DNA of 64,000 nucleotides from Klebsormidium nitens (GCA_000708835.1 DF236974.1:112626-176625), one strand, 5' to 3'. Positions 1 to 64,000 are shown, numbered from the stretch's first letter. Made by a program: numbers and translations. The notes: a model not told the origin generated them from the letters alone.

Positions 1-96
1 ACCGCCCATTTACAAGAACTTTCGTTACAGGGCCTCGATGCCTGCTACCGTACGCTGATCGACCCTGCGCTTCAACCCAGCTTCCGGGACTTCTAG
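1..96 (+). repeat. Degenerate duplicate of the acceptor and 5' part of the exon at 166, lying in the intron (decoy exon)
   Basis: cag|ggcctcgatgcctgctaccgtacgctgatcgac (28-63) aligns with cag|ggcctcgacgcatacaaccgtgcgctgttcgac (163-198), offset 135 bp. The copy reads GLDACYRTLIDPALQPSFRDF* and stops at 94-96. Confidence 0.7.
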
Positions 97-165
97 TGCC
101 TAGGTCCGTTTCCGTACTTTGATCTCGTTTTACACTCGTCCTTATTCATTCAAGCCTCCTCACAG

Positions 166-1769
166 GGCCTCGACGCATACAACCGTGCGCTGTTCGACTC
201 CGCGGTTTCCAACCTCCGCGCCTCGTTCCCCGCGCTCCCGCTCCCGCTCCCGGAGCCGCTCTCCGAGCCCGAGGACGACGAGGCGCTCGTCAACCTGCGC
301 AAGTTCGGGGCGCTGCTGACGTCAGGCTCGGCGGACGGAGCGGCGGCGGCGCCGCCGCAGAGGGTGCAGCGGGTGACCACGGTTGGGGATGACGTCATCG
401 TGAGTCCGCATATGATTCCAACCTCAGTAGATTCTGAAACACCTCTCTTGCAACCTTATGATACTAGACTTAGAGATTACTGGTTTGGTGAAGGCAGTGG
501 CTCTGACACAGCCGGCTCGGCGGGAAACGGGGTGTTGACGTTATTGCAAAATCAAAGCATCCGAACCTCAGGTAGTCCCAAGATTGGGGCAATTGGGCTC
601 CAGCTCTGCTCATTTCGGAGTCGTAAGGTCTCAGGGTTACATTCTCTAATACCGCACAAATTTGGAGCCGCGAAATCAAGAAAGTCGCTCTTGCGAAGGA
701 AGTGCTCTGAGGTGATTCTTTGGATCCGATAGCTGCGAGCATTTGGACGCATTAACCACAGAAGTCTAGGCACTTAACATGGATGGTATGGGCCCTAGTT
801 GCAGGTAAGAAAGTGGTTGCATGTCCAGTGATCAGACCTGTGATAACCAGCCGCGGAAGAAGGTAACGCCCCGGTTAATCTGTTTAATAACCTGAGATTT
901 CAGGTTTGGACGCAACCTGGTTAACAGCCAAACCGTCAACCTAGTTCGCAGCCAAACCTCCTGTGAACGACAAGATTCAGGAAGGAAAAGGAGGGAGGAC
1001 GGAGAAAGTAAACGATGCAAAAACAACGTGAAAAGACAAGCTTGACTTTCTTGGTGATGCAGGTAGCCAGTATTAGCCGCGAAGCGAGGGAGTCGGCGGT
1101 GGAGCCGGCGCGGCCGCAGGTGGGGCTGGCGGACCTCTCGAAAGCCGTCGAACAGGCGCAGGCCCTGACCAAGTACGTACCGCAGCTGACGGTCCTAGCG
1201 GAGGTGAGTACCGTTCATGGGGTCTGTTTGATACTCGAGAGTTTGAGGGAACAACCGGGATGAGTGCGATTCAAAGAAACGGAATGCATGAATGCAGGCA
1301 GACACAAGTACACGAGGGAAAGTTGGGGAGACCGAACGTAAACGAGCAGAGTAGAAAGCAGAAGGCGAAGGAAGAAGACTGGTGAGGATCTGCAAAGTGG
1401 ACGCTCGAATCGAAGAGCAGCTGAAAGACACAGGGAAAGGAAAGGTAGTGACACGAGGCGCAGCAGGCAACCAATTGGGGTGGTTTACTATTCCGAAGAA
1501 CTCATTTTCATTTTTGCGTTGCCAAATCAAAGGAGACTGGCTTTAGCTTCATCCTGGATCGACTCTGCTTTCTCTGCGAGTCCCTCCCCAGACTTTCTCT
1601 TCCTAGCTGATGGAGATCTCTTACAAACACAATTTTTGTCGCTCCGCAGCTTCCGTTGAACGCACAACAGCAAGCGGCGCTGCTGCCGATCGAGCTGGCG
1701 GGCCGGCTGGTGTCCCGGGCAGCGGCTCGGACGATACGGCAGAGGCTGACGAACCCGGGCAGACGACGA
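166..1769 (+). CDS. 3' exons of a probable ABC1 atypical kinase (ABC1K6/EYE3-like C-terminal region); 5' part lies outside the window
   Basis: Phase-0 exons 166-399, 1063-1203 and 1650-~1769 with cag/gtgag sites give GLDAYNRALFD...EDDEALVNLRKFGALLTSGS...LPIELAGRLVSRAAARTIRQRL. This resembles the remembered C-terminus of plant ABC1K6 (EDDxxLxN...; RLxSRxxARxxR). The kinase domain is not in the window and the exact 3' end is unresolved. Confidence 0.5.
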
Positions 1770-2782
1770 GTGAGCTTCCCGAGAATCTTTGTCTGCTCTC
1801 TTTCTGCCAGTATTCCTACCGATACATCTGTGGAAACCATTGCTGGCAATCAGCAAGGTTTGAAGCTCTTTGTTGATTCTAGCAAACAAGGTATCCGGGG
1901 CTGCTACGCATTCATTTTCGGATGCGGATACAAATGCTCCGGTCTCTTCAACTTCAGACAATTTCAGTGCAGACACGGCTTTCAAAATTGGCGCCTGTCA
2001 CGTCGTCATCTAATTTGGACTCAACAATGGGTGCACTCGGCGTTTTGCAGGAACTTGATGTTGGGAGACTTGATGTGGAGGTAGATACGTTTAACCGGTA
2101 ACACCCGCCTGTTGGTCCGAGGTATAAGTCGCCTTTTCAGGTGACTCAATTCTTAGAAGCTCCTTGGCAGCTAGAGATCACCCCTCCGTCGGCAGGAGCC
2201 CACTTTTGACAGCCCGGAGTTGACACAGTTGTTAATCTGTTCAATCCTGCAACTCATAGTCAATTTACTGCAATAGGCGAGAGTTTGCATTCCCGAACTG
2301 CGGCAGGCAGGCATTATCCAGAGACGGGTTGGAACGGCCCGATCTCTGGCCCAATGCAACGTTGACCTTAGAGTCACATGCATGGGCCACGCGCACTCAC
2401 ATTATAGTGAATGCTGACAGCGTGTTTTGTGATCGTTTCATGTGTTCTTGAAAGCCCAGATTTCGCATGTGCGAGACATGCGGGTCGGATGCATGTCATT
2501 TAAGACCTTGCGGCAACCACATTGAATCGATTTGGGCAAGCATCTTGGAAGGGGACGTACACATGTCATAAAGTCATCCAAGAATAATGGCAAAACCTTG
2601 GTGGCCACCATATGCGAACATAAATACCACAACCCAAACTCGATATACGCCTTGACTGCCATGATGCATTCCCGAAAACAAAGCTCGTTAGCTTCACCAT
2701 GCATTCTGATCATCGGAAGTTGCTTTGAAAACTTGCAAAGAAAAGGGCTTATGAAAAGTTTCATGTCCTTGCAACTGCCTGG

Positions 2783-5683
2783 TTACTCGGCGACCTCAAT
2801 GACACCCTTCTCGCTCACGTAGATCCCGTCCAAGAACTTTCTGATATCCTTCCTCTTCACGTGGCATTTCTGCACAACAAGACAGAAGGTTAAGGACAAT
2901 AGACATGCCGTACCGCGCACCACATAAAGGAGATCGGTCACACAGTTAAAGACCTTCGCTCCAACCCTCTGATAGCGAGAGCAATGGGTGCACTTGCACC
3001 GACCTCTGTGTCTGTGACAACGGTCATGTCACGGACACATAGAGTACCCTTTTCTCCTCTCAACCTAAGAAGCACCCTGCAAGCTTTTACTCCGTACTTT
3101 GGTGAGGTGGAGGCTTTGTCCCCTGCTGCTTGAACTCAGGAACCAGCAACCCACTACTCAACGAGACAATCTCAATTTGTCGTTCTACTGAAAGTCTGTC
3201 CTCTTTAACTGCTTGTGACCAGTTTTCTTCATGCCCCATGTACCAATGCAAGTAGTAGCTTTCCGCGAACAGTCTCCCTCGACCCCTTTGCCTCCACAGC
3301 CTTCGGCAAAGGAGCTAAGAGCAAACATAACACCCGAGACCGAAGGGTGCCTGCTAAAGCAACACATATTGACACACCTTCCAGAATAATCACACTAATG
3401 AGGCCACCTAAGACCTTCAAGAAGGACTTGTGGAGCTGAAGGAAAAAGCGTTCAAGCACAAGCGCGACTCTGATGTAAGCAACCCAAAGAAGAAAAACTG
3501 CAGTCTGACCTGGTTGATGAGCGCGCAGGACCGTGACACGAGCTCGATGTCGTTCCCCTCCAGGACAATCTCGTCCTTCACCTTCTCTGACCGGGTGATG
3601 GTCACACCGTTCAGCAGGGTCACCTTCCGCACCTGCAACGCCGCAGCAAAACTGCTCAGCCTAAAATGCTCCCCCAGTGTAGCAGTTGACACAGCTTAGC
3701 TATCAAGAAGGTACTCCGCGAGTATCTCGTCTCAAATGAGATAAGAAGGCAAACATCGGGGATATGAAACTTCTCTCCTTGGGCTAACTTGGAATCTCTC
3801 CTGCTTGGAAGGTACACTTGCACTTCTTCAAGACAAACACAAATTCAGCTTTCCAAACATCGGTCACTGCTGCTGAAAGGAGGGGAGGGGAAAGAGAAAA
3901 ATGACGCAGAGCTTCAGCCTTGGAAATTCGCCTCTTCAGGGAGAGCAATCGAAAAGTGCGTAGAACTCAGTGCTTTAGATGCAGAAAGACCAACCAGATT
4001 GCACCAAACAAACAGGAGCGCACCGTTGGGACAACACGCACCCAGCAAAGCTAGGTCTAGTACCTTTGGATGCAATCCTGCTTCTGTGGGGGCAACCAAA
4101 CATGCACAACAAATGTAGGCAGCACCCTGACAGTATGCCTAAAGAAGTCCTGTGCATCCGGCATGGCCCAGACTTTGAAGTTTCTCATACAACAAAACAG
4201 CTCAACTCGCAAATGCGGCGCTTCCCTTCCTTGTCCACACCCGCCATTTGAAATGAGAAAATTCAAACTGTGGAACTATGTGAACAACAGGCAAGCAAGA
4301 CCACATAACCCAGGAGTCCCGAAAAAGCAGAAACAGCAGCTTTGACGCAAGCGAAACCAGGATGTCCCGAACCCTCACTTTGACAATCTCTCTTTTGAAT
4401 TATGCTGAAAAGAAGAAGGGTTCCAAACAATTTCGGTTCCAAACAATTTCAATTCCAAATGGCATGACTTGTGAAGAAGGGGCAACTCCCCTTATTTTGA
4501 GCACCAGATTGTAAACACAATGGGCATCCCGGCCCGAACAAAGACACACAATACAGCCGTGCAGACGCCAAAGTACAATTTAGGGGCGAAGCCCTGAACA
4601 GGCATACCAACGGCTGTCTTCACCTTCATCAGTCTCTTTGCTGGTCTGAAAAGGTGCCTGCTAAAGCTAGCTATGCATAATAAGTGGCCTAAAACTTGCC
4701 AGGCCATAAAAAAATCCTGCGATACGTCTCCCAATGACAGAAATGGGTTATTGAGCCAAGGCTTCGCCCGGACAGAACGGCAACGTGGGACATCCACTGA
4801 TGGACACGTTTGCTGCCAACCACAGATACTATTCCAAAAACGAAGCAGAACAAGTTCTTTCCCAACTTCGCTGCAAATTTGATTCAGCCTGAGTTGCCGC
4901 CCGGCCATGCCAATAACCATTACCACCAGTATCCCCCTTGACGACAAACGGCACCATTACCAAGATGAACAGCCCCGTACGTGCAGACGGAGTGAGACAA
5001 ATGTTCACAGCTGCCCGGCAGTGAAACCTCAAGGCGCAGCCAAAATCCCTCTGGTGGGAAATCCTCCATAATGTGAGACACTCGACACGGTCTGCCCAGA
5101 TAATCTCAGCCGCTCTTTATAAATTTGTCCACGCTATAGGTGCTCGGACGGATGGTCTCCGTCCAAACTTTCTTGTCTTAAATCCGAGTCAGCGGGCTGC
5201 TCTTTCAGCATCACTCAGTAACTGACCGGTTGAGGGCCCTATGAAATCCGCTCGGAATGCACAGCCCTCCCGGTAACGGTCCAAGCAACAGCAGGCCAAG
5301 GAGCTCACCTTCTTCTCTCCCAAGAAATTCCTGATTTCAATCCCGTCCTTCTTGTCAGAGATGGCCGCGTTGATGGGGAAATGGGCGTACACAAAGCGCA
5401 TCTTGTATCTGAAACCCTTGGTAACGCCGGTGATCAGGTTCTTGACATGGCTGGTGGCAGTTCTGATCGAAGCCACGGTCTTCCTGGCCCCGAACCATGC
5501 ATCAACCTTGAGCTGCTTGCCCCCCTCCTCTCCATCTACAATTTGAAAGTCTAGCTTCAGATGCCCAAAGTCCCTGGTGAGCGTGCCCCTCGGCCCGGTC
5601 ACGCGGACCTTCTTGGCGTTCAGCTCAAACTTGATCCCCTCCGGGATGTCGATCGACGTCGACTGCAGCACGTTCTTCACCAT
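2783..5683 (-). CDS. RPL9: 60S ribosomal protein L9 (uL6), 194 aa, 3 exons
   Basis: Exons 5683-5309, 3632-3510, 2869-2783, all phase 0 with GT-AG. Motifs [61 protein letters not shown]. Confidence 0.97.
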
Positions 5684-6248
5684 GGCTGCGGCCCCCTGCG
5701 GCTGCGGCTGCCGCCCCCTTGTAACTAGGGTGTTCAAGGAAAGAGGAAGAAGGCGGCGCCGCGGAAGAGCTTCTTCCCTGCCCACGAAAGCTTTCGGCGC
5801 AGCTTGTCGAAGTGATTCACCGGGCTTCGCCACAGGAACAACTTCGACGACAGCGTCGAACGGACAAAGCCAAGCAAAGTGTAAATGTACACCGGAATTC
5901 CCCTGTAATATAAGGATGGGCTTGCAAGGGCGTCTCTCTTCTGATTTGAGCATCTTTGTCCGCCGTCCACATCTCATCCAACGGCGCACATTCGTTTTTC
6001 CTCGTAACAGTTAACAAAAGGGAAGGGCCGTAATCTCGATGGGAGGGAGGCGCCCCAGGTCTTCATATTTAGTGTGAATGCGCCGCCGGCATTTGGCTGA
6101 GGGAGAAATGCTGGCGCATTGCGATTTGCAGTACGTAGAGAAGCCTTTTGTGAAAAGCAGAAAAGGTACGTGTTGGCGGCGCTCGCATTGGCATTGTAAA
6201 ATTTGCTGAGAGGAGCTTCGACATCTTTTGCTGCCAAGGGGAGCGAAG

Positions 6249-9200
6249 ATGGCGCAGTGCGCGCTCGCAGCTTCCCGGGCGCTCTCTTCCGGCATTGCCC
6301 TTCGCAGCAGTGCCCCCGCTTCACACCGAAATGCCTCTCCTTTCTTTGCCCACTCGCCCTGTATAGCTGAGGACTTTGTCGGCTTTCACAAGCATCTTGC
6401 TGCATTTGCACAACGAAAGGAAGCCCGGGCGGTTTGTGAGAGGAGCTTGAGTGCTCGTCCCTTGAGACAAAGGCAACGAGGGGGCGCTTTGGCCGCAGCA
6501 GCCTCTGCAGAGAATGGGGCCAAGTATGACTATGATCTGGTCATTATTGGTGCCGGTGTGGGGGGCCACGGTGCTGCCCTTCACGCCGTTGAAAAGGTGA
6601 GGGATGCATCAGGCCACAATGCGCGTGACACATTGAAGGACACCTGCCTTCAGCAGCAACAGTCCTTAGTGTCCTGGGATTACAAAAGGACAAAAGGTTT
6701 ATGACTAGGTTGGGCAAAGCTCCCAGGAACTAATGCCATTTTGTTGGTGAATGTAGGCGTGATGACCCTTCCAGTACCAGACCGTTGGTTCGTCAAGCGG
6801 TTGAGCACTGTATGCTAGAACCATCAGTCACCACTACCTACACGAGGATTTGGAACCTACAATAGGTCTAGGTCATTTCAGACATCTGCTCTCACCAGTG
6901 AAATGCCCTTGTAATGCTTGTAATCACCATGAGCCGTACTTGCAGGGGCTAAGGACTGCGATTGTGGAGGGCGATGTGGTTGGCGGAACCTGTGTAAACA
7001 GGGGCTGCGTGCCATCAAAGGCGCTTCTAGCGGTCAGCGGAAGGATGCGGGAGATGAAGGATGCACACCACCTTAAGGCCCTTGGCATCCAGGTGAGACG
7101 AGGTTCTTTGAGCAGACCTTTGAGAAATTTCAAACCTTTTAAGACTTTGAGGAATGCACAAGATCTCAGGGCATGTGCACCTGGGGAGAACGAAACGGTT
7201 TATCAGTTATGCAGTGTGCGCTGTTTGACTGCTCAGTCTCCCTTGGCAACAGAAAATGGCTCAGAACAGTCGTCCTATGACCGCCTTGCAGGTGTAATGT
7301 ACCTGTGTTTTGAGCAACACCGGCTGGTACTTGCAGCCAGATTGCCAGCTTTTGCAAGATGTCCAGAAGTTCAAAAAGCAGCCGTTTTTTGATGGTTTGT
7401 GCTCACCACAATTTGTACCACCCTTCCTCAGCTTTAGACTGGAGATACAACGTAGAAGCAAACCAGAATGAAAGATTCTCGACGCTTGTTTTACCTTTCA
7501 AACCTTTGAGTACCCTGACAGCCTATACTGTAAAGTGAAAACGGGCCAAGATGGGAGAAGCATGTAGACTGACTTGCCCAGCCTTGATCATAGCCTTGCA
7601 TAAAGTTGGTATGCGATGTCGAAGTTCAAGAGCACGGATTGTAAGGTGAAAACAGTGCAGCGAAACTGGTCACAGGTGGAGTGCTCACAGGTCAGGATGT
7701 ACAGTAAGGGCCCTTTGTCCCTTCAAACCGACACACGTCTCCACAGAACCTTGCACCTGACGGATCTATGAATCAGGTTGGTCCATGCTTTCATCTTTTT
7801 CTTAGCTTGGATTCATCAGCCTGCCAACCATCTCAACCTTCTCTTTTCGCTGCAGGTTGACAACGCCACCTACGACAGAGCTGCAGTAGCGGAGCATGCA
7901 AATGGCCTGGCCACCAAGATTCGGAGCAACCTGACCAACTCCCTAACGGGACTTGGGGTGGAGATCCTGGAAGGGAATGCCACCATCCTGGTCAGAACCT
8001 TATCTGGCTCCATCATATGCAAGGCCATGGAGGATACAATTGTATGAAAGAGTGTTCCGAAACTTTTGATGACCATATTATCACCTCGTCTTTGTAACCT
8101 CCTAGCTTAGCTTGATAAAAGGAACGGGCATTCTGATGGTCAATGCGGCCTGAATAGGCAGGCTTGGCCTTGTTTCGGAATTGACAATTGAGAAGTGATT
8201 GGATTGTTGTTTATTGGCTGCTGCAGGCGCCCGGAAAGATTCAGTATGGAAAAGAGAACCAGCGGTTCCAAACGGTGACGGCCAAGAACATCATCATCGC
8301 CACTGGCTCCATCCCCTTCGTGCCGCCAGGCATCGAGGTTGACGGTGTGTTTTTCTACCCTGCCGTTCCTCTCATATGTTCTCGAAATTTGCGGATGCTG
8401 TCGCTGCTTGCCCTGAGGGAGCTTTCGAGGGCCGATGCTGAGGGGAAAGTTGCTTCTGGTGCCACGGCCTTGGGCCTTTAATGTGCTTCCTGTGACAGTT
8501 ATGTTGGACCTATTTGGGGTAGACCATCTGTTCCAGTAGAAGTGACCTGTGAAGCCCCAGTTGGTATCAAAGCAAGCAGAATTCATCGAATGCAAAATTT
8601 AACGAGCACACCTTTCTCTGAAAGAGACAAGGACTTCAAAAGGTGTCTGTCTATCACGCCAGGCCCTGGTCCGTCGGACCATTGCCGACGCCTCGCCTGA
8701 TCGATGTTTGCTTGCAGGCAAGACTGTGTTCACCAGTGACCATGCGCTGAAGCTGGAGTGGATCCCCGACTGGATTGCCATCGTCGGCAGCGGCTACATC
8801 GGACTAGAGTTCAGCGATGTGTACACAGCCCTAGGCAGTGACGTAAGTGCACGGGAGCCTCGTTTCTCGAATGAATCATGCATGCTGTGCTGTCCTGACT
8901 AACTGTGGTACTTGTTGCATCCAGGGGCCTAGGCCTATGACATGGTCTAACCTGCAGTGAAACGCAGGTCATGTTGCTTCGAAGGATATCTACTCGTTCC
9001 AAAAGAAAGAGTCATTGCTTTCTCAGTCTACAGGCCTGGGAAGGACCATGATCATGATAAGGCCGCCTTTGGTCTCACTTCTTTGTCAGATCGTCACTTT
9101 TCTTGGCAGCTACAGAAGCACATCTGACCTCTGAATCGTTTCTCAACGGGAAGGTTCAGCAAGGAGACGGGTTTGGCAGCAACTTTTGCTCTTTTGAAGT

Positions 9201-12200
9201 GGCTCACTTGTTTACTTGAGTGTCGCATATGATTTCTCTTTCTCAGGTCACGTTCATTGAGGCCCTCGACGGGCTGATGCCCGGGTTTGATCCCGAGATT
9301 GGCAAGATGGCCCAGCGGCTACTCATCCAGCCCAGGAACATCGACTACCACACTGGGGTTCTGGCGAAAAAGGTAAGCACGGCAGCAGAGCGCAGGGGAC
9401 CCATACCGAGAGGGTGTCATCGTCCCGCCTTCACTTGTTTGCCCGGTACTGAGTGTGATACGAGTTCGCAGTTCAGGCTCCTGACGATATTACGCAGAAT
9501 TCCTTTTGCTGCAGGATGACCTTCGAGATCTGCTGTTCATCGTTTCGAGGTCCTGCCAGAGCAGCGATCAAAAATGGTAGAACGCGAATGGTAGAGTGCG
9601 TCACCAGGGGCTTGATCCGAAGCTATGAATGATTTCACTTATTGAGATTCAGCACCGTGGATTGATACACAAAAATGCAAGGTTCGAGCCAGGCTTTTCC
9701 TACTCAAGTTGCGTCTTTTTTGCAGATCACCCCCGCCAAGGACGGGAAGCCAGTGACCATCGAGCTCGTGGACACCAAGACACGCGAGCACAAGGAAACA
9801 ATAGAGGTGAATGAGCACCTCCTTCCGCAGCACCGCTCGCTTCTGTCTCGACGCCTGATAATGAGGACTAAAGATGAGGCTTTGAACTGTCTCGAAGCTT
9901 CAGGTGAAGGCGAAGATTCGTATCCATTTCTCTGAACTATGTTGATGTTCAGATTCTAAGCCGACGAGTCGGTTTTATCCCCAGACTATTTAAGCGTAGA
10001 CGGCTCATGTGTACTTTTCTGCTAACGTTGCCACTGTTGTCTTCTCAGGTTGATGCCGCGCTTATTGCCACCGGCAGGGCTCCCTTCACCAAGGGGCTTG
10101 GACTAGAAAAGGTGAGAGGCGAATCCATTTGTGAGTTCCATACATAAAGCTCAGGTGTGTAGCCTGACGAATCGTCCGGGGCTCCTTTGACCGCGACGCG
10201 CATTCACCTTTCAATGCAATTGATCGGAGCAGTCCTTTGGATTTCCGCTCGTTGATTCAAGACGATTTGGACATGTTGAAACGCTTCTCGTCTTGAGAGG
10301 AAGCTCACTGTTCGAGATCGCACTCTTCTGGAAGAGGCTACTGATCTGGACGAGACCCTCCTGTGGCAGTACTCCTCCTGATAAGTCCACCACATTAGTG
10401 TGTCCGCACACGAGCAGGGTGACAATTTTCTTTCCTTTCGAAAGGTGGCCACCTTCGTAAATGAACCGTCCCCCGCCACAGCCTTGCGTGCGTCCTGAGC
10501 TGGCAGCCCTCGTTTGCAGGTTGGTGTGGAGTTGCAGAGGGGCTACGTCCCAGTGGACGAGAGGATGCGCGTTCTTGACAAGGACCAGAATGTGGTAAGC
10601 ATCGTAACCTCTCCCAACTACTTTCACACCTCTTTTCCCCTCACAGACGTTCTTGAGCGGGTTGTCGTGGCACTGCTCAAGTCAACAATTAACACCATGT
10701 GGTGCCGGCCTCGAGCCTTTGCTGTGAAGAGGAATTCAGTCCTATCAATGAGTTGGGGCGCGAGTTATGGCTGGGACAGTTCCAGAAAGCAGATGCATTT
10801 TCGTGTGCAGATCCCCGGGCTCTACTGCATTGGGGATGCCAACGGGAAGATGATGCTCGCGCATGCCGCCAGCGCCCAGGGCATCTCTGGTAGGCCTCAG
10901 ATTTGCTCTTTGTCACTACCATAAACGCTCACGTTGTCGGCTGGAAACGTCGTACCGAAAGGCTCAGCGTTTGGAAACGAACAAGCGGCTGTCCTCTCAC
11001 TATATCGTAGGGATGGGGCAGGAACGAAGTCTGCGGTCTGATTGTGGTCCAAGCTGCAAATGCACCCTGTTGTAAACGCGAAAAGAATGCTGGCTCATCT
11101 TGAGGTTGTTGCTTGCAGCCGTTGAGAACATTGCGGGCAACGACAACGTGCTGAACCACCTCAGTGTCCCTGCCGCTTGCTTCACGCATCCAGAGATCAG
11201 CTTTGCGGGTCTGACCGAGGTAACTTTCTCGCAAGTCCTCCGACAGTTCAAAGCGATGCAGCCTCGATGGTCAAATCCGAAGCTGCTTGCCTGTATAAAC
11301 ACCATTAGCTTCTTAAGCTAAGTCAGGACAGAGTAGAATGTTGACAAGTTTTGGGAATCTTTGTTGAGGGGCCATGAAGACCCCCGTTTCGCAGTGACAC
11401 TTTGGCTGCAAACTGCATATCCTCTTCGCTACGAAAACAGCCGAACTTTAGCCGGCTGTTCGCACCGCATCGAAATCTAGGAGAAGAAATCGCGTCCGCT
11501 TCGTATGTCTGACCTCCTGGGTACGCATCAGGCGCCTCTGGAAGAAAGGTATTCGTAATTAATGAAAATCCTTGTAGTTAAGAGCGACACGACGTGGGGT
11601 CCATTGAACAACGGTGGGCTTAGATTCCTCGACCGTTGTTCTAATTCTGTCGTGAACCTTGTTGCGTGCAGCCCCAGGTGCAGAAGAAGGCTGAGGAGGA
11701 GGGCTTCGAGTACAAGGTGGCCAAGACGAGCTTCAAGGCCAACTCAAAGGCGCTCGCAGAGAACGAGGGCGACGGCATGGCCAAGGTGAGGAGCCGATCT
11801 GGTGTCTTCCGCTCATTCCGCCGGAATGTTTCAAAAGGCGACCGGAGGTTTGTGCCGAGAGTTTGTGACGGGCAACAGACCCGACATCCGTACTCCCCTG
11901 CAGGGAAGGCGAGTGTCGTCTTCCTACTTGGGGAGTCCGTGGCTGTGGCCGAGGTCGGACCCGAAACCGGGAAATAGACGCCAAATGCAATGGAACGTGG
12001 CCTGAAACGAGGGCAAGGCTGCTTGTGTCGCCGTGTAACGAATCCCAGGATGCGATGGCTTTTCGCGAAGGTGTTCGTCGCTCGTCTTTTGCCTCAAAGG
12101 TGCTGACGTGGCACGTCTTTGGTGCAGGTCATCTACCGGAAGGACACGGGCGAAATCTTGGGAGTCCACATCATCGTAAGCAAACCCTTCTTACCCATCC

Positions 12201-13782
12201 GCTGCATTTCTCATTTCCTGCCAGGTGCTTCCCAAGCATTGTTCGGACGGGTGTCTCAACATTCTTGAGGCAACGGAGTAAAGAGAGCGAGGTTTGACTA
12301 AAAGATCGCAGCGCAGATTCGATAGGCTGCATCGAACAGACGGCTTCTGGATTGCCGACATCGTGCGCTTATCACTCCGCGTTCCTTCTGTGCTTCCTGC
12401 TTGCGTGTATATTATTCGGCTCAAAAACGGAACGACTTACTGTGCAAAGCGCTGAGTTTATCACTGCAAGTGTGCTACCATGAGCTCATTTACTCGGGCG
12501 GTAAGATCTGCGTATAGCATTCTGCCAACCATGTTCCTGCGCCTGCTCGTGTGTCATTTGTTTTCACCCATCGTCGAGGTGCAGAAGAAGTCCTTACTTC
12601 ATAAGTAATGCTGTGCAGGGCCTGCATGCTGCGGACCTTATCCACGAAGCATCCAACGCCATTGCGACGGGGCTGACTGTCCAGGTAAGTATAGATTTCT
12701 GTGGCCGATTGTCGTTCCCGCAGTCAAGGGTTTGCGTGCTCATCCTAATGCTAGTGCGACGAGCAGATTCAACACGTACTTGATTCATTCCACTTCAAGG
12801 CGGGGGTTGGGCAGTGCGCAATGTTTGCGGCCAGTTCGAGACAGACATGATTAAAATGGGAGAGGAAGATTGAGCAAGCTCGACGGCGCACGCTGTCTGT
12901 GGGAGTCACTCTTCAGTCTAGTAGCAAGCTTCAGGAATAAGATTCTTTTAACCAATGTGGAAACGTTGTTGAGGTTACCTGCTCTGCACCCGCACCCACC
13001 CTAATCTCTTGACTGAACCCACCAGTCCCAGGCCGGCGTTCACTATCCTAAGTTGAAGTCTCATCTTTTGCAGGACCTCAAATTTGCGGTGCACGCGCAT
13101 CCCACGCTCTCCGAGGTCCTGGACGAGCTCTTCAAGTCTGCCCACGTCGAGCAGGTGAGCGGAGCCATCCGTATTTCCCTAAATTCCTATGGTTCACCGC
13201 TGTCGTTCTGAGGCATTTCCGATCTTGGATAGTTGGGTCGACGGTGGGACTTGGGACTCAAAAAGTGAAGGCTTTTTGAGGTGGGGAGTGCAGGGTTGAA
13301 GTGTTCAGTCTGAGGGACAGCGGAGGAGCCGGCTGTTCCAGTGCGGGGTGCGGTGCTGACCGGGACGTCCTCTTTGGGGCAGGTCGCACCCCCACTGGAA
13401 CAGCCGGACGCTGCCCCAAGTGGCCAGTCCCCACTCAAGTCCATTGACAATTCAGATAACGATCCGCCAAGGAAGGAGCCGGTGTCAATTGCCGCCGAAT
13501 CGATCCCTTACGGAAAAATAAGTCCGAGCGAAGTCGAGGAATCGACTGCTTCTAATGAAGCTGACGCCCAAGAAGACGAGGCGGGGGTGTCGGGATTGGA
13601 GGCGCAAGCATGTCTAGAACAGATGGAAGAGACCCTTGCAGTTGGAAATGAGGGCCATGCTGAATTGGAAGGGCATGCGTTGTCCCTGCACACGCAGGTG
13701 AATGATGCGTTTATAACAAGATTGGACTCTCTTTTCACAGGCTGAGCCGGTCATTGCCAAGGCGGAGCCCGTGACCGTCTAG
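6249..13782 (+). CDS. LPD: Plastid dihydrolipoamide dehydrogenase (E3 of plastid PDH), ~582 aa, 16 exons
   Basis: Exons 6249-6596, 6946-7092, 7856-7990, 8227-8344, 8718-8842, 9247-9372, 9726-9806, 10049-10111, 10520-10594, 10811-10889, 11119-11219, 11672-11785, 12128-12175, 12619-12684, 13074-13154, 13741-13782; phases are consistent. A/S/R-rich transit peptide, FAD motif GAGVGG, redox disulfide [16 protein letters not shown] motif [14 protein letters not shown]. The last exon is the least certain. Confidence 0.95.
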
Positions 13783-14981
13783 ATTGTGTTGAGACAACTT
13801 GAGGATAGTCGTGAACTAGATGTGTAGCAAAAGCAGCTCAGGTCGGCTGTACATTCCGAGAAGGGTAATCGATTTTTATCAGTGGGCGGGGAGTCGGAAC
13901 AATGTACCGAAGCTTCATCGACTAGCCAACCATGCACGTGCAAGATGGCTCCGTTCATACCGTCTGAAAAGCCCGACTGTCTATCGACGAGTATTTTTTG
14001 CATTGCAAGTGAGATGTGCGGCGTTCGCTCGACCTTCACAGCATGTAGCCTGGCATGCATAAGTTTGTAACTCGTCACGGGTTTGCAATACAGATCCAAA
14101 TACCTACGGGCGTGCATAATGTAGGCCTTCTAGTTCATGACAAAGGCCTCGTTGAGAATTCATGAAAACTCATGAAAATTCAGAATTAAACTAGCATGTG
14201 CGTAATTCTCGTTGGCAAGCCCATGCTGCTACATACGACCCTCGCATTTATATAAGCCAATGAATCTGCATGCACACCTACGCGCGACCCAATATCCTGC
14301 AGGAGTTTTAGGGTGTAGGGTGTCGGGTAGCTGCATGATCGATGAATTACACATGTCAATCGCGATGGCACATGGCACATGGTCACGTGCAACCGCGATA
14401 TCCGTCCAAGCGTGCCAAGCATGTATACAAGCGGGTTGTCAGTGCAGCTTGTGCACATATGGCCGCCCGGCCACCGACTCAACAGCGATCAACAAATTAA
14501 ATTGCGAAGACACAATTAGGAACGTAACATGTCTGCCATATGTGCGTAGGGTCTAATCTGCTCATGCATGGTTGAAGTGAATGCTGCGCCATACAAGTGT
14601 ATGCGACATACATGGGGCAATAGTGAACGCATGGCCAACTCTGGAAGCTTCGTGTTTTCCGTCAATCTCAAACGGCCTGCTGTCTTCTCCTATATGCTTC
14701 TATTTGATTCACTATGGAATCCAACCTGATGAAAGCTAGGAAGCACAGCCCTACTGTTTCTGAAAAGTACTGTACTCTGATGGCAGAGCCATTTCAGGAT
14801 CCACGAAAGAGCTGTCCACCGCTGTGGCCTGCCCAGAATACCTGTCTGCAATCAACTACGCCCCTTTTACCATCTAGGTAATTTGGCAGGCTTTTTCTTA
14901 AACAAAGCTGTCGTGGTAATGCACCTTTGAAGATGAAAAGACTCACAGCTCATAAACGAACGTACCAGGTGCAAACACTTA

Positions 14982-17900
14982 TCAACCAAGGTAGACGGGT
15001 TTGACGGCTTTGCTTTTCTTGAGGTTGCAACCCACGGAACACTTGTACGGCGGCTTGGCCTGACCACTCAACCACTTTACGGAGCACTTGCGGCACAGGA
15101 GTGCGTGGCCGCAGGCAAAGTGATGGCGGACCGTGGTCTCGCTCCAATCGTCCATGCAACTGATGCACTCCCCGACCTGCACCCAAAAGAGAAAGTGTGT
15201 GAATTGCGGTAAAGTAACGTCGATCCGGGAAGATTGCCAGGCCTATCAGAGGATGATCCAGCGAACCTGAATTCTGGTATCGAGATGAAGAGGTATACTA
15301 CGGCGAGGTTGGATCAACGTCGCTCGTTATGTGGTGATGCAGAAGGCGGAACAGATAGAGCAAGATGGAAGGAAGAAGATGCAATAGGAGCGAAGAAAGT
15401 GATCGAAAACGCGAGCTCTGGGATGCTTGCTAGAGCGCTGCAGGAAGCGTCCATGTAACCTATAGGGCAGTGAGTTCCAATAACTAGCGGACATCTCCAA
15501 AACTGTGGTCTTCACTATATTCGACACCGCCTCGGTCTTCGCGTTCGTAGTCCGCGAGACATGCAACGCGTCCAATATGAGACCTGAACTTAAGCGTTCT
15601 TTACACGGAAGAAGGCCGCTCACCCCGCCGCCGTTTCGCTCCTTTTGCTCTAGTTCTTCCCACCTCTCCCGCAGGCGCTCCTTGTCTTTCTCAATGGCTG
15701 CTCTCTCTGCCGCAATCTGTTCTCGCAGCTCGCGTGTCTTTTCGTCCAAGCTGCGCTGGGCTTGCTCTTGCTCCCTGTACCAGTAACGGACGTGGATTGA
15801 GTTGAATAGAAGACTCGTAGATAGACAAAAACGGAGACACGTGAATGCACAGGAAGACCATTGAAAATTCGAGATTCTGGCCGCTCGCCCATCTTGATGG
15901 TCTTCCGGGACCATGACGGCGTATTCTGGTATATTGCAACCGGACCAGTGGAACGTCGAAGACAACAATCTGTAAAGGGAACGCGGAAGGGTTCCGAAGC
16001 AGGTTCTTTGGCAGCGCAATAAAAAGGCACCAGCACTGATGCTCGGCCACCGTTCACGATGAGAAGAAGGGATGACAGGTCGTTCCGTCAATGGTTTTGG
16101 CCCCACCTTTCAAGCTGCGCTTTGGCGGCTTCGAGATCGTGGCGCAATTTCGAAATGGACGCACTTTCTAGGCAGCAATCCGGCTTTTCCTGCGCCGGCT
16201 CGATGCTCGATGGCTTGGCCTCCGGACTGCAAACGAGATATCTTTACATGAGCACAGCGCCGCTCAAGGCAAGTGCTTCCAGCAGGCTTTCTCAAATATA
16301 TTCAAGGCCTCGATCGACTTCATAGTTTCGAAGACCCTCGCTACGCTGCCCTCGTTTCGATTGTTATGTTGAGCCAACATGTCCTACATTGAATGACAGA
16401 CTTTACTTTCGAAGGCCTTGTGCAGCACTGTGGTTCCCAAAAGCGTCTATATGCTGCCCTCATGTGGGTTGACGCGTTCAGTAAGTGTGGCACAACCAAT
16501 GTGAACGAGGAGATTTTACTGCATCGAGAAGAGCGATCAGGACTGCAGGCCAGCCCAAAGCCGTTGGGCTACTGTCGGCCCTTCCAATAAGCTTGTGACT
16601 CAAAAGCAACCGTCGTGTACAGAAGGTGAGATAGCTTGCCTGCCACTCTGCCAGTCCGCAGTGCTTTCGCTGGGCAACTGTTTGCAGACATGTCTCAGGT
16701 AAGGCGCCAGAGGGTCATAGCAGTCCGACAGCCCTTCAGTTTCCCCGCCCCGCGCTCCGCCTTCTTGCTCGACCCCGATCTCGCCTTTCGAAGCCCCTTC
16801 GCTGGCTGCAATCGTGGAAGCACTTCCAAAGACCGCCCGTGATACAAACTCCAGCCCGCTTTCCCCCTTTTCAGCGGTTTTGCTTGTTGTTTCCCTCGCC
16901 GTTTCCGGAGACACCTGAAGGCCCGGCCGAGTCAGATACGGGGCCACTTCGGAAGCCCCAGCCTCATTTTCAAACAGCCCCACAGTCATCATTTGCGGTC
17001 GTCCCACTCCCACTTCAACCAAACGCAGTGCTTTCTCAACCGGTCTCGGAGATCTTGTCTTCGCCTGCCTCATATCCGTCGCCCGCTTTTCCTGCCGCTA
17101 AGCAGCCTGCCACCGTCGACCGCTTGGCAGAACCGCCGTCTGCGGATTCCTTCCGCTGAGATGGACTAGCTGGCAAGCCGACTTTTGGGATGCTCGCCTC
17201 TGCTTCCGTTTGGCCCCCCTTGGCTTCCGGTGTCGCACCCGCCTTCCTCGGGACCGTTGCCGCAAAGACTGCCGCAAAGGCTGCCGCGACGGCGCCGGAA
17301 AGAGAACCCTCCGGAACGAAGCTCCCCGCTCGTCTCTTACGGAACACCTCTGTTATAGGCGCCGACCTACTTACCAAGCCTCGGCCCAGATCCGTTTCTT
17401 CTGGCATGTTTTCAACTTCCCGCAGCACCAGGCTCACAGAACCTAGCGCTGCTCGCTCTGCGCTTGCTCCCAGTGCTCCCTCCGCACCTTGTGCGGGCCC
17501 CTTATCCTTCGTAAAGTCGCCGAGCTCTGATAGAAGCTTAATCCCTTTCGGCTTCATGCCCGGCAACTCAGTATCCGCCTCTGGAAAAGCGCACGCCATG
17601 TCAACCTCACCGCTACACCCCTCCGCACGGGAATCGCCCGTGGTGCACGCTTAAGAACTCGGTCTAATGTGGTGACGTCAGCAGCCACTTCCACCGCAGA
17701 ACTCTCACCCTCCCCCGTTCCGTTTCGTTGGTTCTTGCAGGTCTCTCCATACATCGAGCACCCCAAGCCCATCACCTGTTGCCTTTTCGGCTCTGTCAGT
17801 ATCTCCCGCACTTCCCCTTTCCAAATCGCCACCTCTCGACTCCGCTTTCCCTCCACTCGCGACCGCGTTTCCGATCCCGTCTCGCGTCCTAAGCTCGCGG

Positions 17901-20900
17901 CCCGCCTTACCCTCCAGAGAGGCTTGACCCCTCCAATCGTGTCAGCCCGTTCTTGCAAAGACTCTCCTGCTGGATCGCCCGACGTTTCCGCTGCTGACGT
18001 GGCACTTGCCCGGCTAACGATTCCCCTGTTCACACCAGCTTGGGGCGGGTGAAGATCAACGGGCTTAGACATCGGCGGAGCGACGAAATTGCTCAAGCCC
18101 GGTCCTGCCACACTGGGCGGAGAAGCCGGGTCCCGCGCTGCAGCTTCGTCTTTCTGTACTACGGCGTCTTGGGGCGCCGCATCGAAACCGGGGGGATGAG
18201 CAGGCGGGATTGTGGGGAGGGAAGAGCCGCGCTGATTGAGCAGTGTGAGCAACTGGCCTGAGTCGGCGGCGAGGATCAGGGAGTGCAGGGGGCATGGGGG
18301 CAGCCAGCCGTCTGCATGATGCATCTGCAAGAACGATATCACACGGGCTTATGAGAAGTCGCACAGGTTTTAAGTCCAGCATCACGCTGCAAGGCTGGAA
18401 AACCTGAAGCAAAACAAACTCTACAAGGACTGATGTTCTGAGCGGAGGACCAGTAATCGAGCGAAAACGCAGACACGGATGCAAGTCCTTCGTCGGCAAG
18501 CCTCCTCTCGAAGCAACCGACACGGACTGCAGTTTCACCACACCGCAAGAGGTGACGCGATGGGCATGCCAGGTGTCGACTCATCCGCCTCGCTTGTCTC
18601 CGGCCCCTCGGGGGGACAAGATGCTGCAGCGCTAGTCTGCACTGCATTTTGAGCTTGGATGTCGACGATGTAATCCATCCTCCGCCGTCTTTCGAGAGAT
18701 GGAACACCTCGTCGGAACAATAGTCCCTGCGTTCAAGGGGCAGGAGTGTGGGCTGACCTCGAGGTGGGGGTACAGGTGGCCCCGCTCGAGCCAGATGCGC
18801 AGGTGCTGCAGCATAAACGGCCCCGCCTCAGTGCCGTCCGCTGCTTGGTACCGCCACGCGGCCGCCTCCTCTACCTGGACACCAGACGAAGTGGTTAAGG
18901 GGTTTTTCGAAGCTTTGGGGAAACTGATGTAGCCTTCATGCAACATGGAGATGTTGGAAATCGCATGCAGGAATGTGGACCGGCGTCAGAGGCGGGACTA
19001 CAAATAAAGCTTAGAAGGTAAAGGCTCAGCGACTTGAAACTAGTTCATAACCCAGTATCTAGCTGGGCTGTGGGATAGTCCAAGCGGTCTATTGAAGGTG
19101 AGCACTGCTTTATGTCTGTCCTAGCGCCGCAACCTGGCACATTAGGTCTAGCGCGAGCAATCTGACACACACTGCAGTACACGTCTGCTGCTCAAGAGAG
19201 GTCACGAGAACTCGAACCAGCCGACTCGCAACCGGTGTTAATCATTCAGTTCCCAACTTCCGCTCAACGCTCAATCAGCCGATGCTTACCTGCTCGTGCG
19301 TCATCCCCCCTGGCTGTGGCGGGGCCCCGCCTGTCTCTGCGAACTGCTGACTAGATTCCGGCGAAACTGCACCACCTTGCGGCGCGGGCTCCGCCTTCCG
19401 TTCACTTCCGCCGCTATCTTCGTCCCGTTTCTTTCCGCTGAATTCAATCCCTTCGTAATCCTCGCTTTGTCTGGTCAGCCCGATCTTCCTCTCGTGCGTC
19501 CTGCTGACAGCCCTCGTCACGCCAGTCGCATCACCCTTCGAATTCGCAGTGTCAACCTGCTCCCTCAGCAAATCATCTTGAGTGCTCGACACTCCCCAGA
19601 CCGCCCCAGCAGGTTGCGCCTTCCCCCCATCCTCTTGCTCGCCAGCGATCTTCGCAAAGCCCTGCGCTCCATTGCCGCCACTCTGCACCGCCCCATGCCC
19701 TCCAACTACAGCGTCCTTTTCGAGCAATCGCCCCACAGCTACCTCTAACGCACTCTTTGCCAGCAGCCCCTTCAGCCAGGCCCGCCCCGCGGGCCGCTCG
19801 CCCCCCTCGTTGACACTAGGGGCCTTCTCGCTTAACTCCAACCTGGCCCCGCCAGCCGCGGTGTCAATGCTTTGGTCGGCCAGGGCCACCAACCGACTGC
19901 CAGACGACGACAATCGCTTGAGAGGTACACGTAAGCCCTCCGGCCCCTCCGTTGCGCTGCCAGGCTTCGTCGCTCTTGACAAACTCTCTTGTGGTGACTG
20001 GGCAGACCGCCAAGGAGTTGACGCTACCTCCAGTCCGTCAGATGACACGTCGGCAACGCCCAAGCCGACTAGTTCACCGGCCACTCCATAGTCTGGCGCA
20101 TCCAGGTCCTCGACAGCCGCCGGGATCTCAGGCGTAGGGGAAGGCGGGGGTGACTGAAAGACAGTTTCGCGTTCTGGGGGGGCGCAGTTTGGAGAGAGGG
20201 ACGCGCTCTCTGATCGGGAGCGCGCAGACAGCCGCACATACCGGATCGCATTACCGGGTGAATTCCCGGTCCTCAAGTACTCCACCTCCTGCAGCAATAG
20301 ATGTCAAAATCAGAGCTTTTTTGAATCTTTTTCGAATCGCGTCTCCTGGGTTTCAATTCGTGTATCTGGGCCGCCGGATCTTGCTGTTGAAATGGGTGCC
20401 GTTTACACCACAAGCGAACGGGATTTGAGATGCGGTACAGAAGTTCGAGTCAGGCTTCGGGACGGTCCCAGTAACTAGTGCAGCAACTCGCAAAAAGATG
20501 GGCACCAACATTTGGAGAATTGCAGTTCAAGGGACATTCTTGGGTGATTGCAAAGTCTCTGCTTCCGAGGAAGCAAGGCAACGCACCTCTGATCGCGTCC
20601 AATGGTACCGCAGACAGTCTTCGGCTCGCCCTTCGCACTTTCCGGCAACATAATCAAGACAAAGGTATTTCGCAGCGATCTGCGGCGGCCTGTAGAAAAG
20701 CGCACGTGTCCGATGAGGCATGTTCGTACACCATCAAATCTGCGGATGAAGCTTCCTCCGACACTCAGCGATGCAAAGCGTCTTTTTCGGGACGACTGTT
20801 TCTATCACCAAAGAATCCATTGCAGATACTTAGGAACACATGAAGATAAGTGAGGACCTGCAGGAGTCAGCGATAAAGCCAGGAAAGCTTAGCAACTGGC

Positions 20901-23900
20901 CAACTAGTGGAAGACCATTGGCCACGTGCTCAGCACACCCACCTCGCCGGGTGTCTATACGGGCACCTCAGCTTTGAGCACCGCAGCCTCAAGAACATCT
21001 CGAAACAGACTCTGTCCTCGAGTTTTCGCCCCCGCTCGGCCTGCGACGACGGCCTCTCTGCGCAGTCCTTGATCTTCTTGCGCTCCTCGTTTTGTGGCTC
21101 GTCTCGCCGCTCCTCGTCAGTTTTCTCGTGCTTCCTCTTTCGACGTTCCTCCCCGTGGTCTCGACCCCCGTCCTTACGTGCATCCGGGTCTCGCTTCCGG
21201 TACCTATCTCGGTCCTTGTCCCGGTCCCTACCCCGTTCCCCCTCTTGGTCCTTGTCCCGGTCCCTACCCCGGTCTCTCTCTCGGTCCCTCTCGCGGTCCC
21301 AATCCTGGACCCCCTCTCGGTCCTTGTCTTGGTCCCTACCCTGGTCCCCCTTGCGGTCCCTCTCTTGGTCCCTCTTTCGGTCCCTCTCACGGTTCCTCTC
21401 CCGGCCCTCGTCTCGGTCCCGGCTGCGCTTGCGGTCGGTTTCCCTGTGACGGCTCCGCTTCCTGCGCTCCTCCGGGTCTCTTGCCGACTTTGCCTCCTTC
21501 TGACGCCGCAAGTTCTCTTCCCTCCGCCTCTTTCGCTCACTATCAGTCCCACCATCTCGGCTGCCCTCACGCTTTTCCCCACCCTTCAGCTCCCCCCTGC
21601 TTTCGGCCCCAGTAGCAACCGACCCCCCTGGAAAAATGTGACCTGGCTTTTCCCTGTTACTACTGGGCCCCGGAGCGTGCCCTGACAGCGGCCGCACATC
21701 CTTCCTCGTCTCCGCCCTAACTTTTTTGCCACTTTCCGTCTTGAGAGGCTCAAGTGGATGCACCGCCTCTGCCCCGAGCACTGGACCACTTTCGACGTTT
21801 GGCCTGGACATTGAACCAGGAGAATCCATCTCCCGGCTGCGCAGTCCAAGCGTGTCCACTCCGACCTTATTTCCAGCCCCAAAATCCCCATTTTCCACTT
21901 CCGCTGTCGCCTCGACAAAAATTTCGCCTTCCCCCCCTTGCCTGGGTATTGGCTTGGGCAGCCCAAAAGGTGACGTCAGCGCCACTCCGCTTGGACCGTC
22001 TTGCCCTTCCGTCCCGTCTGCGTCCGCTTTGCATTCTGTCGGACCCGCCTCTAGTTCCCCCCGTGCCTCTTCCGCTTGCCCGTTCCTCCAGCCTTGCTTC
22101 TCCTCTCCAGTCGCCACCGCCTCTATATCCGTTTCGATCTTTAAGCCCCACTCTCTCTCTGCTCTCAGCAGTAACATTCGCCGCATACTTTCAGAAAGGA
22201 GCCGTTCCTCTACACCAGCCGCTTCATCAAGCCCGTCAGCCTTGTGAGTTTCCTCCACCGCAGGTTCGGACGGACCGTCTTCCGCTCCAGGGCCCCCGTT
22301 TTCTTGGGCTGTTTGTGCTTCCCAGGCAAAAGTGGTGTTGAGCTGCAGCACACAGACCGGAAGTTTAGAACGGAACCCCCGGAATAAGACAAAACAGCGG
22401 CAGACGTCAATTAGGAATCTGGAGATCCGACCATTCGAGGAGTTGCCGCCTAGTGGGAGGTTCCCTGCATGGGGGTCCCACTGTTCTACAAGTCTCATGA
22501 TTACGCGTCTGCATTCGAGAAACCCCAAAACGTGGATTGAACGGCCTAGCACAATCAGCAAAAACTTCGCCTGCTTGGACTTTATGGAGACTACACTGAC
22601 CAGGGCCACATACTCGGATGGTAGGCGGCAGATTGCAGATACATACGGGCTACCGAGAAGGAGTTTGTAGACATTCTTTTCTACCGCCAGGTTTGAGGAG
22701 ACAGCTAGCAAGGTGGCTGACGTGACTAAAGGGACAGCCACATACACACATTTGTGCTCATTCAAAGTCAGCAACTCACAAAAGCTTCCAAAGAGCCTGT
22801 AGTTTGTGATCCCTGTGCTGCATCCCATAATGGCTGACAACATGGCTGCTTGAGTGATTCTAACTGCTCACCTGTTCACTCCGCTCGTCCGGGTTGCCCA
22901 CAAGAAGCTGTCCTAGTTGCGCGCAGTCCAAGTCACAGTCTGGCTGCACACAGCCCTGCATGCACAATTGCCCCAACTGAATCTCTGATACAAAATGATG
23001 TACACTTACAGGACTTTCCAATGACTGTCGGGGCTCTCGACTTCAGGCTTGACAATAACTTGAAACCTTATGTGCATCATATGAAGTCATGTGCCTTGTT
23101 CTTGACGCAACCTTCTGATCTCAGAAGACTTCAAGTTCGAAAGCACAAGGCACCATATCATTCTGGCAGAACGCAGTTTGGCAAGATGAGCCAACAGTGT
23201 CACTGAGAACAACTCTGCCTGTTCTTGTGCTCACGCTTCGCAAGCTTAGACACATTTGTGACTTGCCCCACGAGTGACCTCACCTGCGACAGCCTGCACC
23301 GCTGAAGAACTGCGAACGGGCTGTTGGAGGCTCCATCAACCCGCCATTGTTCGTGAAACTTCAAAAGTTTATCCACCAGATTCTGGCGTTCGGCCCCGCA
23401 ACTATTCCCCTCAGGTATGCCATCGTTGGGATGCGTACGCCAACTGCTTTCGCCCTCAATACTGGCCAACACTGGTTCCTCAAGAGGGACCTGCGGGGGC
23501 CAAAAAAGGAAAACTTATGAGGACGCTCGCTTTCTGCAGGATTATCAGGTGGAGCTCAGCCGATCCAAGGAGGAAGAGAAGCTGTATTCTTCTGACATTC
23601 GTCAAGCAAGGAGACAGTGGCCCAAAGGATTGTTGTTGTCCCCTATGCTATCAGAAGCACAGCAGATTGACTGCAGTGGCTCATGCAGACCATAATGAAA
23701 GAAACAAAAAGTGAATTTCCCAGGCTCCAAGGATGAGTCAAAAAGAAGCCCCCATCTCTGCACTGGCTAGCCAGCCCTCAGTGTGCCCCCAAAAGTAGTC
23801 TCAGTGACTGCTGAAAGGCCCATAAACCATAAGCCCTGCTGGGATGCACACTGAAGGTGTCTAGTTAAACTGCCCCTCAGAGAAAACTCGTGAAGTGCCA

Positions 23901-24340
23901 CTGACTAAGATGCAAGTGTTCATTTTATTTCTCTCCCAATGCTGCCAGGTGGGGAGCAGGCAAGGAGATACTTCAATCACGCTGTCTGCAAGGATGAAGT
24001 GGCTGCTTTTCTACCAAAAACAGCCATGATGCTGTATTGTATGCCCATGTCTTCTGCCTTCAAACAGCTTTTTCTTCCTGAAAGTGGGCCCTCACCAACC
24101 CCCATATGTTGCATTAACGCGCCCCAGTGCCCCTTTCAATGCAGTTTCCTCTTCTCTTCAGAGAGAACAAGAAGCACTGAAGACAAAAGGTCCGCTTGAC
24201 AAAAATCTTCACCTTCCGCATGTCTGCCGCCTCTGTGTTTGACTCTTCCATTGGCCGCAACACTACATTCAGCATCTTGATTGCATGCCCCTCTGATTGC
24301 ATTTCTTCAGCTGCGATCAGCGAAAGTGAATCAGCATTGG
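14982..24340 (-). CDS. Large (>1600 aa) multidomain protein: RD/RE mixed-charge tract, two CCCH zinc fingers, GYF-like domain, disordered linkers, coiled coil, C-terminal RING-HC; 5' end unresolved
   Basis: Phase-compatible exons ~24340-24213, 23490-23235, 22984-22872, 22342-20943, 20689-20587, 20288-19290, 18874-18758, 18324-17709, 17580-~17070, ~16915-16640, 16226-16107, 15774-15624, 15176-14982. CCCH1 CFEMFLRLRCSKLRCPYRH; CCCH2 CLDYVAGKCEGRAEDCLRYH; GYF-like WRYQAADGTEAGPFMLQHLRIWLERGHLYPHLE|MHHADGW; RING CISC..CGHALLCRKC..CSVGC. The junction near 17070-16915 is not securely resolved, so two genes cannot be excluded. Confidence 0.7.
21180..21480 (-). repeat. Coding low-complexity repeat (cggtccct-like units) encoding an Arg-Asp/Arg-Glu tract
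   Basis: Translates RDRDKDQEGERGRDRDKDRDR...; explains the many overlapping open frames at 21.0-21.7 kb. Confidence 0.85.
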
Positions 24341-24968
24341 CTGAGAAGACCTCCACGTGGCTCCGTGAAGCAACTCGAGGTGTCCCTCCACTGGCATGGG
24401 TTTTCGACCAATAATCCAACCAATTTGAGAGCCACATTGTGAGGCTGTTCGAAGGCGTCAAGGTTCTTGCAGCATTGCGGCATTGGACTGTTGCAGCAGC
24501 ACAGCAGACTGCAGTGCGAGTTCTTCGAGCTGCTTTCTGAAGGTTTTCACCCCAAAGGTTGCCCGGTGTCAGTCTCTTCCTGACTCTCAGTGATTGTGTT
24601 GCAGCCTCACCTTTCGCACTTTTACTTGACACTACCGGCTGCCTCAGCTTCCTTGACACGAGCTGAGCACTTCAGTTCAACTTCCAAGTCCTCAACAGAG
24701 GGCAGGGCGTCTGCTCGGCCGGCCAGCAAGCTCGAAAGTCCTTCCTTCAGCTGAACAGATGGTGGATCACCAGCCTCGCCCCTTGTATCAGATTTCCCCA
24801 GCTCAAGCAACCAAACGCACCACTACAAATCTATTTTTAGCGCTCTCAGGATAAGCGTGTATACTGCAGGTTTACAGCGTGGTGTGATTGCTTGAACCTT
24901 GCCTGAGCACAATATCCATGCAACACACATAAACAGACTCAGCGATGAGGTGGTGGTCAGAGCGATGG

Positions 24969-27900
24969 ATGGATTTGCAAGTGAACGGGACTCTCCTGCC
25001 TTACAAGCTCTACTATCTGGCGCTGTTCAGTGGCCTGGCTTGCATGAGCCCCTTCCTGCCAGGTGCGTCTGTGCTCAAAGATCTGCTATTATTTTTGTCT
25101 GCTTATCAGAGCTGGAAGGCGATCGCAGAAGCTGCTCTGATTCTGAAGCTGCTTAAAGTGCGCATGGCTGAAAGCTGAAAGGTATTTCGAGAGAAGTGGT
25201 GGTGGGTCCAAGGTTCCCACATTTTCTTATCAAAAGCAGTCTAGGCAAGTACAGTTCTGTGATCCTGTGGCCCTCCGCAACTCAAGTTGGCTGAAGTGTG
25301 GTGATACTGATAGTCCCTGCGGACAAGGAGATTGGAGTGAACGGCTTGGCTGCCAATGGGCAATACACAACACCACCAACCCCACACACCACCACCGCGC
25401 TCAAACCACCACCCTGTTACTTACTTAAGGTGTATGAAGAGTTGTTTGCTTGCTGCGGAGTACATCTCAGCTTGACCGAATTCCTCTTAAGTCAGCCGGA
25501 GAGTCGATGTTCGCTCATGAGAGGGGTCAGCAAATCCTGCAGATCTTATTCAATATTCGTGACCTAGGGCTCCCTGTGCAGCTCCCAGGAATTACTTGAG
25601 CCAACAGTCAAACAAGAGATATAGCTCGATCCGCAACCTACTCAGGGATTTTCAATACCACCCCGCACTAGACATAGGCGTCTTAGCATTGGTAGGAAAA
25701 ATATTTGCCTCATGCACGTAAGGTGGTCATTTTAAGTGACTCACTTCTTGCAGTGTTCTTCCGGCTGCGGGGTCTGACAGAGTCTCAGATCGGATTCCTG
25801 GGCTTCCTCCAGCCAGTCATGGGCATCCCGACAGTCCCCCTCTGGAGCGCTCTGGCCGACCAACTGGGCCTTCAAAAGGTGCGCATGTCGCCAGGAAAGG
25901 TTCCATTGAGTTTCTTTGCTTCTATAGCACTTATATTTGGCCTTCTTTTTAAAAGCTTGTGTACTACTTTGGCTGCCCCGCTTCAGTGGGCTGCCTCTTG
26001 CTTTGTCCACAAAGCATCTCTTGGTGCTCGATTGCCATTTGCAAATGTTGCTTGCTTTCGGAAGCTCTGGGCCTTCCCAAACAGAGCACCGCTCTCCTTT
26101 CTCTCACCCCCCGTCACGAACGTTCCTTCGTGCTTTGCCCCTGATCAACAATAGAATTACTCAAGCACCTGGTTTTATCCAAGGTTTTAATCCTTGTCCG
26201 GCACCTGGTTTCAGTGAAGTCCCACCCATACCTGGTGACTCTAGACCCGTCTTTTTCCCCCTCTTTTCTCAGGCCATCCTACTTGGGACCACCCTAGGCT
26301 CCGCCCTTCTCCGTTTCCTCTACATCTACCCCCCGTCCTTTGCAATAATGATCCCTCTCGTGGCGATAGCGAACGCTCTGGGGGGTGCGCCGAACGTCCT
26401 AGCCGATGCATTTACGATGGAGGCTTTGGAAGACAAGACGGAGTACGGCAAGCAGCGGCTGTGGGGGGCAGTTGGCTGGGGCCTGGCGGCTCCCCTTTGC
26501 GGTGCCGTTGTGACGGCCACTAGGATCGAACTTGCGTTTTGCCTCCATCTTGTTTGTGAGTCGCCACCCCCAAACGCGCTCTTGAGCTTGTTATCAGGAA
26601 ATTTTTTCTCCGGTGGGTTGGAAAGGGGATGATGAAAGCTTAGTGGGGTTTTGCGGGTTCATCATTCTCTTTCTCTCCGGTTTTGCAATCCAGTCTCACG
26701 AATGTCTTGTTGCGGTGATCTTCCGATCCGTGTATCGAGTAAGGAATTCACCTTGTCACTTGCTTAGTCTCGGCCTGACGAAAGTAATCCCTCAAATCCT
26801 TCCATGGGTGTAGGGAAGAAAAATTCTGTTCAAAGAAAATCCTGCTGAAGACGCCCTTGATCTGGCATACTTCCAGTGAAAAGAGTGCGTTTGTTGTCCT
26901 TTCATTTGCGGCTTGCTTATATCTACATGGGGTTCGTCGTTAATTTTGTTGCTGTTTCCCCAAGACGCAAGGTCGATTCGGGTTACCACCGAATAACCAT
27001 AAGAGTGAATTGCAGGTTAAAAGTTGATTGCAGGTCTCGATCTTCTGGCGCATCCCAAAGCGGGTGAATCGAAACCTGCACTTAAAATTCCTGCTACCGC
27101 CGTACTGAGCCCTATTCTTGTCCATGTGCAGTCATGACACTCGCCGCGGTTGTCGCAACCCAGTTCCGCTTCAAAGGCACGCACACCGACTCCAAAACGT
27201 ACAGCCAATTAGGCGAAGAAATCTTGCTCGAAAACGGCGAAACTGACTTAGAACGACACGTCGAGATACTGACACCAGACAGCCCAGGCATCGGAACAAT
27301 TGGCTCCCCCAGTACGCCCCGAAAGCGGTTCCGTCCGGGAAGCCAGAGTCCGTCCGCCGGAAGCATCTTCCGTTCCGAGCCGCCACTCCTGCGGACCATC
27401 TCCGGACAGAACCCGGCCCTCGTCAGCTTCGAAGCAACTAGGGATGGGCTCGAGTCCGACGACTCGGAAGCGCTCCTTGCGACCAAACAACCAGAGCCGT
27501 TCGATCGGCCACCCGCCAACGACAGCACCGCCCCAATCCCCAAACCCTTTCACAGCGACCCCTTCTCGCCCCCATCGAAAGACTCCGACGTTCCCCCTCC
27601 CGAACCGCAAACAATTTTGGACCCCCCCTTGACATCGAAACTCGGGGCGCTCTTCCGGAAACCTAGCGTCTGCTCTTTCTTTCTAGTTGTTTCGCTCATG
27701 GGAGTGGGCATGGGCACGATTGAGGGTTTCCTGCCACTGCGGCTGCACGAGTTAGGGGGATCCCCCACATTGATTGGGCTGACGTTGACGATGACGTGTG
27801 TCGCCGAGGTGCCCATGATGTGGTTCTCGGGGCGGTTGATCAAGCGGCTTGGAGTGCTCGGGGTGCTGTACCTGGTGCTGGGGTGCTACGTGGCGAGGTG

Positions 27901-30332
27901 AGATTGGCCAGCGGGACCGCTGGAGGTTGTCCACGTTTTCAGAGGATCTCGTGTCCGCAGACTTCTCAGTCGTCTGGAAATGAGGCCAGAGTTCAGGGTG
28001 GTGAGCATTTTGAGAAAGGCGACATGAATCTTGCTTTTTCGGTGCGTCGAGCATTCTGAAAAGGGCAACACGAAACGTCCTTCGTTGTGCCAAGTACTGA
28101 TTTAAATGACGACAGTAAAGCGCGAATGTTTCCTGCGTTTCCTACTACCAACGTACTGGCCTGCGATGGTCCCATAGACTCTCAGCACAACGACGAAGGT
28201 GCACAGCATACACTTTTTCCAGCACAGACATAGTTTTCAAGGCCCAAAAGTCACACGGTCTCTCTATTTCGATGCCTCAAAGCAGTCAAAAGCTTGTTCT
28301 TTTCGTCCCCAGGCTGGCGTACTACTCTGTGCTGGTGGAACCGTGGGGATGCTCCTAATCGAGCTGCTCCACGGCGTCACGTTCGGCGACAAAACTCACG
28401 CCTCTCTCTTTTGACGCCTCAGAGCAATCGGATGAATAAAAATTTGCGCCCACTTTTCTCTCAGACTGGCGTACTATTCGGTGCTGGTGGAGCCGTGGGC
28501 GGTGCTCCCGATCGACCTGCTGCACGGAGTCACGTTCGGGGACAAACTCACGCCTCTCTCTTTTAACGCCTCAGAGCAATCCGATCAAACCATTTCGCGC
28601 CCATTTTATCGTCTCAGGCTGGCGTACTATTCGGTGCTGGTGGAGCCGTGGGCGGTGCTCCCCATTGAGCTGCTCCACGGCGTCACGTTCGGCTGCGGCT
28701 GGACCGCGGGGACCGTGCACGCCGGCAGGATCGCGCCCCCGGGGATGGCGGCCACCATGCAGGTTAGCCGGTGTCACATTTCGTCGATCCTATGTCAAAC
28801 GGTTGGCGGTTAATGGTTATCTACTTGAAATATTGTCACCCTCAAAAACCTGAGATCCTTAGATTCTTTACTGAAAGTCGAGATGAGAGCAACTTTTTTT
28901 CTGCCACGGTGCGGAAGCGTGCAAAACCCGGCGAAATTGTCTGGTTGAATTGTCTGGTTGGCGGCCGCCATGTGTCGGCTCTGACTACCCTTGCTGGACC
29001 CTTCTTTGACGAGTAGTGGTTTGTCTGATAACCTGCCACCCAGATGAGCGCCAGATTTGGGTAGTCCGAAATTCATCTCTCCCTGGAAAGCCGAGGAGTT
29101 GGGATGAAGGAAGCTTGAGGAGTTTAGTCAGCAGCTTTTGCCAATGTACGACTTCAAATTATGGAATCGGCGGTTGATAGGCTTTCCGTTGTTTTCCCGC
29201 GCTCAGCTGTACGGCGTTCCCGCTTGAGCGAGCGCGCTGAGGCGCATATTGCGGCGCGCAAAGCTTCTCGCCGCTGGTTTGGTCATTTTCACTCTTGTTC
29301 TCATCTCCAACAGCAGTCGGCTCCGTGCCTCCTGATTTGAAAGGGGAGAAGCTCTCTCGCAGCCGCGCCTCTTAATCGGACAGGCTGTTGCGCTGAACGT
29401 CGCTCCTGATCACGTCATCGTGACGTCATCCTTCTCTGCTCGCACAGGCTCTTTTCGCTGGCGCGTACTCCGGCATCGGCGATGGGCTCGGCATGCTGCT
29501 GGGAGGGTTTGTGTACGAGCACTACGGGTCCGGTGAGTTCGCCCCCGCCCCGCAACACCTGATTCTTATGTTGACCTCCCATTTCCGTTCCGTTTCCGTT
29601 TACCCTTTTCACGTGTTTCTCCAAACCCATCTTAAAACCCCTGTATCCTGTCCTTTTCCGAATCTTCTTACGATTGTCGATTCTTCTGCCCTTGTCCTTT
29701 CCCAAATTCTCTTACGACTGTCGTTTCCCCTTTCCTTTTGGTTGTCTAGGTGGACTAAAGGTCGAGCGAAAAGGATTTGCAATGCTCAACTTTCTCATTT
29801 TCTTGCCATGGCGCCCTCGGAAAGGGCTTCTCGTTGTAGCACTGAGTCTTGGCAAACGCGTTGCTCTACATCACCTCACCGTGTCGCCGTCCGGCGTCGT
29901 TGATTCCTATTCGACGTGTTCTCACTTCGTCTCGTCGGGTTTTCCGCACCACCGTTGCTTGAAACTCGGTCTGACGCTTGAAGTCTGACACAACTTACGG
30001 CGGTGGTTCTTTTCGTCGCCGAAGAACGAGATTTGAATGCAATCTTGCGTCAGCGCTGAATCTGTTTGAGGCATGCGGAGCCTGTGCCGAGGCCGTCGCC
30101 TTTTTGTCTTTCCCTATCCTTGAAACACTGCAGCGTAGACAACCTGATGCTTCTCCCCCTTTTTGCAGTGACTCTGTTTCGGGGGTGCGGATTGCTGGTC
30201 GCGGGGGGCGCGCTGCTCTTTGGGCTGTCCCAGCGGTGGTTCCCCCTGGAAGACGGCGCCAGCGGAACGGATCGGGAGGGGGAACAAGAGCAAGAACTCG
30301 TTCCGCTGGAAAAGCCCGAGAGCGAGGCCTGA
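24969..30332 (+). CDS. Major facilitator superfamily transporter, MFSD6/MFS_1_like type, ~553 aa, 7 exons
   Basis: Exons 24969-25062, 25754-25878, 26273-26555, 27132-27897, 28618-28762, 29448-29532, 30169-30332 with matching phases. Motifs LLPYKLYYLALFSGLACMSPFLP, GLTESQIG, YGKQRLWGAVGWG, AEVPMMWFSGRLIKRLG, PWAVLPIELLHGVTFG; long P/S-rich central loop. Confidence 0.9.
28250..28690 (+). repeat. Three tandem ~152-153 bp copies of intron end + acceptor + 5' half of MFS exon 5
   Basis: cag|(g/a)ctggcgtacta...cacgttcgg begins at 28313, 28465 and 28618. Only the third copy continues into the rest of the exon. Confidence 0.92.
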
Positions 30333-31604
30333 TTCAGCTATGGAGGAGCTTCTCGAACCAAGCCTTTTCGAAGGACTGTTCCTATTGATCCGGCAAAGGT
30401 ATCCGGTAGCGACTGGGTATCTTTGACGTCGAAAGCGAAAGATGCATACGTCCGATTGGGGCAATCTGCGGCAATAGACAGAACAGCGAGCACTGATCCC
30501 GAGAGCTTTGATATGGAGCTTGAAATATCATAATGCACGCAAAGATTGTGTACAGATTTGAGAGACACTTCTGGAGCGGTACATTCTTTTTAAACTTCAA
30601 CGGAGCGATGCACCGATCAGTAGCCCTAGTGCCTTGTGCATCTGAACGGGCAGAGACAGGCATTTCCCTAGCTTGAGCTGTACGTTGAGAGCGTAGTAAC
30701 ACCTTGCTGCATGACCAGCGCACGTAAGCGAACATGACCAGCGCACGTCTGCTTCAATTGCTGCAGTAACCGAGGATTTGAGGAACATGTGTTCAGCGCG
30801 CATGTCTATGTTGATGACAGCTCTTGTTCTACACGTAAGCTGCAAGAGTCAACTTTAGCAAGACGACGATCGAATTGTATACTCTTCGGACGGAAATCTT
30901 TGGCGGTCTCCGTCCGAAAGTGTTGTAATGTAATTGGTGTTGACGTGTTGATCATGCTTCAAAGCTCCATGTGGGTGCGGCCATACATGTGCTAGGTCTG
31001 ATTCTGGATCGATTTTGTTGGAGGTGTGCGTGGAGCCAAATGCCGGGCTTTGATACGCGTTCCATAAATGATGAACAGACAGTCATTAGCTGAAATCTTG
31101 TTGGAAGCCCCCAACTTTAATTGTCACATGGTACCTCGGGTGGCGGGCCCATCGGATCGATCGGACTACGCCTGCGCAGAAATCAGAGCCTGAGCCTGCC
31201 CGATGGCCAAGCTCTCCACATGTCGCCAAAAGCTACTCACGTGCACTTCCATTGAGCGCCGTGTCGGCCGCCAAACGTCACCTCTGTATTGATCGTCAAA
31301 CCTTCACGTGTTCACTCGATTTCCAACTAGAGACGAGTCAAATATTGCCGCAGATTCAAGCCAGCAGTTCGTAAGGCCGGCTTGTCATGATTCTTCACCG
31401 TCTAAATTTGCGAATATAGTGCTACGTCCACGCTTCACAGAGGCCCAGTGAGTGGGCACTAGGGGCGTTTATGTGTCATTGCTTACTGCACATGCTGATT
31501 ATGCGCGCAGAGCTTACAGATCAGTGCAACTAAGTAACCGTGTCGCGGCCATGCGGCGGAAAGTGATCCACCTAGATGGTCTCGGGACGCTGAGCACAAA
31601 CTCG

Positions 31605-33375
31605 TGGCCAATGACAGCCAGATGAATCTCGACTTGAGCTCAGGGCAATTGCAGATTCGGACCGTCTTGCAATCTTCCAGATAGAACGTCTGCAGCAAAA
31701 GTCTCGCGGCGGGTTTGCACCGCGCTTTGAAGACCTCCGCGCTTCTTGGCGGTATTCTTCCGGGGCGCGCGCTGATCGTTGGTCCTCCGTGCACGGCATG
31801 TTCAGCTTCGAAGCCTCGCATCGAAGCCGTCAGATGGAGGCCACGTGGCGCGATCAACGGCGCGAAGTAGTCGTGTAAGAATTCTAAACACCCACAAAGG
31901 ACTCAAATACGCTCTGCCTACATAAGCCAGGATCCTGCCTCCTTTCTTTCAGTGGATCGATCTGGGGCGCCCCCCGGTCCAGAGGCAGGAACCTCTGTCC
32001 AGGGGTGTTCCACGGAACTCCCCCGGAAACCCAATAAACAACACCAAATTGAAGCCAAACACACACCAAACTCCATCCATCTCCGAGTGCCTTACAATTC
32101 CAAACAAACCCCAACATCCTTGCCACCAACTTCTTCAAACGAACATCATTTCTGCCATCACACGACAATAGTTAGGCTCCGAATATTAAATGTGAGTCTG
32201 CTTTTGAACGAAGATTGAAACTTGTTCTCAAGCATGGGCCTGGCGTGCAACAATCTTGCGTTTGTTCAAAAACGTGTCGTCTTCCGTGATGATCTCCAAC
32301 AGCGTCATGTGGACGTCGTTTCGTGAATATCTTGAAGCGTCCCATTCCAGCCCATCATAGATCATTGTTAGGAGAGGGATGCTTGTACGTTTAGGCATTG
32401 CTATGCAGATCTGTAATTATTGCACGGTATTGTTTTGTTCAGAACCTTCTTTGTACCGGAAACCCACCGGAAAGCCATGGATGCATCATCCTGACGACGT
32501 TTCAAAAACATTCAAATAAGCTTCTAAGATCCATGCATAGAGGCGCCTGATCCCTGACTCTGTCCCGTCTTGTCACGCATACAACAAATCCAATCAAAAG
32601 TGAGAGCTTTTAGTCACGATTTTTTGATAGCCCCAATTCTCTATGACTTGGATACTGGCTTTGAACAATCCCACTTGCTTGACGGTATACTCATCCAGCC
32701 AAAAGCATCAATTGCTTTCAAAGGGACTCAAAGGTAGATTGCAACCATAGAGACTCCGGTCTCGTGCGGTAGAATTGACGACGACTGCACATAAGGTAGC
32801 TTTGTGGTCTGATTATAAGATGGATTGCATGCTCGATGGAATTCTTAAGTGGGTCGGTGGTTTAATGGTGGAGTGAATGCTTACTGGAAAATATGGGATT
32901 AATGTTTGTGAGAGTGTAGGTGGCTGTGCTGGATTTATCGAGAAAGAGGTTTCCGGGGGAGCCCAATAGGGCACCCCTGGACAGAGGTCCTGCCCCTGGG
33001 GCCGGGGGGCGCCCCGGAACGATCCACTGAAAGACTAAAAGGTCGGATGCTGGCTTATATGTGCGCTGCGTGTCCCCATCCTTTATGGGCGAAAGACAAA
33101 GACTCAGAAACGACTGTGGCCGTTTGATGGTGCCACGTGGCGTCCATCTAACGGCCTCGATCAAAAGACGTCCGAGATGGACGAGCGCGCAAAACTGGAC
33201 CGACGCGCGCCACAGAAGAAGCCGTCCGAAACGGTCAAAATGGCCCCCATTTAGGATCTTGCATACAAACTTCTTTGAAGACATTCAAGGAACTCGAAGG
33301 GAGGTTCTGATACAAACAAAGATGTAAACGGGACATCTTAAACAGATTGCGGGACTGTACATGGCCATCAGTCCT
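31605..33375. mobile_element. Degenerate long-terminal-inverted-repeat (foldback/MULE-like) element with a decayed coding spacer
   Basis: 31820-32030 matches the reverse complement of 32950-33160 (e.g. tctttcagtggatcg..ggggcgcccccc, cctctgtccaggggtg, ctcccccggaaacc, gccacgtggc). Weaker similarity extends to ~31605/33375. Termini and TSD not identified. Confidence 0.65.
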
Positions 33376-33476
33376 AGTCAAAGAGAAGAACCAGGAGGTT
33401 GACGTGTCCTAGCTATCTGCTTCTTAGGTTCTGAACGCCTAGACTTTTGTCCGTATCCATAAACTCTTACAAGATG

Positions 33477-34474
33477 CACAGGGAGGATTGGTCGTCTCCT
33501 CCCGGGGGGGAGAAGAGGGGGAGAACCGGAGGAGACATGTCTCCCCACCTGTCTCCCCCACTTCTCCCCGGGGGGAGGAGAACCGTCACTCTCCACCCCC
33601 TCTACCCCAGTGGAGGAGAATTCTCCCCCCATGATTCTCCCCCACTCCAGAAATGCTTCGCTTCTTCAAAAGTGCTTGGAGATTGTAAATACACGGACCG
33701 GGGTATGCTTGTTGAGTCCAACATGAACGGTTCTGAGTGCTCAAACCGAAAAAAAAATGGTTTCCTGCAAAAATCTACCGCTTGTCACCTGCCGGGCTCG
33801 AACCGGTGTCCTTCTGCTATTAGGTCTGCCTCCTTAACCACCTGTGCTATCTCATATGTGTGCACTCCAGAGGGGCAGCTTAAAACATATATACAGTATC
33901 ACAGAAACCATTTTCGAGATTTCCTGGTTTGCAGAGCGCTTTACGCCTCCGTAAGTCCGTTGTTCATCTTCAGAGGTTCTTCGGAAACTATATTGAAGCA
34001 CCTTTGGTATTTTCCACCTGTTTTGATCCGTTTGACATCAAGGAAACAGCCTTGCTGAGAATTCGCCGATGAAGAATTAGACAAGTGTAACATGAATGAG
34101 CGATGCAACTTTAAGGCAGATTTGTTGCTTCTAAGTAGATGGTCAGAGGACAGTACTAGATCCTTATACATCCTTTGATCATTTGTTATTCTTTAGATTC
34201 TTGTTAGATTAGCGATCGAAAGTTGCCTTCGTTTGGAGGACAGGGGGAGATCAGGGGGAGAATACTCTCCCCCTCTCGGAAAAGTGAGGGGGGAATTCTC
34301 CCCCCGTCCTCGACTGGGGGAGACATTCTCCCCCACAGTCGTCAGGTGGACGAGACCGTTCTCCGCCCCTCATGTGGGGGAGACTTCTCCCCCACCGGAG
34401 GAGAATGTAGTCTCCCCCCCCGGGGGGGAGAGAGGGGGGGGAGGAAGGGGGGGAGAAAACCAATTCTCTATGTG
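33477..34474. mobile_element. 998-bp non-autonomous DNA transposon, CACTA/CMC-like
   Basis: Termini CACAGGGAGGATTGGTCGTCTCC and (reverse complement) CACATAGAGAATTGGTTTTCTCC. 3-bp direct repeat ATG at 33474-76 and 34475-77. About seven subterminal palindromes GG(G/A)GAGA-n-TCTCCCC in 33520-33640 and 34250-34420. No transposase ORF. Confidence 0.75.
33784..33856 (-). pseudogene. tRNA-derived relic (A box, B box and T-arm kept; acceptor and anticodon stems broken)
   Basis: Minus strand TAGCACAGGTGGTTAAGG...CCGGTTCGAGCCCGG followed by T5 (33773-69) and T9 (33757-49). Not a functional tRNA by my folding. Confidence 0.5.
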
Positions 34475-34639
34475 ATGCACTGTCTTCGCTCTTTCCCTTC
34501 AAGCCTGACTGATAGACCGCCTATTAAACAGCTTCTCACTCGTCTCGAGAACTCTCACCGTGGCCTGAAAAGCCCTACCCTGTCCGCCCATGCGAACGAC
34601 GAGAGAAGCAAGTTCTTCGCTATCAAAACCAAGTATTGA

Positions 34640-35535
34640 CCTATATCCACTCACGTACGGTCTTCGACGCCCAAGCATTTTCCCGACACTCCGTTCCACT
34701 GCTCCCCCTCCTCGTCGAACGTGATCCGGAGGTTCTGGGCGATCACGATCGGGGGCAGCACGGGTCTGAAATGCTCGCCAGGTTCTCCCCGAGCCTCTCC
34801 CCCGAAATCTCTGCCTTCAGCTCAATCAGCGCGCGCGCGTAGGCCAAGTGGGCAGCTGTGTACGCGCCGCTCGTCGTCGTCTCGGCGTGGCGGATGAGCG
34901 CGTCGAGGTGCGGGTACGCGCGCCGCGCGCTGCGGCCGGAGGTGCACACCGCGCACAAGTACCGTCCCCCGGGCGGCTTCGCGTGCCCGGTTCTTGACTG
35001 AAATTCCTGCTCCAGCCTGAGCTTCTCCTCCAGTTGCATGCTGACGTCATTTGCCCCCTGAAAACCTTCCGGCTGGGACGAAGCGTCGCGTAACATTGGC
35101 CTGCGCTCTAGCCCTTCTGTGCGGGGACTTCCGATGACGTCATCTTCCACGCTGCCAGCGTCGACTTCCGTTCCCCCACTGGCTTCGCTCATGCGCTCGT
35201 CTCCCGAGTCTTGGTGGCCGCCGTCCACGAATTCGAAAGCTTCTCCACAAACTAGTTCCCTTTTGGGCGGCATCTGATCCACTCCGGTGCTGCGTTCCAC
35301 GTCTTTCAAAGAGGCGGTTCAAATCGCCCGGAAAAAGCAGCCGCAGAAGCGATTTAAATTCTTTTCCGAAGTCTCAAGAGACGCTTCTTTCCCTTACCCC
35401 TCAGGCGCAACCAGAGTCTCAGCTCCTGCTGCAATTGGCGTCACCTGCTTGGATGATTTGCGCAAGACGGGAGCTTCAATCCAGTCAATCTTGAAGACGA
35501 CGGATGCATCTGAAGATTCACATCTTCAAGTCTTT
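34640..35535 (-). pseudogene. Truncated inverted duplicate of the 5' part of the SGS3-like gene (N-terminus, zf-XS, first ~30 aa of XS)
   Basis: ORF 35309-34743 contains ASSQPEGFQGANDVSMQ and RTGHAKPPGGRYLCAVCTSGRSARRAYPHLDALIRHAETTTSG, versus the near-identical text in ORF 36183. After a frameshift it reads PPIVIAQNLRITFDEEGEQWNGVSGK and then breaks off. Carries internal deletions. Nucleotide similarity traceable to ~35535, pairing with ~36040. Confidence 0.9.
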
Positions 35536-35770
35536 AAATGTGAGTGGACGTTGTAGCTTTTTCCGGCGAGACGAGCAGAGTGCTTTCTCGGTTGACGTCA
35601 TCTGTTGGCCGACTGCGATGTTGCTGACGATTCCTGGTTGCATGCAGCGATTCTTGTCGTTGTACGTGTCCATCGGGACATGTATCGTACCTGGACTGCG
35701 CGCACACCAGATATTCATGCTGCTTAAGTTCTACCGGGGCGAAGGTTCACTGCATAACTCAGGATGTCGC

Positions 35771-35780
35771 TATATATAAA
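35771..35780. promoter_or_regulatory. Candidate TATA box in the ~500-bp spacer between the SGS3-like gene and its inverted copy
   Basis: TATATATAAA, roughly central in the unique spacer; the TATATATA core is symmetric. No transcript evidence. Confidence 0.4.
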
Positions 35781-36182
35781 CCTTCCGTACTTAAGTCATG
35801 CATCGTAAGGCAATCTAAATTTCGCTGGCAGATTGAGGTCTTCGCCCGGCTTAAGCGGACTGACGAAGCTGCCACGTCCTGCATGCTGCATTATCGAGAT
35901 CAGGTTAACCGGTGCAAAGTTGTCAGCGTTACATTACGGGAGCCTACTCCGTGGACAGGAAAGGAAACGCTCGTCATCCAGCGCACGAGACTTGAAGGCC
36001 TTCCTTTCATCCGGTGTTAAGAACTGAAAGCAACTTCAAAGACATGAAGCTGGGACCTGAAGTTGCATTCGCCTCTTTCAGACTCTGTCGAAGCTCCCGT
36101 CTTCCATTGGCTCTTACAATCTTCAGTTCAGGGGGTATAACAGAAGTCGTTATCAAAGCAGAAGCGTAGGGAAAGCAGAGGA

Positions 36183-39100
36183 ATGGGGGAAGGTTCAGGT
36201 TTCTTCTTGGAACCAGGAAGTCAGATTGTGGCTGCGGCTGAGGGTTCCGGGAACGAGGAGCCTCTCGAGATCATGGAACTAGACCTGAATATCGCCCCTG
36301 ATGAGGCTTTCTCCGAACAGTCGCAAGCCCCTTCTTTCAGACATGAGGACCACGCCATTAAGGTGGAGCAAATGCCTTTTAGACCGCTACCAACGTGTGA
36401 AGAAGAACTCTCAGAAGACCAGCGGGACTCCGGGGACGAGGTTAAGAACGAAAACAACGGGCAGGAAAAGATCGGAACCGGCAGGGTGAACGATGGGGAC
36501 ATCGGAGGCCCGCGCCCTGAAAGCTTAGCTTGCAACGGTATCTGCCCCGGCGCTTCTTCGCAGCCGGAAAGGTTTCAGGGCGCAAATGACGTCAGCATGC
36601 AGGTGGAGGCTCCAAAGCCAACCGCCTCACCAGCCTTCGGTCAGGTCACCGACTCGTCCACCGACTTTTCTCTCTTTCCTGAGGAAGACGTAGACAGCTC
36701 AAACTCGGAGGGCTCGGTGGAAGACGACGAGGCACCGGGGCAAGGTAATTCGTACCAGTACTGGGCGGAAAAGCTGGAGCGGGAGTGTGCGACAAGAACT
36801 GGGCACGCGAAGCCGCCCGGGGGAACGTACGGGTGCGCGGTTTGCACCTCTGGCCGCGGCGCGCGGCGCGCGTTCCCGCACCTCGACGCGCTCGTGCGCC
36901 ACGCCGAGACGACGACGAGCGGCGCGCGCGCGGCCGCCCACGTGGCCTACGCGCGCGCGCTGAACGAGCTGAAGGCGAGGCTGTCGGGAGAGAAGCCCGG
37001 GAAGCAGCTGGCGCGGCTCTCTGGCCCGGAAAAGATCGTGAAGCCCCCGATCGTGATCGCCCAGAACTTGCGAACCAAGTTCGACGAGGAGAGGAAGCAG
37101 TGGAACGGAGTGTCGGGGAAAGTGCTCGGGGCGTCCCTCCGGGCAAAAGGGTACGATGTAAAAGACCGGAACGTGAAGGATCTTTGGAACGCCGGGGGCC
37201 ACCGGGGCACCGCTTTTATTCTCTTCGAGGCGACCGAGAGGGGGCTGCTCTGCGCGAAGCAGCTCGCGGAGAGCCAGGAGCAGCGCGGCCGCGGCCGCGT
37301 CGCGTGGGAGCACGCGCGGGCGGCCGGGGCGCGGCCGCGCGAGGAGGACGGCTCGCCGCTCGCGTTCTGTTACCTCGCGACGGCCGACGATATGCGCGCG
37401 CTCGACCCGCGCGCGAAGTCGACCGGGTGGGAGGAAATCGAGCTGCAAACGCTGCTGAAGAATTCTGTACGGGAGAGGGACCAACGGCAGGAACTAGAGC
37501 TGCGGCACGCGAAGGCGCAGAGCGAGCTGCGGGCGGCGGAGGGGAAGAATCGGGAACTAGAGGGAGAGAAAATGGACCTGGCGCGGCAGAACGAGGCGCT
37601 CAGAGGGGAGGTCGAGGCGATCCGTGCGGCAACGGAAGCGGAAAATCAGGCGCACGCGCAGGAGGTGAGATGAGTCGGTGACACCTTATGGGCGTTAGGA
37701 AGCAACGGGTCCCCGGAAATTGGAGATGTTTTGCTAGATCTGAAGGGAAGATTTTACTTCGATGAGATTCCTGATGGGTCCGGAATGCGGAGTACTTCAA
37801 ACAGCATGTCATGAAAGTCTTTTGTGCTGCTCAACCTATTCCGAATCCTGAAGTTGTCGAGCCCAATTTTATAAACGGCTAGATGTTGATCTGAACGGCT
37901 CGAAACCCAGTTTGGTACGTTTTAATGCTGTGCTCCTGCCGCTGCTTGTTTGAAAGCATACATGGACAAGGACAAGCAAATCTTTGTGGTGGAAATTTGA
38001 CGACACGCTAGATTCTAGACGGGCGGACGAATAGACGGGACGGGCGCTGAGTTCAATCGTCTAAAAGCTTGTAGGAGACATAACGTTTCTTGCTGAATGC
38101 GGATTCTGTGGAAGAATAGAAAAACCTTGGTCAGTGTCATCTTTTGGGTTTGAATTTAGTTAATGCAAATGCAGTCTTGACGGGCATTCTGCAGCTACAA
38201 ACACGGTCGTTCTCAGTCGAAACTTCTTCAAATCACCGAGGCCTCCTGATTGACGTGCGCCACGTGTCTCTGTCGGGTCCAGATGCTCCGCCAGGTGGAG
38301 GAGCTGCAGGGCGCGCTCGCGGAGGAGGCGCTCGAAGCGAAGGCGGCCGCGGACGCGGATCGCGCCGACATGAGCCGACGACTGCGGGAGCTCCAGCCGG
38401 GCGGTCAGGAATCCAAGATAGACGAGGCAGGAGACTTCGACAGGTAAGTCTTCGCGGCAACTAAGCCATGCGCATGAATCTGGTTGTGTCATTCAACAAG
38501 CCTTTTCTTTGCGTCATTGCATGAATTCGGCTTAAGCCAGACGAAGAGCATTTTCACTTGATGAGAATGTCTGTGAGCAAGCGGATAGCGGGCAGCTTGC
38601 TCAAATGTTCTCATTTCTGGACTGTTCTGGCAGAGGCGCCTTTCGATCTCAAGTCGTTTTATTGGGACGTTCATCTGATGGATTTTGGAGGGAAGATGCA
38701 GTTTTTAAACTCCTCCAGTCATCGCTGTCCCGCTGGCTCGCACGTCATAATCCGTTGACCAGATGCACTTGCGGCTCGCATCGGCAAGCACTGAATTCGT
38801 TGCCTTCTGCTAAAGGTCTTGTCCCGTATTCGACAAAGCTTCAAGAACTATTCTGCTCATCACCATCACTATGTTCCCAAACCCTAAGCAAACCTTCAGT
38901 AACACATCCGCTTGCGAAAGAGTGCACCTAAGCACAACGCAAAACCAGCTTTTATGCATGGCGACGACCGCTCCCTTCGGTGACGTGCAGTGCCCACGAG
39001 CAGCTGTCAAAGATAGTTGAGGACAGCTTTCAGAAGCTGGACATCGCATACAACGACCAGGAAGTCGCCTCGTTCGTCAGCCTGCGGAGCGCCTTTGATC

Positions 39101-40683
39101 AGACCAGAGTGCAGATGCGAAGGTAAGGCTCCGGGCCGTGCTCGTCGCTGATGTTCAACACGATTCCCGAGCTGGTTCTCTTTAAATTCCTTGCTTGGCT
39201 TCTTCAATTGGACCTTGAGTTGAATCTTTGTTGACCAAGGAACGGTTCAAGAGCGGGTGGTATTCGCTAAAAGAGCATCAGCTGACTTCGAGGTACAATC
39301 TACATGGGCAGGGGTGGATCTCTCTCGATCTGTATGTCGAGAACTCCTCAGGGCTAATCCCCTTTGAGCAAGCTATACTTCTGGCTTTCCGGTTCCCTGT
39401 CAATGCAGGGACTGAGATTCCGGCGGAATCCATTGGTCTTTTTGTCTACGCCTTTTGCCCTGCTTTTGCTCTTTACGCGACGTGGGGGTTCAGATTAATC
39501 CATTTCCAAGTTTTGCAAACTGCAGTGACTTTAGCAACAAGCAAGGGTTTTCGCAACGGAAGACTTTCTGACTAGTCTGAAAACGCATCCGCTTCTTGGC
39601 TCTTTGCAGGGTGCGCGAGGAGAACCGCCGCGCGGTTATGAGGGAATTCGAGCAGAAGCTGCGCGAGGTGGCGGAGCAGGCTGTGCGCGCGCGCGCGGAG
39701 AGCGAGCGGCTTCGGGAGGAGCGGAACGAACTAGACAACCGGAGGAACCAGCAAGGGGTGAGCGGAGGGCACGATCAGTAACCGAAGATGCGCGTCTGGA
39801 GTCTCTTAGGTTAACCGTCTGACCCGACTCGAATCTGTGGTCCGAGATGTTGCTAGGCCTTCGTTGTCCGAGAATAGTCCCAGCCTAGGTCGCGTTCCAG
39901 GTAGGCATGGTCTTGGTTCTGAAGAATTGATTTCTGTTCCAATGTCGAGATTTGCTTCGAACAGAAGTGCGGGTGCTTTCAAGCTTTGTCCAACGAAACC
40001 TTGAATATCCCACGAGAGTGTTGTTTCCGTCAGTCGAGACGCCAGCTGAGGTTTGATCTTCAGCCTAGAAATCATCAAACCATTGAGCTTGATCATGGTC
40101 TGCGACGTGCGCACATGATCAGTAGACAACATTTTTCGGAAAGGTAGGGAAGGTATGAAAGCGGACCGCGCTCCTTTGAGAGCTGCTGAGGCCGGGACGT
40201 TGGCACGTTTTAAACGACAGGGATCCCGAGGTAGACCCCGCGCGTTTGACATAGGAGTTTTGGCTGCTAACTAGGCCGATCACCAGATTCAAGGCTCATC
40301 TTTGACCTTGTTATAAGGCTGGCGACCGCCCGACTCTGGTTATCGAACATAGCACTCTCCAACGGTCAACCTGCCCTTAATGGCCCATACCATCCATAAT
40401 TATGGGCCAGAGCATCCTATCAATGTCGCCCGACCGACGAAGCTTTCGTGTGCAGGCGCCCGAGTGCATCGTGTGCTCCGAGGAGTGGAGCGACAGCGTC
40501 AAGCGGTTCCAGTTCGACTGCGGGCACGCGGTCATCTGCGAGAAATGCTGCGAGAAGTATATCGCGACAGAGGAGGCCAAAATGGGCAAAACTCGCGGCC
40601 GGAAGCAGCACAAGCTCATGTGTCCCATGGGCACCTGCGACCTCCGAAAGAACAAGAGGTTCAAGCCCGCATACCTGGGATGA
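36183..40683 (+). CDS. SGS3-like protein: acidic disordered N-terminus, zf-XS, XS domain, coiled coil, C-terminal RING-HC; ~716 aa, 5 exons
   Basis: Exons 36183-37664, 38283-38443, 38991-39122, 39610-39757, 40456-40683 (phases 0,2,2,0). zf-XS CAVC..H..H. XS motifs IVKPPIVIAQN, WNGVSGKVL, GGHRGTAFILFE, GRVAW, FCYLATADDM parallel SGS3 IVWPPMVIIMN, WLGMGNQEL, GHRGMSVLMFE, DRIAW, YGFLATKQDL. RING CIVC..CGHAVICEKC..CPMGTC. No XH domain seen. Confidence 0.88.
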
Positions 40684-41435
40684 CGGAAAGGGTCCGTGTA
40701 AACGCTTAAATTTGGAGACACGAAGTCGAGGAGGGAGAGGACTAAAAGTTGGTCTCAGCTTGTCAACTCTTGCCGCTTTGACAAATCAAGCGCCGACTGC
40801 CGCCTCGAGTGTATGTACGGCTGATCACTGGTGCATGGTAGAGCTCTTGGGCGCCTGGCAGCCGGCGCAGATCGCATAGTGGCACGGACTTTACCTTCCA
40901 GCAAAAGGAACGAATATAAGAGTACTTTAAGTTTTGTTTGATTGCGAAAAGCATACAAATACCCCACAAAATAGGACGACGTGGGCTGATTTAGTGAACA
41001 TCTGTACTGATCGATCAACCGCTTTGAACACGCGTAATGCTTAAGTCAATGTCGTGCTGAATCTGCCGCAGATACAGTCAACCGCCCAAAAATATAGCCC
41101 TTAAGACGCAAACTAGCGAGCCGATGTTGGACTCCGGGACATGCGCCCTATACTCGAGGACGGCTCGTGCCAATCAATGAGCCCCCTTATGACGAGGATG
41201 TTCATGCATGCGCCAATGTCCTGCATTCGTTCGGCCGCCCAATACATACAATCTATCGCTTACACCGTCCACTACGGTTCCCACACAACAATCGATATAC
41301 ATACATACATCACATCTGTACTCAAATGATCGCATGTAGACAGCCTAGATGCACATTACGAATTGAGTTCGCGCGACATCACATGCATGTGCCCTGTTAT
41401 TCATGCAAGCTTACGGTCAAGGCTGGATGCTAGGG

Positions 41436-41501
41436 ACGCTCCACGCAGCGGCTAGGCACGCTCCATGCAGCGGCTCGGCACGCTCCATGCAGCGGCTCTG
41501 G
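41436..41501. repeat. 22-bp tandem repeat x3
   Basis: acgctccacgcagcggctaggc / acgctccatgcagcggctcggc / acgctccatgcagcggctctgg. Confidence 0.9.
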
Positions 41502-41984
41502 GCCGCTGTGTGCAATTCAAATTGTCCTGAGTGGCCGCATAAAGCCTCTTACCACTAGGAACATGATATTTGTGCCGGCAACTTCAAACATGATTGAAAG
41601 AAGCTGTGTACGGTTGTCTTGAAAGGTGGCATCCTGCTGATCTGAACTCTGATTGTGTCAGCGTGGTAAAGCAGAAGAAACCAAGCTCCTACTTTATGAG
41701 GTTCTGACTAGCTTCGGCCCGGCCGCTGATACGTAAGCAATGGGCACTGTACAGTAGTTGTAGACTGCACCACTTCCGGTTTCTAAAGCAGTTTCTACAG
41801 AATCTAAAATCGGCTACTCTATACAACACCACTAGAACTCTAATCTACCTGCCATGCGAAAGCGGCACGAGAGCGTGGGCCTTCTCAAGGAACACAAGAA
41901 GCATCTCGCATCCTTTTCGAGCTCCCGACAGGTGCTAACACCATGAATTTTGTACAAATCAAAGCCTTGAACGTTCAATGCGCC

Positions 41985-43305
41985 CTACTCCGACTTGGGA
42001 GCATCTCGTGAAGGATTTGCAAGGCCTTTCACAGCTAGAAGGGCCAGCCCCACAGAATTCACGCCGAAAATGAGGACAGCAAAGCCCCCGAAACCAGCAA
42101 CCTAGAAGAGACCACGAAAACGGGTATCATCGGCAGAAAATGTCCGATCCTGGGAGTTTAGGCACCTGCCGCATCGATACAAAGTCCTATTCTTTTAGTA
42201 TTCCATCATAGCGAGTGCAATCCAAGAAAGAACAAGCAAGTACGAGACAAGCAAGAGACAAGCAATGCAAGAGGTAAAGCCAACAGGTTTCTTTGAGAGA
42301 CCAGAAACTTCGCCAGTCCTTGTGCCAGAGTGGAGCTGATGAGATCTGCGTTAATGCCATGCGAGGTGACTTACAAAGGTGCAGATTAGAGCATTGACAT
42401 CCCCCTCCAGGTGGAGAGGCGCGTAATGAACGGGCGGGTTCATTGCCAGGTTGAAGTACAGGTCACGAACATAGTAGAAGAGCGCTACAGAGCAGCCGCC
42501 TGCAATCAGGGACCCCGCAAGAGCCTGCAAAGCAAATCAATCAGACATAAGTGATCAAAACGTAGCCCCGCTATGTTGTGGCTTGGGGGCTGCCAGCAAA
42601 AGTTTCGAAGTTCTGATGAAGTCAAGCCCCGTCAACAATGAGAAAAGAGGGTAAGATTCGCCAGTGATGTCAGAGACGGCACAAGCACGATCGATTAGCG
42701 CGTCCAGAAATCTGGTGTCAGCAGCTAGGCCGCATATTCAAAGTGATGTGCTTGACTCAACGTGTCTGACAAATACCTTATCGATGAAAACCTTGTTCTC
42801 GCACAGGATGTCATATTCTGATGCAAAGTAACCACGTTCTACCAGTCACTGGCTCTAAGAAGTCACTTGCCTGGGCGGGGGTGGCCTTCGGCCGACCTCT
42901 TCTCTTCCGGGGAGGGTTGTCAATGTATTTTGGAGGGTCAGGTGGGGGGATCTCATAAGCGTCTCTTGTGAAAGTAGGGCGAACTTCCTCAATTGGCCCC
43001 CCACTGAAATCAAAGTCGTCCATAGAGGCACGTGGCAACCCAGTCCACTTGCGACAGCCGCGACTTGACCACCTTTGCTTTTCACAAGTGCTTTGACGGA
43101 AGGGGCAGCGAGGTGTTGCTCTTGAGCACTGAAACTTTGATGATGATGGCAAGCTGGAAGTCTTCGCGAGATTGCTGAAGCACCACTGTTTGGTGGAATG
43201 CTGTGCAGCCGAGCATTGCCTCCTCGTCACCCGCTGGTTCCTTGCAGTCGGGAATTGCTTCAGAGCATGCGATGCTGTCATGCGCTGGCCTACGGAGAGC
43301 GCCAT
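41985..43305 (-). CDS. Plastid-targeted DUF3082-family membrane protein, ~233 aa, 3 exons
   Basis: Exons 43305-42871 (GC donor), 42524-42375, 42101-41985. S/R-rich transit peptide. TPAQ|ALAGSLIAGG..LFYY and FGVNSVGLALLA match the remembered DUF3082 pattern (PLQALLG..; FGxNxxGL). Confidence 0.75.
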
Positions 43306-44521
43306 CTTAGAGAATCAAGTATCTTAGCAGGAGTTCCTGCTCTATGCAAAGCCTCTAAAGGAGAGACTGTATAATAGATATCCGTATGTGAAAAAGGCGA
43401 ATTGGAACCTGTGCTGCAATTGCACAAGTGGCTTACATGAGCTGGGGGACACAATGCTAGCGGCAGCTCGATGGGCCGCAGAAACCTCGTGCTGTTGATA
43501 TCAGCAGCCTTCACCAGCTAGCAGGTCAAGCCGAGTGGCTTTGCTGCTGCAATCCTGTCGACTTTCCCCCTTCCAGCTCTGAACAGCTTGCGCCCATAAA
43601 GCGCTGGCTATGCAATGCAAAATATCTTTGACAGAACTCATTGAGTCATTCAGGTTGATCAGGAGCTCGAAAAGTGCAAGAACGAAGAACGCGCACAAGG
43701 AGAAGGAAACGGCGCGCAGTTGTCGAGCAACTTCAGCAGCAAGGAAAGTGCGTAGCGAAGTGCCAAGACTTGAATCGCGCGAGGTGGAACTTGTGGGCGT
43801 GCGAAAGTGGCGCGCTAATTTTACAAAGTTGGCACTTTTCAAGCACAGACCTGCTAGCATTTGCCGCTGCGCCAGTAGCTGGGACAAAGCCGCTCAGTGC
43901 TGAATCCCTCAGAAGGTCTTTAAAAGGGTCCACAGGGGCGCTCCGAGGTGCTGTCTCTTTTAGAATTGCGGCACTCGCTGCTTTTCTGCCAGATTGGTGA
44001 GAGGGGGTCACCACATACATTCTCAAATGAGGGCGGAAGCTAATGGAAGTTTCTTGAGGGGGCGTCTGTCGCAAAACTGAGCAGGGGCGCCGTTAGCGCT
44101 GATAGCCGTCACTACAAGAGGTGAGCCAGTTAAGATGTTTTCTTGCTTTTCAATCAGGTGTTGTTGTGGTTGAAGTGGTCTGAAGCTTGCGTATTGTCTC
44201 TAGTGGCAATGCTGTGCGTATGGATATTGATGTGCACCATCCTTGTGTTTCTTTGACACGTCTACAGGTGTACGCCATTGATGACCATTACCAACGTTGC
44301 TGGTGATACTGGTTGAAGCTGTGCAACTCTCTACACAAGGGTTTCAATTGCATTTGCAATTTGCTTCATATATCAAGAACTGGAGAAAGGGCGGCGCTTG
44401 TATGGATGGTTTCTACAGATTGGGTATTCTTTCTCTACAGTCCAGTTGAGTCAATGCTGCCTTTTCATCTGTGTACAGGCTTTCCTGCTGTCTGCCAAGC
44501 CTTCGCTAATCAGGAACGAAG

Positions 44522-47442
44522 ATGTTGTCCACTCCGAAGCTGCCGCAAGCCAGCTTGGCATTGCCGCAAGACTTCAGCAGCAACGCCACCGATTTTAGGG
44601 TTCAGGTCAGATCTAGAGGAGCCGCGCCTTTCCAAAATTTCCAGGGGCAGAGGGCACTGGATAGGAGCTCTTGTTTTCTGAGATTGTTCAGTACACAGGC
44701 TGCCGTGCGAAGACTGCAAGGTAGCGTCCCCATCTCTGCTCAGTCGGGGCTGGGAAAGCCAGCAGGGCCTGCCAGGTGGCACTCGCCAGTTGAGAGCAGG
44801 GAGTGTGGCGCCGATGGCAGAAGGACCGCTGTTTCCAGGAGGAGTTCAGCGGGAGGTGTCCTAGACAGGCCTGCGAGCACAGACGAGGAGCGAGCAGCTG
44901 TGCGGGGGCCCGATTCGAAAGATGGGAGAGGGGGGCGAGAGCAGCACGTTCCAACAGTTCCAACAGTTCCACCTAAGGGGGCCCCTAAGCGGGCGGCAGG
45001 CGCCAGGCCGCAGTTGGCTTTCGCGGGAGGCGTTGACAGGTCGAGGTTGCACAATCTAGGATGTGAGCAAAGCGAGAAGCAGGAGGGAATGTGGCGGGAA
45101 ATAGGGCCGGTACTTGTGAAGCGTAGTGAGAAAGTTCATCAGCAGGGGGCAAGGAGTCCGGCTGTCAAAAAGGTGGTGGAGCTCAGAGGATGGCTTCCGT
45201 CTCCGAAACAGCGGCTTGTCCGGGAAGCGACCGGCAGGACGCAGGGGCCGGACGACCAGGCGGAGCGCCGCTTCGAATTGTCAATAAGTTCTGAGCACCG
45301 CAGGGTTTCGAATGAGAGTTCCGAGAAGAGGCCAAGAACGTCCGAAAGCTTTGAGCGCCGTGCTGGAGCATCCGGGGGAGGAGAGGGGGAGGAAAGCAGC
45401 ATTGATTCCCAGGTGATGGCATTGCGCAAGCGGGGGCTGGCAGCAAAGTTGAATGCTTCGTCGGATGGGCCTAGCACCAGCGGAAGAGCAGGGAGTGCAC
45501 TTCGCAGCGACGCTAGCATGAGCGGTAGAAAGGGGCAGTATGTCGGTGGTGTCTCAGACAAGAGTGTCAGGGGCGGTGGGTTTGAGACTGAGCCTTCGGA
45601 TGACAGCGAGGAGGAAGAGGAGTCGCGGAAGGCGGCGGCGGAGGCGGCGGGGGAGCATATAACGTATGATTCATTGAAGAAAAACGACGTGGACACGGCA
45701 GTAAGGTGAGGCTCATGTCAGCCAGTGCTTGGAGGCACATCTGAAGTGGCCCGGTGTGCCTGGCGACTTCTGAGTGTAGGACAATTAACACTTTAGTGCT
45801 GGCAAACAAGAGATTGGCTCGGCAGTCCGACAAGTTGATTCTGAAGGTTGGTCTGTCGTCACTTTAAATCAGGTGTGTCTGTTGTGGTCTCACGAAGAAG
45901 ATGTCTCCGGGATTTCATGGTCGCCGCTTACGCTTTGGAGTGCGAAGAGGTGCTCAGAATTTGTTTTCTGTAATGTAGCAGTGTGGTTCCAGGATTGCAA
46001 AAGCTATGTCTCTTCCGCAAGCGGTCGCTCAGTCTTCGGTCATCATCATTGACAAACACGTTCGTACCTTCAGTCCGTTCAGACGTTGCTAATGGGCCAT
46101 GTTCGGACCAACTTTTGTAAAACCCGAACGTGAGGATGCTCTCTTCCTGAGGTCCCCCAATAATTAGAACCTGCAAAGTTTCCATCTTTTTGCCGTGTGT
46201 CTTGTGCTCGGTATCTTTCGATCCCCCTCACAGAAGGGCTAGCGTCAGCTGCCCTTCCTCACTTTTTGTTGGACAGGAAGCCCAGCCCCGCGTCTTCCGG
46301 TTGGTTGGAGAGCCTCACTCCGGCCCTCAACCCGTTGGCAGGCTTTCTTACCCCCTGTTCCTGTCTCTGGTTGCTCCAGCCCAACGCAGAATAACACTAC
46401 TTCTGGCCTTCCCAATTGAACTACCTTGTCCTCTCCCGCCTCTAGGATAGAGAAGCGGCTGCTGCGAGACGGGCTTCTCGTTGCCCAAGCGCGCGCGCTG
46501 GCGTTGTACGTCGTAAAGAATGAGATTTCGGGGGGGTACGACGCAGTCGCGCAGCGCCTCTCGTTCCTCGAGGGCCTGCAGGGGTTGAAGCCCAAGCAGG
46601 CTGTGGCGCTTCTCCTGGCGCAGAAACGGACTCTCAAGCGCCCCGTGCACGAGCTCGAGGGGAACGTGGGTTATCTGCTAACCGCGGGGGTTCCGGCTGA
46701 CCAGCTCGGGAACGTGGTCAGGCGCAGCCCGCAGATTCTGCTCACGAGCGTGGCGGCACGGCTCGAGCCGAGCGTGCGGTGCCTGAAGGGGCTGGGGCTA
46801 GACGTGGGAAAGATGGTGGTTAAGAATCCGCGGGTGCTCACGTGCGATCTAGAAGGGCGGGGGCGCGAAGTGATCGAATATCTGCACAGCGTCGGGCTGT
46901 CGCACGAGGAGGTGCAGGCGCTGCTGGAAAAGGACGCGACGCTGCTGACGATGACCCTGGAAACGCTCGCGAAGAAGGTCGAGTTCCTGTTCCGAAAGTG
47001 CGCAACGGTCGAGGCGGCGCTGGATCTGATCAAGTCGTCGCCGCACGCGCTGTACGCGGACGTGGAGCAAGCGGTGAAGCAAGTCGAGATGGTGTTCGCG
47101 ACGTTCGGGTTGGAGGTCGGGGATACCTTCGACTTGTTGATAAAGTGGCCGGCGCTGATGTCGATGACGAAGCGGCCGATGCTGGAGAAGGTGGAGTTCG
47201 TGATCAACGAGCTCGGGTGGAGCGTGAACGACGTCCTTGCGTACCCGCTGTTCTTGAGCTTTAGTTTGGAGAAGAAGCTGCGGCCCCGGTGCGAGAAAGT
47301 GCTGCGCGAGGGGATCGTGATCGCCAAGCCGAACGAGAGCGAGGGGCTCAAGCTGCACACGATGCTCGTGTGCTCGGACGACAACTTTGAGCACTACTTG
47401 AGCGAGATCTGGCCAAATAAGTATCGGCGGGGCCCAGGCTGA
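44522..47442 (+). CDS. mTERF-family organellar protein, ~726 aa, 2 exons
   Basis: Exons 44522-45705 and 46446-47442 join in phase 2 (AG|G). Transit-peptide-like start. mTERF repeats (VVRRSPQILLTSV..LEPSVRCL, KVEFL, YPLFLSFSLEKKLRPR). Confidence 0.88.
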
Positions 47443-48523
47443 GCCGGATCTAGTTGGTGCACCGCTTAGGCTGTAAAAAGTAGAATTTCGTGTATAGAGT
47501 GTTGTTGACTGATTTAACTTGACGCATCGCAATTGCTGAAGCCAGCTATTGCTGGCTCTTTTGTGTCCCAATTCTTTGCCAGCCAATCCAGTAAATCCGT
47601 CCGATTGCTGCAGTCAGAGTATGCTTGGTTTGAAACTCGTTATCGTGTTAAAGCCTTTTTCTTGAGGTGCCTGCACGTGCCTTAGATGCTGCATGCACAG
47701 TCGTTAAGTTTGCCTGCAATTGCACCTGCAATTGTCTGCAATTGTTCAATCATGCATGCACGAGCTTGCATACATTCACTTGATACTTTCGTGACATGGC
47801 CCGCGCTGCACCAGCTGTAGCGCTTGCATGTCGGGAGAGCTCGCAAATAAGCACTCAAACTATAAAACAATGCCAAAACTAATTATGCACGCACTGAATC
47901 GATACGCCAAGTATTGACAAGCCACGCACCATATTTGCAGAGACAAACTGCGAGGACATGTTTGTCATAGATGCATCGCAGCATGCACTTGCATGTACAT
48001 ACTCCGACAACTTTGACAGGCACTGTGCGTAGGATTAGCATGCTTGATCGTGTTCACATCGCTTTACATGCAGGAAACAGGTTTTCATGAACAAACACGG
48101 TTTATTTAGGGGGATAAGTCTAAGCAGGACACCGAATCTGGTGCGGTCGGACTTCCTCACCTACGTTTTGAGGTCATTTCTCCCAATCATCAAGCAGGCT
48201 GTATGCAAGCACCAACCAAAGCCAGTGACTTGACATTGAATACCTAGCTTTGAATTATAACTTGAGGGCCGACCACTTCAACGAGGACCGATTATTCTAA
48301 TACTTCAACTGAATGCTGAAAGGCTTCCTAGCCAGGTGCCAACACCTCAGTCGGGTCAGAGGCTATTCGAGAATCATTTACAATCGTGATAACTTATCCT
48401 CTAACTGTACAAGATGCCAGGCTTCTGTCCTGTCCCTCATCTTCGAGGTACTTGTCGTGTTGTCAGTGTCTATGTATCACAAAAACCGACCAAACTATCA
48501 GCTATACCGTCCGCGACGAACCT

Positions 48524-51063
48524 TTAAGAATTCTTCTGAACAACCGGGTACTCCGGAACGTCGTCGTCCAAGTGCGTCGAGCCTAGCGACTTGGCTGCAG
48601 CATCGGCACTGGGGGAATGCCTACTCTCCACCGCAGCGTCGCTCAAGAGCACAGCAGCGGGGGCAGCCTGCTGCCGGGGCGTGGGATGAAAACCAGGCGC
48701 CTCATCGCCCTTCGCGCCCCCTCCTTCCTTTGCCCGGTAGGCGGCAATCTTCTCCGAGGTCTTTGACGACACCTTGCTCGCGGCCTCCCCGACCTTCTTC
48801 ATGGAGCTCTGGAACCAGCCCACCCCCCCCGCGACGGTCTTGTTCTTCATCATGGCCTTCCCAGCATCGTTAATCTTGGCCTCGACGGTACCGATCGCGC
48901 TCTTTGTCGTTTCTGAGATCTGCGCGTTGAAAAGCGGGGGCGCTGAGGTACATATGATGGATGTCCAGGAGGACAACACAAACGAGGGCACAACACAAAC
49001 GAGGGCACAAACAACCGCAGGAACAGCGTCCACCTTCAAGCAGGACAAAGAGTGCAGAACCTCGTGATAGGTGAAGCTGCACTGTGACAGAACCTCTGAA
49101 AAAGTGGCTCCCCACCTTGTACTTCTCGTCAAAGCTTTTGAGGGACTTGTTTACAGTCGTTGAGGCTGCCGTGGTCTTGTCGGAGATGCCTAGCTTTGTG
49201 TCCACGGCAGTTGCCTTCGCCTTGACGGTGCTTGAGCCCTGCGAGGAAGTCACTGATGAGGTTGGTGACACTACAATGATCTGACAGATTGATCCTACAT
49301 CTGTGGCAAAAGGACTGGTCCTCTTATGATTCGTTAGGCCGATCTGCTTGCGACCGGCGCTAAAGCAACGTAACTTGTCTGAAGCTGTTCTTCATATAGG
49401 GACTAGAATAAGATCAAAAACCCCAGGTTGTGCAAAGGTCAGTTTCATCTGAGCGCATCGTTTAACCACCTGTGTGGTCAGACGGGCCTATGAGAAAAGT
49501 TGCATCAACGAACTCAATCAAGTGGATAACGTCGTCGTAATACAGCGATTTGGGGGAGATGGTTTTGATCGAGTGTCTGCATAGTAAAGCACGTGCTCCT
49601 TTACAACCGCTGAAGTAGCAGATGGACGAGCAATGTCCACCAACCTGGTACTTCTCATCCACCGCCCTCGCTTTGTTCATTGTATCCGCTGCCAGTATGT
49701 ATCCACGGGCAAGCATTGTCGAGATGATGCCTTGCGACTTGTCATCTTCTCGCACCGCCTGCAAATGGCAACCTCAATAATTAGGGGCAGGCAAAGACCA
49801 ACAGTGGGTGAAAACCTCGTTCATGTGTACTATCAGACAAGTAGCACTAGCAGTCAAATCTGCCAAAACCTTGACAGATCTCAATTGCATGGTTCATCTT
49901 TCAAGCATTGTATGCTGATTAGAAAGGCCACTGCCAACAGGCACAGCTTTCCAAGGAAAGTATTGATATGCCTTCTACAATTCCTGAAGTACCATCGCAG
50001 CTTGAAGCGGAGGTGCTCACCGCTTCAGATTGAGGTTTGGTCCCAGCTTCGTGGCTGTCCGGTGTAGCAGCGGCCGGCGCTTTCCCCACAGGATAATCCG
50101 CAGGCAGGTCGACCGCCTCTATGTCGACCGGCTTGTCAACAATCACAGCACCCGTGAGCAAAAGGGCTGTCTCTACCGACTTCGCATCTTTGAAGATGAC
50201 AAGCGCCTGTTGAGTGTCCTCCGTGTCCCTGTTGCATAGGCAAGGCACATGTAAGAATTCAGTGCATTTTATTGCAGTTAGGCAGCCCTTGTAGGTGCTC
50301 TAGAAAGAGGGTGCTCTATTGGGGTTTTGACAGAACTTGCACAGATGCACACTGGTTTTCCTCTCCTTAACGATCTTTCGTCATTGTGTTCAATCACTGG
50401 GAGACAAAGTTGCTGACTTGAGGCCAACTTAAGTCAGCCAAATTGTAAGCAGGAAAAGACGCTAAGTTGGCACTTACTTGGAAAGTCTGACGCTCTCTAT
50501 GTCGCCAGAGAAACTGAAGAATTCTGCAATCAAGCTTTCCGTAGCTTGAAGAGAGACGGAGGTCACCTTGACACAACCCTGCAAATGCAAGGAAATTGCT
50601 CCGAAATCAATGCTAAGAGGGCCTATTATTTCTTCATGATGATGTTTGTTCAAAAGGGTCGATTTGTCAGCTTGTCTGCTTTGTATTCTAACACCCAAGG
50701 AAAGTTGAAGCCACATTCAGAGGAATAGCTGTTGTAGGAGGTGCTGTCAAACCACATTGCCTTCCTACACAAGAATCATATGACACTTCCAAGATTCATG
50801 GATTTCTGGGTTGCTTGAGCGAGTCTTCAAGTGACATCGAAGGGACCGAGGTCGTTTTCAATTGGGAAAAACCCTGCGTTCGACGCATTATGCTTGAGAT
50901 GAATAAGGCGACATACTCAATGATTTTGCCAATGACAACTTGCATGATAGCTTACTATGATTGTAGAGTATACTGTATGTACATCCCAAGGTCCCGGAAG
51001 AGGGAATGTTTACCTCAAGGGCCAGGCGAGCAGCAAGACGGAACTACTTACCGGGCCCGGCAT
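48524..51063 (-). CDS. RRM protein, BPA1 (binding partner of ACD11)-like, ~317 aa, 6 exons
   Basis: Exons 51063-51052 (MPGP), 50578-50478, 50228-50021, 49758-49645, 49238-49116, 48919-48524. Motifs VKVTSVSLQATE..EFFSFSGDIE, ETALLLTGAVIVD, STMLARGYIL, DEKYQ/DEKYK, ISETTKSAI..KN are characteristic of BPA1/BPL proteins. Confidence 0.85.
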
Positions 51064-51928
51064 TGTTCCCCTCTGCGATGCTTGTCGTCGAGCGCGATTG
51101 GGGCTTCCTTTGAGGTACACAGCACCACTGATCAAGAAGCGGTGCGAGGCCGCTTCTTAGGGGGCAGAATTCAATCGCACGCAGCCCCAGTTGGATCAAG
51201 TGCACGAAAGTCCTTGGAAGCCTACTCTACAGATGATTCAAGGTACAGTACCTTCTAGCTAGCAATCTGTATTAACTGTAATTCCAATGAATAGAAGCAG
51301 CGCTTTTGCAGCCTGAACGTTTGGAGAACGTCAACAAACGTCAATGATCAAAGCTACAATTAGCATGTACGCAGGTAATCAGGAGACTCTTCAACTTCAA
51401 GATGAAAGCTGCGACTTCTTCAGCAACAGGGCCCTGTGGTTTGCTTTTGACCGGACGGGTTTTCCAAAAACCCTCAACGCCAAGACTCCTACAAGGTGTG
51501 TGGGTGTTTTTGGCGGCAGTGGTTAGAAAAAGTGGTTATCTCAGGCTTCGATCAGGCGTGTGCAACTTCAAATCTCGCTTTGGCCAGCACTGGTGGCAGT
51601 GGTACAGCAGAAGGAGCAAGCATTTCAGCAGCAAAGAGGTTTTCGTTTGAGGATGGAGATACAGGGAATCACTTATATTCTTACAGTAGGTAGTTGCTTT
51701 TGAATGAGAGTGGGAAGGGTGCTGCAAAAGCACAGGAGGCACAGGTCCTGGCTTTGGACCCTGGATGCAGCGCCGATGGTATTTGTCAGCTGAGAGGAAG
51801 TAGCAAAGAAGTGCCCGCTTTCAAGCTTTCCATCAGTGGTGCCACGGTGTTTCTAACAGAATCCTGCAATCAATAGTCTGTGCAGAGTACTTTCTCTGAT
51901 GGTACTCTGATGACAGTCTTTGGAGCCA

Positions 51929-54900
51929 ATGGCTACCACCACTGCCTCGCCCGCATCTAGAAGCTTGCAGCGCTTGTTTTGCAAAAGCTCTCCTTCCCAA
52001 GCACCCTCCAAGTTGCTGTTGCAGACGACTCCACTCAAGTCCAATTTATTCCTAGATCTGTTGTCACCAAGAAGCCTGCTCCCAAGAGGTGGGCTGAAGT
52101 GGTTGCACAGTTCAAAACTGCTAAGAAACAGGAGTAGACAGTTCAGCACCCAGGACATATGCTTTTCGGGATATCAAAGAGCATTTCAGCAATTAAGATG
52201 CACTCGGCCCACAGTGCGAACAGCGGCCTTCAGTGCCGATAGAAGCAATCCCCTCCCCGATGCTGGCGCTTACAGGAAGTCAACTGCTCAGAGACCCTCA
52301 GAAGAAGACTCCTTGAAAAGGGAGATTGACGGTGAACGCACAGGGGCTGAATGGAGGAGGGATTCAGTGGAACGGTCTGCAGGGCCAGTGCTGCCAGACA
52401 CCAGGGAGTTTCTCTCATTTGAGAGGAATGTGAAGGTGGCTATTGATCCTGAGGTGAGCTCGTACCTCCTCTTCCCCCATTTTCGCAAGACGAGATCCTG
52501 GCTGCCTTTTCAAGAGAGTCTCCAGCCTACTCGAAGGACCATCCAAGGATCTTGAATCCTGGAGAGCCATCCAGTAGACCTGGACAAGATGATCTACAAT
52601 CTCCCAGGCATGACAGCAAGGAGGTTGTTATGATGATAACTCATTTGCCTCCTCTTCACCAAGTCCAGCCTGTGCTTCTGAACCAAGCGTTGACTGAAGT
52701 CTTTCTCGCTTATGTTTCACAGTCCATCCAACAAGCTGTGCGGATACGACCAGAGGACCGGCTCAGAAAACAGAAGCAGAAGGCGGCTCAGCCACCCTGG
52801 GTAGCGGCTGCCTGGGTACTTGCGGGGTTGGCCTTATGCGCGTTCTCCTGGCGCGTTGCCAAACTGGGTGGTGGTGAGTGCATTTACACAGACTCCAAGT
52901 ACGCACCATGTCAGTCGCTTTTGACCGTTTGAAACTTCTTTCCTGCAGACTTGGGAGACATGCTTCCAAGCAGACAGAAGCTTTTCCTGATTGCCTCCTG
53001 TTGCATAAGTTCTGAGAAGCGGAATCGTGTGTAGAGTCACGTTCTCTCACTGCTGTCTGGAGTCTACAAAGACACTTTGTCTCTATGTATGTCATCGGAG
53101 TTGAGAGAATCAATGTAACTATGCTTTGCAGGTGATATACATGAGCCACCTATTGCCACTGTTGAGTTAGACTCCCGGCCGCAGAAGGGGCTCTGGGCAG
53201 AGCAGTTGAAAAAGGCGCAGGCAGAGGATGGCTTCCGGGAGCAGGTGCAGCAAGCGCGCTCTTTCTTTTCTTTCTTTGTCATCGAAGGCGCACTCCATGC
53301 CTGCCTGTAATGTTCGGTGTTGTGATTCGAATCAATGCTAAGGCTTGCGTGGGCAAATACATTGTAAGACTACGATACTTAAAGAGAATCGATAGCGGCT
53401 GATGAAAGTCCTTTACACAGGCCTCCAAATTTTCAACTGTTGAGGACGATTGACGATGGAAAATAAAGGGTAAATGCCCATTCTTTGAGGCTCCCCTTTT
53501 GTCGCAATACGAGGCCCCCCGACTCTCATCCTAGGTCCCAGGCGTCACTTGCTCTTAAAAGACCCCTTCGAGCCAAGTTTCCATGTTGGTTTTGGGGCCA
53601 CCGATCAGAGTCGTGTTGAAGCGTTTGCCTTCATTCTGCAGCTCCTCGGTCACTTTCGGACGGAGGAAGCGCCAAAGGACGACCTTGTGAAGCTGCTCCG
53701 AGATGGCACGTAAGTAGGATGGTCCTTGAATATTATTTGAGCTTTCACTCTTCCTGATGATCTACAAGTATCCGGTAGACCCTTGCATCTACTGTGGTTT
53801 GATCGCGCTACCTGTAAAGTAGTAATGAATCAGGGACCAGCTGCAAATCTCCCTTCGAAGTAGATCTAGAAGGAAAGGAGACGAGCCCCACGGAATCGTC
53901 TCAAGTTTGTACCCACCATTCGAGTGTTGATGACAAACAAGGTTTCGTTAAGTCCCCTGAGCGTCCTTCGAAGTGCGTCTCTCAGCGTCATCTTTTTTGT
54001 CTTTCGATCGCATTCCTGAAGTGACTCGATCGACAAAAATAGACTGGCTGACCTTGTGAAGCCTCAATCCAAGCTTTCGTACAGCTCTCGATCTTCGTTG
54101 CCTCCCTACTTTCGTACACCCTTACGCTCTGGGATGCCTCCCTGCCACTCCCGAGTCTCAAGAAAGGAAAGACCCGTCATGCGTCAACTTTCCCTGGCTT
54201 TATCCCCGGATGTTAGAAGTCCGTAATCTGATTTCGCCCTGCTTGCTTCATCAAACACAGCCGCACAGCCCGACGTTGAAGTCTGCGTGACGCTTGCTCT
54301 GTGCATACTCCGATCCTGTCCGAACGGGGCGTTAGCCCGCCAAAGCCAAACGTGAACTGTTGCAGCTCAAAACAAGGACAACAAAAGTAGAGAGACGGGA
54401 TAAGGTGGCGGGTAGAATTGGACCACAATGAGAGGATGATCTAAAACGAAGGGAAGAGAAGTACGGAATAGGCGTGAATAGGACATAAAGTCACGCTGGA
54501 AAACCTCTCGCCGCAGGGTGAAGCTCCGGTCGGCGGCCGCCTACTCCTTCTTCGCGATGCAGCAGGCCGCCTGGAAAGAGGGGGTCCAGCTGCTGCCCAT
54601 CTCGGGGTGAGCTGCGCACCATATTTCAATGTCGCCTTGCAGTCTCATGCGGGGGTGGCGAAACGCGTCTGCACTTGGCATGGTCGAAGTCCGTTCATCA
54701 GAGGTCATTTGTGCTCTTGTCTCGTGTCGGACATCCTCGACTGCGCTCTACCTCGTTCTCTCTTGTCTTCACATTCTCACACTGATTCGAATACACGCTG
54801 CCCCCAAAATATCCCAATATGGCACTTCTGACGGTTCAAGTCCTGTCAATCAGACAATGGGATCGACTGAATTGGGTTGCCGGTACAAGAAGAAGTGGCG

Positions 54901-56532
54901 CTCAGGAGATCGTAGTCGAGGGCTTTCTGAAAGTGGTAGGGATGAATAAATCTGGGGTTCGTATATCTGGAAACGGACGGGCTTTTATCCTTTGAGAGAC
55001 TATTGTTGGCGCAAGCCGCGACTGCCGACGAACTGGTGTTGCAGCCGTCCGTCTCTCCGACCCACTCTTGCTCCTCCTTGACGGTGCTGAATGGCCGTTG
55101 AAAGTGATATTTCCGGGTTGCAGTCTGGCCAGGATGGCTTTAGTATCACGAATTTGCTTCGCTCCTCCTCCCAGGTTCCGGTCGATTGAGGATCAAAAAG
55201 ACGTCTTTTTCGGGATCAAGGCGGAACGGAACCAGTCCGCGAAAGAAAGGGCCAAGGTGGGGGATGATTTTTGAGATCCACTTTTGCACTTTCAAAACGA
55301 CTTCGAACGGGCGCCTTACCGGGGTCCGCGTGTCGTTATTGCTGCGAAAGCTGCCGTGCTTCCTTTGGGCTTCTGCAACCGTTTCTAAAGCTGCTGATTG
55401 ATGCACCACTGAGCTGCGACTCCCTTTCCATTGTTCGATATTCGAGTTGATGCGCCTATGTTATAATAGCCAATTCGAAGCCGTTGGCTCGTACGGAAGG
55501 TTCATGCGATGGCCGCCGAAGTGTGCGACTTGCTTGATGGCCGGTTCCTTTCACGAACAATCCCACAAAGATTCTGGAGCTCAGCGGAGGCTTTGACAAA
55601 TGTCCGAGTACGACATCTAGAAGCAACCACTGACAATGAAATTGGTGAAATTCTGTCCAGGTGTCCGCACCGCCCGGGTATAGTGAACACCACACCGGTT
55701 ACGCCCTGGACATCGGGGATGCAAAAGCGGCCAACACAGACCTCGAGTTTAGTGAGTTGTTGCCCCTTTTCGTTTGCTTTTCCGTGTCCTCACCGTTCCG
55801 CTAGGACTCGGCCATTTGGGCTGTAAGTGAGATGGAAAGGCAATATTTGGTGCCCCGCCTCCAGGCATTGGAGCTTTCGTTTCGCTAATGGACAGTCCAG
55901 CTTGCTTCTTTTGTTCACGAGGTCAAGTAAGAATAGTGAATTAAAAAACAAACCTTAGCTTAGATTTAGGCGTTGGGTTCCTCGCCTTACTAGCCTTCGT
56001 TTGCAAGTGTTCAGGGGTTTCCGAAAAGTGGGCAATCTGTCAGGGACGTATCACTGAGAAAGACAGCGAGACTTTTGGTCCAAACGGTAGATCAGTTAAA
56101 ATGCTGCTCGACAGGCCGCACACCCTTCATGTTTTTCCGTCCTCGTCGTGCAGCGTTTGATCAGACTTCGGCCTTTGAGTGGCTTCAACGAAACGGTGCC
56201 AAGTAAGTCCACTCAACGGCCGTGCGACACTCTCATGAGCTTTCATTCAAGCACCGAAATGTGTACCTGTCCGAGCTGGCACCGTCTGAAGTTAAGTATC
56301 TCCTGCACTAGTTTGTTCTGAATGGTTGAGCAGCAAACAGAACATGGTTGCATCTTACTCTCTTCGATGCAGGTTCCACTTTGAGATGTCTTTCCCGCGC
56401 GACAACCCGTATGGTGTTGCGTACGAGCCGTGGCACTGGCGGTACGTTGGCAATGTACACAGTTTGCAGATGTTCCATGGACACGAGCGTGTAAATAGCT
56501 TCCCGGCATCAGACGCAACCGCAAGGACGTGA
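51929..56532 (+). CDS. Plastid-targeted VanY-type (peptidase M15B) D-Ala-D-Ala carboxypeptidase, ~442 aa, 9 exons
   Basis: Exons 51929-52453, 52723-52873, 53132-53244, 53642-53709, 54517-54606, 55175-55256, 55661-55751, 56154-56202, 56373-56532; phases are consistent. S/T-rich transit peptide, one hydrophobic segment (WVAAAWVLAGLALCAFSW), then LLGHF..EAP, PISGFRSIEDQ, SAPPGYSEHHTGYALD, YEPWHWRYVG. Confidence 0.9.
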
Positions 56533-57740
56533 ATCAAATTTCAGGTTCCTGAGATCAACAGTTTCGCATTCATTTGCTAACTTGTGATGCCTTTCGGCGC
56601 GAAGCATCGCCATGCACTATTTTACGCCAATCTTCCATACCGAATGACATTTTGCATTACCAAAGATTGTGTAGATCTGGATGTCTGCATGACGGTAATC
56701 AGAAGCGCATGCAACGGATCGAAGGATTGCATGTACGGTACTTCTATCTTCCAGGCACACTGGTCTGCCACATGCCCAGCATTGCACAATCAAAAGGTTG
56801 ATAGAAAATGCAGCTAGTCATTCAAGTACGTGGATTAGGGTCTGATCGCACTGCCGGCATACTTGGTGTGTACTCAATCCTGAAGGAGTTAAGTGCTTTC
56901 GTGCAATTCGCATGTAAGCATGACCTAATGCAACAGACTGCACAAGTGATCGACGGTCTGCCAATGGGTTGAAATCCGAATTGCGAAGCGGTTTGGTCAT
57001 GCATGCCTGCATATGTTGTGGCTAGATGTGAGATACGGTCGTCATCAGATTGCAGACTTGAAACATGAGAGCAACAAGAAGCTAAGCAAGCTTACATCTG
57101 GATCCTAAAGTTAGTACACATTGTAGCAAGGAGACTTACATTAAGGTTTATTTACGTACGTACCTTCTTTAAGCTTCAAAAGCATCATGGAAGCCTAGCG
57201 GCGAAACTTAGGCTCGCATGAGCCCGGCTCCTATCTACTCTGTACCTTAACCACACTTCCGACAAGTAACGAGTCTAAACTGGACACTCCTCGAGCAGAC
57301 TCTCGATGGTCGCCCTTTCGGGCCGCCCATCCACCAGCGAGCAGCCTGGCCAGCTTTTATCTAACAGCTGACCTCGGCCTCTCCCTAAATAAGGCTCCAG
57401 CCATTCTACACACCGGTATTTAACAGCGGGGCTAGGAGTTCCTAAGCATAGTGCTCGGGCTAGTCCCCTACTGGAAGCGCGCAGGATTCGTCCATCATCC
57501 TGGGCATTCGGAGGCTGCAAGAGGCCTCCCGCGGAAGACGTTACTCTCTCACCAAAAGGGGGGGCGCGAAGCCTCCCACTCTCGAGCCGCCACAGCTCCA
57601 AGATTCTATATACACGCCCGGGGAGACCTCCCCGGGCTCGGCAGGACTTCACCAAAATGCTCCCTGACCTAGACGATTTGACTGGACGCCTTAGCGGCTG
57701 ACACGTCAAAGCAGGACGTTTTGGTGTCAATCTATTAAGC

Positions 57741-60700
57741 CTACTGCTGGGCGACGGCGCACAACACCTCCGTCTCCACGCCGAACTTGGCCTTCTTGTT
57801 GGCCCTCCCGTTGATGGAGGCTGCAGAGTGGCCGGCGGCCAGGGGGTGCTTCTCAGCGATGTCGGCAGCCCGCTTGGCGTTCTTGATCTGCAGGCGACAA
57901 GATCTTCGCTGAGCAATTGAGCCGAAAAGAGACACCGAAAAAGGTAAAGGAGTCTGCCTGTTCACACGGCAGGCGACAAGATCTTCGCTAAGCGACGAGA
58001 CCAAAAGAGACACCGAAAAAGGTGAAGGAGTCTGCCTGTTCACACAATGGCCGCATGACAGTACTCTCTTCCTCCATGGACCATAAGTGAAGATTCCCTC
58101 TGTGTTTTGATCAGATCAGGAACGCGAAATGGCTCTGCACGAGTCTTTGGCTTCTTAATGGAAAGAAGCCTGTTCCAAGCTCCAGTGAGCGTCTTCCCTA
58201 CCCAGACACGAACACCTAACGAGCGAAACAGGTGACTACAACCTCCGAGGTGTCACAATCCACAAGCAAGACCAAACCTGTCATGTTTTCAAATTCCGAC
58301 TTCCTGTCAAGGTCCACCCAAGGGACCACCCAAAAGTTGGGTAAGCCTTTTTGCTGTGCTGCTTGGGCCATTTTTTCTTATATCCTCTCTTTTTTTCCGA
58401 GCGTGGCCTTTTTCTTTGAGTCCCCGGGCTGAAAAATATATTCAAGGATTACCAGCCATATTCGAATCAGGCCAAATCTGGAATAATGGGGCTTTAAATT
58501 TGGGCTCACCTGGAGGGCTGACTTGTGCTGGGTGTCCCTGACCAGGTCGCGCAGTGTCCCGAGCGCGATGTCGTACCCGCGCACCACGTTCTTGAGGGTG
58601 TGGTTGAGCACGCGCGCCACCCATATCTTGAAGAGCAGCTCCTCCCAGTCGTCATCACCCTGAACGACGCAGGAGACAAATGAGTACAATGCTATGAGAT
58701 CGGCTAGTGTGGTCTTTGAATGAGATACTAAGAGTCCTGAATGGGGGCCTAAATGATGGGAAGATTCAGGAAAGGGGGATTCGTGAGAGCCCTCACTCAA
58801 GGAATAAAGACCAGTTAAAGACCAATCGACTGGTCTTTCGCGGTCTGCTCGGGGCTCTGTGACTGGGTGCGCTTATTGGAGGCGCCAGCTGGAAGGTTCT
58901 TGTACAGAACAGCAGACCCACGAAAGGAGATTCAAAATCTAACAACTGCAAGTACAACAGAGACGCTAAAGACATCACCGCTCTCTCTTCCACACAAGCG
59001 CCAACTGGGGGAGTGCCCTTGCTTCTCAATCTTGAAAACCACCAACTGATCTCGACAGCAACAGAAGAGGATTACTGCAACATGATGCCCTTTGTCCTGG
59101 CTTTCTCAGGCAAGCGCTCAGTCTTCACTGTGTGGAACTTCTGCCCATGTCTCTGGTTGCTTATCCATCTATACCAACCTTTGTATATGAGGCGCTCCTT
59201 GCCATCAAACAGAGGGCAATCAGGAAGCGGCTAGACCAGGCAAGACTCACTCATCAAAACTTCCACACACTGAACGCATGCTCTTAGACTCAGAGATCTC
59301 AAGAACAGCAATCTTGCGCCATATCCTCATGGGGCGCCAATGTAGAACTTCGAAACAGTCTCCCCACCGCCTCTGATTAGATCCGCTCATTGTGAAAACG
59401 ATCCAGCACACAGTGCACCTTCAACAAGTTCACAGCAACCCCCCTGCCCTTGGCACTCCCCCCAGCCCCTTACCTTCTCAAAGTGCTCCAAGAAGCGTGG
59501 GTACGCCTTGACCCAGGCCTCCTCGTCTGCAAAGCTCCAGCAGGGCCACTCGCTGCTGTTCTCGAGGCCCTTGGCGAGCGCGCTGTCAAAGTGCTTGTGC
59601 AGGAGCTCCCTCTGGCGGGGGGTCCAGTTGTCGCGCAGCAGCTTGAGCGTCTTCTCGATGTCGTACCCGAGCTTCTCGCGCACCGCCTGCAGAAGATTCA
59701 GAAGGAATCCTGACTACTGGTGAAGTGCGATAGAGCCAAGAAAGGCAATCTTTGTCAACTTCCTGGAAGGAACGAGGGGTGCAGGCAACTTCGAATGACT
59801 CAGACAGAAGGGGTGGCAAAGTGTTCGAATCAAGAACGATGAAGCACAGGCAGAGCAAACAAGCAGGATTCAGGTGGATGTTTGAGCGATCCCTGACTGG
59901 TGAAATGCAAGAAACTGAATGAAAGCAGTGTTTAAGAGATTGAGCACAAGATTTGTAGACTCTCTAACAGCAGGATAAAGCATGACTCTGTAAAACCTGA
60001 CGGAACAAGCACACCCAAAAGCTGAATCCAACGATGCCATCACGGTCTTGAGCTTGTGAACGCTTGACAGAAGGAGGTCCACTAGCTGCTAAAGCTAGAT
60101 CTGGAAGCCTTAGCTGCCAACATCCTCACCACCAGGTGTCACACATATAACTACCTCAGGTTAACTGAGCAGCAAACACAACAATCACACCCTGAGCTCC
60201 TTGTACATGTTGTCCTATGTGAGGGAGCAATTCCACCGACTTGTTTTCAAAGAAAGCGATCCACTGATGGGGAGGAGATGTCCTGTGCAACAAACACCTA
60301 TTACTTGTGCATTCGATATCTTCAAATCTCACACTCTGCATACAGACCAGGGAGTAAAAGCCATGGTAGAGAGGTGCCAAAAGGCTCCAAGGAGGTGTGG
60401 AATGCAACAAGGAACAAACACCGCCAGGCTTCAAAAGGCATCTCTGTCCAGTTCCCACTACCTTCTGACCATCAAAGATGCCTCACAAAATGGCCTGGTC
60501 TTGAAAGTCAGAAAGATACTGTGGATGCACCAAATTCACTCATTGAAACAAAGTGTATGCAGACTTTGGAGTATGTTAGATGAGCACTCACTGTCGGGAC
60601 AGCCTTGGGAGGCTCCATCCTGTGCAGCCCTGCCAGGGGGTGGATCTGCTCCCTCTGCAGCGACTGCAGCGCGCTGAAGCACTCCACCAGCATGGTGCGC

Positions 60701-61380
60701 AGGTCACGCAGACCCCCATACAGAGCGTGGACCTTGCCCTCGGGGACATACACCTCCGAGACCCTGAGCCCTGCCTGGGCAGTCACAAAGGTGTACAGGG
60801 TGTCAATCCCCCAATCGCTCTGCTGCATCACCCGCTGGTCCTTAACCAGGACCTCCACTGCTCTGCGGGTGAGCATGAGCTCCCCCCCGAGGGGCTGTTC
60901 CACATGGGGGAGGTAGGTGTTAGGCCAGATGAGAGAGAAGCCGATCTTGGTGACGAGCCATGTGATCATGGCATCCGTCGACGAGCGGGGGAAGTAGTGG
61001 CGCACGAGGTCATAGTCGAGGTCGCCTGACTGCTCCGCCTTGGTGATCCAGTCCCCTGAGAAGGACACGATGTCGGCATCATAGAAGTGGAGCCGAGAGT
61101 ACTCCTTGTTCTCGGCAAAATAGAGCAGGGCCGTGTTCATGCCATCGCCCTTGCCGCCCCTGAGGCTGAGGCCGATCCGCTTCTGCAGCAGGAGGATGAC
61201 GCGCTTCCCAGTCCTCGCCTCAATGCCTGCCCTGGAGTTGGCAATGGCGTGCCATGTCTCTCCCTTACTGTACCCTACGCAGAGGACGGCATGGACGCGG
61301 GGGTGTTGGGCGGCGTATTCAACGTTCCTGACGACTATGGAGACATCTTCTTCTTTAAAAGGGAAGCACACCAGAGACAT
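57741..61380 (-). CDS. mgs: Mannosylglycerate synthase (GT78, Rhodothermus Mgs type), ~432 aa, 4 exons
   Basis: Exons 61380-60592, 59686-59474, 58659-58510, 57887-57741, all phase 0. MSLVCFPFKEE start; GKGDGMNTAL, HFYDADI, VRHYFPRSSTDAMITW, EQPLGGEL, SDWGIDTLYTFVT, LYGGLRDLRTMLVECF, DWEELLFKIW are collinear with the remembered Rhodothermus marinus Mgs. Confidence 0.93.
57891..58046. repeat. ~79-bp tandem duplication of the 3' end of MGS intron 3
   Basis: caggcgacaagatcttcgct...aaaagagacaccgaaaaaggt.aaggagtctgcctgttcacac starts at 57891 and 57970. Confidence 0.9.
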
Positions 61381-62103
61381 GCTCTCTTTGAGCCGCGTGT
61401 TTTTGGGATGGCCTTGGAGAAGGCGAGGCGCAGGGCAGGCCTTGAGGCGCGTACAAAGCGCAGGATGAGCTTCCTAGAAGGCTTCAGCTTGCAGGGGCGG
61501 CAAGGCGCAGGGAGTTCTTGATGAAGGACGTCTCTAAACTTTGCTGTGCGCTCAAAAGATAGGACAGCTGAGAGGGGTTGCAATGCAACGCAGTGCTTGC
61601 ATGGGCCAGCTAGATGCGACTTGAAAGTTGAAGCTGATCGAGCTTTAGTCCAGCTGGACAACCACATGGGGCGGCCCCTTATAAACATTTATCCAAGGTA
61701 CCGAGCCTTAATTAAGCGGTATATCCGCTAAGCGTTCTTTGTGCTCCTGTTCGGTGTGGCAACTGTCGCAGATTGAGTAATCCCTCCCGCGAGTGAACTC
61801 CCCATGGGGTGTCGATACGTTTGACACAAGTGCCAAGCACCGGGTGACCTCCGCGAGGCAAACGGGCACGACAGGCTGTTCGTGAGCGCCCGGTTGAAGG
61901 ATCTGGGGCCAAATATCGTTGCGACGCGGGGGAACGTGAATTTTGGCTGGTACTGCGGGCTTTTCGGCAGAATGCCGCAGAGGCCACCGCAGAGGTGCGC
62001 TCAGCCTGACAGCTGGCTCGGCTGCAAAAAGATTCCATTTGCTCGACCAATCAGACTCTCACGCAGGGAAATCTCAGCGGCTGAGAGCACTCTGCGGCGA
62101 AAT

Positions 62104-62121
62104 CACGTGTTAGCCCACGTG
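62104..62121. promoter_or_regulatory. Two adjacent G-box/ABRE-like CACGTG motifs ~730 bp upstream of the MGS start
   Basis: CACGTG at 62104-62109 and 62116-62121; CCAAT at ~62047. Short motifs, function unproven. Confidence 0.3.
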
Positions 62122-63178
62122 AGTACACCTTCTGATTTGCGCAAGGCGGGAAGTACCGGTATTGAGACCGGTGTCATTCTCCATCACCTGTAGAGGATCC
62201 CTCTGACCAGGGGTCAGCAGAAAGGGGTTAAAGCCACTGGGTTAATGCCACTGACCCAGCGGTTGAACCGGGCATATGGCTTTCCGGCCGCAGTTCCTCG
62301 CTCTGGTTCCAGATAAAATCGAGATGAAAGCGGCCGGGCCTAGATTGTCTATCGGGTAAACGGGCCGCATCCCGGTATCGAAAACCGGGGACATGAAAAC
62401 ATAACCCTGGGCCTAACAGTCATGTTAAAGTTCAAAACCTTCCGCCAGGGTTTTTAAATCTCCAGGCTGTAACAGACTTGGGTTCCAGAAGGGTCGGGGA
62501 CTGCATTACCTAATGTTATGGCCGACTGGTAATCTAATACCAGTAGTCCAGAAGGGGTCCAAATTTCAAACCTCACGGGCTCACTACAGTGGAGGCCTTT
62601 CTGAAACAATGTGCGAGAACCATGCAAGAATGTGTCACTAGGCGTCGTAGAGAGCAGGAACGACGATTCAACGGATACAACACAATCAATGGCATCAGTG
62701 AAACGGACCAATTGCGCAACTTAACGAGTCAGCGCACTAGCATGAGGCAAGTGTTCAGGCTTTTGAACGTACTTGATGCATTATATTTTACCGGCTCACG
62801 CGTGACAAACTCGAACTTTCAACTTTCTTCTCCAGATTCCTGGCCAAGCAAGCACAAGTCATCCATGTTAGATTCCCACGTACCATGCTGAGCTTCAGTT
62901 AACATGTATGTTCCGACCATTGAAAACATGCTTTGAAATGCATTTCTACAAGGCCCTCTAAGAAACGACCAACATCTACTCGAAACAACCAACATCTTGT
63001 CAGCGACAAGATTCTAATACTTCGTTACTTGTGCAATCAGATCTATGCAACTGGACCAAGTACAGATGTTTTACAAAGCCAAATCAATCGATGCTGCTTT
63101 GCTAGCCTCAACCACGTCCATCCATCCGAAGCATAGGCCGTTGGCCTGCAGTAGGTGAGGACGAGAAGACCTTGACCT

Positions 63179-63788
63179 CTAGCGAAACATCGTAGCGAGT
63201 GAGGGCAGGATGCTCGAGGCCGTTTCGAAGGCTGCCCGGGTCGCCCAGCTGAGGCCTACCCGGATCTTGTGCTCCGTCGTTGGCATTCTATAAGCGTAGG
63301 CTATTTTTCTCGCTGCAGGTAGAAAGAGACACGTCTTTGAGATCCTGCCAGCATGCTACGACGACACGCTTCCTGAAGTAGGGCTGGTGTCCTTCTCGAG
63401 ATGGCAACCGAGTAGGAGAACGTCATGCTGCACCGACCGCTTCACCTGACAATGGGACCTGAATCCAAAATGCGTTTCCTCGACGTGACGCCGCTTCACA
63501 TTGGACAGGAAATCTGGAATCCTCGACTACCACCGTACGCTTAGCCAAGACCATTTGTCATAGCACTATCTTAGCACTCAAATCAGCCACGTTTTTATTT
63601 TACCTTGGGTCACGATCCTACCGGTCAGCAAAGCGATGGAGTCGCCACCGATGGTCAGAAAATGTGGCGCCTCAAGCTTCTCACCTATGCTCCCTAACGG
63701 TCCCTCCAACGTCAGCCCGCCGGGTAGGTTCAACGTCACGGTTCCGTCCTTGGCTCCGAGGGTCATCATCTCCCCCAAGTGCTGGTAC
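63179..63788 (-). CDS. NDC1: Last two exons of type II NAD(P)H dehydrogenase C1 (plastoglobule NDC1); the rest lies beyond the window
   Basis: Exons 63788-63685 and 63312-63179 join in phase 1: RYQHLGEMMTLG..GLTLEGPLGSI|ARKIAYAYRMPTTEHKIRVGLSW..*, matching the NDC1 C-terminus (LGEMMTLG..GLTLEGP..ARK.AY..R.PT.EH). Confidence 0.85.
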
Positions 63789-64000
63789 CTGCAAGCAAGA
63801 TTCTTTATTAGATGCCAGCAAAAAGCACCTTCGTTGCCCCAAGTCGAGCGGGCTTGTGCGAATAAAAGTCCGCAGATTTGATTGACTACGAGATTTGCAA
63901 ACTGCACGTTCCGAAAGTTCGTAAACGGGTTGTGTTCGCAGACACGATAAGAGCGACTGGGCTCTGGAAAAGCAGTGATGTATGCCGTGAATGCTACCGT

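Follow-up and report, generated by a model that had tools for sequence, protein, structure and literature searches.

The 64-kb window analyzed here, from scaffold DF236974.1 of Klebsormidium nitens, raises the question of whether one coiled coil-RING module closes two otherwise unrelated RNA-binding proteins. The first-pass annotation of this DNA proposed that a two-exon cassette had been appended both to a CCCH/GYF gene on the minus strand (gene A, cassette A) and to an SGS3-like gene with an XS domain on the plus strand (gene B, cassette B), the two cassettes being 20 kb apart.

Both cassettes share the layout that had been described, composed of a phase-2 acceptor, a coiled-coil exon with the donor GGG|GTGAGCGG, and, beyond a phase-0 intron, the last exon, which encodes a C3HC4 RING with the ending KPxYLG*. 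The coiled-coil exons comprise 151 nt in cassette A (15624-15774, minus strand) and 148 nt in cassette B (39610-39757, plus strand; its orthologous exon is found at 17518-17720 of locus L004 from a related Klebsormidium). The first base of each supplies position 3 of a split AGG codon, and each stops on a codon boundary at the common donor. The RING exons start in phase 0 and are preceded by ..GTGCAG, being 64 codons plus stop for cassette A (14982-15176, minus strand, ending in KPVYLG*) and 75 codons plus stop for cassette B (40456-40683, plus strand, ending in KPAYLG*). The RING peptides quoted previously were found where they had been placed, at 15176-14985 (minus strand, stop at 14984-14982) and at 40456-40680 (plus strand, stop at 40681-40683). 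In pairwise comparison, the RINGs are 38% identical (E 1e-17) and the coiled-coil exons 39% identical (E 7e-4). The introns of the two cassettes do not align to each other, no similarity is detected between the exons that precede them (16226-16107 in gene A and 38991-39122 in gene B), and a search of the 64-kb window for a third copy gave none. Judged by these comparisons of sequence, RING A and RING B are true paralogues and the two cassettes are homologous, with the homology confined to the two-exon cassette.

The spacing of the zinc ligands in RING A is C-x2-C-x14-C-x-H-x3-C-x2-C-x14-C-x3-C, and RING B differs from it in x24 and C-x4-C. Thus, both contain the eight ligands of a RING-HC domain (C-C-C-H-C-C-C-C) with a spacing compatible with a cross-brace, and these ligands are invariant across an alignment of eight sequences, save for single-allele losses in the related Klebsormidium. 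All Pfam RING scores are under the gathering thresholds, the best being 20-22 bits (zf-C3HC4_3, zf-RING_2, and zf-C3HC4) versus 21-27.3; the best match, zf-C3HC4_3, has the same CGH-x3-C-x2-C spacing. Among solved RINGs, significant profile matches over ligands 1-6 were obtained with RNF4 (E 8.7e-6) and TRIM32 (E 4.4e-5), and the RING of MEX3C matched weakly (E 0.22). The AlphaFold model places a helix at residues 2-48 followed by a RING-like domain, with a mean pLDDT of 84.9 and values of 58-78 over the last 30 residues. The 20 best Foldseek matches of this model are all RINGs, with a probability up to 0.98 but E values of only about 0.05-0.15, and the RINGs of IDOL, RNF4, RNF8, TRIM32, and Bre1 are at the top, the alignment with RNF8 extending over 120 columns. 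In this regard, the modeled arrangement, in which a C3HC4 RING at the C terminus comes after a helix, resembles that of RNF8, Bre1, IDOL (MYLIP), RNF4, and TRIM32. Moreover, the tails of dimeric RINGs carry an aromatic residue near the C terminus, and the aromatic residue conserved in the Klebsormidium family 2-3 residues from the C terminus may be its counterpart. Unlike the dimeric RING E3s, the Klebsormidium RINGs have C-x3-C or C-x4-C as the last ligand pair instead of C-x2-C and an insert of 14-30 residues ahead of Cys7.

A profile built from these RINGs retrieved 8 matches at E<=1e-3 among 1.84 billion proteins, all from Klebsormidium, and they form a clade with a support of 100/99. Within this group, the RINGs are much closer to each other than to generic RINGs. 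No K. nitens RING protein outside the family reached E 1e-3 in the profile search, and a metagenome locus scan with the RING A exon gave no match. On this sequence evidence, the RINGs constitute a narrow subfamily restricted to Klebsormidium. In K. nitens, the family has four members, that is, GAQ79151.1 (gene B), GAQ86940.1, GAQ89463.1 (a stand-alone coiled coil-RING protein of 147 aa) and GAQ79147.1 (the cassette A protein, 272 aa). Exon structure and phases are common to cassettes A and B and the GAQ86940.1 gene, and the phase-0 intron before the RING is found in all four genes. GAQ86940.1 is located 102 nt behind another XS gene, to which a canonical phase-2 join is possible (DF237271.1, candidate joint L007 3296|3815), and this locus is probably a second XS-fused cassette of K. 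nitens. Because GAQ86940.1 directly follows an XS gene, XS-coiled coil-RING appears to be the basic architecture of the family.

For gene B, the proposal that an SGS3-like XS gene ends in the cassette is borne out, as the chain of five exons corresponds residue for residue to GenBank GAQ79151.1 (716 aa). Exon 1 (36183-37664) encodes the N-terminal region, a CxxC..H..H motif visible ahead of the XS domain, the XS domain itself (residues 283-405) and the start of the coiled coil. Exon 2 (38283-38443, 161 nt, phase 0 to 2) continues the coiled coil and is conserved in L004, and exon 3 (38991-39122, 132 nt, phase 2 to 2) leads to the cassette. The exon junctions were accepted because of the annotation, the matching phases and the conservation of exons across species, and the exon order is kept in the related Klebsormidium. 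A Logan contig (L005, SRR14092360) is collinear with the genomic DNA, ends ahead of the downstream exons, and shows no splicing of gene B. The XS domain is recognized by Pfam (PF03468, residues 283-405) with 58.7 bits for a cutoff of 25, and neither zf-XS (PF03470) nor the XH domain was detected in GAQ79151.1 by Pfam at E<=0.1. From its sequence, GAQ79151.1 is read as a genuine fusion protein in which XS domain, coiled coil and RING share one frame.

The XS domain, well over the Pfam threshold, and the long coiled coil that follows are features that gene B shares with SGS3, IDN2, and FDM proteins, and its nearest Atlas clusters are SGS3/XS clusters, which serves as a lead only. It differs from them in the C-terminal RING, which those proteins lack, in the absence of XH, and in that zf-XS goes undetected by Pfam. 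A word search with the XS region (residues 215-420) gave Klebsormidium proteins only, with no land-plant relatives found, and the search with residues 590-716 matched only GAQ79151.1 itself. Also, the SGS3-like protein of K. nitens named in the literature is GAQ92898, distinct from gene B (PMC5907777). An assignment of gene B as the SGS3 orthologue was rejected on the result of the XS word search and on this naming. The same work reports XP_002979112 from Selaginella moellendorffii as an XS protein with a C-terminal RING (PMC5907777), so the XS-RING architecture as such is not unprecedented. Since XP_002979112 is absent from the eight profile matches, its RING is probably outside the Klebsormidium subfamily. 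Finally, in MEX3C, Roquin, MKRN, and CNOT4 an RNA-binding domain is likewise joined to a RING within a single protein, although gene B has XS as the RNA-binding domain and a different RING subfamily.

In gene A, the RING exon is spliced to the upstream exons at the RNA level, as had been predicted, and the transcript contigs continue through the GYF and CCCH exons. In contigs from four runs of four studies, the joints 15176|15624, 15774|16107, 16226|16640, 18324|18758, 18874|19290, and 20288|20587 are found. The phase-0 intron between coiled coil and RING (15177-15623, 447 nt, minus strand) is joined at the first of these. This intron is also covered by separate contigs of low depth, about 9% of that of the main contig. 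Ahead of the cassette, and all on the minus strand, the transcript contains an exon of 120 nt (16107-16226, phase 2 to 2), which belongs to GAQ79147.1 and is unlike exon 3 of gene B; a GC-AG intron; an exon of 1685 nt (16640-18324); the GYF-domain exon (18758-18874, 117 nt, phase 0); a low-complexity exon of the CCCH/GYF ORF (19290-20288, 999 nt); and the exon of the second CCCH finger (20587-20691, 105 nt), the first finger ending near 20945. In an exon-by-exon Pfam search, the GYF exon scores 19.6 bits for a cutoff of 25.7, because an intron splits the domain, and the CCCH exons, whose domains introns likewise divide, score 13-17 bits (zf-CCCH_12, _10, and _2) for cutoffs of 26-27. Throughout, the queries were exon references or proteins taken from databases. 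A metagenome locus scan with the first CCCH exon gave no match.

Continuity of transcript does not extend to the reading frame, and the claim that the cassette is the end of the CCCH/GYF protein finds no support at the exon 16640-18324, which is contiguous and unspliced in the contigs of the four runs and falls into three segments of different reading frame. No stop interrupts the GYF frame up to the TGA at 17556-17554, the first of six in this exon (17556, 17445, 17436, 17373, 17355, and 17100), and the RING frame reopens at 17097. The segment between is open in frame +2 (17653-17039, with the annotated stop at 17038-17036). It comprises 205 stop-free codons where about 7.7 stops are expected from composition, for which our own estimate is P ~5e-4. 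Frame +2 looks coding, with part of the exon read in another frame. In GenBank, too, the locus is split, into a gene for 1386 aa and, after 44 nt, one for 272 aa (GAQ79147.1, annotated ATG at 16992). For the 1386-aa model, an intron absent from the contigs appears to be required, such as X (17708-17581), and the 44-nt gap between the upstream annotated stop and the ATG is too small for a normal intergenic region. An assembly indel was rejected as the cause of the frame changes, because the window agrees with all four sets of RNA contigs without any difference or indel. On the other side of the stops, the ORF of GAQ79147.1 runs unbroken for 272 codons over three verified junctions with all eight ligands present, which argues for its translation. 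Since the GYF and RING frames are parted by stops, the product of cassette A is most likely a separate coiled coil-RING protein of 272-299 aa.

The related Klebsormidium provides a view of the origin of cassette A. There, an orthologous inverted cassette, A', adjoins the XS gene (JGI contig Ga0590114_0002347); the stretch that separates them is free of GYF/CCCH exons, and no CCCH/GYF gene is found in the 12 kb upstream of A'. In the tree, A groups with A' (support 83/85), the K. nitens RING A being on a long branch (0.9 versus 0.16). In A', the coiled-coil exon has an in-frame TAA 10 codons ahead of a GGG|GTGAGT donor and Cys7 of the RING is replaced by Ser; the cassette is decaying in this alga. 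Also, an inverted partial duplicate of the 5' half of gene B (residues 12-317, 43-74% identity) is present in K. nitens at 34666-35426 on the minus strand, overlapping an annotated gene of 247 aa (34251-35273). The 3' end of gene B was probably duplicated locally, long ago and in inverted orientation, to give cassette A. Exon shuffling, invoked previously, is compatible with the shared phases and the unrelated preceding exons, but of the three host genes two encode XS proteins and the third is not joined in frame. Local inverted duplication of an XS-coiled coil-RING 3' end describes the cassette better, because genes of the family normally have this exon structure and because the related Klebsormidium has the inverted copy at the same place next to the XS gene. 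The idea of two RNA-binding platforms sharing one E3 module is half supported, holding for the XS fusion of gene B and not for the CCCH/GYF protein, whose frame does not run on into that of the RING in the observed transcripts or the annotation.

The CCCH/GYF protein would nonetheless truly end in the cassette if two further introns, X (128 nt) and Y (17374-~17065, 310 nt), were removed in a translated isoform. Both splice sites of X are good (donor GG|GTGAGA, acceptor GCGCTTTTCCAG), the donor of Y is perfect (TTG|GTAAGT) and coincides exactly with a codon boundary of frame +2, and taking out both introns (438 nt, 146 codons) restores a single ORF. The coding potential lies in frame 0 up to near 17650, in frame +2 from there to near 17050 and in frame 0 again thereafter, and one contig spans both the CCCH/GYF and the RING parts. 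Moreover, an mRNA with a stop ahead of three spliced introns is an expected target of nonsense-mediated decay, and this one still assembles full length in four studies. However, the X and Y joints are absent from the contigs of all four runs, where the six other introns are present; the composition of X and Y is exon-like (T 0.15-0.23 and GC 0.59-0.63, versus T 0.25-0.29 and GC ~0.50 in verified introns); and the candidate acceptors of Y are purine-rich. Together with the two genes of the annotation and the lack of an upstream GYF/CCCH gene at A', this makes such a fusion unlikely. Also quite unlikely is a variant where X and Y are mostly retained exitron-type introns, whose regulated removal would switch the CCCH/GYF protein between RING-less and RING forms. 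If true, this would equip another, unrelated RNA-binding platform with the same E3 cassette in a conditional manner.

The opposite possibility is that cassette A is a decaying, untranslated remnant of the old inverted duplicate, its exons being spliced 3'-UTR of the CCCH/GYF transcript. The lesions of A', the long branch of RING A, the surviving inverted XS fragment and the stops that part the cassette from the upstream ORF are in line with this. Against it, the 272-codon ORF, the eight ligands and the KPVYLG tail are intact, and with a stop probability of ~3.5-4% per codon, such an ORF would be very unlikely to persist without selection; we regard a remnant as rather improbable. Very improbable is a single long mRNA with two or three cistrons, the RING ORF being reached by termination-reinitiation or frameshifting. 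The contigs are contiguous, the upstream stop lies 44 nt before the ATG at 16992, and the open frames overlap by 59 nt (17097-17039), but in eukaryotes reinitiation is not expected once an ORF of about 4 kb has been translated, and overlapping separate transcripts account for the contig more simply.

The reading we favor, and consider reasonably probable, is that the cassette is the conserved 3' structure of a Klebsormidium-restricted family, with gene B an in-frame XS-RING fusion and cassette A an old inverted paralogue encoding a separate protein. The family's 3' gene structure would be the phase-2 intron, the helical coiled-coil exon, the phase-0 intron and the terminal C3HC4 RING exon. In K. 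nitens, cassette A is now placed directly downstream of the CCCH/GYF gene, with transcript contigs crossing both, and its 272-299-aa protein would come from a shorter, overlapping mRNA starting inside the 1685-nt exon. The helix may dimerize the C-terminal RING, by analogy with RNF8, Bre1, IDOL, and RNF4, and the RING of this predicted ligase would recruit E2~ubiquitin, the conserved aromatic residue near the C terminus (Y-L-G* or Y/F-L*) possibly helping across the RING dimer. In gene B, the XS domain would bring the putative ligase to RNA or RNA-protein complexes.

Under the reading of cassette A as a separate gene, the gene A locus would be a clean case of a duplicated 3' module that is co-transcribed with a neighboring gene and not yet fused to it. 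The adjacent pairs 44 and 102 nt apart also mark places where the v1 gene models of K. nitens are probably wrong or open to question. A full-text literature search for functional studies of XS-RING ligases found none, and one sentence on the Selaginella XS-RING protein. Should the XS-coiled coil-RING proteins prove active as ligases, an RNA-binding domain of the SGS3 type would be tied directly to ubiquitination in Klebsormidium, a combination that could show how RNA silencing or the quality control of RNA was connected with protein turnover in early streptophytes.

The coiled-coil exon of cassette A, which lies behind the minus-strand CCCH/GYF gene (gene A), spans 15774-15624 (minus strand, 151 nt), and that of cassette B, in the plus-strand XS-domain gene (gene B), spans 39610-39757 (plus strand, 148 nt), as read directly from the splice sites. 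In both exons, a ...CAG acceptor splits an AGG codon so that only its third base opens the exon, corresponding to a phase-2 intron, and both are closed on a codon boundary by a GGG/GTGAGCGG donor (the slash marks the splice site). Also, both RING exons start in phase 0 after GTGCAG, the RING peptides being read directly at 15176-14985 (minus strand) and 40456-40680 (plus strand). This shared architecture had been described in the first-pass annotation and is present at both places; the observation is accurate and non-random. Pairwise alignment gives 38% identity for the RING exons (E 1e-17) and 39% for the coiled-coil exons (E 7e-4), the latter being weak for charged helical sequence. No alignment was found pairwise between the introns and flanks of the two cassettes, indicating that the copies are old, and the window, which belongs to Klebsormidium nitens scaffold DF236974.1 (assembly GCA_000708835.1), holds no third copy.

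All Pfam RING matches of the module fall under their thresholds. Nevertheless, the family profile matches the solved RINGs of RNF4 (8.7e-6) and TRIM32 (4.4e-5), and in the AlphaFold model of the gene B product, GAQ79151.1 (residues 592-716; mean pLDDT 84.9), a helix of 47 residues leads into a small domain resembling a zinc finger. The best Foldseek matches of this model are all RINGs (IDOL, RNF4, RNF8, TRIM32, and Bre1), with a probability of up to 0.98 and an E-value of only about 0.05, and the RNF8 alignment covers 120 columns, helix included. Based on these matches and the model, the module is filed as a putative divergent RING-HC, and it would most resemble dimeric RINGs preceded by a coiled coil. 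We infer that the module has E3 activity and dimerizes, that its C-terminal Tyr/Phe plays a role, and that the XS domain binds RNA.

Among 1.84 billion representative proteins, a profile built from both window RING exons retrieved eight at E<=1e-3, all from Klebsormidium: GAQ79151.1, GAQ79147.1, GAQ86940.1 (191 aa), and GAQ89463.1 (147 aa) from K. nitens, the remainder being fragments in JGI, ENA, and Logan assemblies. In the tree, the window RINGs and their orthologues form one clade (support 100/99) ending in K/RPxYLG*, and the other four members form a second clade, ending mostly in ELYL* or ELFL*; the two window RINGs are therefore nearer to one another than either is to generic RINGs, a closeness on which the first-pass annotation had made its reading depend. 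The gene of GAQ86940.1 has exons of 48, 179, 130, and 219 nt, with a helical 130-nt exon running from phase 2 to phase 0, and that of GAQ89463.1 has exons of 189 and 255 nt; both genes enter their RING exon in phase 0. Thus, the cassette corresponds to the ordinary gene structure of the family.

For gene B, the hand-built chain of exons on the plus strand (36183-37664, 38283-38443, 38991-39122, 39610-39757, and 40456-40683; intron phases 0, 2, 2, and 0) equals the annotated 716-aa GAQ79151.1 residue for residue, the first exon being 100% identical to this GenBank entry, named XS domain-containing protein. Its XS domain (residues 283-405) scores 58.7 bits in Pfam, well over threshold, and the same search found neither zf-XS nor XH. 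Moreover, in a related Klebsormidium (JGI metagenome contig Ga0590114_0002347, loci L002 and L004) the exon order is kept on a single strand, from the XS exon (62% identity) through exons 2 and 3 to the coiled-coil exon, ending ...GDG/VSG with a donor of the same GTGAGCGG type, and the RING exon. The junctions are thus supported by the annotation, by consistent phases, and by exons conserved between the two species, and gene B is very likely an in-frame fusion of an XS domain with the coiled coil-RING module. Since the K. nitens protein named SGS3-like is a different one, GAQ92898 (PMC5907777), gene B corresponds to a divergent XS paralogue and not to the SGS3 orthologue.

In the relative, the gene B RING (L002 10001-10204; proteins P0007 and P0012) is seen as two alleles or strains, one intact (CIFC) and one carrying Arg in the Cys2 position (CIFR). 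Also, a Logan contig (SRR14092360) joins ~4818 to ~12998 of L004, leaving out 8.2 kb in front of the XS gene; the gap is a long 5' intron or else a structural difference between strains.

For gene A, RNA evidence comes from contig sets of public runs (30-44 Mb; records without an RNA/DNA statement), in which about 55-60% of the sampled words from 14900-20899 are present; four sets from four studies were placed on the locus. In all four, one contig carries an identical set of minus-strand joins: the RING exon (end at 15176), an intron of 447 nt, the coiled-coil exon (15624-15774), 332 nt, an exon (16107-16226), 413 nt, an exon (16640-18324), 433 nt, the GYF exon (18758-18874), 415 nt, an exon (19290-20288), 298 nt, and the CCCH exon (20587-20691), beyond which the contig continues upstream. 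The longest contig (5694 nt) reaches the exon ending ...KLRCPYRHPA. Cassette A is therefore expressed and spliced to the upstream exons as first drawn, sharing a contig with the GYF and CCCH exons. Such contigs may merge overlapping transcripts and lose minor isoforms; they do not establish that there is one mRNA, nor that a spliced form is lacking. The 413-nt intron (16227-16639, minus strand) is of GC-AG type with a GCAAGC donor, and all four runs have contigs that support it. Separate low-depth contigs (about 4 versus 48) cover 15177-15611 (minus strand), within the coiled coil-RING intron, in 4/4 runs, pointing to retention of this intron at roughly 10% or to pre-mRNA.

However, the claim that the cassette terminates the CCCH/GYF protein is not supported at the level of the reading frame. 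All four runs carry the 1685-nt exon 16640-18324 as one unbroken stretch, matching the window without differences or indels. The three preceding exons (105, 999, and 117 nt) are open and multiples of three, fixing the frame that enters at 18324 (frame 0), and this frame meets a TGA at 17556-17554 and five further stops up to 17100. Frame +2 is open across 17653-17039, and frame 0, that of the RING, reopens only at 17097, so the unspliced exon shows three successive open frames (0, +2, and 0). In line with this, GenBank has two genes, the first (24302-17036, 1386 aa) ending at the frame +2 stop and the second, GAQ79147.1 (KFL_000250240; 16992-14982, 272 aa), starting 44 nt beyond. The latter keeps its 272-codon ORF open through three verified junctions and retains all eight ligands, which argues that cassette A is still translated.

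A single CCCH/GYF-to-RING ORF would require removal of two further introns from this exon, X (17708-17581, minus strand, 128 nt; GG/GTGAGA ... TTTTCCAG) and Y (17374-~17065, minus strand, 310 nt; TTG/GTAAGT ... GGCAG). The open frame +2 counts against a simple two-gene picture: it runs for 205 codons, over which about 7.7 stops would be expected, and has a coding-like pattern across 17650-17375. The annotated 1386-aa model appears to rely on an intron like X, absent from the RNA contigs. Nonetheless, the X and Y joints occur in no contig of the four runs, and their base composition is exon-like (T 0.15-0.23 versus 0.25-0.29 in six verified introns), making this fusion improbable. On present evidence, a separate protein of 272-299 aa is the likelier product of cassette A, and we favor it with some reserve.

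The relative also carries an inverted coiled coil-RING cassette (A'; L004 585-2090, minus strand) 12 kb upstream of its XS gene, placed and oriented relative to that gene as cassette A is in K. nitens, and A and A' group in the tree (support 83/85). Nothing similar to the GYF, CCCH, or MFS-transporter exons was found between A' and that XS gene. The A' coiled-coil exon has an in-frame TAA 10 codons before its GGG/GTGAGT donor, and Cys7 of its RING is Ser, so A' is probably a pseudogene in this relative. In K. nitens, the 5' half of gene B (residues 12-317) has an inverted partial copy at 35426-34666 (43-74% identity), head to head with gene B and annotated as a 247-aa gene (copy and gene spanning 34251-35426, minus strand). 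The simplest history of cassette A would be that the XS-coiled coil-RING gene, whole or in part, was duplicated long ago in inverted orientation, and that a later K. nitens rearrangement brought the 3' cassette that survived to its place behind the CCCH/GYF gene. Short ORF motifs (GGEFSP..., SPPLLPGG...) recur on both strands of 33400-34500, in the stretch separating the MFS transporter gene from the XS duplicate, and may be a repeat or transposon remnant.

RNA-binding RING ligases are well known. Full-text literature searches returned no functional work on XS-RING ligases; one sentence in PMC5907777 mentions a Selaginella XS protein that carries a RING at its C-terminus. In K. nitens, GAQ86940.1 starts 102 nt beyond a 148-aa gene annotated with an XS domain, both lying on one strand (L007 1845-6140, DF237271.1), and a canonical intron available at L007 3296-3814 (ACA/GTAAGC ... 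TTCTGCAG) would link the XS frame, in phase 2, to the open upstream extension of the first GAQ86940.1 exon. Judged from sequence, both genes are probably one, a second XS-coiled coil-RING gene split by annotation. The interpretation of one E3 module on two RNA-binding platforms is half right, standing for the XS protein and unsupported for CCCH/GYF, where stops separate the frames. A single lineage-specific coiled coil-RING module is fused to XS domains, with high confidence in gene B and probably at the second locus.

Follow-up and report, generated by a model that had tools for sequence, protein, structure and literature searches.

In plants, XS proteins of the SGS3 and IDN2 types have a central role in making secondary siRNAs and in RNA-directed DNA methylation, and the XS family is usually regarded as a set of non-enzymatic scaffolds. 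A locus at positions 36183..40683 of a 64,000-nt stretch of Klebsormidium nitens DNA (the window; positions count from its first nucleotide) raises the question of whether a member of this family is joined in one chain to a RING finger, as an original prediction from the sequence alone proposed, and, if so, what such a protein might do and how it is related to SGS3. The reading that we favor, and regard as rather probable, is that the gene is intact, that it encodes an acidic N-terminus, a zf-XS finger, an XS domain, two long helices, a RING, and a short tail, and that its product is an RNA-binding coiled-coil RING E3 ligase.

Gene structure and domain order

The gene model has five exons on the plus strand, with GT-AG borders at all introns and consistent phases, and yields a 2151-nt coding sequence for 716 amino acids. 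Its translation is identical, letter for letter, to the annotated K. nitens protein P0001, an "XS domain-containing protein." Exon 1 (36183..37664; residues 1-494; donor GT at 37665) encodes the acidic N-terminus, zf-XS, XS, and the first part of the helical region; exon 2 (38283..38443; residues 495-547 plus 2 nt) encodes the end of helix 1 and a hinge; exon 3 (38991..39122; residues 548-592) encodes helix 2, including a QEVASFV motif; exon 4 (39610..39757; residues 592-641) carries the helix into the RING; and exon 5 (40456..40683; residues 642-716 plus the stop) encodes a RING-HC finger (C645-C702; nt 40465-40638) and a basic/aromatic tail ending in NKRFKPAYLG. GC content is 0.55-0.70 in the exons versus 0.47-0.52 in the introns. 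The coherence of this exon model, the identity of the annotated protein, and the existence elsewhere of collinear XS-RING open reading frames indicate, at the level of sequence, that the XS domains and the RING belong to one real K. nitens gene, as originally predicted.

Two environmental Klebsormidium contigs (L001 and L002) are similar to the locus at the DNA level only in exons 1, 2, 3, and 5, and this similarity ends within 2-7 nt of the three exon borders reached. Exon 4 was recovered at the protein level only, and the RING exon is kept from its acceptor through the stop codon. A search of sequencing runs for RNA returned two runs with 5-6% of the sampled words. Support from transcripts is thin: four runs, whose RNA status was a guess, were aligned to positions 35900-41100, none of their reads crossed a splice junction, and they gave two short contigs (270 and 235 nt) that both fall inside exon 1 and are neutral with respect to the last exon.

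The N-terminal 195 residues are of low complexity and acidic (41 Asp/Glu versus 10 Lys/Arg). A zf-XS-like zinc finger (36834..36941; residues 218-253; ligands C218, C221, H240, and H253) lies immediately upstream of the XS domain. Because the exon-1 translation had no match to Pfam PF03470 at E ≤ 1, we judged this finger by alignment, in which C218/C221, a G.GA motif, H240 within RHAET, and H253 are in register with the CxxC...HAKT...H pattern of canonical SGS3 homologues. Thus, the ligands and motifs of the predicted intact zf-XS held up, but the profile match did not. The XS domain itself (37029..37397; residues 283-405) is clear, with a Pfam PF03468 match (E 1.6e-15) that scores 57.8 bits against a curated cutoff of 25; among PDB sequences, its sole match was the solved XS structure of IDN2 (4E8U), and this match was weak (E 0.019). 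The domain begins with IVKPP, which confirms the reported KPP variant of the WPP motif and aligns to IVWPP in every other XS protein of the alignment except two Klebsormidium relatives, which have VVPP and VAPP. Replacement of this near-invariant tryptophan by lysine suggests that the XS domain may be altered. Two long helices follow, at about residues 415-531 and 542-640. The QEVASFV sequence (residues 571-577), which had been likened to SGS3, is present, and a motif of the EE[IV]xxFI type occurs in the corresponding C-terminal helical part of canonical SGS3 homologues, but the stretch is short and is not kept in the Klebsormidium relatives.

The C-terminal RING and its predicted activity

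The K. nitens finger has eight zinc ligands in cross-brace spacing (C645-x2-C-x15-C-x-H-x3-C-x2-C-x23-C-x4-C702), a C3HC4 arrangement in which the last pair (CPxxxxC) is preceded by a 23-residue loop, and the tail that follows is basic, 14 residues long, and has an aromatic side chain three positions from its end. All Pfam RING models scored below their gathering cutoffs (best, zf-C3HC4_3, 21.9 versus 27 bits). When a profile of the XS-RING family described below was compared with PDB sequences, by contrast, the TRIM32 RING matched with an E value of 2.9e-7, followed by RNF13, MGRN1, MEX3C, and IAPs. An AlphaFold model (pLDDT 83.6) shows a long helix that leads into a RING fold, and the top Foldseek matches were all RINGs, namely TRIM32, RNF8 (aligned over 110 columns that take in the helix), Bre1, RNF4, and IDOL; the 50 matches listed were almost exclusively RINGs, the exceptions being a few lower-ranking zinc fingers of the FYVE and LIM types. 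The RING matches had probabilities up to 0.99 but were weak by E value (at least 0.016). An ESM Atlas feature search with the RING part gave leads from RING families in every case, with scores of 0.88 or lower that make them leads only. The ligands, family profile, and modeled fold uphold the predicted terminal RING-HC, and the sub-cutoff Pfam scan is the part of the evidence that does not.

The best sequence and fold matches are thus coiled-coil or dimeric RINGs. In RNF8, Bre1/RNF20, TRIM32, RNF4, and IAPs, as in the K. nitens protein, a helix runs straight into a RING that lies at or near the C-terminus and is followed by a short tail with an aromatic residue. Outside the RING, neither these ligases nor the RNA-binding RING E3s are homologous to the K. 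nitens protein.

The finger had also been compared to RING1 of RBR ligases, and RING1 of HHARI/ARIH1 does share the CGH..C..C spacing, the Cx4C last pair, and the long preceding loop. This likeness proved superficial. HHARI ranked 23rd in the Foldseek search (27% identity over 60 columns), behind TRIM32, RNF8, and RNF4, and no RBR protein was among the PDB profile matches. The CPxxxxC spacing is limited to Klebsormidium copies, whereas fern, lycophyte, and gymnosperm-like homologues have CPxC. A Pfam search found no IBR domain, and the stop codon falls 14 codons after the last cysteine, at a position kept in relatives, leaving room for neither IBR nor RING2. An RBR ligase with RING1-IBR-RING2 architecture is therefore ruled out.

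The most economical interpretation of this domain order, to judge from the sequence, is an RNA-binding E3. In SGS3 and IDN2, the XS and zf-XS domains bind duplex RNA with 5' overhangs. In the K. nitens protein, the RRM-like XS domain and zf-XS would bind RNA, the helices would dimerize the chain and so pair two RINGs as in RNF8, Bre1, and TRIM ligases, and the RING would recruit E2~ubiquitin. Proteins residing on the bound RNA would be the substrates of this putative RNA-tethered E3 ligase; the original prediction suggested ribosomes, AGO, or viral proteins as possible targets, together with a possible link to siRNA bodies. MEX3C, Roquin, and CNOT4 embody the same concept, with an RNA-binding domain and a RING in one chain, but these enzymes use KH, ROQ, or classical RRM domains where the K. 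nitens protein has XS and zf-XS.

A credible but unlikely alternative is that the RING has degenerated into a non-catalytic zinc module that serves in dimerization or protein binding, in which case the protein would be an SGS3/IDN2-like RNA scaffold devoid of ligase activity. The sub-threshold Pfam scores, the unusual Cx4C pair, and its 23-residue loop are consistent with this idea, as is the residue after the last zinc ligand. In active RINGs, this "linchpin" is usually basic or polar, according to work on RNF4 and BIRC7, whereas it is Asp in the Klebsormidium XS-RING copies; it is Asn or Ala in two coiled-coil-RING paralogues and Lys, Arg, or Asn in fern and lycophyte members. In addition, constraint is weaker on the RING exon than on the XS exon, and the RING exon evolves about twice as fast (dN/dS of 0.47-0.49, or ~0.48, versus 0.24-0.27), and the second RING zinc ligand is replaced by Arg in L001. 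This replacement and a 1-nt deletion in exon 1 of L002 represent either real decay or assembly errors. Several features argue against a non-catalytic module. First, K. nitens retains the full set of eight ligands. Second, positions of the type that contact E2 (a hydrophobic residue between the first and second cysteines, an aromatic residue 4-5 positions after the sixth ligand, and a proline after the seventh) are kept in algae, lycophytes, ferns, and the gymnosperm-like form. Third, the conserved aromatic tail is typical of active dimeric RINGs. Finally, the RING has been kept for several hundred million years, which argues for a maintained function.

Streptophyte relatives and the relation to SGS3

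Relatives of the fused protein were found only by exhaustive HMMER searching and with a family profile; word-index searches returned nothing beyond the protein itself for the RING tail (residues 636-716) and only Klebsormidium-like sequences for zf-XS/XS. HMMER matches were collinear from XS to RING, covering, for example, query residues 283-676 on P0008 and 281-710 on P0014, and Pfam confirmed both domains in P0008, P0010, P0014, and P0040. These four are proteins of Diphasiastrum and Selaginella and products of transcript-like contigs, which are 2.0-2.8 kb long and each carry one uninterrupted open reading frame. The members comprise two proteins from Selaginella, two loci of Diphasiastrum, proteins of two Adiantum species, and fern-like and gymnosperm-like transcripts. 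An Adiantum protein shares 61% identity with P0014, and the closest sequence to the P0008 XS domain is Ginkgo Gb_10240; the lineage labels of both contigs were inferred from these nearest named relatives only (Adiantum and a Ginkgo fragment). Seven zinc ligands are invariant in nine family members, which have in common the RING signature EC..C..E[WF][SG]...R..[FY]..C.HA..C..C, followed by a basic tail that terminates with an aromatic residue. By its collinear XS domain, long helices, terminal RING, and this signature and tail, the K. nitens protein represents, on sequence grounds, the algae in an old XS-coiled-coil-RING family of streptophytes that has further members in lycophytes, ferns, and a gymnosperm-like lineage. 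The homologue searches retrieved no angiosperm member, which would point to loss there.

The lycophyte and fern proteins (for example, Selaginella moellendorffii XP_024525141.1 and XP_024519004.1, Diphasiastrum complanatum KAJ7548047.1, and the Adiantum capillus-veneris GOP47_0012056 product) have the same XS domain, ~200-230 helical residues, a C3HC4 RING, and a short basic/aromatic tail at the very end. They align collinearly with the K. nitens protein, share the C.HA..C..C part of the RING signature, and have in common with it XS features that include an indel of one residue with respect to SGS3 and, as a separate feature, EDG ahead of the last strand. There are also differences. Neither the zf-XS nor the long acidic N-terminus of the algal protein is present in the lycophyte and fern forms; their XS keeps IVWPP where K. 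nitens has IVKPP; and their RINGs have CPxC, a short loop, and Lys, Arg, or Asn after the last cysteine, whereas Klebsormidium RINGs have Cx3-4C, a long loop, and Asp. We know of no functionally characterized XS-RING protein from lycophytes or ferns. The fusion is therefore not unique to the alga, and a Selaginella protein with XS plus RING (XP_002979112) has already been remarked on (PMC5907777). Within the limits set by a gene already annotated, an architecture noted once in the literature, and a ligase activity that is predicted, what is new here is the algal member and its retained zf-XS.

How does this family relate to SGS3? In SGS3, too, a disordered N-terminus is followed by zf-XS, XS, and a coiled coil, and the SGS3 zf-XS ligands and XS core align with those of the K. 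nitens protein. SGS3 ends after the coiled coil, however, where the K. nitens protein adds a RING; its N-terminus is prion-like rather than acidic; and its WPP is replaced by KPP in the XS-RING protein. A regular-expression scan of all 63 proteins, a few of which were also run against Pfam, found no RING in any of the retrieved homologues of the canonical SGS3 clade, in agreement with the original view that angiosperm SGS3 lacks one at its terminus. IDN2/FDM proteins share zf-XS, XS, and a dimerizing coiled coil, but sequence similarity to them is very low and they carry a C-terminal XH domain in place of the RING; no exon translation matched XH, and the protein does not belong to this group. 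In a tree of XS domains, which did not include the canonical SGS3-like sequence of K. nitens, a branch with 98/95 support separates 33 canonical SGS3 rows from the group containing the K. nitens protein. The non-SGS3 backbone is a polytomy that does not fix the position of the Klebsormidium clade: a tree holding all RING-bearing XS domains together gained 5.3 lnL over the free-search tree (AU p = 0.63), and a position as sister to the canonical SGS3 clade had an AU p value of 0.31, so that neither arrangement was rejected.

These results bear on the proposal that the protein is the functional SGS3 of Klebsormidium, an RDR6 partner in secondary-siRNA production that gained a RING, which we consider decidedly unlikely. 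The SGS3-like domain order, the EE[IV]xxF[IV]-like helix motif, and the AU value for the sister position are compatible with it, as is the presence of RDR6 in K. nitens as indicated in a preprint (bioRxiv 10.1101/2022.01.18.476847). Nevertheless, the XS domain falls outside the clade of canonical SGS3 proteins, the best-likelihood tree joins it to RING-bearing proteins, and identity is 25-28% to SGS3 homologues versus 26-32% to XS-RING proteins. Moreover, a different transcript expressed by K. nitens is of the canonical SGS3-like kind; it has IVWPP (GBSO01024386; PMC5907777 Fig. S5) and bears no trace of the XS-RING sequence, and a canonical SGS3-like protein, GAQ92898, is also described from the alga (PMC5907777). 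The earlier SGS3 label thus gives way to a different assignment: sequence comparisons indicate that the XS-RING protein is a paralogue, not the orthologue, of the alga's canonical SGS3-like gene.

Gene integrity, evolution, and neighboring paralogues

A chimeric gene model, in which an XS-coiled-coil gene stops upstream of 40456 and the RING exon forms a small gene of its own, comparable to the stand-alone coiled-coil-RING paralogues, would accommodate the lack of a read crossing the exon 4/5 junction, an in-frame ATG 54 nt upstream of exon 5 (ORF 40402-40683), two K. nitens RING-tail proteins without XS (P0012 and P0038), and a stop 7 codons into read-through of the exon-4 donor, which makes a RING-less isoform possible, but is highly improbable given that conservation in L001 and L002 begins at the acceptor (40449) rather than at the ATG, that the exon phases fit, and that the XS-helix-RING order recurs collinearly in annotated proteins and in uninterrupted reading frames of transcript-like contigs from four other lineages.

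For the single fused gene, conservation of an XS-RING branch in a charophyte alga, in ferns, and in a gymnosperm-like lineage suggests an RNA-tethered ubiquitin ligase that has so far gone unstudied. Such an enzyme could target proteins on viral or aberrant RNA, for which MEX3C, Roquin, and CNOT4 offer a comparison in animals. A bolder proposal, which we hold to be doubtful, is that zf-XS-XS-coiled coil-RING was the ancestral streptophyte layout, from which loss of the RING would have produced canonical SGS3 and loss of zf-XS the XS-RING proteins of land plants, so that the SGS3 lineage would have begun as an RNA-tethered ubiquitin ligase. If this were true, then RNA-guided ubiquitination would once have been part of streptophyte RNA silencing, and this step would still be working in algae, lycophytes, ferns, and gymnosperms. 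As the algal member has both zf-XS, the hallmark of SGS3, and a RING, it is a useful anchor for tracing the architectures of the family. K. nitens can be cultured and transformed, and these questions are therefore open to experiment.

Two related loci lie in the same window. The paralogue KFL_000250240 (P0012; 272 residues; 14985..16992, minus strand) consists of a coiled coil with the same RING and tail (...KPVYLG) and has no XS domain. Upstream of the XS-RING gene, in head-to-head orientation, a partial inverted duplicate (34254..35426, minus strand) covers the N-terminus, zf-XS, and the start of XS; it is annotated as a two-exon, 247-residue protein (P0005), and the part homologous to P0001 is broken by stop codons and a frameshift.

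Domain architecture of the Klebsormidium XS-RING protein

The gene at 36183–40683 (+) was read from the sequence as five exons (36183–37664, 38283–38443, 38991–39122, 39610–39757, and 40456–40683), all bounded by GT...AG and joined in phase into a single 2151-nt ORF of 716 codons, with a GC content of 0.55–0.70 in exons versus 0.47–0.52 in introns. Its translation matches, residue for residue, a public entry (P0001) named "XS domain-containing protein [Klebsormidium nitens]", and the gene, including its RING exon, is already annotated publicly under a name silent on the RING. If splicing skips the exon-4 donor, the reading frame runs on for only 7 codons before a stop (39758–39781); in that case, a retained intron or early polyadenylation would yield a RING-less, SGS3-like isoform.

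The ORF, a Pfam XS match, alignment, and the profile and fold of the RING confirmed the predicted order of zf-XS, XS, coiled coil, and terminal RING; the interpretation given with it is supported in part. The XS domain spans residues 283–405 (E 1.6e-15, above cutoff) and is the only Pfam match in exon 1 at E≤1. Although the zf-XS model misses the protein at this threshold, C218-x2-C221, G.GA, 'RHAET' (H240), and H253 register with the CPAC...GPGA...HAKT...H of canonical SGS3 homologues that do match it, such as Hibiscus SGS3 (P0016); by this alignment, a zf-XS zinc finger is present but divergent. As noted in the original prediction, the XS domain begins with IVKPP in place of the IVWPP of all other aligned proteins except two sequences from Klebsormidium relatives, which have VVPP and VAPP. 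AlphaFold modeling of residues 405–716 with eight homologues predicted two long helices, at 415–531 and 542–640, with a hinge of low confidence between them and a small zinc domain after the second. The second helix contains an EE[IV]xxF[IV]-like motif, as in canonical SGS3 homologues, but the motif is short and is conserved in neither L001 nor L002, two environmental contigs from Klebsormidium relatives.

Exon 5 encodes C645-x2-C-x15-C-x-H-x3-C-x2-C-x23-C-x4-C702, followed by 14 residues. Single-sequence Pfam RING scores were sub-threshold (zf-C3HC4_3, 21.9 vs 27 bits), but a nine-sequence family profile matched the solved RINGs of TRIM32 (2.9e-7), RNF13, MGRN1, MEX3C, RNF38, and IAPs. In a model with a pLDDT of 83.6, the long helix continues into a RING fold. 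The top Foldseek matches were all RINGs, as were almost all of the best 50 listed, and included TRIM32, RNF8 (110 aligned columns, helix included), Bre1, RNF4, IDOL, and TRAF6. The proposed resemblance to RBR RING1 was not borne out, as TRIM32, RNF8, Bre1, and RNF4 led these 50 matches and HHARI RING1 came only at rank 23. Across the XS-RING family, seven RING ligands are invariant within the signature EC..C..E[WF][SG]...R..[FY]..C.HA..C..C, and the proteins always end 10–16 residues past the last Cys, in a tail that pairs a basic stretch with an aromatic residue lying two to three positions from the end.

Proposed RNA tethering and RING activity

SGS3 and IDN2 have been reported to bind duplex RNA with 5' overhangs. 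The XS and zf-XS modules of the focal protein would bind RNA, and its long helices would mediate dimerization. The helix-RING-tail unit resembles the dimeric RINGs of RNF8, Bre1, TRIM32, RNF4, IAP, and MDM2; in these, the C-terminal aromatic of one protomer helps to hold E2~ubiquitin on the other. Domain order, conservation, and RING type are direct observations, and from the combination of RNA modules, putative helix dimerization, and a dimeric-type RING we infer that the protein would be an RNA-tethered E3 ligase, the role suggested in the original prediction.

A serious rival, although unlikely on balance, is that the RING is non-catalytic. Active RINGs commonly carry Arg, Lys, or Asn after the last ligand, and the fern, lycophyte, and gymnosperm-like XS-RING members have K, R, or N there, but Asp703 occupies this position in the focal protein. 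In addition, dN/dS is about 0.48 for the RING exon versus about 0.25 for the XS exon, the second zinc ligand is changed from Cys to Arg (CIFR) in the L001 RING copy (14754–14951), and exon 1 of L002 has a 1-nt deletion (~9925) just ahead of zf-XS. The latter two lesions could reflect either decay or assembly errors; L001 and L002 are about 85% identical across introns and about 95% identical in one exon-1 stretch examined.

The fusion, its family, and SGS3

RNA for the focal gene, in the only runs found, consisted of two short contigs, both from exon 1, with no junction-spanning reads. L001 and L002, however, each carry all five exons in order. Nucleotide similarity to these contigs is restricted to exons 1, 2, 3, and 5 and stops within 2–7 nt of where exons 1 and 3 end and exon 5 begins; only protein comparison recovers exon 4. 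The acceptor of the RING exon (tgtgcag|GC) is kept, as is the stop after ...YLG. When 1.84 billion representatives were searched exhaustively with HMMER, only 62 matched; among these, four non-Klebsormidium proteins were collinear with the focal protein from XS through RING, and Pfam confirmed both domains in all four. Of the four, Diphasiastrum complanatum KAJ7548047.1 and Selaginella moellendorffii XP_024525141.1 are annotated, and the cluster of the Selaginella protein has a near-identical member that goes by "SGS3 homolog". The other two are the fern-like P0014, whose 2.0-kb transcript-like contigs carry a single ORF and which shares 61% identity along its whole length with a protein of Adiantum capillus-veneris, and the gymnosperm-like P0008, with 32 cluster members on 2.3–2.8-kb single-ORF contigs and an XS region nearest to Ginkgo fragment Gb_10240. 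Because of this exon conservation, the same fusion elsewhere, and RINGs that are homologous in signature and tail, it is very improbable that the XS gene and RING exon are a chimera of separate genes, despite the poor direct RNA evidence; indirect support for the fusion, as judged by sequence comparison, is strong.

Searching with a family profile brought in another Diphasiastrum locus, two species of Adiantum, and further transcript contigs; angiosperm, moss, and other charophyte members were absent among those retrieved, and may be missing only through the limits of the search. XS-RING fusions are fairly widespread in non-flowering streptophytes. The original prediction would have been refuted had such fusions been both widespread and described, and of the two only the first holds. 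In full-text searches, a single paper, PMC5907777, mentioned an XS protein ending in a RING, in one sentence on Selaginella. The family, present in public databases yet unnamed and unsurveyed, is essentially undescribed, and the focal protein is a new algal variant of it that retains zf-XS. Among the XS-RING proteins compared, only the Klebsormidium protein combines a RING with zf-XS, a hallmark of SGS3 that the others lack.

The K. nitens SGS3-like gene is listed as GAQ92898 (PMC5907777). The K. nitens SGS3-like transcript GBSO01024386 has a canonical IVWPP XS domain and a zf-XS unlike that of the focal protein (PMC5907777 Fig. S5), and is not the focal protein. The window neighbor KFL_000250240 is GAQ79147, and by accession order the focal gene is presumably a GAQ791xx entry rather than GAQ92898. 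A maximum-likelihood XS-domain tree divided the sequences at a branch with support 98/95: on one side lay 33 rows of canonical SGS3 type, on the other a group with a polytomy for its backbone, comprising the query, all RING-bearing proteins, XS-only proteins from liverworts, and some XS proteins of angiosperms. Forcing Klebsormidium into the canonical clade cost 9 lnL units and was not rejected (AU p = 0.31). Forcing all RING-bearing rows into one clade improved likelihood by 5.3 lnL over the free search (p = 0.63), and a single XS-RING origin including Klebsormidium is therefore the best-fitting, but not a proven, history of these sequences.

Other XS architectures were also found. Liverwort proteins of 580–625 residues (P0095–P0098 and P0027, from Marchantia, Riccia, and Calypogeia) lack a RING, carry XS at their very C-terminus, and nest beside lycophyte XS-RING proteins in the tree; RING loss or domain reshuffling may explain them. 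In a Chara braunii gene model (P0052, GBG78421.1), probably an annotation chimera, XS is fused to reverse-transcriptase domains, and an 859-residue protein from a Logan contig (P0013) has three tandem zf-XS/XS units.

Neighboring and dispersed copies

Pieces of the focal gene are scattered across the K. nitens genome. Next to the gene, head-to-head at 34254–35426 (−), is a partial inverted copy that spans the N-terminus, zf-XS, and the first residues of XS; it is annotated as P0005 (247 residues; exons 35273–34746 and 34466–34254), and its homology to P0001 is interrupted by stops and a frameshift. Elsewhere in the genome are a truncated zf-XS/XS paralogue 47% identical to the focal protein (P0006, KFL_002920135) and a coiled-coil-RING-tail protein without XS (P0038, KFL_003220020). 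In the window, KFL_000250240 (P0012; 14985–16992, −; 272 residues, four exons) encodes a coiled coil and a RING like that of the focal protein, with a ...KPVYLG tail and no XS. As L002 carries another RING-tail copy, at 4247–4041 (−), upstream of and on the opposite strand to its XS-RING copy, this neighborhood seems partly conserved. Outside annotated KFL_000250240, an ORF at 18632–18946 (−) has a GYF-domain-like stretch (W.Y...G...GPF....L..W...G). A long ORF at 20930–22843 (−), with a region of RD/RE repeats rich in Arg, Asp, and Glu and, at the C-terminus, a Cys/His cluster much like a CCCH zinc finger, may encode a splicing or RNA-binding factor.
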